Assembly: GCA_038496445.1 (NCBI GenBank)
Contig: JALMLS010000487.1
Location: forward strand, 186,001 to 250,000
Source of the DNA: Trichosphaerium sp. ATCC 40318
Taxonomy: Eukaryota > Protista > Tubulinea
Reading direction: 5' to 3'
Length of the DNA: 64,000 nucleotides
A program made the translations under genes and the position numbers. This document shows positions 1-64,000 of this stretch, piece by piece. The notes beneath the pieces were generated by a model. The model ran no database searches. It worked only from the letters and a program-made list of their open reading frames with translations, and was not told the DNA's origin. Within the stretch, counting starts at the first letter, position 1, and every line of letters begins with the position of its first letter.

Positions 1-3000
1 TTCTAGAGCTCTTGTACTGATAGAATTACGATCAAGTCGTGAAGAGTAAACGGCCATTCCCTTTTGATTGCATTAGCGCACCATACATCATCTGCGATGT
101 TAAACGTACCATAACACCAGGTATTACAATGATAAGAGCACCACTTCTACTGCATTTGGCTGGAAGACCAACAGAGAAAACAAACTCTCCTGAAAAGTCG
201 TGCATACCGCATGTTGCCATTAGAGACAAACAGTTGCGCACATACCGTACAGAGAAAACACGTTCGCCTAGATGGCGTTAGTTTGGGTAAAATTAAAAAT
301 GCAAAAAGATTTCTAGCGAAGAATGGTTTCGATCCATTGACCTTTGGGTTATGGGCCCAACACGCTCCCTGCTGCGCCACTTCGCTTTTTACGTTGTGAA
401 CTAAACGGATCGGAAAGTAGTCTTTCGAGACCAACGCAAAGACCCGTATTGACTTTACGTACCCGTCATTGGGTTAATACCGCCATTTGCCAAAGTTGCA
501 GCTGCAATCGACATGGTCCGTGTGCTCCATTCCATACAACAGCACTGAAAGAACATGTCCAAATCCATATTCAAATCTGCTTTTGGAGGAAAGGCGTTTT
601 CTTCTTGCTAAGCTTTGGTTTAGCGTTCTAGCAGACTAATAATAACCATTCGCACCATCATGTATGCTATTGCTTTTGCTTGTACAGATGCTCTTCGTAC
701 TTCAAGGTAAGCTGTATTGGAAAATGCAGGAGGAGAACCTAGGCGACTAATTAAATGTATTTGCTCAATTACATAAAAAACAACTCACCTGCTAGCTTCT
801 CATACATATCACGGATGAAAGAGAATCGCTACTCAAACGTCAACTTTGTTTCAAATGATTTCATGCCAATATTAACGTACATCACTATCTTCAAGGTCTG
901 GACGAAGCATACAAGCTGCAGTTATAGCTCCAGAGTCTGTCATTGGATTATGAGGTTTGTTATCTGAGTTAAGCTCCATTTCATTCCATCCCCTTCCACT
1001 TGGTTCACGACCAATATATTTATGGACATATTCTTCACCATGTAATTCCTTGAAGAAACATATTAGACTCAAACACTTTTTCATAAAGATGCTGTACGCA
1101 CTTGAGCAATACAGTAATTAAACGGGTAGCAACAATCGTCCATGACGACGTTAACCTCAGAATCACCATAATCAAATTGCTGACCATCAATAGAACAAAT
1201 GGATACGCCGTACTATAAAGTTGGTAAAAAAAATGGGCAAAAGAAAAGCAATTAAAAAAAAGGATTGTACCAAGTCGGTATCAGTCTTAGCATAACTTCG
1301 AATAAACGAAGAGTTAGCACCGCTTTGCATATTCTTTGTCTTGTTGTAGCATTGTATAACTGTTTCTGTAAATCTTGCCCAGTTAGGTACTATTAGTCTA
1401 CCAGTAAAAGCATTGTTTATCAAAGAACTGTACTAAAGAATAAGTCAGTTTCTCTGAACCAAAAACGAGATATGCCTACCGCCAGCTTTTGCTTGAATAC
1501 ATCAAAGTCAAAAAAATCTGGTAATTGTGATACTGTTGGTTTTAATCTCCTATCTTTACTCTTTATACCAAGAGTTGCCAGTATTTTAGTTAGAGTTTTC
1601 CTGGCACCGTAGTATTAGTAAACTATGTTCCAACAAAAAATAAATGTACCTTGACACTTTGCCAGTGCTTCCTACATCCAAGAAATTCCAGATGTTTGTT
1701 GCAACATCCACTGGTTCATTCTTACTTTCTGTTTGCTCATAGGCTTTTATTATTTCGAGAACTTCAGTGTGACCTTCACGCAATGCATCATCAAGTGGTG
1801 TGCCACCTAGAAATTTATATTAATAAAGAAAAATAATTCGTCAACTTTTGTTTGTCTTACCAAGATGGTCACATAATGTAGGATCAGCACCCATCTTTAG
1901 CAAATAGCTTACAATTTCAGTGTGTCCCTCAGACGCTGCTATATGCAGAGCAGAACGTTTATCGTAATCAACCTTTCAAGCAGAATTAGAAATTGAAAAA
2001 AAAACAAAACAAATTCTGTTGCTAATTTGTCTTACAAGATTAACAAGAACACCCCTGGCAATCATTTGTCTAACACGAAGGAAGTCTCCTTTTGCTACAC
2101 AAAACCAATATTCATGACAATTCTCCTGGTTTGTTACAGTAGTAGACATTATTGGATCAGCTGCTTTTTCTAACTCCTTCTCTTTAACTTTTCCGGCAGT
2201 AAGCCTATACCATACCAGTTAGAAATATGAAACGTTACCAATTGATGTCTTACACATGTGAGAACACGTCAAAACGATGAGAAGAGAAATGACGAACAAA
2301 CAAATCACAAAACCTTGACGAAGTTAGATGAAAAAGAAGTTGGATATCTTTACCTGTTACCACGAACACTATTTCCTAATTTATCCAACCTTGGAGAGAA
2401 TACACAAAATCCCTAAATGGTGATATTAGAAACATATACATACATTCAGACATACCATAACACCAGGTACAACTACTAAAAGAACACCTGAAACGCCTGA
2501 TTTTGCAGGAAGTCCAATTTTGAAATAGAACTCTCCGGAATAATCGTACATGCCACATGTCGCCTATACATAGTACAAGTGTTAGACGAAGCAATATAAA
2601 ATTATGAGTATCAATACCATTATCGAAAGGCAAGCACGGACAGTACCAGGCTCAAAAACACGCTATTAAAAACAATCAGAGAAAAATAGGAATGTATCTT
2701 GAAGCTGTACTTACACGATCTGTGACAGGGCATACTCCTCCGTTTGCCAATGTAGCTGCTACCTAAGTTTATTATTAAGGGTTAACCATATCTATCAAAA
2801 AGCACGTACAATAGCCATACGATTGCAGTCCATTTCGATAGAACAGCACATAAAATAAAACTCGAGTACTTCATTTAAGTTTGTAACATGCTCCGGAAAC
2901 GCTTCACGTTGTTTCTAGGTTGTATGATTACTATATATCTTGTATACTCTATTGTACCATCATGTAAGTTAAACACCAATTTCTATCCGCTGATCCACGC

Positions 3001-4362
3001 TCTGAGAGAAAAACAGATGTCGCAAATCCCACCTTTCGAAAGTACTGTCAATACTAACACAAAAAATGGTTCTATCACTCACTTTTCTATCACCACAACA
3101 TTTACTCCATACAGATGTTACGTAATCCCATTTCTAGAGTCCATCAACAACACTAAACAAAAAAAAAACATACATCTGCCATGCCTAGCTCAGGTCTCAA
3201 CAGAGAGGCTACCATAATAGCACCACTAGTATTATTTAGACAACTGACAAGAATGCAAAAAACTTAATACCTGTTGATGAGTGGGTTGTGAGGTAGACCG
3301 TCTTGATTAAGAACACGTTCGTTGAAATTCCTACCAGAAGGTTCTCGTCTTATTGAAAAAGGTCAATCATAGTACTTCAACATACAATTACTTACCCCAC
3401 ATGTTTATGTACTCTTTCTTGACCTTGTCTCTCGAGTACTGTACAGTACGTAATGGGTTTACTTGTTGATTGCACCTAGATTTCATCGTAAGAGATGTGT
3501 AAAAAAAACAATAAAAATACTAGCTTACAGAAAACTCTGCATCGCTGTCGCCAAGATTTAGTACTTGTCCATCAATAGTGCATACAGATACACCTTAAAT
3601 AGATATTAAACAGCTTGATAAAGTAGCTGAAAACCAAGTGAACTACAAGTTAGATTTTGCTTACCAAAAAGTTCAGGATCGACATTAGCTAATTGTGGTA
3701 TGTATGAGGCTACATCGCCACTCTTGCACTTAGAAGTCCTTGTGTAAATGCGTTTTATCTATTACAGAGTAAGTAAGCAATCCAATAGATAAAATAGCAC
3801 GAAGAAAACCCAAAAACAAAAGTGGAAGTTTTTTGTAGTTTTCTTGTTTGTATGTGAATTTGTACGAACAGTTTGGGCGAATGATTCATAGTCTGCTATA
3901 ACCAAATCATCTATAACTATGTTAGTACAATGCAAGTGTTTGGGCAAGTTATACCTGCCGCTAAAATAGGTATTTTATCAAAAAATTAAATTTAAACTAC
4001 ATGTACGTCTGAAAGCCCTGTTGATTAGAGTGCTTGTATTCAAGAGTTGCGTAAATTCTTCAAATGTAACCCGCGGACCAATTCGTAATGTCTCCAGGAC
4101 TCGTTTAATACGCGGATCCTCTTCATGGCATAAACCATGACCTTTTAGAACCTATCTTGGGTTAATCACTCTAGTATGTACATACTTTGTAATAAAAGTT
4201 TTCTGTAATCATCCGTTACTGTATACGTACGCTCAAAATTGCTTTTCGAGCAATCGTTTCATTTGTTGGGTCCTTTGCGTCAGAAAGAGAATCAAAAATC
4301 TGTCTGGCATTATCTGGACCTACAACACCATCGCCTTTACGCAGCCTTGGTGTTTTCCTCAT
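1..4362 (-). CDS. GLS: Multi-exon glutaminase (GLS/KGA-type) with internal duplication: active glutaminase domain, ankyrin repeats, EF-hand-like segment, degenerate second glutaminase domain; runs off window start
   Basis: Spliced translation from ATG 4362. Domain 1: [38 protein letters not shown]...[22 protein letters not shown]. Ankyrins: [28 protein letters not shown]. Domain 2: [39 protein letters not shown]. Confidence 0.93.
314..386 (-). tRNA. tRNA-iMet: Initiator tRNA-Met (CAT), inside glutaminase intron 268-462
   Basis: 73-nt cloverleaf AGCGAAG...CTTCGCT-A with CAT anticodon, A1:U72 pair, three G-C pairs in the anticodon stem and ATCGAAA T-loop (A54/A60), all eukaryotic initiator hallmarks; followed by a T5 terminator. 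Confidence 0.97.
417..426 (-). promoter_or_regulatory. Conserved upstream box GAAAGACTAC at -40..-31 of tRNA-iMet (also at 17141-17150)
   Basis: Identical 10-mer at an identical distance upstream of both tRNA copies, while the intervening 19 nt have diverged. Confidence 0.5.
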
Positions 4363-4703
4363 TTTCAACCGAAAGTGAAACCAGCGTTTGTTAAATAACT
4401 ATTTTTGTATGCGCTTGTAACGGACGTGTTGTTAACGTTATTGTGATTGTTTGTAGGTTAAGTCCAACAAAAACTAATGATAAATTGGGCCAAACTAAAC
4501 TTACTACCATTAGTGCCCATTACCACAATTCTTCACATCACAATTATACAGAAACAGTTCAACTTTATCGCGGTACAAAATTGTAAAAAATCACTCTTTG
4601 GCGACTGGCTGGACATGTATGCGTGCGTATTGAATTGGTGAGTTTAAACTCAGATAGGGAAATTACAAATCATTGATTTGAAGGTGTCATTTTCGATAAC
4701 GTG

Positions 4704-5515
4704 TCACTTTTTTATGGCAGCAATTAAATTTTGCAAGGCAACTGTCAAGGCTTCGTTATCACCATCATTCTGTATCTCAATATCCCATGGCGTCCTAGCA
4801 CAGTATGAAAAGAATATAAGGCGTATACCTAGTAAGTCGTACCAAGTGTCAAGAGCACATTCTGACGCTGCATCGTCAACACCAGAAACGAAAACCCATC
4901 TTCAAAAAAACCAATTACAAACAAATGAATTTTTTTCTCACTTCTATGCATACCCACGAGATTCACGAACTGTCTGTTGCGTCTTCACACGTACGAGAAT
5001 ACAGGTATATTTTTGTTTGAAGTATTGGAGGTCTGTGGGCCGTCTGTGGTTCAATATTAATAATCTAACTTTGCACCACTGTAATAATGCCGTACCTGGC
5101 GTCACTAACAATCCACACGTTTTTGGTGCTGTCTTTTGTAGCAAGTTTACAAAAGTATCCAGGATCAAGGTTACGTTTCTCCTCACCCCATCGAATCATA
5201 TCAGCACGGTATTTCTCTTTGTAAGGTCCTGCGCCCAATAGTTTTTGATAATCAAGGTTATGTTCCTGTACACGCGCTAAGAGAGCGAATATAGCGAAAA
5301 AAGACGTACCTTGGCGTAAGCGCCTTTCAGCGGACCGCTAAGCCTTACAACATCACAAGCCTCACTACCAAGCCTAATACACCGTTACAGGAGTGGAATA
5401 AATGTGTAGTAGTGTACTTTTTTTCCAATAGCTCTGTGATGTAGTCTTTACCACTTTTACGCTTGCCAGAAAATATAACAACTACTTTAGGTACAAAATC
5501 TGTAGCTGTTGACAT
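4704..5515 (-). CDS. PMVK: Phosphomevalonate kinase, animal (NMP-kinase fold) type
   Basis: IFSGKRKSGKDY P-loop, LSGPLK.AYAK, GPYKEKYRADMIRWGEEKR..DPGYFC, IVSDARRPTD, RGWVFVSGVDDAASECALD. Confidence 0.93.
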
Positions 5516-5737
5516 TTTGTGCAATTTGAAAATATCTGACTTACCAAACGGCGTGACGACCGAAAAAATAACTGTGGGTGTGTATGATAACATACAGTCA
5601 CGTTTGACAAGTTCAATGAAGGAACAACTGATTACTGACATGAAAATGACATTTAGTGCTTACTGAATGTTGTTTATTGGAACAGAGCGTATAGCGCCTC
5701 TGTGTACTGGGTTTTTTTGTTTTTAAGTTTTAGTTGT

Positions 5738-6394
5738 CTATTCTTCTTGTTGTGCAATTACGCTACCTTTGTTCTCAATAGCAAATTTGTACTTCAAACA
5801 AGCAATGAGTTGTCCATCGTCTGTTTTTGCTTCGTATGTTCCTGTGTAACCAGTTGCCTTTAAAAACCATTCATTAGAATAACTCGTAGCGGCCTAAAGC
5901 GCATTTCGTACAGAGATAGCAAAAGAAGGAACTGGAAGAGTGAGCTGAGTTGTGTAGTTTCCGGCTGGGCATGGGCATGCACATTTTGGAATGATTGGAG
6001 GGTTGCATACGTCACCTAATACGGTTTAGGATCGATAATGACGCAAATCAAGAAAACTCATCTTACCTTTATAAGATTGTACGGGTAAACCATCAAGAGC
6101 TACTGTAGTGCTGTATGAGCCATTAGAAATAACCTTTGCTTTTCCTACTGTGTATACGGTGACCTTTTTACCGGCAATAGCAGGGTCTACATGGTAGTGA
6201 GAAAGAAACAACTACGGCGTACACTGCAAAGCTTAACTTCGTAAAAAAAAGTAAGTCGACGAACTCGTACAAGGCTTCATGTATACGTCAGTTACGTCAA
6301 ATAGCGGATTTTGGTCTTGTTTGCAAAGTTTATATTTAAATGCGCCAAGGGCAACGGCTAGGAATGCAAGAGCGATAAGAAGCAGCTTTGTCAT
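5738..6394 (-). CDS. Secreted ML-domain (NPC2 / PG-PI transfer protein-like) lipid-binding protein
   Basis: Signal peptide MTKLLLIALAFLAVALG, P.P..AGK.VTV, GDVC...CPCPAG.Y, GQLIACL. Confidence 0.8.
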
Positions 6395-6459
6395 AATGAA
6401 CACTGTATTTTGATGCTTCGGTTAGAGTAGCAGTTAAGTCTCAAATTGGAAATTTCGAA

Positions 6460-6910
6460 TGACTAGTTTCAGTTGCAAATTTTATTCATGCTGGCAATCA
6501 TTGATTTGAATTCTCGTCTGGCTAAAACCCAAATCAAGTGTACAAGTTGCTCAACGCCTCTTGCCCTTCTTGTAAAGTTCTGTGGCATTTTAACCTCACT
6601 TGTGCTCAGTATCAGGCTCAGCCAATCCGTATTAAGGGTGCTCAAGATGTGGAAGTTGTAGCAATTGCCAATACCAACGGCTGGAAAAGGTATGTTCTCC
6701 TTCCTCTCTTTCCCAATCTAACCACTAAACGAAATAGGTGCCTTCGTGCCATATTGTAATAGAACGCAACCAAGGCTGCAAACACATGACATGTAGATGT
6801 GGGTAAGTATACAATATACCATTGTTGATAGCTAAAACCAAATAGTAAACAGTTTTGCTATAACTGCACAAAGGATTGGACTTCAAACCATTCATGCAAC
6901 TGACAATAAA
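6460..6910 (+). pseudogene. Frameshifted IBR-RING2 (RBR E3 ligase) fragment
   Basis: CPSCKVLWH..LTC.QYQ and WKRC(P)SCHIVIERNQGCKHMTCRCG..FCYNC motifs, requiring frameshifts near 6560 and 6743; no RING1 or clear start. Confidence 0.7.
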
Positions 6911-7107
6911 AACTATCTCACTCTTTCAGTTTGGTTGAGCCAGGATCAGCTACCCTTCTTGTATTTGTAGAAATAAATACGAGCATAAAGAACACGTGAC
7001 GAAACTAATCTTTACTTCTTGTTCCTTCGTTTTGCTGTGAAAGTAACAAACAATCTACGCAAACTGCAAGCAACTAATTGACCAACAGTTTTTAACAAGT
7101 GGTCAAA

Positions 7108-8920
7108 ATGAACAAGCCACAGGTTCAGTTAAACAAAAACGAAACAATGTTCGCTTAACTGTACCATAGAACAAGACACGGAGACCGGAGACAATGCGTG
7201 ACATATCTATTAAACTACCTACAGGATTACGGATTGCAGCTAAGGCATGGGGAAACAGAAAGAGTAAAGTACGAATTTATTTCACATAGTTCCTTTTAAA
7301 AATAGTGTAATACGCGTTAAAACATGTTTAGACGAAGATTTTGGCGTTACATGGGTACATTAAGCAAGTTTTAAATTTACTCTTGTTAAAAGCAACAGGT
7401 GGATGGATAATTGCGGTACATGGGATGCTATGGCTCCGTCTCTCGCACAAAGAGGTAATTGTTAGTAAAAAAGTGTACCCGCTCGTAGCAAACGCTTAAA
7501 CGTTCAAAATACTCACAAAAAAGCGTATTGTTGAGCAGTTGGGAAATTGTAGATTACCATTTTTTGTCTAAGTATTTTGACAATCCTCTTTTTAAGGTGC
7601 CTACGTCGTAGCTATGGATTTTGTTGGTCATGGGCAATCAGACCATTTACCTCAGCACTCTGAGTATTTTGTAGTGCTACATGCAGCTACGGTAAGATAT
7701 ATTGACGTGACAACCGTAGTTTCCTTGTTTGATTGACACTTACAAAATATGTCTTTTTTGTTTTTCATTAGACCCTGTTGTTTCATGTTATTTTTAATGA
7801 TTGTTAAAGGTTATACAAGTTCTAGAGGCATTAGGCTGGGATTCGTGTCATCTATTAGGTCATTCTATGGGTGCTGGTGCGTATTATTTGGAGTAAATAT
7901 CAGAAAAAGAACATTTAATCACGTGCCAGTTACGTACTTATAGCAACTCATAATTGTATTTCAGGAGTTGCTTCAATAGTTGCTGGAACACTCCCTGCAG
8001 TTGTAAGAACGTTTTGTGCGATAGACCTTTTGGGTGCGAATTTGTGTTTTGACGCAGGCAGAATGTATTAAACTTTCTTTCAAAGGTGTATACACTGCTG
8101 AGATGACTGATAAAACAGCACCTGTTAATCTAGAACACGCCGTTAAACAAAGAAAGAACTTATCCAAACGGGTGCCAAAGGTAAGCATATTGCTGGTAGC
8201 AGATATTAAAGAGTATTGTTTCCCAATATTGACATAGTTTAGGTGTACCCTGACTTAAAACAAGCAGTAGAAAAATTACGAGGTAACAATCCAACGCTGG
8301 CTAAGCATACAGCAAAATCTATAGCAAGACGTGGAACTGTACAAGTTGAAGGTAAGACTAATATAAAGAGACGAAACTAGGGAACGTTCTCACGCTGTTT
8401 TACTATTTAGGCGGAGTTTGCTTTTGTCATGATTATCGCTTGGTCGGACATTCTCTTATGCGGTACAGAGAGGATGATATGATTCATTTTATGGAACGCA
8501 TAGCTTGCCCTACATTACTCATATTAGCAGGTACGTGTAAATGCATTAAAACAGTTGTTTATTTGAGTTTCTCATTTTATTCTTGTTTTATTGTACTTAA
8601 CATTTTTTAGGTAGCACTGTCGATCGTTGGAAAAAAGCAGACTCAAAAGCAGAAAAACTTGCTAAAGAACAGAGAGACGCAGGAAAGGAGGCAGATGCTA
8701 AAAATACCTTCTTAAAAATCTACAACAAGCGAATTAAGTCAGTTTCTGGAATAACTGTGAAAGTATTACCAGGTAAACAAATCAAGCCCATTGCATTTAT
8801 AATTATCTTAACTCTAACTGTAATGTTCGTATAGGTGGTCACCATGTACACTCTGATAAAGCTGAAGAATGTTTACCTTTTATACTAAATATGATTCAAA
8901 AGACTGAGCCTAAACTATAA
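7108..8920 (+). CDS. Alpha/beta hydrolase, serine hydrolase-like (SERHL), probably peroxisomal
   Basis: LALHGWMDN, DFVGHGQSDH, GHSMGA nucleophile elbow, PGGHHVH; ends with the PTS1-like tripeptide PKL. Confidence 0.88.
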
Positions 8921-9600
8921 AAAAAAAAGCTTGTGAAATATAACGATAACTTCTCACAAACGTCAAATGAAGTCTAAAACTGGGCTATTTAAGATCCATA
9001 GCATTGGCAAGGCTTGTCAATGCTGTTATCAAAACCTGGCTACTGACGTTCGAACAAGACTTCATAGGACAGTACATTTTGTTCTTCATGGTTTTTTCTG
9101 CGATAAGTCGTTTGAACTACAAGATAGGTTTTTTGAGTCTCTGAGAGACAGTGTATTAAACCTTTACTACGTCCACGCTGTTAAGCACAGCATCAGATAA
9201 GTGGAGATCCAACGTTTGTTCACAACACTTGGGAGGTAACATGCTAACACAATCCCGCTTGAAACAATCCCTACACATGCGAAAGTGTTATTCTTCAAAA
9301 CAGCTAAAGAATTTGGTTCCAAACCGTTAGACATTGTTTGCACCAATAGTGACTACAAGGCGTAGAATGGCATGACGTCGACTCTTTACAGACGAAGCAA
9401 GTTTGTTTAACCCAAGTGAATTTGTTCATACTTTGAAAAGCGTACACTATCCTATAGCAATTGGACAACGTGAGTTAGTGTAAAGAGAAGACTTTTAGTG
9501 CTTAATAAACGAAGATTTTGACTAGACAAACTCTCTCAGAGAATAACTTTTTTTTTTCGCACTACGCAGTATAACGCGCTTTATTTAAACTAGCAGCAAT

Positions 9601-12600
9601 TTAAGGTTCTGAGCACTCCATGTTGCTCTCAAGATAAGCGATTCGAGCCAGTAGTTTCGCATTGGCTTCCTCTAAAGCTGTGTTTGCTTGGTTTAGCTTT
9701 TCCAGCTTGGCATTGTCTTCCTCCAACTTTGCGATTCTCTCTTTTTGCTTGGCATTATCTTGTTCTAGTTTAACGATTTGATTGTATTTTTTGGTATTGG
9801 TTTTCTCTAGTATTGCGTTGGCTTGTCTCAAATCTTCTAGTCCAGTGTTTGATACATGGATGTTCTTTTTTTGTTGTGTGTATGTTTGCTCAGGTTGATT
9901 CGGCTTTGCACCTGCCCATAATTGTCTTTGTACAAAGTAAATTAGCAAACCTTTTTATGTTAATGTAGTCGTACCGTGTATTTTTGAACGACTCGCCATC
10001 AGACAGCTCATCATCGGACAAGTCATCTGACTCACTGATATCTTCTGATATTGAAAGCTCTGTGTTTTTTGTATTTTTATTTCCACTCTGTTTGATGGCA
10101 TTAGTCTGGGAAGACTCTTTTGACACTTTGTTTGATTTCTTCTTGGGAGTTTTTTTTTCCTGTCCACGTTTCTTTGGTTTCCTTACAACCTTAATAATAT
10201 ATCGAGCAATGGCTTGAATATCTACATGAATAAGTATTTAATACTGACGCTTCACGTTGGTACCTTGAGCTACAACCAACTCATCATATACATACTTCTC
10301 AATATTTTCTTTAACTGCTTCACCTTTTTTGTTTACCACTGCATAATGACTTTGGTATCCGGGTTTAATAGGCTTGCCCATAAAGTTGACGCTGTCGTTA
10401 GGATTTTCTAGTACCTACTTGTACTTTAGATAACAGGTTAACCAATGTTTCATACAGGATACACGTTTCCTGGAGTAACTAAACTAAGAATCAGTGTTTT
10501 TTCAGTTCCTGAATGGTCATATGCGCAAGCATAAGTGATACTACTCTATTGTATATTGTTAAACAAGAGAAGCAGTTTGATGTTATAGTACTGTAAAGTA
10601 GATTCCTTGTCCGTAGTATCCAGCATCCAATGCACTTACAGTTCCGAATCCAGCTTTTACAATACTCTCAGCTGCTTTTTTACTCGTACCATGAACCATC
10701 AATATCACTGGTAACTAAGCAAGCTGGTTAGTAAAGATATTTTGACAAACAATACCGGTTGAGGTGAACTATCTGTATCATCATTATTACTCTGATTGGT
10801 TGTTGTCAGTGCATTAAACTTTCGGTAAACACCCTCTCTGTAATTCATGCCATACTCCTTCCAACCTTCCTTTTTAAACAAGCTGGGAAGTTCTCTATAA
10901 CATGTTTAGAACCACAAAAAAGGATATATAAACTATGGAATTAACATACAAGTGCCTGTGGCTTAGTATTTGGTTGGCCCTTCCAAAGTTTTCTACTAAG
11001 ATATCATTATGTACAAGACTTGCCTCAACAATGGTGTGATCATTGTAGCCGTGCATTCTCGACATGCTTTGTTGGAGAACGCTAAATTCTCTAACTGCCA
11101 CTTTGTCATCTGGATCAAGGAGGTTTAGAGTTCTGTAGTCTGTTGCCTTTACCACTGCACCCCTTTGCGGGAGTGAATACAAGAAAATGTAGTAGTTGTA
11201 CTAATTTGTACGCACATGTTTTTTGGTCTGTCCCAATTGTATGCAAAATGCAATCGTGGATTTAGATCCCATGCATTTTCACTTTTTACTCCTGTTAAGG
11301 GGTCATGTAGATTATCCTGAGCCAATATTAGCAACATGCTTAGTGTTTTAGATTCTGTACAATTTCGCTCTTTAGTTCATCTGTGACACCACATTGAGGA
11401 GTATTACCCCAAGCGTCATCAGGCATGTCATACAAGATACCTTTCATTAGTTTTCCATCTTGTTTCCAAAAGTGCTGGGGAAAAAAAAGTGTTATTTAAG
11501 TATAGAAGCAACTTGTAGATGTTGTACACGTGATGTGACAGTGCTGGGATCAAGAGTACAAATCAAACTACAAATTCCTTTCTCAATTGCAAGTTTAAAG
11601 TAAGAACGTGTTGGCTTTTAACAATCAGTTAATATTGGTAAACTAATGATATAATTAACATACCAAGTGCGGAAGCCATTCTAAAAGTTGTAGTTTCCAC
11701 TCTTCTTCATCTACTGCTTTCCACAGCGTGTGGCATTGTTTGCCACTAGGACAACGTTTTAAGAAACGTACAAATGAGTCGACAGATGAAGGTGTATTCG
11801 ATATCAGTTCATAAAAGAGTAACCAAAAAAACTCTTGCCACTTTTTTTTCTCCACAGGTAACACTAAATAAATTGGTTTATTTCTTATAAATATTGATGA
11901 TTGCCGTCGAGTACCTAAATTAATACTGCTTCTATCTTCAACAATTTCAATACTATTAGTGTATCTCACTTTCAAGTTATCTGCATAAAGCAAAACTGTT
12001 GTTCCATTTTCATCAACAAACTTAGCATCTGCTTTTGCTTCAATTAATAATTGTACGACTTTACTTTTGCTTCTTAATCCTGAACAGTGTGAATATTGTT
12101 GATTGTTTCAAAATACTTAACTTGCTATCTGTATAGCTGTATGGCCATGGTTATCTGTAGCATTTATATCTACTTTTGCTGAATTGATTAATGCTTCAAC
12201 AATGGTTGCATAGCCTTTTGATGCTGAAAGGTGTTAAGTAACATCATTGTATTCGCAACGTCAGTATACCTGCAATATGAAGAACTGGCCCATAATCAAT
12301 ATAGAAGTAATTGAGATCTATGTTTGGTGTGTTTATCAATAGTTTAACCATATTTTCATAGCCTTCTGATACTGAGAAGTGTCATTAGCATATTGTATAG
12401 TTATTATATTGTACCTGCTCTATATAAGGCATAGCGCTTGGTCTTTTCTGTTTTGTTTATCAAAAAATTAACAGTATCTGCGCGATCTTTTGATACTGAG
12501 AAGTGTGAGTATTATCTACTGTATATTTAAAAACAATGTACATGCAAAATCCAAAGCGTTATTGTCTTTATCTCCAGTTTTGTTTACAAATAGTTTAACA

Positions 12601-13308
12601 ATATCTGGATGATCACCTGATCGTACTGTGAAGTGTGAGAAACTCCATTGTATTATCACTGTACCTGCGTGATCAAAACAACATTCAGTGATATCTGCAT
12701 TGTTTTTGATCAGCAATTTAACTATATCAGTGTGTCCAGATAAAACTGATGAGTGTGAGTACTGTGTAGTTTACAAACAGAGTACCCGCCCGCAATAAAG
12801 CTGTATATCTGGAAAAATCTTGAGCGTTGATATTTACATTTGCATTTATCAACAGTTCAACAATATCTGCGTGTCCGTATGATACTGAGAAATGTGAGTA
12901 ATGTGATAAACACAATAATGCTGTACCTGCCATATGTAAAGCTGTCACTCCATTCTTTTCATGTACAGCTTCAATATTCGCTCCTGAATTTAAACACAGT
13001 GATGCAATACTTGGCAAACCATGTTGTGCTAAACTGGGTTGGTATGTATTAATGATTTTACTAATACCTGAAAATAGAAGAATTTCATTGGCTGTCTCTT
13101 GTTTGCGTAGCCTCCTCTTTAATTTATGAACTACAAATAGTTTGTAAACACATTTTATACTACCTTATTAAAGTGCACCTGTTGTAATATTGAAATATTG
13201 AAGTTCTTTCAATTCAGCTGTTGGTTCATTAAAAACTGTATGCATAATGTACGCACTAGTACCATTTATTTTTATATCCTCTGGGCTCTGGTCGGACTTG
13301 GACCACAT
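9601..13308 (-). CDS. Ankyrin-repeat protein with PARP-like ADP-ribosyltransferase domain and C-terminal coiled coil
   Basis: About 8 ankyrin repeats (GVTALHMA.SYGHADIVELLI); LMVHGT..AAESIVKAGF...DAGYYGQGIYFT..TYACAY, VTPGNVYP, YDELVV; heptad-repeat tail 9601-9870. 5' exons approximate. Confidence 0.82.
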
Positions 13309-14040
13309 TTTGCTACTCAAGTGTCCAATTTTTCTCTCGCGGTTAAGTTGTAAGTTTCGTTTTACCTTACCTTAATAAAAAAATGTGAATCAAAAAAGCC
13401 ATGGCCATTTTGAAATATCAATGTCTTTTGTTTCAATTTTCGTTCAGTTTTGTTACGTTCATGTTTCGCTTTTTCAGGTATCGCTTTTTTCAAAGACGAA
13501 TACGAGTGCGTTATCTAAATAAAATACTCACGCTCTAATATCACGTGGTAACTTTTTACGTGCCTGTTGACTTTTTTAGTACACGTGATAGCTCAACAAC
13601 CCTTTAGACGTTGTAAATATTAATTTTTGGGTTTGTACGTTGCGACTGTGGTGTCCTTTTCGCTAATAACCAGACGTCTTTTTATGGTCTACATTTTTCG
13701 CAATTTATTCGCTAAGCAAAACGGCACGTAGTAGTAGCAGTCTTGCTTTTGTACAGGATACGGGTTTTTGTGTACAAGAACACTGCTTTTTTTTTGTTCG
13801 AACTTTTTCGAACACTTTTCGAACATTTGATATGAGCCTTATTTCCAACGTGTAACTGCCCTTGAACATATACTAAGCACTCCCGGTACTTTCATGTGAA
13901 ATACGGTCCGACCGAACCAATATTTCCTTAGGTGACGCTAGCAACATAATGTCCGTTTTTGAGCAATCCAGTTTGGAAGAGAAACTGTATCATAATTTGT
14001 AATCTCCCTGGCGAGGTATCATTTTATGGTACCACTACGC

Positions 14041-14213
14041 TTCTTGTTGCGTTCACAAACAGTAACCAAGGCTACGAAATTATGGTCTTTCTGTAGCGCT
14101 ACAGATACTTCAAGCTAATATCTCAGTACGACAGTTGTATGTTATCAAGATATGTCTCTCACACGTACCATAGCGCTCAGTGGTTTAGACGACGAAACGG
14201 AAGGCTGTGACTT
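14041..14213 (+). pseudogene. Inverted, frameshifted duplicate of an exon segment of the LRR-BTB gene (25381-25551)
   Basis: About 160 nt align to the reverse complement of 25381-25540 with about 6 substitutions and a 1-nt insertion (counted by eye). Confidence 0.85.
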
Positions 14214-14328
14214 TGTCATAACCACAAGTTTACTCTAGAATGCTCTTTTTTTTTATTTTTTTGTTATTATTCTTTGTTAAGTTAAAAATTGTAACATAGT
14301 TTGGAAGGTGAGTAGTGTATACACAAGA

Positions 14329-17300
14329 CTAAGCAAAGGCGCCTTCAAGGTACTCAGCCATTTCTCTTTTGTGTTGCGCTGTTGAAGCACAAGCAGGAGA
14401 TGCAGCAACATGACGTCCTACAAGCAAAAGTGAGTAAAATAAATCAATCGAAAAATGCGGGAGTTAGGTTTTCTTTTTTTGAGTTTCCTACACGTACCCA
14501 TGTAACTGATATTGGCACGTTCTGGTTTTTTACTATCACGAAGAGCGGAGTCAATATGAGGCTTGATGTATGTCCAGGCACCCATATTCTTTGGTTCTAA
14601 AAAGCACAAAGTAAGTAAAAGAAAAACAAAGAAAAACAAGTTAAAAAAAAAAAAATCCAAAGACGGTCGGTTGTAGTACCTTCTTGAACCCACATGAACT
14701 CAGCGTTGGCGTATTTGTCACCAATATTTGTTACCTTTGTAAAGTGGAAAGGACATAGTTGCTCAATACGAACAAGTGCAACATCGTTAATATTATTCTT
14801 TTGGCGGTAGTTATGTAAATCGTAAAATACTTTTCCAGTACAGAAGATAACACGTCTAATCTTATCTGCAGGTGCAAGAGCTTCATGCTTGACGCTACCA
14901 GGGCCAACAGAATCATCAATAACATGGCTAAAGAAAACAAAAGTCAGTACAACTCCAAGACTAATCACAAGAACTTCGAAGAAGAAATTAAGACTTACAA
15001 AAATTTGGTGTCATCACCAATGTCGTCAAACTCATCAAGGCGAGAAGTAGCTGTACGTAAGATACTCTTATGTGTAAATACAATCAAAGGTTTTCTATAT
15101 TCACGGTGTACTTGTCTACGAAGAGCATGGAAGTAATTAGCTGGGCAAGAGCAGTTTACAACACCCATGTTGTACAACTAAGAAAAGGGTTAGTAACTGT
15201 ATTGGCAATCCATGCTTATAAACAACGTACTTGACCAATATTCTTCTCTTGTGGATCAGGTTTGAATTCAGGATCGGAATCGCATAATTGAAGGAAACGT
15301 TCAACACGTGCAGAAGAGTGCTCAGGACCCATACCTTTAAAGAAAATTTTGAGAAACAGAATATCAAAAAAAAGAAGTCTTGAAAGTTGACACGTTGTGA
15401 TCAGGATATCATCGTACCTTCGTAACCATGTGGTAGTAGTAAAACGAGACCGCTTTGACGGTACCATTTAGCTTCTCCAGCAGATAGAAATTGATCAATA
15501 ATGACCTGAGCGCCGTTTGCGAAATCACCGAACTGTGCTTCCCAAATGACAAGTTGCTTTGGTGATACTGCAGAGTAACCCAAAGAAAATCTATAAACAC
15601 AAGTATTAGGAACAAGACACTGAATACATTACCACAGAGGTGCATAATTTTAACCAAAATTAAAGTGATAAACGTACCCAAGGCAACCAAATTCAGATAG
15701 TGCGCTGTTAGCAACAACCAAGTTTTCTTTCTTGTCTGGTGTATTTTCAAGAGGTGTTATAAGGTTCCCTGTTTTTTGATCGTGTACAACAGCATGCCTA
15801 TGAGCAAAGGTACCACGCTCACAATCCTGGCCTTAACAAAGCGTAAGTGTTAAATAAACCAAGGTCTTCAAAAAACCAAAAAAACAATAGAAATGAAAGC
15901 AGTACCAGAAAGATGCACGTGTACACCGTCTTGTAATAATGTAGAAAATGCAAGAGCTTCAGCGAAACCAAAATCAATATTTTGACCAGATTCAATGTTT
16001 GTCAACCTAAGGAAGGAGTAAGGCAAATAAAAAACTAGGTCTAACAAAAAAAGGCTTAAGCAAAAAGTTCCTTCTATGAACTCTAAAAACATAAACGTTG
16101 GTTGGTGACCTGTGTACCTGCTGGCGTATACGCGCTTAATCCTTGAGTGTGGACTGAAATCTTGTGGAATAGTAGATATGGCTTTACCAACTTGTTTTAA
16201 TCGCTCAATATTGACACCAGTAGTTTTAATTTCAGCCTTGCTCTCTGGCGCTATTTTATCGTCAGTATGAAGCAAAAAAAAGCACTATGCCTGTAATGAC
16301 AAATTACGGCACAGGAGGAGTACGTCAATCAATAATTTGTCATTACACATTCAAAGTAGTTCGTTTTGTCAACGTACATTTAAAGTCTTTCCATTTAGAT
16401 TCTAACCAATCGCTCAGTTTGAATGAAGATTGTTCCTTAGCTTCTTGGTGTGCATTGTTAAGTTTTGTGTGAATATTCTTCTTGAGGTTAGAAACTTCTT
16501 CTTCAGAAATCATGCCTAGAAACCAGTTAACAATTACTCTTCCCAAAAAATATAACAGCAAATTGAAAAACTTTTCTGATCGAGGTACCTTCATCAACCA
16601 ATTGTTGAGCATACTTCTTAGCTACGGATATGTGCTTGTGAATCTTTGAGTACCTATTATTGATTAATACAACAACATATCACTCAAAGATAAAACAAGC
16701 CAAAAGAAACTTGTGGATTTTGCGTACATCATTGGTTGTGTGAACATAGGTTCGTCACCTTCATTGTGACCAAATCGTCTGAAAGCGAGTTAAAGCACAA
16801 CGCGGGGAAATTAATAAACACATACCTGTAACCGACAATATCAATAACGGCGTCTGTTTTAAACTTTGTACGCCAAGCTACAGCGAGTTTGAAACAATGA
16901 ATGACGGCTTCAGGGTTGTCTGCATTTACATGGAAAATTGGAGCCTCTGCAGACTTTACAACATCTGTACAGTACTAGTGAAACAAATTAACCGAACAAT
17001 TACAAAAGAAAGTAAGAATAAAATGCAAAAAGATTTCTAGCGAAGAATGGTTTCGATCCATTGACCTTTGGGTTATGGGCCCAACACGCTCCCTGCTGCG
17101 CCACTTCGCTTTTTACGTTGTAAAACATAGCCGTAAAAACGTAGTCTTTCAAAATTAATAGATAGACCCACGTTGACTCTGCGTATCCAAATAATTTGCG
17201 TCTCTCAACTCTCAAAAAACATTGCGTACGTTTCCTCCTCGAGCATCAGTTGTATCTGTAGTGAAACCAATCTGGTTGTTTACAATAATGTGTATTGTAC

Positions 17301-19434
17301 CGCCTGTATTGAATTTTTTTGTTTGTGTAATGTTCATGACTTCATAAACGACACCCTAAGCAAATCAACATCTCTGACATTGGCGTTTTGTTGTTTTATG
17401 AAAATAATAAATAACCAGTTACAATACCTGTCCTGCAAAAGCTGCGTCTCCGTGAATTAGAACACTCATTACTTCAGAACCATCTGTATCCCCACGCCAA
17501 TATTGTTTTGCTTTGGCCTTACCCTCAACCAATGGGTTGACAGCTTCCAAGTGAGAAGGATTAGAAGCCAATGAGATGTGAATCTAAACCCTTTAATAAA
17601 TAACATGCGAAACAAGAATATGGTTTACAACACGCAAATACGTACGTGTCCTTTGTTGTCACGTGTTGGTCTATTGTATGATGCACCCAAGTGATACTTT
17701 ACATCACCGCCTTCCTCAATACTACCATAACCACCTCTGTCAATTGAACCCTCTTTGAATTCATAAAAGATTTGTTTATGTGGTTTTCTGACAACATTAG
17801 CCAAAACGTTGAGACGACCTACAAAAAAACAAAAGTTACGTTAAGCGAAAACTCAAAAAATCCAAAAAAAAAAATGAATAAAATATCCCTCATACCTCTG
17901 TGTGACATTCCGATTACAATTTCTTTTACGCCAGCATCTGCTGCTTCATCAATCATAGTTTTCATACCAGGTATCAATACCTCAGATCCATCAACACCAA
18001 AGCTAAGCCGACAGTTAGTAAAAAAATAAAGAAAAAAACCATACTCAAACAAAATGCGTGGTTTTTATGCTTAGCTTACCGTTTTGCGTTTCCGTATTTA
18101 ATACCAATATACTGTTCAAACTCAGTAGCCCACATGAGCCTGTCCAAGAGATTAAGCTTGTCAGCTTTCGAAAATTCATAAGGTTTATCCTTTTCAATTT
18201 GTTGACGGATAAAATTACACTTAAGACGGCTGTTAATATGCATGTACTCATATCCAATATCGCCAGCATAACTAAAACGTGATAAGTACAAACCAGCGAA
18301 CGAAAAAAAAAAAATCGCATACCAGCGCTTTAGGAGCTGTAGAATTTCTCTCATTGTCTTTTTACCGCCAGTAAGGTATCCTGTCATGTTACCTGTCACT
18401 GGTAAATCAAATGTACGGTCAAGGTCTTGCTCAGAGAACTCATAGTAGTCATATTTGAGCTCTGGAGGTTCTGTACGCTCCATTAAACCCAAAGGATCGA
18501 TATTAGCCACAAGATGGCCCCTTTTGACGTGTTAGATAGTAGAAAACGTGGGTAGAGTATGTGGGGCTTGCTAGAGAGAAAATACAAATATCAAAAGGTC
18601 ATTGGTCTGATTTTTCTCGTTTTCTCAATTTCGTATTTTTCAAAAGCCTTTAAATCGTCTGGTTTAGTACGTACGCTACCTGCCAACCTCTGACGAGATT
18701 TGAGAGTCTAAGAGTTTGTGCTACGGACTCTTTTGATGGACCATATTGTGCTGGGACTAGTGTTATGCTTGTGAGTTCTTTTTCGTTGTGTAATTAAATA
18801 TAAAATGCCCTTGTTTGAACCGCGAACTATGTGTATGGTTTCATGCGCAAGGCGACAAGGGGAAAGAAAAATACAAAGTAGCGTCGTAAACGAGGATTTC
18901 TTTTTCGTACCATATCCTTGTGCTGCTGTTGGAGGTGTTGCGACTGCTTGGCCTGGCTTTGCTCCTTTTTGTACTGCGCTGTAAGAAGTTTAGTAGGAGT
19001 CAGTCTGTTTTAACCGTCATTTGAAGTCGCAACGAGCGCAAACGTTGTTTTACGCTCGGTAGACGATCAATTTTTGTGGTACAAGCGAAATTACCCAAAT
19101 AAAAATAATACTCACTCGAAGAACGCTGCCCATGAGCTATGGACTGATTTGGTGTCTTCTTGCCAACTCTCATACATGGCGTCGACATACGCTCCGTTCG
19201 TTCCGCTTAAAAAGGATTCCGACAGTTCTTCTGTTGAAGACTACGGTCAATCAGCAACATTTAGCGCACAATCGATGTACTTACCGGGGAAGGAGCTTTA
19301 GTGCAGTATGTCTGTATTTTTGTAGGAGATAGTACTGTATTATAGCGACTAGGGCCTGTTTGCCTCGTTTTGGCTATTGTTGCTCGCTTGAACCTAGAGG
19401 GAGCCTGTCGCGTACAAACCCGTCTAATGAACAT
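14329..19434 (-). CDS. OGDH: 2-oxoglutarate dehydrogenase E1, mitochondrial
   Basis: Arg-rich presequence, [109 protein letters not shown]. Confidence 0.97.
17038..17110 (-). tRNA. tRNA-iMet: Initiator tRNA-Met (CAT), inside OGDH intron 16975-17229
   Basis: Sequence identical to 314-386, with shared flanks. Confidence 0.97.
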
Positions 19435-19740
19435 TGTACGTATTTAGTTGTTCAAAGATCGAAACGCGAGATTGTAGTGCTTTGACTTTTTCGTGACTTT
19501 ACCCGCATTCACGGAGACTGCGTTTAGCGAGTTTATCCTACCCTCAAATTCATAAACTCAGCAACAACAACAAAAAAAAAGAGTCAAATAGAACAACGTG
19601 CTCCATTTCAAGCTAGTCTTTGCAACAAAAGTTAGTAATTCTATGAAAGGATACGTCACATCGGGTTTAAAAAAAGCACCTGTGCAGCGTTACTACTGCA
19701 CAGTGATGGATACATTATGATTCTTTTTTGATTACTTTAT

Positions 19741-21101
19741 CTCCTACACCCTAACAAAAAAAATCTTCACCCTAATTAAGTTTGGATGTCAACTGTGGTG
19801 CTAAAATATTTTCAAATGACCTAATATTTTTTTTCGCCATAGATATAATGTCTGTCTTGCTGTAGTACCAATGACAAACGTTACGGTGTGTATGATGGCC
19901 TGTTAATTACCTGACAGTAAAAGTACCAACCTTTCGTTTTCGCGTTTTTTTGGACTCAAGAAGTGTACCTACGTAATAATTAAACAGTTTTCTCAAATGC
20001 CAAAATAGTATAAAGGCTCAAAAGTGCTTCAATTAAAAAAAATTAGTTAAACACACCTGCAAAAGTGCTGTTGTAAAAATGAACTGATTCAATAAAAAAA
20101 AACCCACTTAACATGTACCTTGATAAATAATGGGGTTTATACTTTTATCACAATCTCGCAATATGGTTTGTATTACTTTCACAAATGGTAAAAGCATGGT
20201 ATTGGTGAAGAAAACCAGCATTACTTACTTGAACACTTTTTTGGTTGCCCATATTACATGTCATATTTTGTGCAATGCAAGTTAATGACATTTCAGGTTT
20301 TAGGTGTACTAACACTTAATATATATGTTAAGCATGTTGTAGAGTTTTAGGGTGGTAGGACTTTTTGAAAGTCAGTATAGTGTATGACAACACAAAAAAA
20401 CCAAAAAAAAAGTTGTTTTCAGATATTCATGATTAAGCTGTTCAATTCAGTGATAATTACCCACAACATCATTTTTTTACTCACCATATATGGTTTCTGT
20501 GGCTATAGTTGAAGATAACAAATTACAAGTGAAACAAAGACTTGTATTCACTAAGTAATATGATATGAATTTTTTTATTTTTGAAAGATACAAGTCGCAT
20601 TTGTCATCACTATTGCTATAAATTACACTGTGCAATACCACACATATTGACTATCACCATGAAAAGTGTGGGATGGTCGATTAGCTCTTGAGGTATTTAT
20701 ATCGAAAAATCTCTTGTGTCCATTAGTACAGAATATTGGAATTTATCAATTACACAAGGCTCGACAAGCTTAAAACTAATCTCAATATATGACAAATAGC
20801 ATTGGGTGACACTTCAGTAATTTAAACACTTTTCAAAGCTTGTGTAATCGTTAATTTTGGGAACTCGCTTTTTCTTCATTCTTTGCGCCACAAACTAACG
20901 TTTTCTGCGTTTTACACGCAAAAAATGTCATTTAAAGGTACTTTGTATACACTTTGTTCATATTTAGGTACAAGTAACTTAAACGCTAATTTTATTACTT
21001 ACAACAATGACTACACAGCGTTTCTGTACGTGTTAAAGCTACGAAATAGCGTTTAGTGAAAAAGTGTTAGGGTGAAGATTTTTTTTGTTAGGATGAGGGA
21101 G
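19741..21101. mobile_element. Decayed Tc1/mariner-like DNA transposon, about 1.36 kb
   Basis: 35-bp TIRs (19741-19775 and 21067-21101, 3 mismatches); right end reads CTCCCTC as in mariner/Stowaway termini; mariner-like length; AT-rich interior with no ORF of 60 aa or more; TA target-site duplication not intact. Confidence 0.7.
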
Positions 21102-21228
21102 TTTATTGGTTTTTTTTTATCAATATTCATACTTCGCTCCACAAAGAAGGGTTTAAAAAATTGCTTAGTATGCTTTACAAAATTTCCTTGTAGAGGTTTA
21201 TAGGTACAGTATTTTTCTTTTGATGCGT

Positions 21229-22797
21229 CTAGTCTAGTCGCCGTACGAGTTTCTTCATCTAGAAGGAAATGTCAAACCAGGTCTATTTCACGTTTCAGGT
21301 AATTAACGTACCTGCTCCCAAAATACAAATGTACAAACTGTGTGTGGTCCTAGACGCAAGTAATGTGTAAATGTTCCTTTATACAGTCCCAAAATTGATT
21401 CTGCTTTTATAGTTTTTATTAAACAATCGAACGGATGTCTGTAAAATCAAGTTAACCAATCAAACTAATAAATGTGACTTACTTATAAAGTTGTCCAACA
21501 CCATTTACCACAGGTTGATTATACAAACGTGTGCAAACCTACACTATACGTAAGAGACATAAAAACTTTCTGGAAAGCGTTTTTCAGAGAGACCTGAATT
21601 AGGTAAACCACGTACAACATCAACTGGATTCATGGCTAATACTACAGCTACACTAGCAACTAGTGATGAAGCAAGATGTAGTGGAAAGGCATCGTGAAGC
21701 CAACCTTTTATAACGTAAGTACAATATTCTTACATGTAGAAAAACGCGCCTGCATTATAAATTGATCTTTTAACGCCATCGTAAGATGACAGCTATGTAA
21801 CCAAAAGTTAGTTTCTGCTAATTCCCATAAAAAAAAGTTTTGTTAACGTACTTGTACAGCAGAACCTACAGATACACGTAGCATGGCACCATCAGCCCCT
21901 CTCCAAAGACCCTTAGTTAATAATAAGTATTGATTTTGGTAGGTATTAGCATACTAGTAGGCCGTCTTTTTTAAAGATCTCACTAAGTGCTTGAAATGTA
22001 CCAGTGTACTTATGTTGATGTCCAACAGCAACATTTGTAGATGCTGACTGCAACCTTACCTACGTAATTGTTATACTGGGACGATTTCAATGCTAATTAT
22101 ACCTTGACTAAGTATAACGGGCTTCCTACAAATGCACCAAGCGCACCACCGATAGCACCTTAATAAAATGTCACATTTTGACACTTTACAGAAATTTTGA
22201 CATTACAATTCTCGTTGAAACAAAAAGGTGTTTATATCGCTACCAAAAAATATCTATGCTTGAAACGTACCAGCTGCGAGGTTTTTAGGTAAATACCAAG
22301 AGCAGTTTGGCTCCAACATTCCAAACTTTTCTTTTAAAAACGGGTATACGCTCAATCGCACGCCATTCATACTAACCTTACGTTTTTGTGAGTTAGGAAA
22401 TAAAAAGTCTATTTTTCCGTACTTGGTAGAACATTGCTGGTCCAAGCCCCTTTTGTATAGCGCTGATCCCTTCTTTTTTTACTATTGTCCATCCAGCGTG
22501 GAGTGGACCTATTTTGGTGTTATTATTTACTAAATCACAATCTTTGAGCGTTTGTACCTTTGTAAACGCGTACCGCTCCCTTGGAAAGCTCTCCTTGTAA
22601 TTGTAGTCTTGTTTTAATAACTTCAAAAGGATTACTAAACATACAAGCGCCAGCAGTGGCTGCACCAGCTGTAAAAAATCCTTTGAAGCGTTAAAAAGGT
22701 ATTTGAAGCGTAGAATTATTCGTTGAGCAAGCTATGAGCCAAATAGCGTACCAGACTGAACAAATCGCTTCCAATATGGTTTGTGTATGGTTGACAT
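21229..22797 (-). CDS. Mitochondrial carrier, OAC1/SLC25A34-35 (oxaloacetate carrier)-like
   Basis: [67 protein letters not shown]. Last exon approximate. Confidence 0.9.
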
Positions 22798-22979
22798 TAT
22801 TATTCAGGCGTTGTAACGCTAATTTGGTATTTGAATTGTCTTACGCCTTTACACTACGCCTTTTCGGTACCCATTCACGAATTTCGTTACCTCAGTGACT
22901 TCACGCTCCAATAAACCCACAATTCTTTGAGTCAGCATACAGTACTTTCATAGACTTGGAGCCATTTTGGATGGTGAAC

Positions 22980-25870
22980 TCACCTCATGCCTTCATTCTT
23001 CCTTTTTCGGGCTCTTTCGGCAGTTCTTTTAGCCGGCCTTATTCTAGTAAACTTATGTTAAAGTGGAAGAGAACAAGAGTATTATGTATGGTTATAGTTA
23101 CAGTTTATTTATGGTACATTTTTTTTATGTTTATTTTTGTGTGTTGTTTAAAAAAAGATGCCGGTTTGGGCGTTAAGTGTGGTAGGTGTGAAAGCGTTTG
23201 GATCTTGTGGTGCTTTAAATACGAAAGGAACGTTGTTCTCAGGTAAATGAGACGCAATTTTTGAGGCTTCTGAAGATACACCAAAGTCAACTAAAATGGG
23301 GTAAGTGAATGAACCAAAAATAATAATTTTTGAGAGACGTACATTTTGGCATGACATCATCGCTCTTATCGTATCTTTGTGTTTTATTTTTGATTAATAG
23401 ATTAGCATCAGCTATCTTCCTTTTGCTACTTGTTTCATTTGATGCACGTGCTAAGAGGTTACTTCTTCTTATCCAGACTTTATTGGCATCTGCTATCTTT
23501 GTACGAGCAGTAAAGTACTCTCTTGTTATAGCTGCCTTATGCCTATCTTGCATAACACTATTTAATTTATATGTTGCTTCATTAGACTTGAACATTTCAG
23601 CTGCTTTAACATCTTCTTCCTGAGAATAAAATAAGAAACGGTCAAGAAGGAAAAACCAATAGAACGTACCTCACAACCAGAGTCTACCAAGAATTTTGTG
23701 ACTTTAGATTCCAGTGATTTAAAAGAATGTAGTTTAGAAATAAGCAAAATCTCAACTGCGTTCACAGTTGTTATTTCTTGCTCAAGCAAATTTACGCAAT
23801 ATTTTTGTAGGCCAAGCAATGAAAGCATTCCAGCAATATAAGCGACTTCGCCCAAGTCTGGTAATGTAACATATAGACAGTTACCATAAATGAACGATAG
23901 AACACTATTGAAAGCGCTTTTTGTGAACATTTCTGGTAGTACGAGCTCATTCTGTTTGCTCTCAACGAAGTAATCTAACCGAAAAAATTTAGTTTTCTTC
24001 AAAACAACGAAAAAAAAGAGAAAACGTACCACTGCTCATTAGCTTAGAGAAAAAATCTGACCTTGCCATCAATACAGACTTGTGTACTTTAATTGTATCT
24101 CCATTACTAAATCGTAGTGTGTAATCAGTGAAGAGATCGCATCTGGCCAAGAAAGTCATATGAGATGAAAGTAATGTATCAATTGCAGAGTGTAATCCAT
24201 TTTTACAAAGTTTCTGTTGAACAGGATTTAACCATTCAATGTAATCGTTCTCTACACGAAGAATACATGAGTATAAAATCAAATTACTTAACAATAGTTT
24301 CATTAACGTACCAACAGGAATTTCGGCTGTGTGGTTACTACTAAAGTGGCTAAAGCCGCTGTATACATAAGTCATAAGTCGTTCAAAACAGTCAGCTGAA
24401 ATATCTTCTTTTGGCTCAATATGAGATGGAACATCATCTGTTAAACAAGATTAGTATAAGGTGTACACTGTTTAAATTAACATTACCATCGCTCCAGTCA
24501 ATACCAAGTAGTTTAGGGTTATACGTAAGTCGTCTAGCGTATAGAATACATTTGTTAAGATAAAATACTGTATCACCAACTTTGACTGTTATATCGCTAT
24601 ACTGTCTCTGATTGAATAAAGTGAAGTAATCACCACCGATATTTTGCATATGGCTCACTACCAAAAAAATAACACGTGAGTGATAACGCACGCCAAAAAA
24701 AAAAAGTGTTTGCATGCAAAAAAACTTACTTGGTCTATCTCTTTTCGCATCCCATTTACCGCGAATCTGGCATTTCTTAAAAGAGAAGTGCTCGCTGCAC
24801 TCAGAATAATTTGGTAATCGATTAATAACGCAAGGAACTTTTGCAGTCGATGGACAACTAACTCTTGTTAATTTCTTTAAACGACCTAAAAACAACTCAA
24901 AGTTAGTATTGCAAGTTCACTCAAAGTGCAGAATTCTCATTCAAAAAAGCGTCCTCGACGTACCAATTGTCGCCGGTAATTCTATTAGGCCGCTGTATAT
25001 GAGTAATTCTGTCAGATTAGATAAACGGCCGATTGAAAGCGGTAAATAATGTAAACTCTTCTCCTCGATCATTAGATATTCAAGATTGACTAACAAACCA
25101 ATACGTATGTCCAAAGACGTCTATCGAGCGAATGTAAGCGCACGTAAAATGTTAAACGGTTCTGAGAAAGTACGTACAAGATTGTTCTGACGCAGTTTCA
25201 GGCCCGTTAGCTGCGTTAAGAGGAAAAGAGACTAAAAAAGAGTTACGTGGTGACGGGTTTGAATGTTTTAATAAACGTACGGGTGGCAGTTCGTTTAGCA
25301 TCTTCATATTAACGATTGAGAGCTTTTTGATGTGACCAAGGCGGTTGCGATACATTCGAAAAAACGTTTCTAAGATTTCCAAGTCACAGCCTTCCGTTTC
25401 GTCGTCTAAGCCACTGAGCGCTATGGTACGTATTAGAGACAATCTTGATAACATACAACTGTCGTACTCAGATATTGGCTTGAAGTATCTGTAGCGCTAC
25501 AGAAAGACCATAATTTCATAGCCTTGGTTACTGTTTGTATGCGCCATAAGAGGTGAGGTTTTTCGTTCACTTGTTGCATCGCTGGTTGAGTTCTGAAAAA
25601 ATGGCATTGCTCGTTAATCAAACCTCATTCAAAGAAAATAAAAAGACATTCGTTCCGTTCAACCCGGCGTAAGGCTTCAACACCATATAGACATCAATAA
25701 GATGCTTGTCAGAATTGTTTCAGATTTTTCCGTCGATTCTAATAAAGGAGGGTATAAACCAAAATTGTCACTTTCTAAGAAGCCTGGTACGCCAATGCCC
25801 TTCGTTCTCGCGGGTAACAACATTTTCACTTGTCTAAAATGAATTAACAGCAACTTTATACTGTGGCCAT
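22980..25870 (-). CDS. LRR + tandem BTB/POZ domain protein
   Basis: LRR segments (LHYLPLSIGRLSNLTEL) and BTB starts YSDITVKVGDTVFYLNKCILYAR and FTDYTLRFSNGDTIKVHKSVLMARSDFF. Both ends uncertain. Confidence 0.72.
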
Positions 25871-26033
25871 CTGTTAAAAGAACTATATTCTGTTAAAGTA
25901 GCTACGGAACTGGTGCAATTTGCTAAAGGTATAAACGGTTTAGCAATGACAAGTAATACAATATACAATGGTTATTATTTAAAGTTATTTCTGTACAAGT
26001 TGGAAGATGACAATAATTCAAAGGGGTGTCACA

Positions 26034-27000
26034 TCAACCGCCTGTACAAACTTTGGTGCAACTGGTTCCTCTACATGTTGTCGTACATGTTTTAGTTGTC
26101 CCAAAGGAAAAAGTAGCTCCTCCACCTACAAAGATTGTGAGCTTTATTATTCTCGTTTAAAAATGGACATAACGACAACCAACCGGCTGTTAGACAGCTA
26201 AATGCGCTCAAGCAAACAGAAAAATCGCGCGTAAAAATACAGTAAGCGCGTAAAAGGTGCTATAAATTGTTGGAAAAGTAGTACTCTACAAAATCGTGTA
26301 CATACCTCGTCTACCGCTTCCACCAGTAGCAAACATGTTTGCAAAGGTTGCTCCACCAGCTTTACGCTTTCTACCGCCAGCGTTACCAAAAGAGCCTCCG
26401 CCGAACATAGTTTTAAACATTTCATCAATATCCTTCATGTTACTGCCACCACCAAAGCCGCCGAAGCCACCAAAACCTCCACGACGCGCTGCACTACCAT
26501 TTGAATCATCACCGTACAAATCGTACTTTCTTCGCTTCTTTTCATCACTCAATACACTGTACGCTTAGTAATGCGTTAGTTTGACTGTTTTGCTTCAAAA
26601 TAAAATTCTCATGAACTGATTTTTGTTATTGTTGTGCACATGAAAATTTGTAGTGCAATGGTGGCGAAATATACTCACCTTCTGTTAATTGCGTGTACTT
26701 CTTGTGAAATTTCTCTTTCTCTTCGTCATTCTTCGCTTTGTCAGGGTGCCATTTGACACTCAACTTCCTGAATGCCTTTTTGGCGGTTAATAGTGAGGTT
26801 GGGTTTTTTGTATTGTTACCTTTTGTATTTGGCGTTTTGATGCATCTCGTTGCACGCCAAGCGTCTAGTAATTGTTAAAAAGGACTATCTGGGTGTTAAC
26901 TTACTTTGTAATGATCACCAGCGATTGTTTCATGTATTAAACAAGCTACAATTATAGCTGAGAGGACTAATTTGGCTGCGGCAGGCTTTCGTTGGCACAT
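26034..27000 (-). CDS. ER-lumenal type II DnaJ (ERdj4/DNAJB9-like)
   Basis: Signal peptide, DHYKTLGV...AFRKLSVKWHPDK, AYSVLSDEKKRRKYD, G/F-rich region, Cys-containing tail. Confidence 0.85.
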
Positions 27001-27345
27001 TGACACGTCACAACTACAATTTTTCTCATTACTTAACTACGCTTTTAATTAAGCGAACAGCCTTTGCACAACATTAATTTCGACGGTTTTTGGAGAAGAA
27101 AAGGCAGTGTGGTTGTTACTTATTACGCAACTCTTCTGAATAGCAAACATATCATAAAAACTGTAAAATGTTTGTCACTTTTTGCAGTTCTGTGCTATAG
27201 TGCAAATGTCATAAATGCTTCTTTTGGTTACATTCTGTTAAAGCGTAATTCTTAGATATCTCTTGGTCCTCCTACGAATGAGGTTTGAGCGTCAAAAACC
27301 GCACGTGATTATTTTTAACTTTTAACCAAAAATACAACAACGCAA

Positions 27346-28451
27346 ATGTCTAGACGTAAATCCGAACCGCAAAAGCCAGAGTTATATGCTACAAAAGAAG
27401 AGCTAAAACAATTACATGCAGAGGTCCATGAGATGAAAAGACACCAGAAACATATTATTAAGACTCTAAAGAACCAGTTTAAAGGTGTACGTTGGCTTCT
27501 TTCGCTGTTTTCAATTTTTACAGCACAACTTACGAATTGTTGGGCGTATCTGACGATATTTAGGACACTCTTGAATCTGCACTAGCATCACGCAACGCAG
27601 GGCTAATAAAGAACCTCGGTAAACTTGACGCTCTAGATCATGAGAGTATGAACAAGGCACTATCTTATGCTGTAAAGAGCGACGAAGGACTAAAGGATGT
27701 GGCATTCTTAAAGGCTATTATCAAGGTACATCCTTTTTCCTTTTTTTGTGAAACATACTTTTTTAACCGCCGTATCAGCTAATTATAGTTAACAATTGCG
27801 TATTAGGCAGGCGCTAACGCTAACATCAAACTTGAGAACCAAAAGACGCCATTGTTTTATGCTGCCGATAATTTCTTATTAGGCAGTGTCAACGCATTAC
27901 TGGAGAAAGGTACGTCACACTTTTGCTCACGTGACTGTTTTTTTGCCACATTGTGGTAAAATCGCAATAATCCAACCGTTTAACGCTTTATTTAGGCGCG
28001 GACTCTGACGTGGTAGATGATCAATGGTGTAACGCATTGCTGTCTTGTTTGACGGTTTATTGTAACAAACAAAAAGCTGGGGAGGAGCTGCCAAGTGAAG
28101 GTATTTTATTAATCATTCCTCAGTTGGCACGTGGTTTAATTTTTTGTTAATAGCTGCTGTTGTCGACGTAGTAAAGGCTTTATTGAAAGCTGAATGCTTT
28201 GTTGACTGTCAAAACACCCTAACAGAGGAAACACCACTTCATAAAGCAGTAGAGGTACGAAAGGCAAAACGTGCTTTTTTATTCTTTAACCGGTTTTTTT
28301 GTAGGCAAAGTTATGGGATGTGTGCAAAGTATTACTTTTGGAAGCAAAAGCTGATGCAGAAATCAAATGTAAGGGTGTTAAGGTATCTGAACTAGCAAGA
28401 GACATTCCAGATCTTGGATTCTTGATTGAGGATAGCCTTAAGACAGAATAA
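27346..28451 (+). CDS. Small coiled-coil + ankyrin repeat protein
   Basis: GANANIKLENQKTPLFYAA, ETPLHKAVE; in-frame GT-AG splicing to TAA at 28449-28451. Confidence 0.75.
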
Positions 28452-28950
28452 ACACGCGAAAAACACTATTTTTTGTAATTGGTCAACAATTGTAATGCTA
28501 GATACAGTCGAAAATGAGCTACTGAAATACCAGTTAGATTTTTAGATTTGTTTCAAACCTGTTCACAGGTGATGGTATCGCTTGACCATTTATGCGAAAC
28601 TTTGTTTTTTTGCAACTTTTTTTTTAACTATTCTTTGCCATGTTCATACGTTTTTGTGGGTTACCTGAAAAGAAAAAAAGCAGTACTTGAATGCAATGTA
28701 GTAAAAGCTACTGTTCCAAACCATAACTTTGATAGTCTCCACATACGGCAAACTACAACGTGTTGTTTTGCGGTTAGGCAAGCACTACATTTTGTAAACC
28801 GGTATTATACATTTAAGTTGTCTGCACGTGCGTATATCTGACAGACGGATAGGTAAAAATGGTTAGTAGAGTTTGTTCATTTTTAAGATATGTACCAATC
28901 CTCAATGTGAACGCAAGTCACCAACAAAATTGTACTTCCTTAAAAGCAAC

Positions 28951-31900
28951 ATGTCCCTTTTTCAGATATACTTTGTAGCCACTGTATTCTTTATTGTGGC
29001 TTCCACTGTTTCCACTAGCCCTGGGCTACTGCGCATCCACTCGAAAACTTTTATCTTAGGGGAAACTGAAACAAGCCGCAAACGGTCCATCCACTCAGGG
29101 TTAGCACCAACAACTTATATTTTAGCCGGATTTGTTTATTTTTAAACTCCACCATTATTTACTTATTTTTTTAGTGCTTCATTTCATGTCTATGGTATTC
29201 GCACACATGGTACTAGTCCTACAGGAGGTATTGAGTTTGTATTGAGACGTCATTCATCCCAGCCGCGCGGTACTTTTGTGAACCTTCATTTTCCGAAAAT
29301 ACCTATTCTACCCTTGCTCACTGATTTATCTTCCAGTTTACGTAAAAGGCGTTGAAGTAAACTCAATGGAATCTCACGCAACTGTGTTCACAGGTCATGT
29401 CAAAAATGATCCAAATAGTATTGTGGTAAGTGAGTGAGGCTTTGTTCTTTTTTTTGTAGCTTTGAAATATTATGTTGTGTTCGTTTTTTCTTCTTCACTA
29501 ACTATTCAATAAACGCTTTTGTAGGTCTTGACATTAAAAGACAATGACCTTTTCAAAGGGATGGTACATTGGTCAAACGGTGAACACAATCACGTCAAAT
29601 TTAACGATATTCTTGAATTGGGTGAGTTGCGAGGAAATGAACTAGATACAGCTGTTGATCTGTCTTGCTCTACTGAGAGTCATATTGGTTCTAATAGCTC
29701 TTCACCGGATGAACATCGCTTTAATCCTCATGGAAAGCGCTCTGTACAAAGCAATGGGTTATCACAAACGAACGGAAAGACATACACAATTAAAGTAGCC
29801 ATAGAAACAAACAGCTATTACACAAGTCAATTTAGCTCAACAAGTGAAGCACGTGATTACATGATGACCGTCATAGGAGTTGTACGTTATTTTGAACCAG
29901 AAGCAATTTTTTACTTTATTTTTTTGAAATCACGTGACACTATACATCGCTCAAAATGGATTCAATTCATAAAAGCGTTCCATTTTTTCAAGTTCGTTCT
30001 GAGCGCTAATTGTTGTTCAGGTTTCTGCAATGTATGAAAGAGATTTCAATACCAAACTTTCTGTCGTTCAACTTGGTTTAAACTCTGCTGGTGGCGGAGG
30101 CGCAAGCGCAATGAAAAATTACGCTGAAAATGAGTATCCGAGTTTGGATTTTAATGTTGGCGTTGCTCTGCGAGGCGGAAGAGGAGGCGGATACGCTCAA
30201 CGTGTTGGTATGATCAACATTAATTTCTCAATCTAAGATCGTTACAGGCGGTCTCTGTGATGAGTACAAGTTTTGTGAAGCTGGAGTGTCAGGAACTTAT
30301 GGAACTGATGAGTTTGATGCCATTCACGATCCTTACATTATTGCTCATGAAGTACGTAGAAGATTTAAACTTGGCATAGTTTCGCAGTTGTTTTAATCAC
30401 TTTGAGCAATCAGATAGGTCACTTACTAGGGTCAGAGCATACACACGATACTAAACAATATTCTCCTGTTATCGATAGTTGCGGAAATGGAGGTCAAGTT
30501 CCTCCAGATGCTGGTATGTTAATACATGGAAACCTTCATACAATACAGAAACGACATTTTAGGGGTCTGCATGAGCTACTGCGTTACTGCTCAAAGCTCT
30601 CTAAATAAATCGCCTTGTTGGTCATACTGTCAACTAGCGTTAGTGATGGGAGAAGTAGGAAAACATGGATACAAGTAATATCAGCTACACCTTTCAACTT
30701 GTTTATTTTACTGTCAAGGAGCGAACGCATCAATCAAGTAATCAGAGCTCACATAGAAGATTCAGAAACCTGTGCTAAGTTATCGTTCACAACAGGAAGT
30801 GTATGTACTACTTGTTTTATTGCTATGTTAATGCTCCCTAGTCTACCCCGCCACCCACACCATCTCCAACGCCTGAGCCAGTAGCTACTGAACCACCAAC
30901 TGTAAAGTCTGATGATCCTTCAACCACTCCTACGCCATCAACTACCTCATCTCCAACTGCATCACCTACACCTGTAATACAACTATTGTATTTGTGAACG
31001 GAACTGACACTTATTTAGATACCTCCTCATGTTCTCTATGATCAACGAGGTAGTTGTACAACAGATCAATTTCCAGCACAATATTTTCCTGATAACAAAG
31101 GAGCTGGTGAGGCCGCTGACGACTTTAGAGTACCAGACGGCAAGTTGTGTTTTCTGATTATTTTCAACACTAATACATACATAGGTATCAAATGGAGGAT
31201 CAAGATTGTTACAATTGAGGGTAAATGGGAGCCTCAAAACACCAACATTGATATAGACAGTGTGTCAGTGATTATATACAAGAATAAAAATGGTGAAGAA
31301 ATAAAGCCTTTTAGCTGATATCTGACAATGACGTACTCATACAATCGATTAGGTTCACCAGGGGATGTCGCTTGTAAAGAAGAAGATGCTCAAATTCTAG
31401 CTCCAGAAACTAGCGATGAAATGACACTTTTCTTACCAAAAGATGATTGCGTACTAAACTCAGGCACGATTTCTTCCTAGTATTGACTCTTTATGTGATT
31501 TCAAGATAAAGCGTTTTAAACCCACAGGAGCACTTTAAGTAATATTTTATTCAAGGACGCTATTGGCTACAAGTTCTTCCTTATGTTCCGTTTGGAGATA
31601 ACATGAACCAGTTCTATTGGAGAGAAAGTTCAAGCAGCAATGGAAATAAGTTTCATTGGAGAGACACTGAGGATATATTTGTGAAAAAATTAAATCCTTG
31701 TCTGACATGGTCAGAAGCTCAAACTTGTTATTACTCACCGGGACCAGATCTATGCTTTTCTCTCTTTGGTACGAACTTAAACACGAATTCCTTTTTTTTT
31801 CTTACCATTGTTTACTTTTGTGTTTTCTCACGTTTTCAAGGTGTTACTTCTGAAGATACTGTATTGAGACCGTCAGAATCTACATCCTCTCATATAGGTA

Positions 31901-31989
31901 AATTTAGGTAACTATTTGATTTTTAGCTTACGTTGTTTATAGGAAGTCTGGGAAGCGTATTTTTTGCGGCTCTATTAATGCTACTTTAA
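28951..31989 (+). CDS. Secreted, probably GPI-anchored reprolysin-like (M12B) zinc metalloprotease
   Basis: Signal peptide, prodomain, IAHEIGHLLGSEH (HExxHxxGxxH), Met-turn AMSYC, P/T-rich linker, hydrophobic C-terminus GSVFFAALLMLL. Confidence 0.85.
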
Positions 31990-32490
31990 ATCATGTAAAT
32001 CTACAGCGATCGAAATTCAAAAATAAAAAAGAGGTTTGCCAGACTAACAAGTTTTCATTGTGGATAGTTGTCTACTAATTTTGGTTTGCGGTTTTATGGA
32101 AAAGTCGAAATGACGTAAGTTTTTTCGGATTGAGTCGTTCTTACAATTACACAATGTCAACTACTTGTAAGGAAAATATTTTATTTGTCTTTTTAATGCA
32201 ATATAGTGACGAAATGCCTGAAAATTGTCCATCACTTTTTTCAAAGTTCGGTCTTCTAGTTTTTTGTTCAAAAGACCGAAGTCATTCTTGTTTGTCTATT
32301 TACATAATTAACTTAGATTTGAATAAACAGCAATTACAACCTTAGACTTGATTGGTGCTGTTGGGTGTAGCTAGTGGTTTTGTTGTTCAGCGAACATTTG
32401 GCAAAATTTTCAGTTTTCCACAAGTACGATTGTCTAGAAATTACACTTACTGCGCTTCAAGGGTAGTTTCACTTGATTTGTTCAGACAAC

Positions 32491-34578
32491 ATGGACGTAT
32501 GCACAGGGAATGATCTTCCAATTGAGCTGTTGTACCTTATATTTGGTTGCAATGGTCCAATTGGCCTGGAAACTCTGTACAATCTATCATTAGTGTGCCA
32601 AGAATGGCGTATGCTTGTATCGGATTCATAGTACGTTTTTACTGTTACACCTGCCTTTCCTACACGTAAAACGCTTCAAAAAACCCTTAACAGCGTATAC
32701 CATTGTTATTTACAATTTTTGCCATTAAACCTTCTAAAATAGGTTTTATGGTATTTATTCACTTCAATTTGGTCTGTTTCTAACGTGTAATAGCTTTCTT
32801 AATCAACATTTTACTTTATCAGAAGAATCGGCTGGTTTTGTTATTCAGTTTGCCAAAATTGTTGGTGAGAGTCTAGACAACTTAGATATTACAGATTGCA
32901 GGTAGGAACCTTTAATTTTAGATACAAATTTGTTGGTTTACCATCACATTTAGATTTTTATCGGATGCTCAGCTGGATACTGTACACGTTTTTTTTTTTT
33001 GGTTTCTTTTTTTCTTACTTTTTTTACCAGGTTTTCGATGCTTGTCCAAACCTTGTCAGTGTGAATCTGACTGGATGTACATCCATCAATTGCTTGAGTG
33101 CATTCACTTCGCTATGTACACGCTGTACTGCTGTGGAAGTACGTCATAACAAAAGAAATACAATACAGTTCTTACCTCTATCTAGAAATTAACACTCTGC
33201 AACCTTAAGTTCACAGGGATAACATTGAACAAGCTGCTCAAAAACTACACAAACTTGAGGTATCTGAAGTACGTATAACTGTATACAATATATCAGATTA
33301 ACCAATGCGTTAAGTATCTCCGGATGGCAAAAATCGCCTGGCAAAAAAGCTTTCAGAGGTACATTGTTGTAATGCCAAGTACCTTTCGTTAGGTTTACTC
33401 TTTACTGTAGGTGTATCCCTTCCTAAGTTGAACACTTTCATAGCTTTAGACATGCCATATGAGTCCGCTATACCCTTTACATCAAAACTCACGCCCTCGC
33501 TCACAAAGCTTCACTTGAATAGTGATCAAGGCTACAAACCTAAAATACTTGAAGAACTGACAAACATCACTGATTTTGCACTAAAGTACAAATTGCATTC
33601 CAACTTTTTTTCGAAACCAAGCCATGTAGAATCATAAATTATTGACTTATAATGTTAGGAAGCTACCTAAGCTGTCGGGAGAGCACTTTGTACATATGAT
33701 AGAACACATGAAAAACGTGACAACATTGGATATTTCACTTGGAGCATTTTCTTCTCTTTCCTCCCAAAAAGAAAAAGAGACTTGGAAGAATTTTGCTCCA
33801 CAACTCAAAACGTTTACATTACGTGGTATTTCTTACAACAGAGGGGCTTATTATTCAGCTTTTTTTGTTTATGCAAATGACGAACAAACTCTTTTTAATC
33901 CTATCAAACATGCAATCAATGTTGAAGAGCTGGTTATTGAGTATATCAAACTACAAGATAGTGAATGGCTTGGTAATCTTATCGAAGGGTTAACCAAATT
34001 AAAGGTAGCGCAATCCATCAAAAATAATCTTCATATACTATGAACTATCTTTATCCTTGGAAATACATCTTTGGTAACCAAGCTTCAGAGAAGCATGACC
34101 TTAGTTTTCAGTTTGATGTTTTGACGCTCTAATAATAATTTAGGTTTTTACCATAAGTAAACTATACTGTGATAGGAGTTATACTGAAGCTTCTCAAGAT
34201 TATACCTTTAATGCGAAAGGATTAGAGTCATTAACAGTTGAAGGATTTTTTGTTGAAAAGGAAAAAACTGTTACAGATTTTCTTAGAATGTTAGCATTAT
34301 CAACGGGAAATCTAACTGATTTAAAATTGGGTAGCACGTTTATTGCAAATAATAGATACGGTATAAAACGTAGATTGTTTCTTCCTTTGGTATGTACATT
34401 GTCAAAACGACAAAACCTAAATCTTATTAATTTTATGCACTAGGATGATGAGAGTTTTTGCACTTTTCCTGTTAATAACACTCAGTTAAAAAGAGTAGTA
34501 TTGGCTTCTAACAATATAAATGAGAGTATAATGGAATCTGTAAACGCATACAGACTTAATCTAGTAGTTCCAAAGTAA
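32491..34578 (+). CDS. F-box / LRR (RNI-like) protein
   Basis: DLPIELLYLIF...LSLVCQEWR F-box followed by CPNLVSVNLTGC-type LRRs. Confidence 0.75.
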
Positions 34579-35097
34579 GAAATAAACAAACATATTTCAA
34601 AAAAAAAACCACAGATGTATCATGTTATGCTTTGTGTATATTTCGTACTACTTGGTTAATTCACTAACAATAAAGTCTACAACTTACCATCACATCTTCT
34701 TTGTTAGACATCCAATAATGGTCTTTACTAACAAAGTAAGCAACAAAAGAAATGAGGAATCTACTGTAAATAGTATGTCTGTAAACCACACTGCCAAATC
34801 TCAATCACGAGAAAGTTTTCTAAAGCTGTTAGGATACTGTGTACGGCTACAAGGTGAAGTGCAGTGAGGATGAACCAAAAACATGGTTTAGATATTTATG
34901 TAGAGATATGTGTTACTAACACCCAGTTATATTGTTGTAAATCTAAATGTTCCGCACCAGCCGTGATTCGTGCAATAAATACAAAAAACCAAACACTGAG
35001 CTAAATTAAACTGTCCGAATGTGAAAATTATTACCTTCCATGGAAGCCTATTCGAGGTTTGTTCAATTTGAGTACATGGATTTATCACGTTTATTGT

Positions 35098-36353
35098 TTA
35101 CAACTGAACTTTGAATTTTTTCTCGGGGTTTTGAGATCTACGAGTTTCTCTTCCAATTGCTGAGATAAACAGTCTCTGTTGTTCACCTCTTGGAAAAGCG
35201 ATGTCAACTGAGTTTACAGTATTTGCGGTTGCGGGTAGCGCAATGTAGCCTCGATCTTCATCATCCATAGTATAAGTTTCTACATTGAATGTTCTAAACG
35301 TTCCATCGTCACAGAGAATACCCACGTGATTTTGGGAAAGTGTTGTTAAATCTGCATGTAGAGAAATAATTAATAGCAATTCGAGTATTAGAAACTAACC
35401 TTTTGCAGTACAAGATAGAGCGACACTCATCACTTCATCACAAGGATCGGTACTTGGGTTATTTGGAAGCTCATAGAAGTATATATTTTCACTTGAAGCT
35501 GAAGGAAGAATAGCAAACAGATCATCTGTGATAATTGCGACTGTAGCATTAAGTAGTTAATCAGTTATTTTGAACACAATGTACATGATGATGAGTGTTT
35601 TCTCACGTGAAAGTATTAAATGAAATAAGGTTTCATGATTTTTATGTAAATACAAAAATAAACGTACTAGATCCTGCAGATGCAAAAGGTACATTACACA
35701 ACGGTGTTTGGGTACAACCGGGTGCTACTAGTGCTAGTACAATATCACTTGTCATTGTACCATGAACTGTAAAGAACAGGTTTCTAAAGTAATGTTTTTA
35801 GGTGCAAGAAAGAAAAGCGTCAAATACGTTGTAGTTACCTTTCACCTGCAAAATCTATGCCACCTACATTACCTGAAGCTGTGCATATTGCAGCCTATTC
35901 TTTCTTTAGAATACAGCTTCACCTACTAGTAATACATACAAAAAAGGGAGGTGGTGGTTCAAAAAAAAACCAGCGTAAAATTGAAGGAGAGCCATTTGTA
36001 TAGTATAGACTGTCATCTAGCGGTTCATGCCTATATTTCTGTTAAGCACCAACGAAAAATAAAAGAAGATTTGTAAATTAGCTTGTACGCTGCTATGGAC
36101 GTTATTGTAAGCGTATCCCTCGCGGCTACAATACGAATTAAAATAAATACTGAAAAAAAAAGCTCAAACGGCGTTTTAATTCAGAGCACGTGACGCCAAT
36201 CGTTTTATTTGCAGTAATCGTACTCTCGCTAGCGCCAATGTTATCATATGGTAAATACGTCATCCCAACGCCACCAGTGTAAAACTGAGCCTTTATATCA
36301 AGTGCGAGAAACGATAAAAAAATCAAAGCAGTAAATAGCGTAGTGCTAGACAT
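35098..36353 (-). CDS. Hypothetical secreted protein (multi-exon)
   Basis: N-terminal signal peptide and spliceable open exons; no family recognised; 3' end uncertain. Confidence 0.55.
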
Positions 36354-37042
36354 CTTTTTATTTTTATTTGCTATGCAAATTAAGTCATTGCACGGAAACG
36401 TTACAGCGCAAACAATGTTTGGGTTTTTTCCCGTCTGTTATTCTTCTCAGTCGCTCTTCAAAACCTAAGGCTGTATTTTGAAACCTATTGATTATTCCAA
36501 AGTTAGAGATTGCTCTCGAAATTCCACATTGTACTGCTATTGTGAGGTTTTCACAAAAACTCAAAAATTAAAATGGTCTAAAACCTCATTACATACATTA
36601 GCCAACATCGTGTTTAGAGGTATCATACCAACACCAACACCTCTATGGTGTATAATTCTGATTAATTACTGATTTGTAGAAATTTCATACTTTTTCACCC
36701 ACAACAAACCAAAGTTCCGTGTGCGCTTGATAAATGGCTGTCATTTATTTGAGTTACTAGAGATGCATAGTAGAAGTGTCACATTCTTTCACAGCATTGT
36801 CACATTTGTTAAATACTTCGTGGATACAATCTATTCATTTGTGGCTACCGCTCTATAATTTTAATACTTCGAAATTCTGTTTGCAAAGGCAAATTGTAGT
36901 TGTGTGCTGTGAAAACACTTTCTTCGTTGGATATCCAATGAGGAGTCAGCCGACTTCTTCGTAACTTCATTGTTCATACGGTGCATAAGGCCCAGTAGGA
37001 CATGATAACACCATTTGGGGCACGCTACGCTACCACCTCTTT

Positions 37043-37487
37043 TTGTTTCATGTATCCTGTTACTCAACTAGTTTGCGAAACTGGAGAATAAACAATGAAG
37101 TAAGTATGGTCCTTGAATATACCATAGGAAAAGAGCTGTTGGCACCTACAATCACTAAAAACCCAATCTCCACGTACTTGAAAAAGCCAAAAGTTGCGTC
37201 CTTGTGGAACGCAGTTGGTAAAATATCTGAACAACAACGAAGGGCAAACAAAAACTACCTACAGCAAGAAAACTATTGTTGAGGAATCAAATATTACAAT
37301 TAAAGCACAGAAGCAAGCAGATGCAAAGCAACATGATATAATAACCAAACTTGAGAAGTATATTGTTGAATTGCAAGAAAAGAGCAAACCAGAAGAACAA
37401 AAGCAAGTCAATTCAACCCAGAGAAAAGGATTGCTGGAAGAGAATAGCACTATTAACCGAATCGCAAATCTTGAGAGCACAAATTAA
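37043..37487 (+). pseudogene. Relic of the 3' end of a paralog of the ankyrin-ART gene
   Basis: TYSKKTIVEESN..KQADAKQ..ITKLEK..NRIANLEST resembles TYTQQKKNIHVSN..RQANA..IVKLEQ..ARIAYLESN at 9601-9890; frames broken. Confidence 0.45.
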
Positions 37488-37637
37488 CACAGATAGCTAT
37501 CTGCTATACCTTAGTTAAACAAAGTAACCTTAAGATTCTTGCATCTTGAAAGAGAAGTAATTACAAGGCTACTATCTGACTTTTTATTGCTTTATTGTTG
37601 TATAGGCTAGCACTGAAGCCTTTATTTATTGAGATAC

Positions 37638-39252
37638 TCAAGAACGCAGAGTAACATGGAATAGTGGTTCAGTTATGTACTTGTTGACAGCACAAAAGTG
37701 TGTTGATTCATCGTTCGACACTTCTGTTTCATTCCACTTGAGCTTCCCAAAATAAGTAGCAAAGAGACGATAAAGGAACACCATTGCTATTTTCTTTCCT
37801 GGGCACGTGCGAGGACCTACGCTAAAAGGCGCAATATCGAACTTTTGTTCGTTCTTCCACCTCTCTGGTCTGAATACATGAGGATCACCAAAGCGTTCTT
37901 TAGAAGCAGTGATACATCCATGCAACGCAATAACTAGAGCCCCTTTAGGAATAAAATACCCACCGATTTCTCCATCCTCAGAGGCTTCGTGTTGGACATA
38001 CAATGGAGCAGTTGCGCGATATCTGAAGGTTTCTTGAATGACCCAAGTCAAATACTCGATGTTCTTCAGTTCGCCAATATCACATGTTGCTACATCGTGG
38101 CCCTTGAGTGCTTGATAGAGCTTCTCTTGAACATCTTGATGTTTAGCGAGCGCTGTTAAAGCTGTTTGCAGTGTCTGGGCTGCTGTATCAAAACCGCCTG
38201 TGAGTATCTCAGAAGTCATTGAGCTTGCTCTTATCTTGGGTTGAACTTGTTCAAGTATAACATCAACAATGTATTTGTCGTCTTGTTTTCTTGATTTAAA
38301 GATGTTGCTGATATGTAAATCACGCTTTTCACAGTTCTCTAAGTACTTCTTCTCTCGTTGCTTTTCAAGAAACGCTAGCGCTGGGATGTAGTCTCCAAGG
38401 AATGGCCTTGAAAATTCTCTCATAGCTTCGCTTTGCGTATGAAACAAGCTTCCAACATCGTTGTCTTTACCAAAGCCATTCTCACCGAACAAGAGCTGTG
38501 TGATTGAATCAAATGATACCGTGGATGTAATGCTTTCAGCTCCGATGGTCGATTTATTCTTAGCGTGCGTGACAAGGTCATTGTAACTCCGTTGTACTTG
38601 TTCAATATGAATATCCACTATCTTTTTCATGTTTTCTTTGTTCACAACGTGGTTACTCCAAACCAAGCGTGCCGCTTTATGATGTTCTTTATTTGCGAAT
38701 AAAGTACCACCAGTTGGATCTTTACCCCTAGAAATGCATTTAATTCAGTATGATGAAACTATCACTTGTTGAAAAAAGCCAGAAAAAATGCGGATTTTGA
38801 AGTGGCGTAAACCCGCGATTTTCTTTTTTGACTTTGTTTTACTGACAGTCAAAAAAACACGTGCTTTTTCTGTTTTTTTGTAGCTTTTGTCCAAAAAATC
38901 CAAAAAAATAAAGGTGTACACCGTACCATCCGTGTTTAACTGGAATAAGCGTTTTAGGTCTATTTGAGAACGTTTTAGATTTCTTAACAAAGGCTTCTTT
39001 AATTAGAGGTAGAGTGCATAAAAATACTGCCGTTCGCGTTCCCATATCCAAACTAAAGATACCATCGTATTTTTTTGCCATTGAAATAACCTGGTTGCTA
39101 AATTGCGCTGGATCTCCAAGTAAGTGAAGGTGACCGATTATTGGTAATGATAAAGGACCAGGAGGAAGGTTTCTAGTTTTTCTTGACCTGTTTTTTACCC
39201 ATGTTGCTGCAACAGCTACAAGTACAAGTGCGAGGATTATTTCAGCAATCAT
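37638..39252 (-). CDS. Cytochrome P450 (two exons)
   Basis: TM anchor + LPPGP..LPIIGHLH, I-helix GGFDTA, ETFR, FRPERW, heme motif FSVGPRTCPG. Confidence 0.95.
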
Positions 39253-39479
39253 AGGTTGCGAATAAGTGTTTTATAACGCGATACTGTGAACGGTGATTGT
39301 TTGATTTAGCCTAAAGCACATTCTTTGAAATCTTGTCATGGTACAACGCATCTTCTGTAAGGCTACGAAGGTTGGATACATGGAAACTACGCTATTTATT
39401 AAGCAACGTGTTCAGTACAGAGCATTACATCTTCAACTTAGTAAACAAGCGCTACTATAAGCCAAAATAAGTTTCACCA

Positions 39480-39620
39480 GCTATAATTGACTTGATCAAC
39501 ATTACAAATGAGGTTATAAAGGCATTACCTGGTGTGCATACGATTAGTTTGGCCAATCAAATACAATAAATGAGGGTATTAAGGTTCTTGTTTGAGTTCA
39601 TACGATTGAGCTTCAAAAGG
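39480..39620 (+). pseudogene. Degenerate fragment of the VHTINL/TDEGLKAL LRR family
   Basis: ATTACAAATGAGGTTATAAAGGCATTACCTGGTGTGCATACGATT resembles the repeat unit at 54200-55150. Confidence 0.5.
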
Positions 39621-39754
39621 TAAGGTTGAGACAAAAAAAAGGAACATAAAACAATATTAAATAAGTCTATTTACAACGTGACAACACTTGTTTGTGCGAG
39701 GGAATCATTTTTCAAAATCAATCAATTGAATAGTAGTTGATTATCCCAGTCTAT

Positions 39755-42330
39755 TTAAGTATCATTATCTTTGATGAAGAGCAGGTCATCTGGACCGGAC
39801 CATCTCTTTCTGTGTTTTTTCTTCTTTTTTTTCGAAAAAAATTGTTGCGAGAATTTATGAATATTTTCTGTCTCGCTTGTTGTTGTTTTTGTTCTTTTTG
39901 TGTTATTGTGACATATGCTTAGATCTTTTCAACTCACTTCTACGTCTTTTTTTCTTGATTTTAGCTATTTTTTGTTGATCTGGTAGCCTTGGATCATCCT
40001 TTTTTGAAGAACGACGTAAATGGATACTTAGTGATAAACGCTTCCGTCGTTTCTTGACACGAACTTCATCTCTCACACGTGCAGTAGTAGTACCTGGTCT
40101 ATAATAAACAATGAGCTAAAATAGAAAGAAGTCTGAAGACCAAAAAAAAAAAAGAAACAAGACTCTTTTCAATTGCTTCTACGGAATACCCTACAGTATT
40201 GTTTTTTTGAAATATTTATCATAAATTCATTCGGTATATTTAGTAGCAAGTGATAAAGAAATTGCAGAAAATTTAAGGAAAAATCAAGGGTGCAAAGTAC
40301 TTCGCGAAAAAATCACGTGGGGTTTTTTAAAGGTTATTGTTGGATCCAATGCTTTTGCTAGTTTGTTGGAAATATTTTCTGTACGTACTCAAGATTAGAT
40401 ACTGCTTTAGATAGAACAGGTTTTCCAGATGGTAGAGATTTTTGTTTTGATACATTAGGCGAGTGTAAGCGAGACATTGTATTTCTTCTTTGTGATTTTA
40501 TTCTACTATGACCTGGTCCTGTCTCTCTATGACTTGATATATTTGGTAATGTTGTTATATCTGATCTTTTAGCCATTGTATGTAGTCTATCTTGTTTCAT
40601 ACGGAAAGGAGATGTGAAATCTTTAATTTCTTGTCTTGATGTGAAAGTTCTTTGACTCATCATTCTTCTGTTTAAAAAAGGTATCTCAACAAGTGCGAAA
40701 CGCATTGTACTTTCCTTAAGAATACTTGAGTATAAAAGAAATAAAAAAGATAAAAAAATCAACGTGGTTGATTTTTGGAATTGACTCAGATTATTGATAC
40801 GCTGTACTATCGCTATTTGTTTATCACGTGATGACGAACCATGAATGCTTTATATAAGCTAGTTGACGCCGTTATCGATAATATGAGTCAATTCCTTGGG
40901 TTTTAGACAACGTTAAGATGAAATGTGAGGGGTACCTTGGTAGAATCAAACATAACACCTGCAAACAAAAGTTAGATTTTGTGGTTGGCTTGCTGCATAT
41001 TAAAGCAAAAGCTTTTTGATGCTATTTTCAAGTAAATATTAATTTTTAGTCACGTACCACGACAATCAAACCAGTCATCATCATCTATTGTTTTATCACA
41101 TACATCACAATAACGAAACCCACAAAGTTCAATTTTAGGTAAATTCAAATGTAAGAGTTGAATAGGCTTCTCTGGAAAGGACGCGCAAAATTCTACGACT
41201 ACAACAGCTGCCTCTGGTGCATCATATAATCTTAGTACTAGCGCAAGGTCAGCAAGTGAACAAAAAAAACACAAAATCAAGCGAGCGCTCAGTGATTTCT
41301 CCAAAAAAGAAAAACAATGAGCGAACGGCAATGATTTCATTAGAATACGCACCAGGATTCGCTTCTACTAGACCTAGACCTGTATAAAGCGATGCATAAC
41401 AAACAAAATGTGCTCCTCTAGTATTTACTATACGTTTAATCTCATCTTCATCAACTTCAAACCTGTTTAAATAATCATAAGACAAAACCAAAAAAAGGAA
41501 AAAAAACAAAAAAATAATGATGCAAAAAAGGCACGCTCCGGCGTCGGAGTTTAGTATCTCGGTTTCTCTCATCAGTGGGTAACTAAATAAATACCATACC
41601 TTCCTGATGGCCACAATGCATTACTCTTTGTCATTCTCAAGTTTGTGAGTTTGCTCTGGGAAGTAGCGAAATATGTTTTTACTCGACCTAATTTCTTTGC
41701 AAATCCTTCACACAAAAATTAATCTCCTTTGTTACATAACAAATACAAAAGGAGTAAAATAAAAACCAAGATGACGCAATTCGCATAATTACGATAGTGT
41801 GTCGCGAAATTGCTTTTTTTTCTACTGGCTGTTGGTATTTTTGTATAAAAGCAAAAACCACGTGATTTTCTTGTACATACAGCGATGTAATCACGTGATA
41901 ATTTCATAATTAAAATGACAATTTACCAGGTCTTCAAAAAATTCCAACTATCTAATTACGTACCTGTGAAAGCCTGCTTTGTACTGATACGTTTCCTACG
42001 TGTCGCTCTAAATGATGTAAGGGGAAGTACCATACAACAAAAAAAATTGCTTTCTAGATCATACTCACGTTTGAAGGTAACGTATAAAAGCTTCATGGCG
42101 TGAAGATACACCAGGCCAGTTCAAACAAGGATTGTATTGCGTAAAATTATTTTCCTTCATAGCCTGCACATAAGGTATTAAGATTAAAGTAGTTTAAAAA
42201 CACTTACATTGAGTATAACTTCTGCTTGCTTTTTGCCGTAGTCAACTTGCAAAACAGCTTCTGTTCTAAGACTCAGTGGTCTCTCTTGAAGCATCCAATC
42301 TGTTTCGAAGCTACTTACTTCTCTAAGCAT
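39755..42330 (-). CDS. Hypothetical multi-exon protein with basic low-complexity C-terminus
   Basis: Series of open exons flanked by GT/AG; no family recognised; some junctions unresolved. Confidence 0.45.
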
Positions 42331-42505
42331 TGTGATAACGTGATTTTTTAGTTTTGTTCAGACCGTCAGCCTGCCTTGCTTAACATGTTTTTTTGATTAA
42401 GTGTTGAACACATTCATCTGTGAATTGGCAGTTTAAACTCCCACCTCCACCCAATCTCTGCAGTTTTCGAAGCAAAGACACTACACAGTGTGATGAACAC
42501 TATAA

Positions 42506-45500
42506 ATGGCTAATAATAAACCAAATAGATCCAGTTCAGCAGTGCCTGCGTTTAGCGAACATCAATATGATCAGTTTACAAACAAACAAATACGTAAATA
42601 ACAAGAGAGCTTCATTACAGTGGCCACCGTTTTTTTTTTCTTTCAGTTTTTTGCCAACTCATCCGTTCTTCGTTTTTATAAGTAATTCTTGTAGTTGATG
42701 TTAAACAACGTATTACCTCATCATCAAATAAGCGTAATAGTTTATCTGTTGCGTCAGGAAAGCAAAAAAAGTTAGAAATACTAAGAGCTTGGATAAGACA
42801 AGAAATCCAACAAACGCTTATTGTACAATTTAGTTAATTTAATATTTTTTTTGTTCTTTTTTTTTTGTTCTTTTTTACAAATATGCGTTAACCCTTGTTT
42901 GTATGTAGCCAAAACTGAGAGGATTGAAAGCTTCGATCTTTAATATAACAGAGCTGGATGATGCGGCTTCTTTAAGTGTTACCATAAAGGCAATGGTTGG
43001 CGTACGTATTTTTTGATTTTGAGTGATAATTTTGGAAAAAAAACCAAAAAAAAAAACGAGGTTTGAGGCTCCTTCGCCGCTTATTTCCGTTCAATACGCC
43101 TTTTAACGATATATAGGAGATAAATAAATGTGTAACTTGGATAAAACCAAAGTCATCGCCACCTGTGAACAACAGAAACAAGTTGGTACGCTTTTTTTTA
43201 CTACAAAATTTCTGTAACGATTTTTTTATTGTATTTTATTTTTACTTTATTTAAAAAATCACGTGACCGTGCTCTGGTCACAAAAAAAAAACGGAAAGCC
43301 ATCCCAAACCATATCAATTAGTTTTCTTCTCTTACTTTTTTTGTAAAAAAAACCAGACTGCAAGTTTGAGGGTAATGACGAATACTACGGTTAATCTGGA
43401 ACTTGCGATGGTAGATATTGCTGAAGCGTCAGTTGAAAAAATAGTAAACAGTAGAGACGTAGTACTTGTCGCAACTGTCATTAAAAGCTTGTCAAAGCTC
43501 CTAACGCAGTTTGAACCTGTACAAGTACCTTCTTTAATTAAAGAAGAAGATAAAATCAAAGAAAAGGCAAGCGGTGGATCAGTGCCAAGGGATATTAGAA
43601 AAAGACCTCTTGGGTTTACTCCAATGGCTGGGATTGAAGATGCTCCTACGATTATACCGAACAGTGGAAAGGCTAAAATTAACTTGGTGCCAACAGGCAT
43701 GAAAGCGAAGAAGCCTATCCTTATCCCAACGTCCCTCGGAAGCAAAGACAACTCGGCTTCAAAACCAAAAGTCAATCTCACTGGATCACCTGTCGTTGGA
43801 AGACAAGCAAGACAACCAACAATTGTGGATAACAAGAAAGGTGTACGGACTCTTGTACCAAGAAACCTTCCGGGAAGTTCAAAGGCTGTAACTTCTAAAG
43901 CTGGGGCTCCTAAGGCAGGATTTCGCTCCACTCTCGTGTTTAGTGAGACACCAGAACAAAAGCGAAAGAATAACAGAAGAAGCATTTTTTTCGAACAAAA
44001 CAAAGGCAAGAAACCAGAAACCTCTTCTCTTGCAGCGCCTAAACGAAGAGATTTGCGTAAGAGCGTAGAATATGAGGACAAGGCAGCATTGAAGGAGAAA
44101 TTAGCAAAAGCACGTCTTTCCCACTAACGCCAGATTGTTGAAAGTCCTACTTTCTATTTTAGTTTTTTTCCTTTTTTTTTTTCAAACCCGACCGTTTTAA
44201 CGATGCTGCAGAGCGATCCCAAGAGTCAAAAACCTAATAAGCGCGCTTCTTTCAGAGCTAGGTAATATACACGTGTTAAAACCTTTGCAATCACGTGATA
44301 AAAGGATTAACCGGTTTTTTAGAACAATCTCTTCTCCAGAGCTGCGCGAATCTCAGAGAGTGCTGGAATATGTAGAAACGCTCAGTTCAGGAGATTCCCT
44401 GGATTCCACAGGCAAAGAGCACTTGTTAGAACTACTTTCTACTCTAGGCGGTACTAAAATCAACGAAAACGTACTAAACGTAACACAGACAAGAGCGAAT
44501 AGGGTACACAAACAACTAAAATCAGTTTTTTTTGATTTGGGATTTTTTATCAGTTTAAGCACTTTTTTTGACATTTTTAGACCGCCTCCAAGCTACGAAA
44601 GCGTGTCATAAGGACGGACTCAAACAACTTTGAACAAAAACGACGTGTAGTGTGGTAAGCGTTCATCCATATTTAATTATAACGTTTAAGCACGTAACGC
44701 AAGGGAATAAGGTTAATTTACGTTTTTAGGGACGAAATAATAAAAGCAATCATCGTAAAGCACGGAGGAAACTTTAAAGCAGCTGTACGTATACCCTTAT
44801 CTCGCAAGGAAGCAATTTTAAATTTAATCGAAACATTTATTATGAAAACAGTTGACTTTTTTTTTTTGATTCATAAAACGCCCAAATTGAAAATTCCGCC
44901 ACTGTAACGTGTAACCTATGGCCCAGGTCGTCTCCATGGAGGATAAAGGGCCCTCAGGAAGTCAGAAGCTGCGTCAACATCTAATTGGGGTAAGAATGCG
45001 TTTTATTGCCTCAATTGATCACTAATACCTTGAAGCGGCGAAATAGACCCGTTAATGAGCAAGCACAAGGATTTAGCTCTCCTTCGCAATCACCAAGGTC
45101 ACCTCGAAATGCGGTAGTTGAATCGCCTAGGACACCTCGTAATCGTGGCTCTATGAGAATGCAACCTCTACAAACTCAACCCGCACCAGTGCAGCAAAAA
45201 TCTATAATTCTTCGTGTACAGATTCCGAGCCTTAACCATTCAGGCACACAAACAAAGAAATTCGCAGAGGACACAACGCTGAAGGAAGTACTGGATCGTA
45301 TGGTTAAATTAATACCAGAAAAATTCAAAACAGCAACGTACCACTTGTATCACAATGGACTGCGACTTACAGGCGAAACACGTACTCTTAAAAGTCATGG
45401 TTTAAAAGATGGTGGTACGTTTTCTTAATATAACGCCTAAAAAACGCTCTGTTACATCGTTTACGTTATGTTTAAACGATAATTTGACAAACTGACGCCA

Positions 45501-48500
45501 TAACCGACTTTTTCATTTCTTTTTGTCATTTTTTTGTTTTCTTTACGTCGTTTACGTTTATCTAAGCTTGTTTCTAGCTGAGATTAAAATGCAAAGAGGA
45601 CTTGAGTATGAAATTAGGTTAAAACAACACCCAACAGCAAAACTTCCTTTGCTTGTTAAAGGAGAGAGAACAACAGTAGCTGAAGTTGTCAAACAATGCT
45701 CAAACTGGGCTTTCAAAGGTCATAGACCTGGGACATACCATTATGCGCTTTTAAGAAAGTCTAAGCGTAGAAACTCAAAGTCTCATGGACCTTTGTTACC
45801 ATTATCTGAGAAGGACACATTTTTCAGTAACAAACTACGTGTACAGGTGCGTATGCTTGAGAAAGAGCAGCAGAACAAAATGCGTTCATTGTTTAACACT
45901 TGGTTGTTAAACCGCTTTTTGTTTCTCATGTTTATTTGTTGCGTTGTCTTTATTGATGTGTTGTATTAGGATGAACTACTACTTTGTGCTGAGCCGATTA
46001 GCGGTGGAAGCCAGATAGCATTAGAATTAGTTATAGAGTATTCACCTGTCGATTTAATGGAACAAACGGTACGTTTGTATTTTTTTTGTAAAACCAAAAG
46101 TCATTTGTTTTTTTTGTCTTATTAAAACTCTGTTGTGTAGAAATTAGCACAGACCAAGTCAGGATATTTAACAAAATTGGGCGGTGGTGCCGGTGGAAGT
46201 AAGAATTGGAAAAATCGATTCTTCATTCTGTCAGATGAGAAATTCGAATATTGGCGCGTACGTTAATAAAGAAATACCAACGAAACGAAAAGAAAATAAA
46301 AACTTGACAAAAGTATTTTGGCATTTTTGCCAACAGTTAAGGGTTCTGAGAACTCCTATTCACTTGTTTAAAGAGTGGTTGTTTTGTAGTTATTATTTTA
46401 ACACGCTAAGATATTATACGTAGGATGATAAGGAGTATCAAAAACAAAAACAAAGTAAAGGCGTGTTGTATTTGGATGATTACGTAAGCGTTGAAATTGT
46501 AGAAGGAGATGCCAGTGAATACGGAAAGGTTGCTGCGAAAGAAGCACTTTTTGCTGTGAATACATCTTCTAGGACGCTGGTGATGTATGCTACTTCAGAG
46601 GCAGAGGTATGCATAGTTAGATCTTTAAAGCACTTTACAATTTTTTTTTTTTTTTTTGATTTGATGTTCTCTGACGGGGTGTCATTTTAGAGATCTGATT
46701 GGATACGAAGACTGAAATTTCTTGGTGAATCAGCACGTACAAATTTCCAAAGCTTACCACAAACCGAGAGAGAGCGTATAATAGAGAATAGAAAAGCGTA
46801 AGTTGTTATTTTTTATTTCTTTTCTTTTATTATTCTTTTTCCTTTGCATCTCTTCTAATCGTTACCATTTTTTTTAGTATGGTTGGTAAAAACTACAAGT
46901 CTGGTGGTAATGAACGTGGTCAAATATCTACTCCTTTCCACGTGAAAAAGGGCGTAAGTAAAATGCAAACAAAAAAGTTTTCGGCACATGCGTATCAAAA
47001 TTCTTTTTCATTTCCACAAGTAGCTTTGTGCTTACACAGAATTTTAGGTTAGCGTTAACACTAATTTGGAATGGGAGATTGGTGGCACAAGCGAATTTGA
47101 TCTTACGACAAAACTTGGTGAAGGGTAAGCTCATTCTCATTTTTTTTTACAGTAGAAATACAAGTGTCGCTTGTTTTAGCTTTAAACCGGTTTTTGCTAT
47201 TTTCGATCCAATCACTTTTGAAAATATGTCTATTACTCATGGATACGGCCATACAACCATGAAAACTCCGTGTCTCTTTCCGAACCGCGAAGATAAGCAT
47301 GGTATGGCCCTGCCAGTACTTGGGTCCGTGAGGACCAGGGAACGTAGGGTGCTGTATTCATTTTACTTTTTTTTTCCTCCACAGTGGTGTTGTAAAACGC
47401 TCACACGCGCCTGGGCGGCTTTGTTTTCAGTTGTCGCTCAAAATTTTGAGATTGTTTTTTTTTTGTTCAAAGGAGAAAGTTCGATGTTGTTTTTTTTAGT
47501 TATGTTCTGTACTGATAATTATTTTAGAGCTTGTGGTGCTGTTTATAAAGCTACACATAAGATGTCTGGAGCAGTTCTCGCTATTAAAGAAATTAAACAA
47601 GGAAATAAGGTAATATTACTAGCGTCCAAAATCTCAGCCTTGTATTTCATTTATTAACTGTTTGCGTAGGCTGAGCAAATTTCGCTTGAAAAAGAAATTA
47701 ATATTCTGAAGAAGTGTCGTAACAACTTGATTGTTAACTACTATGGTGTAATCATGAACGACGATTGTGTCTGGGTATGCTCACGTGCAAAGAACTGCAA
47801 TATTTCATTATTCCTCATTTTTTTTTCTTTTCTGTTGACCATGACGTTGTAGATTATTATGGATTACTGTGAAGTCGGTTCAGTAAAAGATGTGATGAAA
47901 AAGAATAAGGATACTCTAACCGAGGATCAATGCCTATACGTTTCACACCGTTCTCTACTAGGTACTTTTTTTGTTCAAAAACTTTTTAGCGCTACGTTGT
48001 TCTGTTGGTTATTTCTATTGACACTTGTTCTTTAGGTTTGATGTACCTACATAGTAAGGATATATTGCATTTGGATATTAAGAGCGCAAATATTTTACTT
48101 ACTGGTGATGGCATGGTTAAGCTAGGTATGATATGATTCAAAACAACTTTTCTTTTAAAATGTCACGTGATTCTAACGATTTTTTTTTCAGCCGATTTTG
48201 GTGTTTCCGCTATCGTAGAGACATCCCAAAAATTTGTTGATGCTGACGACTATGTTGGTAGCCCTCTGTTTATGGCACCTGAGGTTATAAGAAAAGATAA
48301 GTATAACGACAAGGTAAGCAAAAAAACCATAAACAAAAACATTAAAATTGAGCTTGGTTCTGTATTCTTTCGTATGTTTTCTCTTCACATGCTTACTGAT
48401 GTATAGGCCGATATCTGGTCTCTCGGAATTACAGTAATAGAGATGGTAGAAGGTATTTGATAATTATACTGAGCTTCGCTGACATGTTCAAGGCCGCCCT

Positions 48501-48819
48501 CCAAACACCGATATTAGATCTATCAAGGAACTTCCAAAAATCTTAGAACGTCCGCCACCTGAGTTCAAGAAAAAGAATCTATGGAGTCCAAAGTTTAAAG
48601 CATTCCTGGCACGCTGTCTTGTTAAGGACATGGAAGCAAGACCTTCTGCACTTGACCTCTTGTTGGTACGTCCTTGAACTTCCTTTGTGTTTTTTTTGTA
48701 TACAAACGACTTGAATTTTGACTTGCCATTAGGAACGTGCATTTGTACCAGAACCAAACGCAACTACTGTCATGCCAATGATTAATTTTGTCAGGAAATT
48801 ACGAGGCATAGACGGATAA
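42506..48819 (+). CDS. Large Ste20-family Ser/Thr kinase with two ubiquitin-like/RA-like domains and a PH domain
   Basis: PH: KSGYLTKLGG...KNWKNRFFIL. Kinase: LGEGACGAVYK, LAIKEI, WIIMDYCEVGS, HLDIKSANILL, VKLADFGVS, GSPLFMAPEVI, ADIWSLGITVIEM. 5' start approximate. Confidence 0.88.
47241..47360 (+). rRNA. 5S rRNA: 5S rRNA gene inside kinase intron 47125-47527
   Basis: 120 nt starting GGATACGGCCATAC, with CCGAAC, GAAG.TAAGC, AGTACT.GG and GGGAA motifs; 5' and 3' ends pair; followed by a TTTT terminator. Confidence 0.95.
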
Positions 48820-49392
48820 TATCAAGAAAGACAGAGAGAAAAAAAGCGGATAACAAAAAAACAATCAAAACCCAAGAAAAACTTTGAAAAAAAAAACCAA
48901 ACAATCTGTGTGAAGCCAAGCACTCAATTTTTTTTCACTTGTTCATCAATGATCCTGATAGTACTTGGTGGTATCACAGTATTGCTTTGGGTTTTTAAAG
49001 TATTTTTATTGGAGAACTAGCACACTTCTTTGAAAAACCAACAAAATTATTTTTGGGTTTCTTGGTATTTTTTTTGATTAAAACCCTGTAAAATATGGTG
49101 AAAAAAAACCCACCTGTATTGTTGTAAATAGCATACATAGACCTTTTTAAAGAACACGTTGTCTTACTTGTCTTGTACATACCTTGCACCGGTCTCGCCC
49201 TTGCATTAGTGGTAAATAGTCGACTCTACATGACTGACTCGACTTAAGTGGAGGAATAATCAGATTACTTATGATCGTGACTTGAAGTGGTTTTTAAGCT
49301 TTCTTTGTTTTGACACGTGATCATGGTAAACTTTGAGTGGCATTTATTATTAGATTTATGTTTTGCATTATTACACGTTCCTTCTTATTGAT

Positions 49393-50462
49393 TTATACCT
49401 TCTCGGTTGCCTCTTCATATATGGATGCCACAAGCATACCGTAATAAGTAGGATGAACTGGGCCAGCCATAATATTGGACTTCCACTAAAACAAAACAAT
49501 TAACATCCAACCTATGACATGTTACAGGTTTTTTGCTGTGCTAAAGCTTCAACGTACATTCTTTCCTACGGCATCCATGAGCCCTTGTAGCATTACAAAT
49601 CCAGTGTATCCACATGACTTACCGTCTGGAGCATGTTTTGCTGCTACTTCAAGTAACTCCTTTCTATCAAAAGTCTTCAACCACCTCTCAATTGCAGAAT
49701 CAAAAAGTTCAGCGCTTGGTGAAGATCCTAAAGGTCCTTTGTCTCCGTGAGTGTGAGCTAAGTCTCCTGAAATACACACCAATACTTTCTTATCAAGAGA
49801 GGATAGAGTCTTACCTACGACCCCACCTAGCTTGAGTAACTCATCTATCATAGGTACTCCATTTTCAATAAATCTTCGACAAGGAAATGATAAGAAAACA
49901 GTATTAGCTACTGATTCTAAAGAAGGATTGAATTCCTTCGTGTTTAAGAATGACAAAGGAATAACTTCTCCCCACCTTAAAGGCATACTATGAGGAGCAA
50001 ATCCCGTCAAGTTCCTGACATCTATCTGTTGGTCTTTGATAGAACTCGCTATTTTACGGCTCAGGTCAACGTCAATAGGTTGGCGGATGTCTGGGTATCC
50101 TTTGAATTGGTTTACACCTTCTGATTGATCAGCGTTTCCGCAAGCTTCTGTATTGTTGTAAAAAGAATAGGCGTCTTCATCAGCGATACCGTGAGGCGTT
50201 GTAAGTAATATTACATCAGGTTTGAACGCTGCTACTTCTTTTCCCGCTTCTTTTAACCCTCTATGAAGTGCTTGTGCCTTTTAAACACGTGAGGAGAGAG
50301 TAGTAACTGAAATTATTCCGTTGCGCTGAGAAAACAGTCGTGATGGCTTGTCGTAACATATTGCGCGTAACGTACATGTTTTATGTCGTTTTTGCTTCCA
50401 CCGAACTCGTGCGTTGGGTCATAAGCGACAGCGCCATGAGGAGCAATAACAACTCTGAGCAT
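49393..50462 (-). CDS. LigB-like (class III extradiol dioxygenase / MEMO-fold) protein
   Basis: IAPHG, KPDVILLTTPHG, LRWGEVIPL, ISGDLAHTH..KGPLG, FD.AIERW, KSCGYTG, PTYYGMLVA; two introns. Confidence 0.8.
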
Positions 50463-50645
50463 AGGTATTGAATTGGTCAATGCAGCGTTAAAGCCTGATA
50501 CTCACAACACTTAACTCAAACACACTTAAGCCTTGATTCAATTGCAAAAACCGATTTGTAGCAAACGCTGTTTCAGGTCGAATCCAACTTTACAAGGTTG
50601 ACAACCTAGCAAAGCAAGAACGGCATTATAAGTTCAAGCATTTTA

Positions 50646-53386
50646 TTAATTATTTTCATGGCTTGGTGATGTTGAAAATCCATTGATAGTGTTTTCAATC
50701 TTCTTTTTACGTTCAATATACATCCACACTACAACTACAATGGAAGCTATAATAAAAACAATAGCAATGACTACTACAGCTATAATGATTACTGTCAAAC
50801 TTCCACTTTCTTCGTTACAAGCTGGAGATACAGTCAGAATAAGTGATCCTCTGTTTTGATTTAATCTGGTCCTATATGCACAATCTGAAGTGGATTCTAT
50901 AGCTACCCTACTAAACCCAGGAATGGTATCTTCGTCACATTGGTGACTCAAGAACATCAAATCGAAATCCTACAACAACATTTAGGCAAAATCAGCGAAG
51001 GTTGAGCTTGTTAAAGGTACGTTGAGGAGGGCTGCATTTGATTCTGATAGTTTAACAACTAAGCCAGTTTGAGAGATGTTAAGGCAACCCAACACAGTTA
51101 CTGTAGCCTCATCAGTGATTGTCAGAGTTGAGCCAAGTGATAATGTTAGCGTGCCTACACAACAGTTAGAATTAAGTCAAAGCTTCGAAAACAGCACCAT
51201 TTACGACAAGGTCTGAGTTTATTATAATATCCGTGGTTGCGTTTAAGTCACCTTGGACGATCCAGACGCCACTAATGCATGACACAACATCGGCTGGTTT
51301 TGGTGGTAAACATTGTGTTATAGTAGATGTTGGTTGAGGTTGTGGACTTGTTGAAGGCGCTACACTTGAAGGTGGCTGACTTGTTGAAGGTGCCATAGGA
51401 ACAACAATAGATTCACCATTAAGGAAAGCGAAAGAAGCGGATGCAGAAGAGTTAGAAACAATCTATGGCATACAGTGAGTTTAAACAACGTTAATATTTG
51501 TGATGCTGTTGTACAAGAGTAGTATTGAGGATGTCATCATAAATTCCAACAATAGTATCTAATCTTTGTTTAGGCTCTAATTCGATTGCATCTCCATAAA
51601 AACCACCAGATGTCTAAATAATGATTAGAAAATATCACGTGATTATTAACATCAGAAAGGACGTTATATTTAGATTAGTGTATCACGTGTAAACGCACAT
51701 ATTGTAAAAATTTCGTTGTTGTACTGTCTGTAACAGCAACTGTGAAAGAAACGGGCGTTTTGTCACCAGCTGGGAAAAAGCTAAAATGCTCTATTCTTCC
51801 TCCTAACCCAATAGCTTCAACAGGGTCTGCGACTTGAGTGAAATTTATAGCATCGTATGTATCACAAACACCTTGATACTCATATAGGTATAGCCTCAAA
51901 GTAGCTTCGTGATCTTGAACTCCAAGAAGCACCAACTTTTTTTCGACATTGTGGGCTATTGAAGCTTGTGTTATTCCTCGTTCTGATATCACTATTCTAC
52001 CAATCGTTTCATCCCGATTCTAAACGATTATCCGTGTTATAACTATGGTCACACAGATATCAACATCAAAATCACTTACTGGTTTTCTTGGCTGAAAATA
52101 AATTGCTTGTGGATCAAATAAAGAAAGTCGTGCTTCAAGAAAACAACCTGTGCCTAGTTCCGCAATACCTATTGGCGAGAAGCTGTTGCCGAACTCTTGT
52201 ATGGCTTAAAGAATGTTATTTCAATACGTAAGGAAGCAGTGGAGGCTTACTATCTGGTATACGTTGCGCTGCTTGTTGTGGCTGCAAAGTCCAAAATGCT
52301 GCTTGTGATGCTTTGCCAGTGGCAATATTATGAACCCAAAGAGTATGTACACCTTGGCCTATAAGAACCTGTTAATTTTTTACAATGTCACGTGATTGAA
52401 CGTGCTTGTTTGAAATGCTTTTATCCCTTGAATTTTGACAGTAGGCGTTTCCATTGGCCCAAAAATCTATACAGACACTGTTAGCAATCAATTGTTTTCT
52501 GTTTATTTCGCAAACAAAGTTGCCGTTTCTGATCTGACTTGTGGATTCTAAACGGAATAGTTGTCATAGCCTTGATACACGTGTGTAGTTCCATCAAGAT
52601 TGTGATAACTTTTTTTTATACTAAGATGTCTTTGTGTACCGTGAGGGTTTCGTCGCCAAACTCAATGGTATGTGCGATTAGTTTCTCCGTGTTCGTATCA
52701 TTAGGCTTTGATATCACTTGAATGAAATCCTCAAAGGGAGGTATGTAAGGGTCAGAAATGCCTTCTATAAACAATATTGGATATGTAAATTGTCCATGTT
52801 GTACAATAGCTACGCAGAGTAATTAGCGATCAATAAATCCATCTTTGGAATACATAGCGTAATGAGTTTTGGAACTTTTCGAAAAATACTCCGTCGGTTT
52901 TTCATAAACACTCGAGTAAGTATTTAATAAACTAACGTCGCACTTGATTTATCCAGAAGGAACTATTGCCTTCTATTTACAGCGAAACGAACTCTAAATG
53001 TACATACCTTCTGGCGTTCCTACACCTATAAATACCCCCTCCATATTATTTCTGTTCGCGTGACCGCCTTTTTAATCAGAAACTTAGTACACGTGACAAG
53101 TACCGAAAAAAAAACTTTCGGTTTTTATTAGACCTACTTTATTGAACTCGTACCTTGTACAGCGTAAACGTATACCCTCGTCCCATTTCGCAACCCAAGC
53201 GCAACTGTTTGATATGAAATATCGCTAGTATTTGAAAACAACAACGTCAGGTCGTGGTACTTGTTCGTCTCAAAAGCTTGAAACCCAAAACTCGGCCCTT
53301 TTTTTTTTTAATGGTTCCTGTTTATAGCACGACGTACCTAAACAACAAAGTACAATTACTAGAAGCGTCCTCGCATCGGCGTGCAT
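50646..53386 (-). CDS. Type I membrane glycoprotein, unknown family
   Basis: Signal peptide, long extracellular part, S/T/P linker, Cys-containing juxtamembrane domain, TM helix LTVIIIAVVVIAIVFIIASIVVVVW, short basic tail. Confidence 0.65.
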
Positions 53387-53897
53387 TTTACGTAGAGAAA
53401 TTGAACGGTCTGCTTATTATTCAATTCCAGTCAAAAACAAAAAATCCTTAGTTTTCAGATTCATTTTATCTTTAACCCCCCGAAGCTTACCGAGTTTTGT
53501 TTCTTATTTTTGTGTTTGTATTCATACAAATACACGAGACCACACCATTTGAAAGTATGTTAAAGGTGCTTGACCCTTTCACTGCTACGTAAGTTGCAGT
53601 TACGTGGGCAGTAGCAAGTTTGTTTTATTTTGTTGTTTTCAAAGTTGAAAAAGTTCGTTTCGTATCATCAGTTTGTTCACTATTGCATCAACATTGTAAA
53701 ATTAATCTTCGTTTGAAGTGAAGGCATTTAAGTACCTTGACAAGTTGGTATACCTGTAAGAGTTCAAAATGTAAAATCTCCTAGTTCACGGAATGTGATC
53801 CCTTGTACACCGCCCCGAGTTCATCGCACGTGTATAAACAAGACAACCGCTCCTCTTCCGTACCCGTTCTATATAAACCTCCCACATACACTCATCA

Positions 53898-55257
53898 TGC
53901 TTGTAAAGATAGTAAACACCAAAGATGAAAGGTTCAGACACAAATTGTTCTATTATCCTATCCTAACCTATAATAGGGCGCATAAAAGAATTTTAGACCT
54001 TCCCACAGAGGTTTTAGCGCTTATTTTGCGTAAACAACAAAATCACGCTTTGCTGCTTCTCAAACATGTCATCACCTTGCTTCTATTGTTCACAATATTA
54101 TTGGATACTGTAGCGTTCGGATTTCACGTGTTGACCAAGCTTCAGCAGTTTTAAAACACTCAAGTACTCTCCAGCACACAAACATCAAACTTGTTGGCAA
54201 AGCCATTTCTGATGATGTTATCAAGACATTTGCTGGTGTTCATTCCATCAATCTTTGTGGATGTAGTGATACTGTAACTGATGAAAGTGTCAAAGCACTC
54301 TCTGGTGTTCATACCATTAATCTATGTAATACTACAGTAACAGATAAAGGGTTAAAGGCACTTTCTGGTGTGTCTAATATTCGTCTTGGTTATTATAAGC
54401 ATATTACAGATGAAGGGATAAAATCAATTGCTGGTGTACACACCATTAACCTATCTGAAGGGTTAAAAGCACTGCCATTAATCTATCTAATACTACAGTT
54501 ACAGATGAAGGGTTAAAGCACTTGCTGGTGTGCATGCTATTTCTCTGTACAGAACCTCTGTCACTGATGAAGGGTTAAAACCACTACATACCATTAACCT
54601 ATCTAATACTGCAGTTACAGATGAAGGGTTAAAAGCACTTGCTGGTGTGTCTAATATTCATCTTGGTTATTGTAAGCATATTACAGATGAAGGGATAAAA
54701 TCAATTGCTGGTGTACACACCATTAACCTTAGAAATACTTTCATATCAGATGAAGGGTTAAAAGCTCTTTCTGGTGTTCATACCATTAATCTGTACAGAA
54801 CCTCAGTCACTGATGAAGGGTTAAAAGCACTTTCTGGCGTTCACAATATAAAACTTCTTTATTGTAAGCATATTACAGACGACGGGATAAAAGCATTTGC
54901 TGGTGTACACACCATTCGTCTATCTAATACTGCAGTAACAGATGAGGGGTTAAAAGCACTTGCGGCGTGCATACTATTTCTCTCTACACAACCTCAGTCA
55001 CTGATGAAGGGTTAAAAGCACTCGCTGGTGTACATACCATTAACCTATCTAATACTGCAGTTACAGATGAAGGGTTAAAAGCACTTGCTGGTGTTCATAC
55101 CATTAACCTGGAGCATATTTTATTAATCTTAGAGGTTGTAAACAGATAACAAATGAGGCCATTAAATCACTAAATGGGGTTTGCAGCATTCATATTTTTT
55201 ACACGTCAATTACTCAAGAATGTCTCGATCAACTGCTGTTGTCCAAAAATAATTAAA
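53898..55257 (+). pseudogene. F-box + tandem 21-22 aa LRR array (LAGVHTINLSNTAVTDEGLKA), disrupted by several frameshifts
   Basis: ILDLPTEVLALIL F-box; about 15 near-identical 63-66 nt repeats; frame breaks near 54060, 54475, 54517 and 54965. Confidence 0.75.
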
Positions 55258-56324
55258 GTGACGCAAAGTGTTTGGAAATAAAAAACCAATAGTTTTAATT
55301 GCCTGTTTAATCAAAATTCTGAAATTAGGCTGTTTTTGTGGTTGCTTAACTTGAATGGTACTGAAGAATACATGAGACGGTCAATGTCTAGTGAGTGCAT
55401 ATGCTTGGTCTTCGAATTACCACCTTCTGAAGGCAAATATGGAGCCGGTTGTCCCTGATCCATATAAGCATTCCTTAGATGACATGTCAACATCCCTAGC
55501 TTGGACTCTTAAGCAACTCTGTTTTATTTAAACTTTCTTAAATTATTACACTTTAACATTGCTTCTTCTGCTATAGATCCAAAACCCATCTTTGGTCTCT
55601 GTGCTATTGGTCCACGCGATGAAGCATTACCACTCACTACAATAAAATGGCTGTACACGTGTTTTCTCCGTTACAGACGTTTGGGTAAGACTTGGTATGA
55701 CTCACAAATCAACTACAAACGCCTACAACGTGTACAAGAACATGGCGAGCAGCAATCACCCACATCCCACCCAAAAATTTCCTTTTCAATTTGTTTTAAA
55801 AACCTGTAAAACTTGCTTTTATTTTCCAAGTGTTTCTTGTATAATAGATAACAAATGCTTGGCGCTGCGCTAGAGCCACAAGACATTTTGTCTTCCTCCC
55901 AAACATCGTCTAAGTTGAGTCCCTTTGGTTAGTTGATAGAAGAGTAGTAGTTAGTATCAGAACTCTAACATGAGTACAGCGTTCTTTTTTAGTTTTGGTA
56001 GATATTATCACTCAAACACAACTTGACTCTGATAATATTAATACAAAGTGTATTACTTGTTGCTAAAACAAGAATTGTGGATAGTAGTGATACTCTCTTG
56101 TTTTATTGTGTAACTGAGATAAAGTCTTCAAAGCCTCATCTAAGGAATGTGGTTGATCATATTCTCTGAAGCTTCCAGCTCACATTTTTTTCCACAATGT
56201 TATTGCTGAAAATATTGTGAAGAGTCAATCTTTAGATAACGTGACAAACCGTCAATTCTTCACAGAATAGCCAGACTTCCAATGACTTTTTAGTGCACGG
56301 ATTCCTTGGTTTGTACTGACTTGC

Positions 56325-58745
56325 ATGGCTAATATTCAAGCCAGCGATGAAGATATTGTGCATTTACTTGATGAGGAGACACAAACCCTACTGCCAAAAC
56401 GAACTTTATGGCACACTGAGAGTTTAGGCGTAATTCCAACGAAGAAGACGGATAAAGCCAAAATCAATAAAGAAACGATATGTGGGATATCGTACGAGTG
56501 GTATAATCTCATAATAATGAGCGTCGGCTTTTTTCTTGTGTTTATGGCTGCAAACACTATTCAGAACTATATGACGACAATTTTACCAGGTAACGTGCTA
56601 TTATCACGCTAAAAACTGTGAAACTTCTTAAAACACTCTCCGACGCGTAGATATTACTTTAAACACAATAAACTGTTGCGTTTACGCTTGAAAAACTCAT
56701 TTCAACGTTTAACGTTTTACAACTGCTTTTCTACATTTTGAGTGGCCTTATAATGATCAATTATCGTTTAATAGCGACCTTGCCGCTATAATTTTTAGTT
56801 TGATACTTTCTTTTTGCTGATTGCATCGCAGGAAAGCTTGGAAGCGTGTCAATGGCAATACTATGCTCTTCATGTGCATTTTTTTCTTTACTTTCTCCTG
56901 TGGTTATCAGCTACATCTCCGAGAGGTGTGTCAATATTGTTCGGATTTTTTTTGTTGTAGTACATTTTTTATTAACACTTTTTTTTACAAAGGTGGTCGA
57001 TGGTTATTGGTGCAATATGTTATACAATTCTAATCGCTAGTCTTATAAAAATAGTACATATTTTATTGTATATAATAGCTTCAGTATGTGGTATTGGTGC
57101 TGCATTGCTGTGGGTTGCTCAAGGTGCGCCAAATTCTTTAAAAAAAAACAAAAAAAATCAGAACTATGTTTCTCGCTTGATTATGCACCAGCCATAGCCT
57201 CAAACTTGCTTGGATCATTATATAGCCTGTACCAATAATTCATGTATCACGTGTTATTAATCGATTTATTTAGGTGCTTTTTTGACAGAGATTTCCTCAG
57301 AAGGAAATAGAGGTAGAAATTCTGGTATCTTTTGGGCAGCATACCAGCTTTCCTCTGTTTTTGGAAATCTTACTGCATACTTCATTTTTAAGTATCTCTC
57401 GTTTTCTACTCTTTGTATTATTTTTACTGTGATGGCTGGTTGTGGTAGTGTAGTAATAGGACTTCAAACAAGGTCACCAGTTGCGAAAATTGAACGAAAA
57501 GCAATGCGTTTCTCAAGGTAACAAAAAAAAAAGCTTTGTTGTCGCTTACAAACTTTGTTTATAAAGGCCATCTCCCTTCAAAGTCTTAAAGACTGCCTCC
57601 AAAATAATACCACGTTATGAGTTTTTACTTATGACGCCGATGTTCTTATTCACAGGTATGTTAAGTGAATGTTAGTACCCTGATGACCAAAGCTCACCTT
57701 GTCTTAGGATTTGAGCTATCTTTTTGGGCAGGCTCTTTTCCTCTATTACTTGATGCTAAAGGTGTCGGATTAGCTCTGACATTTTTAGCAGCTGCAGATA
57801 TGTTGGGTGGTCTTATAATAGGACCTATATCCGACAAGATAGGACACAGTTTTGTTGTAGTAGGAGGGTACTTTAAACATCTTTTTTGGTTTATGTTTTT
57901 CGTGGAGTATCTGTTAGCGTTTCTCTACCACCTGTTGGCCTTACGTTTCTCAAATTACTATGCTGGTTTTTTAAATAATCACGTGAACAAAGCACGGCTG
58001 TGGTTAAACACATTCTTATTTCGCTTTTTTTTTTAGGAGCTTTACTTTTGGTTTAGCACTCTTCTTTGTTATGTGTGTTCGTGATGGTTGGTGGTCTGAT
58101 TCATTGACACTTGATGGTGTCCCATGGACTGCTTTTGTAGCGGCTGTGCTTCTTGGGATTAGTGACTCTATTTTCAATACACAAGTAAGGAACTTTTCAC
58201 GTAGCTTGTTTCGCCAATTAACTTGAAAATAAAGGTTTACTCTCTTCTTGGAGAAGCTTACTCTGGGGAGAGTATAGGAGGATTTACAGTATTCTTCTTT
58301 TTACAGGTAAAGACAAGCATTTAAACCTGGTTTTTTTTTTTTGAAAAATTCTTTACACGTTCATCCAGTATTTCTAAGAATGTGTTTTGTGTTTGTTTTT
58401 GAAAACAACAATTTGCCAAGGTTGATACCGTTTACAATCAAAATCAGTTAACACATTACTATAATGATCAGTTCTTTCACTTGTATTTTTATTATCATAG
58501 TAATGATATGATAAAGCAACCCACCAACACGGTACTTACTTTATCTACAGAACTTTGCTATTGCGATTGGATTCTTCTATCCTCCACATATCCCTCTTGC
58601 CAATGTTGAAGGGTCAAGCTATGCCCAAATATGGATTCAACTTGGCTTACTTATAGTGAGTACTATTTGTTATGTTGTAGCAGATCAGATTATCACTGGT
58701 ACAAAGAAACATCAAGTACTTAGCATTATCCATAGTATAGATTAG
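56325..58745 (+). CDS. UNC-93-like MFS transporter (MFSD11-like)
   Basis: GFFLVFMAANTIQN, GIGAALLWVAQG, RGRNSGIFWA.YQLS.VFGN, FTGFELSFW.G, LLGISDSIFNTQ. Confidence 0.87.
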
Positions 58746-58799
58746 AAAGTAAACAATTCATCTGAACTATGTGATAAATAAAATTTGTAAACTAATGGT

Positions 58800-61140
58800 A
58801 ATGTTCATTGTTCGTGTGCCTTGCAGAAATCATGTAACTGTTTTTCTTCAATATTGATTAATAGTGAAGAAAATGGTATTCTTTGCTACCTTAACACCAT
58901 ACAATTAATACGTTACGGGAGGCTTTAGATTCTTGTTAGGGTTTGTTGTTTTCATTGCAAGTCCGCTAAAACTTAAATGTTATTTATTATTTAAAGTGGT
59001 TTATCGACGTTGAAAAACTATGTTTAAAGTCAGTAAGTTGAATGAGTATCATGTACCAAAAGCATGTTGGTCACGTGTAGTTTTGAAGAAAACAACAGTC
59101 CCTCGTTTTCTTGAAATTGCTTTAACTGAACTACATAAAAAGAAGGCAATTCAAGGTCTTTAGATTGCAGGTCGGGCAGGAAGACTTTGCTATTGAACAC
59201 AAGGGCATTGATCAACTTTGCTACTGTTCTTTTGCGCATCGATTAGTGATGCAGTACAGAAAACAACAAAAAGCAGTTTGTTTTTAGCTTCAATTTATTT
59301 AATTCCAGCCTCAAGTAGGTCCTTTACTATCTGTTTCTCGTCTTCATCTAGTTCCACACCAGCTGCTTTCACAGCAATTGCCCATGATTGCGCCCAAACT
59401 TCAGCAAAGAAGGCTGCCATACGCTTTGAGTATCCATACGTTTGTGCCAGCGCACCATTTCCTTCATTTTCACGCCATGATTTCATGCCACAAGCGTGTG
59501 CAGCTTGCCAAACCTTGTAATGAATTAGTGCCACGTGATAAATAAAAAACAGAATGAGACACTTTGACTAAAAGAAAAGGAACGTCATACCTTCGGATTA
59601 CCAAAAGCGTTGAAAACCATTTGTAGTGCTGCCGAAGCAACAGTGAACAATAAATCGGTTACAGTGGAACCAATCCTAACAGTTGAGTTAAAACCCAAAG
59701 TCTGACTGTGTAGAACAAACGTACGCGTTGACAAGTTTATCTGCTAGGCTAGTGTTCCGTTCTAAACATTCTTTAAAGAAAGTGCGTGTCTTTGTTCTGA
59801 GGATGTTTAAAAAGTGATTTATAGCCTTGTATATTGGGTTACTGGAGTTTGACAAACTTTCTCGAGCTATACGGATTATAGCTTTTGTATTTTTGGCAAT
59901 CTCTACTTCAGTAGGTTTTGTTTCAGTAAGTTTTGTTTCCGTTGTCATTGTCTTGTAGTTGCTGATATTATGACTATTTTACAGTTCGTGAACAGGTTCA
60001 CAGTTCCTGTAGAAGATTTCTTTTCAAGGAACCAAGCGCGCTTACATTGGATAGAAGCAGATAGTTTGAATTTGTATTTTCATACACGTCTTTTAGTTCC
60101 TGTCTGTTTTATACAAAGAAGCTAATACCATAAGAAGGCACCTCCCAATGGTTTAACAGGTTGGTCATGAGCTATTTTTGTTAGTTCCTTGTCAAAATGT
60201 ACTAAATTTCCAACCCTTGCCGCAGTATTGGTTACAGTTTCAATACCGTGGGAGATGATCGCAGTATATTTTTGCCTACACAGTACGATCAACCCACAGA
60301 AGTGTCCAATGAGCTAAAAACGAATTTAAAAAGTTTGCAAAAGCGAATTAAAAAGGCATGATGTCCTACAAAGCTATCGCATTACCGCCAAACACGGTAT
60401 GAATACCTCAAACACTGTTTGCTGTATGTTTTTACTTCCAATCAACGTACGTGTATAACTTACTAGCGCTACGCTAGCGCCTACCCCACGCTAACAAAAG
60501 CGCTCTCGCAACACCCAAACATCAAGGCATGTGTAATAACGCTAAAATCTCCAAAAACACCAGCGTAGCTGTAGGCTTTGTAAACGCCGGCGGGTGTCAA
60601 ATATCCAAATAAAAATTGTTGGTTTGTTAAATCACGTGTTGAATTGATTGGCCCAATAACGTAGGTTTGAAACGGTTGGATTTACTGGACAGGCTTGAGG
60701 AACACGTTTAAAAAGGGTGAGATTTGCAAGATCTGCCAGCAGTGTCAAATCCGTCAGATCCTACAGGTACTGGATTTTTTTTGCTAAAAGTCACTCTGTC
60801 TCATAACTTGAATGAAACAGGCAATACAGTTTAAAACGTAAGCCAAGAAAGGTTTCACGTTAGCTCCATCGGAAAAATAGAAACGAGGCTGTTATTGCAA
60901 TAAGTTCTAGTATAAGTTTACAACGTTTTCTTCCTTGTAAAGAACCTTTGTCTTGTCATATGTATAAGACCTTATACAAAGCGCCCAGAAGTTGAGTTCT
61001 CCACATATAGGGATTGTTAGATTATGCCTTGTCATGTGATGATTGATGATAAATCACATGTGCCTTAGGTAAAAATAATATAAACTATGTAGAATCGTTC
61101 CCAGCATCGTCTAGCAGTGTATACTCATGACATATCATAC
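58800..61140 (-). CDS. Hypothetical multi-exon protein
   Basis: ORFs 59295-59534 and 59688-59948 plus further open, splice-flanked segments up to about 61100; boundaries uncertain. Confidence 0.4.
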
Positions 61141-61257
61141 ATCAACTTACAAGCTATCTTTTTACAACGTTTGGCGTTTCGGTTTTGTGCCACGTAACTG
61201 TTTTCTTGAAAGACCGATTTTGAGTGGAAAAGTCAGTTCTGTGTCTAATACTGAGTC

Positions 61258-63266
61258 ATGGGCTCCATTTTCTCGTATTTTCGGCCTAAAAGGGTATTAT
61301 AATACGTTAGTACATATATTAACGAGCGATAGGGCAAAATAGGCGCGGAACTCGAGAAACTTGACCAACAGCTCCAAGAAGCCGAGGATAGGTTACAAGG
61401 ATACGCTCAAGCACATAGAACGTTAACATGGCGCCTTTTGATTTTATTCACTTTACTGGAGCTCTCTTATCTCGTGTTCTGGTACTTTATAGTTGTTATT
61501 ACAGAACCATGGGAGCGTTTAGTTTATCTTGTGCCGATAGTAGCTATACCGTTTGGGTACGTTTTTACAACTTGTCATTATACGCCTTGCGCTGAATTAG
61601 TGCGATAAAAGCGTACAGAATCAAGAAACGTAAATTAACGAAAAAAAACCTACATTTACGTTTAAATACCATCCTGACTATTGCATATAGTAGTATGTTA
61701 TTGAATAGGATTGTAAATTGGTATTACGGGAGATGTAGGCGATTATCACGTGCGATCTTTTTCTTATTCTTTAAAACAAAACAAGTTTTTTAAATTTACG
61801 CCATAAGTCAGAAATTTCGCTCACGTGTGCTTACTTTTTAACTATTTATGCAGTGGCTTACAGAGACAAAATTCATAAGCAACAAGTCGAAAAGGTACCC
61901 TTCACGAGGTAAAATGATTATGAGCTAACTACTGTTAAGTTAGAAGAGCTCAAAGAATTTACAAACTACTATGAAACAAGAAAACTAGTTGAAACATATG
62001 AAAGCACTCTGAAGAACCTTACACCAGGTGATCCAAGAAAGCAAAACCCAGGTACATTTTTAGAACACTTGACTCAAAAGTATCACTTCACAATGACATC
62101 AGAATCAAACTTGAACCTCCAAGAAACTGGAGAAGAAAACCCACATTACTTACAAAATCAATTAAGTTCACCATCACCGCCATTTTTAAACAACTCTTTA
62201 GGTTTGAGACGTAGACCGGGTGCAACAGCTGCCATGACACCTACGGGACAGGTATTACTTCATCACAACTTTGAGTATTTTTAGTATCTTCTAACCATCC
62301 CAATAGCCCCGCCAAGCGCCAACACCAAAAAGCGCACCACCAGCAAACTATCGAAGACCGACCGCATCAATGCCAACTGGTGGTATTGCCGCACATAACT
62401 CACAAAGAGAACCTGCACAAACTGGATTCAGATCTCCTGAACATTCTAGGATTCAACAATCTCAACCTCCAGCAAACTCTCCTTACAGACCACCACCGCA
62501 GGTAATAGAAACTACTTGTACTCTTCAGCCATTAACGTTTTTATCTCAAAAAAAACAGAATCAACCACGACAAAATGTTATTCGTTCTCCACCTCCTTCT
62601 ATGCCTGTACCTGCTCACATGAAACAAAGTACTCCATTTAAATATTCAAAACACTTAGATGTATTTTTTACTGAAAGTTAATTTTAGGAGCAGCAAGACA
62701 AGTACAAGCTCCTGTAAATGTTCAACCACGTAAAGCTGGTTATTTTGATACTTTATTGGATTGGTTGATTGATGGAGATGACAAGGAAAAGCAAGAACCT
62801 TACTTTAGGTAAGTTAATGATGAGTTGCTTTATTATTCGGTTGATATATCGTTATTATTTTTTGAAACATTAAAAACTTTTGGATCGCATAAAATACATT
62901 TGGTCAGATTTCATCACCTTTACTTAAGAACGTTTAAACGCATGAAAAAACATTCAAGGAAGCAACATTCATTAATGATGACAATAATTGATCGGTCTTA
63001 CAATTAACTCTTGATTTAATTCTTAATTGTCCTCCTTTTTGTTTAGTTTGCTATCACGTGTACTGATTCTTATTTTAAGACGTGTGACTCCAGTCAAAGC
63101 AGCTCGTAGTAGACAAGCAGTTGCAACTCAAAAAGAAGAAATGGATTCTATCCCAGAACCTGCTCCTAGAAATGAGTCTCAAGCACCAGAACGTAGACAA
63201 ATCATAGAGAAGAGTTCAAAAGAAGAAGTAATTGATAATGACGCACCAAAAGATAAAGATGCATAA
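61258..63266 (+). CDS. LNP1: Lunapark (ER junction protein)-like, apparently lacking the C4 zinc finger
   Basis: N-myristoylation start MGSIFSYFR, coiled coil, two TM helices, LEELKEFTNYYETRKLVETY, Pro-rich region, amphipathic GYFDTLLDWLIDGD. Confidence 0.8.
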
Positions 63267-63562
63267 ACAACAACACAACACAAAGCCTCCCTTTGGCAAA
63301 ACCCACAAGGCAGGAGACAACCAAAAAAAACAACATCAAATACTCTTTTTTTCAAACATCACGTGATTATATAATGTACATACTTTAATTTTTGAAAAAA
63401 GAACATGTGGATCAAGGAAACTAATAAAATATGAATTAAAAATACATTACTAATTAACTAAAAATATGATCATCCTGCTTGAATTTAGGACAGAAATCTT
63501 CTACCCTTACAGTTCTATTAGTTAAGTTGGTTAAACACTCTTACTTCTTTGGACTAATACAC

Positions 63563-64000
63563 TAAGTTGCACGTGCTGGATCTGAAACGCCACACCGCTG
63601 CGAGAAATTCAGCAAAGTAACAAACATCTTTCGAAACTTGGGCTACAATTAGCCTCATTCACTTAGATTAACAAGTCCTTTATTTTCGTCGACCACAATG
63701 CTCCTAACTAAACAACCAACTAGGAAAATAAAAAACAAGTAATGACACAAAAGATGGTGCACAAGGTAAATAAGTACAGCTAGGCTTTACTCAATAAGAA
63801 CATTTCAGCCCATACAGAACATAGGTCCCAAAGAGGACAGTAAGTCCAATTTAGCTAAATTTTTTCGCAATAACACCTCCTCTCTTTGTTGGCATGTACT
63901 TCTTGGCCTCTAAAAGGTAAAATGAGCAAAAACAGTACTCTACAAGCAAACACAAGAACTAGTGGCGGCTTCTTAATCAAAACGTACCTTCTAACTCGCG
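63563..64000 (-). CDS. 3' end of an unidentified gene entering from the right edge
   Basis: Open exons with GT-AG boundaries; no family recognised. Confidence 0.35.

Follow-up and report, generated by a model that had tools for sequence, protein, structure and literature searches.

Intronic snoRNA genes lie in host introns in a strictly sense orientation, have no promoter or terminator of their own, and are released by trimming once the intron has been excised. Dispersed 5S rRNA genes are also known, as in Schizosaccharomyces pombe and Neurospora. In Yarrowia lipolytica the 5S genes stand outside the rDNA unit as scattered single copies (PMC2566860). Dispersed 5S genes are described as intergenic or, in Yarrowia, as fused to tRNA genes. 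For C. elegans, functional tRNA genes have been reported within introns of protein genes, where the host context can affect them; the orientation of such nested genes is near random where it has been counted, with 56% in the host direction (PMC4999229). In mammals, the first intron of Polr3e carries a Pol III-transcribed MIR, a single antisense SINE kept as a brake on its host, and a MIR placed in a reporter intron cut host expression when antisense, but not when sense (PMC5358760).

The genome studied here resembles each of these systems in part. Like snoRNA genes, its intronic 5S and tRNA genes are always sense; unlike them, these units retain an upstream element and an oligo-T terminator. 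As in C. elegans, tRNA genes occupy introns of protein genes, but here 14/14 clearly nested tRNA genes and 23/23 nested 5S genes follow the host direction, and the available part of the C. elegans account holds no mention of intronic 5S genes (PMC4999229). The 5S genes are likewise dispersed, yet nearly all intronic rather than intergenic. As in Polr3e, Pol III units are nested in Pol II introns, whereas antisense nesting is wholly absent. Nested Pol III genes are already known, while strictly sense-only nesting is found in no report that we located. No account of a 5S family in spliceosomal introns came up in our literature search either, although such an absence is not proof.

In the window, i.e., the whole 64-kb stretch of DNA analysed, ARAGORN and Rfam at the gathering threshold agree on exactly three RNA genes. 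All are where the initial annotation had placed them, and none is intergenic. These genes and the features around them are as follows.

268-462, minus strand: glutaminase host intron (195 nt, phase 1, GTACGT..TAG), carrying tRNA-Met copy 1
296-313, minus strand: downstream flank of copy 1 with T5 at 303-307 plus another T4, kept in 6/6 copies
314-386, minus strand: initiator tRNA-Met(CAT) copy 1 (ARAGORN; Rfam RF00005, 57.6 bits)
387-455, minus strand: conserved, promoter-like 5' flank of copy 1, with the same blocks and spacing upstream of all six genomic copies
387-396, minus strand: conserved upstream block CAACGTAAAA of copy 1
417-426, minus strand: conserved upstream block GAAAGACTAC of copy 1
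441-445, minus strand: conserved upstream block GGGTC of copy 1
448-455, minus strand: conserved upstream block AAGTCAAT of copy 1
16975-17229, minus strand: host intron of OGDH-E1 (2-oxoglutarate dehydrogenase E1; 255 nt, phase 0, GTACGC..TAG), carrying tRNA-Met copy 2
17038-17110, minus strand: initiator tRNA-Met(CAT) copy 2 (57.6 bits), identical in sequence to copy 1
17111-17186, minus strand: upstream flank of copy 2, likewise conserved, with TTTGAAAGACTAC at 17141-17153
47125-47527, plus strand: protein kinase host intron (403 nt, phase 2, GTAAGC..TTTTAG), carrying the 5S gene
47200-47240, plus strand: 5S upstream element, -41 to -1, slightly diverged from the family consensus TTTTCGACCAAACCACTTTCAAAAAT
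47241-47360, plus strand: 5S rRNA (RF00001, 93.7 bits against a cut-off of 38), full length, model positions 1-120
47361-47375, plus strand: 5S terminator immediately downstream, TTTT and, after two other bases, at least T8

Both tRNA-Met genes form a cloverleaf with a CAU anticodon according to ARAGORN and Rfam. The Rfam alignment gives A1:U72 (ends AGCGAAG../..CUUCGCU), an anticodon stem UUGGG/CCCAA with three consecutive G:C pairs (GGG/CCC), and a T loop GGAUCGAAACC with A54 and A60. These are the defining marks of the eukaryotic cytoplasmic initiator tRNA-Met. The identity of the two copies, which had been claimed before, holds for the whole gene, and with flanks included it is still 99% over 101 nt. 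The window 5S sequence is the same as that of 23 other genomic copies. A scan of the 64-kb window for the U6-type promoter (CCACAA then TTTAAAA) found none.

All three RNA genes lie on the strand of their hosts, and the host introns have the coordinates given by the initial annotation. Each has GT-AG ends, and beyond each the Pfam match or the reading frame resumes. The Pfam Glutaminase profile is matched at 160-199 before the first intron and at 201-266 after it, and E1_dh at 138-173 and 179-227 around the second. The third interrupts the kinase glycine-rich loop (GEG|ACGAVYKA), and the following exon begins at Pkinase profile position 12. Profile continuity is strong for glutaminase and E1_dh and weak for the kinase; the profile searches were run exon by exon. 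The same three introns were recovered by an ab initio gene finder once RNA genes were barred from the exon state. A search of metagenome contigs with one 39-nt DNA pattern, spanning the joined OGDH exons, gave no match. The host introns had been described as 4-8 times longer than common ones; they are indeed long, but exceed the usual length (67 nt as window median) by a factor of 3-8. Of the 185 predicted window introns, 141 measure at most 100 nt.

Introns make up 48-62% of the non-coding DNA, and for the window alone the observation of three out of three genes intronic and sense has a p of about 0.013-0.03. Since this is only suggestive, the idea was tested genome-wide. Genes and introns were called by a purpose-written ab initio gene finder, blind to RNA strand, which was trained on the same 264 kb that it classified and fuses some adjacent genes. 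Context was assigned from 1.5 kb flanks, and at loci without a Pfam match the intron and intergenic calls are those of the ab initio model. The reading frame and Pfam match continue across the RNA gene at six further loci (NIF phosphatase, 6PGD NAD-binding domain, actin, MIF4G, CAF1B propeller, and SH3), while Pfam searches with the flanking exons of L003, L004, L014, L058, and L065 gave no match. By eye, some hosts lacking a Pfam match resemble SNF2, ABCE1, kinase, or RecQ genes, likenesses that serve as leads only.

The window is one corner of a genome-wide layout, in which nearly all 5S genes and most initiator and Trp tRNA genes are intronic, always in the host direction. The 5S family comprises about 30 (~32) dispersed single copies. 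Among 25 independent 5S loci, 23 are intronic, all 23 sense, and the p against the intron share ranges from 3e-10 to 8e-13. Five of the six initiator tRNA copies are intronic, all sense, as are three of the four Trp tRNA copies, and other tRNAs contribute six clear intronic cases in the sample. Together, 14 of 36 tRNA genes (roughly 40%) are clearly intronic, all 14 sense, in a sample that was drawn from the highest scores of an incomplete list (68 hits out of 3648 candidates) and covers loci other than the Pro tRNA family and the B-box pattern loci. About half of the sampled tRNA genes are intergenic. The tRNA fraction roughly matches the share that introns have in non-coding DNA (p 0.03-0.2), and it differs from the 5S fraction (Fisher p 4e-5). 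None of seven independent U6 genes is intronic, all 8 sampled U6 loci being intergenic; for U2, 10 of 12 are intergenic, and of two distinct SRP RNA genes, one lies in an intron. The proposal that introns are the systematic home of Pol III genes is thus borne out for 5S and partly for tRNAs, but not for U6; likewise, an excess over the intron share exists for 5S (p no more than 3e-10), while the tRNAs stay near expectation. The suggested sense bias is confirmed against a 50:50 expectation, since classifiable nested 5S and tRNA genes amount to 37 sense and 0 antisense (p 7e-12).

The flanks of these genes are conserved as well. Upstream of the initiator tRNA, the blocks are kept in 6/6 genomic copies while the sequence between them varies, and the T5 run lies seven bases 3' of the window tRNA-Met. 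The two window copies share their flanks from about -76 to +20. For 5S, the block from -41 to -16 is conserved at a fixed distance in 25/25 independent loci, and positions +1 to +14 after the gene are near invariant across them; outside -45 to +135, the flanks are unrelated between loci. The initiator tRNA copy outside introns (L066) has the same conserved flanks as the nested copies. A T run follows both window tRNAs and the 5S gene, in agreement with the earlier claim that each has its own terminator. Given that no copy lacks the conserved upstream element or the oligo-T terminator, the nested 5S and tRNA genes look like self-contained Pol III genes.

Based on these sequence features, we consider it probable that they are ordinary, self-contained Pol III genes lying co-directionally in introns of unrelated Pol II genes, and that antisense copies have been selected out. 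Each window gene would combine a promoter inside the gene with an upstream element specific to its family and an oligo-T terminator. Such small units may land in, or be copied into, non-coding DNA, and would persist only where Pol II promoters are unharmed and no head-on encounter with Pol II arises, i.e., within introns in the host direction or in intergenic gaps of the 3'-to-3' type. Selection would remove nested copies that are antisense, presumably because host elongation is blocked by an active Pol III unit in that orientation. Interference between Pol II and Pol III, raised by the initial annotation, is therefore a reasonable idea insofar as the data fit its avoidance by co-directional nesting better than a regulatory use of it. 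The tolerance of sense units leaves the excess of 5S over tRNAs unaccounted for.

Considering that the nested loci number 23 for 5S and 14 or more for tRNAs, none of them antisense, this genome may serve as a natural experiment on Pol II and Pol III sharing one template, with U6 and U2, which lie outside introns entirely and mostly, respectively, as internal controls. The layout makes it testable whether head-on conflict between the two polymerases, or double-stranded RNA formed against an abundant transcript, exerts selection strong enough to shape gene order, and whether 5S expression can depend on host transcription.

The last point touches an explanation that we regard as rather unlikely, namely that expression depends on the host. 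The 5S and tRNA would come wholly or partly from the intron of the Pol II pre-mRNA, excised by RNase P, RNase Z, or exonucleases as with intronic snoRNAs, or host transcription would open the chromatin for them. A count of 37 sense to 0 antisense is the pattern expected of RNAs processed from introns, snoRNAs among them, and 5S is enriched in introns well above their share of non-coding DNA. Moreover, host promoters affect intronic tRNA expression in C. elegans (PMC4999229). On the other hand, an upstream element at a fixed distance and an oligo-T run occur in every copy, which is not what a snoRNA-like gene without promoter or terminator has and would be needless for an intron-processed RNA, and the non-intronic initiator copy carries the same flanks. 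To our knowledge, no pathway makes 5S rRNA 5' ends from an intron, which also speaks against this explanation. It is similarly doubtful that the 5S family as a whole depends on its host introns, with 5S and some tRNAs matured from Pol II introns or Pol III firing only along with host transcription; if true, 5S output would be coupled to the activity of Pol II, which would be a previously undescribed way of expressing 5S.

We also think it improbable that the pattern comes from mobile units, that is, that 5S and tRNA units were inserted and enlarged or created introns by a mechanism that itself prefers transcribed DNA and one orientation, rather than by selection. The shorter tRNA host introns fit this arithmetic, as their ~200 nt are made up of the gene, ~85 nt on its 5' side, and ~42 nt on its 3' side, about what a 50-nt intron would measure after gaining a unit of roughly 150 nt; the flanks shared by the window tRNA copies point the same way. 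In the second glutaminase copy, a paralogue at about 2350-4360, an intron of 52 nt that contains no tRNA lies 5 nt away from the position of the host intron, which is again suggestive, but the two positions do differ. Around the 5S unit, the longest flank repeat is 4.4 nt vs 4.6 nt in shuffled-pairing controls; that is, target-site duplications are absent, and there are neither conserved ends nor a poly(A) tail. Since the upstream element, which is non-transcribed, belongs to the conserved unit, RNA-mediated copying is argued against. A transposon-borne or introner-type intron was considered separately and rejected, given the lack of target-site duplications and conserved ends and the unrelated flanks outside -45 to +135.

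Chance, with Pol III genes spread according to non-coding length and the window being a small-sample accident, would suit the modest window p and the near-expected 14/36 of the tRNAs, but it is very improbable as an overall account, being rejected by 5S location (23/25) and by orientation (37:0) and viable only for tRNA location. Least credible of all is the functional coupling put forward by the initial annotation, in which initiator tRNAs sit in glutamine/2-oxoglutarate genes so that initiation capacity tracks nitrogen and carbon status: both window copies, 16.7 kb apart, are in such metabolic genes, but this pair looks as if the unit had been duplicated locally. Of the four remaining copies, three have an actin-family gene, a kinase-like gene, and a gene without assigned identity as hosts, and one stands in a divergent intergenic region; the 5S hosts, too, are functionally diverse.

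The co-directional nesting that we favour also bears on gene prediction. In the unmasked run, the gene finder placed false exons on tRNA and 5S genes, which were gone when the RNA genes were masked, and gene predictors will misread such long introns unless this is done.

ARAGORN together with Rfam, scanned at gathering thresholds, detects exactly three RNA genes in the window. They and their host introns are as follows.

RNA genes and host introns in the window
314–386, minus strand: tRNA-Met(CAT) copy 1, by ARAGORN and Rfam; identical to copy 2
268–462, minus strand: glutaminase intron, GTACGT..TAG ends, phase 1; Pfam Glutaminase positions 160–199 and 201–266 in the flanking exons
17038–17110, minus strand: tRNA-Met(CAT) copy 2, by ARAGORN and Rfam; identical to copy 1
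16975–17229, minus strand: OGDH E1 intron, phase 0; E1_dh split into 138–173 and 179–227
47241–47360, plus strand: full-length 5S rRNA gene, Rfam, 93.7 bits
47125–47527, plus strand: protein kinase intron, phase 2, splitting the glycine loop GEG/ACGAVYKA; the exon 3' of it starts at Pkinase position 12, with a weak match

The initial annotation described each gene as nested in sense in a spliceosomal intron with its own T run; indeed, in all three the strand is that of the host and a T run follows, and the host introns appear to be real, as judged from Pfam and reading-frame evidence and from their exact recovery by our gene finder when RNA genes are barred from the exon state. The tRNA-Met genes carry A1:U72, a GGG/CCC anticodon stem, A54 and A60 in the Rfam-scan alignment, which we take to be the defining marks of eukaryotic initiator tRNA. 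Positions 1–4362 (minus) hold two tandem glutaminase paralogues, merged into a single gene by the gene-finder model; the upstream copy (~2350–4360) has a 52-nt intron without tRNA (2663–2714), 5 nt off the position of the tRNA-bearing intron in the downstream copy.

The gene finder, purpose-written and ab initio, parses both strands; it combines a three-periodic Markov model of coding sequence with splice-site matrices and explicit lengths for introns, and its training set, unlabelled, was the window plus the fetched loci. It learned the donor AAG/GTACGT and introns of ~60 nt, and fuses some adjacent genes. In the 70.3-Mb assembly there are at least 32 dispersed copies of 5S (dispersed 5S families also exist in further organisms), 6 of initiator tRNA and no fewer than 68 tRNA matches, the last being sampled in part. 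Each locus, an RNA gene with 1.5 kb of flank per side, was classed by setting the best parse that has to place the RNA gene in an intron against the best one that must not, and duplicate loci were collapsed before counting.

Location and orientation of RNA genes in the assembly
5S: 25 independent loci; 23 clearly intronic, sense, 0 antisense; 2 ambiguous; introns 253–727 nt, median 358
Initiator tRNA: 6 independent loci; 5 intronic, sense, 0 antisense; introns 195–255 nt; 1 copy in a divergent intergenic gap
tRNA-Trp: 4 independent loci; 3 intronic, sense, 0 antisense; 1 ambiguous
Other tRNAs: 26 independent loci; 6 intronic (Ile, Arg-CCT, two Asn, two Thr), sense, 0 antisense; ~18 intergenic, the remainder in doubtful long gaps
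U6: 7 independent loci (8 sampled); 0 intronic, 0 antisense; all intergenic
U2: 12 sampled loci, duplicates not collapsed; 0 clearly intronic, 0 antisense; 10 intergenic, 2 in ambiguous long gaps
SRP RNA: 2 independent loci; 1 intronic (466 nt), sense, 0 antisense

By the gene finder, introns make up 48–62% of the non-coding DNA in the window, whose three genes are too few to say whether the pattern exceeds chance (3/3 intronic and sense, p ~0.013–0.03). Genome-wide, chance placement is rejected for the location of 5S (23/25, p 3e-10 to 8e-13) and for the orientation of nested genes (37 sense to 0 antisense, p 7e-12), far from a 50:50 distribution. The proposal that introns are the systematic home of Pol III genes stands for 5S and does not extend to U6 (0/7) or to tRNAs as a class: initiator tRNA is mostly intronic (5/6, p 0.004–0.013), while the sampled tRNAs overall are at most weakly enriched (14/36, p 0.03–0.2), and 5S and tRNAs differ in intronic share (Fisher p 4e-5). 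Since the gene finder ignores the strand of the RNA and does not distinguish intron from intergenic sequence in its scoring, the sense bias cannot be its artefact; it does assign RNA genes to intergenic DNA where they are intergenic. Most intergenic tRNA, U6 and U2 genes sit in convergent 3'-to-3' gaps (13 of ~19 loci for tRNAs, against one quarter expected).

In protein searches on single exons, the Pfam match continues across the host intron at six loci outside the window, which confirms them as intronic.

Pfam positions on either side of the host intron
NIF phosphatase: 2–29 and 36–64
6PGD NAD-binding domain: 86–124 and 127–157
Actin: 222–340 and 345–402
MIF4G: 41–100 and 102–163
CAF1B propeller: 310–355 and 358–383
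SH3: match continuing across the intron

The hosts recovered include UPF2 (MIF4G), CTD phosphatase and CAF-1 p60. One scan of metagenome contigs with a 39-nt joined exon-junction DNA pattern for the OGDH intron gave no match. Four 5S hosts (L007, L008, L004, L009) apparently relate to RNA or the ribosome (UPF2, plus NMD3-like, ABCE1-like and EST1/SMG-like genes recognised by eye), a sample too small and too little annotated for an enrichment test.

At all 25 independent 5S loci the gene is preceded by a common block at −41 to −16 (consensus TTTTCGACCAAACCACTTTCAAAAAT, slightly diverged in the window copy) and by AT immediately ahead of +1, and is followed by a terminator composed of TTTT, GC and a T run; the flanks further out are unrelated between loci. 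In all six initiator tRNA copies, including the non-intronic one, the ~70 nt upstream contain AGTCAAC, GGTC, ATTTTGAAAGACTAC and CAACGTAAAA with constant spacing, and a T5 run lies downstream; the donor site of the glutaminase intron immediately adjoins the first of these blocks. The promoter is another one in U6 and SRP genes (CCACAA near −55, TTTAAAA near −30), and U2 genes have the CCACAA box without TTTAAAA. Because these family-specific blocks and terminators are conserved, also in the non-intronic copy, we argue that the nested genes are probably self-contained Pol III genes rather than intron-processed RNAs. They lie at least 69 nt from the donor and 39 nt from the acceptor, which leaves space for upstream element, terminator and branch region. 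As a history, an origin from mobile units is possible: host introns are about as long as the unit plus a 50-nt intron, and the glutaminase paralogue has its empty intron 5 nt away, but insertion scars are absent, and no target-site duplications were found around the 5S unit.

The strict sense rule would be best explained by selection. In a mammalian reporter an active intronic Pol III unit cut host expression in antisense and not in sense (PMC5358760). Antisense nesting of a gene for an abundant RNA would, moreover, render the host pre-mRNA complementary to that RNA. More widely, small RNA genes may persist where no Pol II promoter is disturbed, which the mostly convergent gaps of intergenic tRNA and snRNA genes would fit; we infer this whole account from sequence. 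Selection leaves unexplained that 5S is far more intron-bound than tRNAs, and so leaves room for 5S requiring host transcription; but host-dependent expression or processing of the nested RNAs is quite unlikely in our judgement, given the conserved blocks and terminators found even outside introns. A coupling of initiator tRNA to glutamine/2-oxoglutarate metabolism, as initially suggested, is unsupported, for hosts elsewhere are unrelated and the two window copies resemble a local duplication.

C. elegans is well known to have intronic tRNA genes, of which only 56% are in sense (PMC4999229), compared with 37:0 for the nested genes here, and a dispersed 5S family is described for Yarrowia (PMC2566860). 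For 5S genes housed in spliceosomal introns no report was found in the limited library searched; nested Pol III genes as such are known.

On contig C81 (~225.9–228.5 kb, minus), a 5S and two tRNA-Trp genes (L017, L091, L092) each occupy an intron of their own in a 2.5-kb stretch, and one host gene may contain all three introns. A 5S variant of 139 nt, with 19 nt duplicated internally, has three copies (L030 on contig C199; C252:41589 and C252:61245), of which the fetched L030 is intronic and sense, with the upstream block and terminator both normal. A family resembling tRNA-Lys(TTT) (L046–L051), with both flanks conserved, lacks a T4 terminator and lies in long non-coding stretches; it may represent a repeat of tRNA origin instead of working genes. 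Finally, the tRNAs at L037–L043, L053, L057 and L060 have a TTTTTGG(C/T)(C/G)G-like motif ~45–55 nt upstream and CAA immediately 5' of the mature 5' end.
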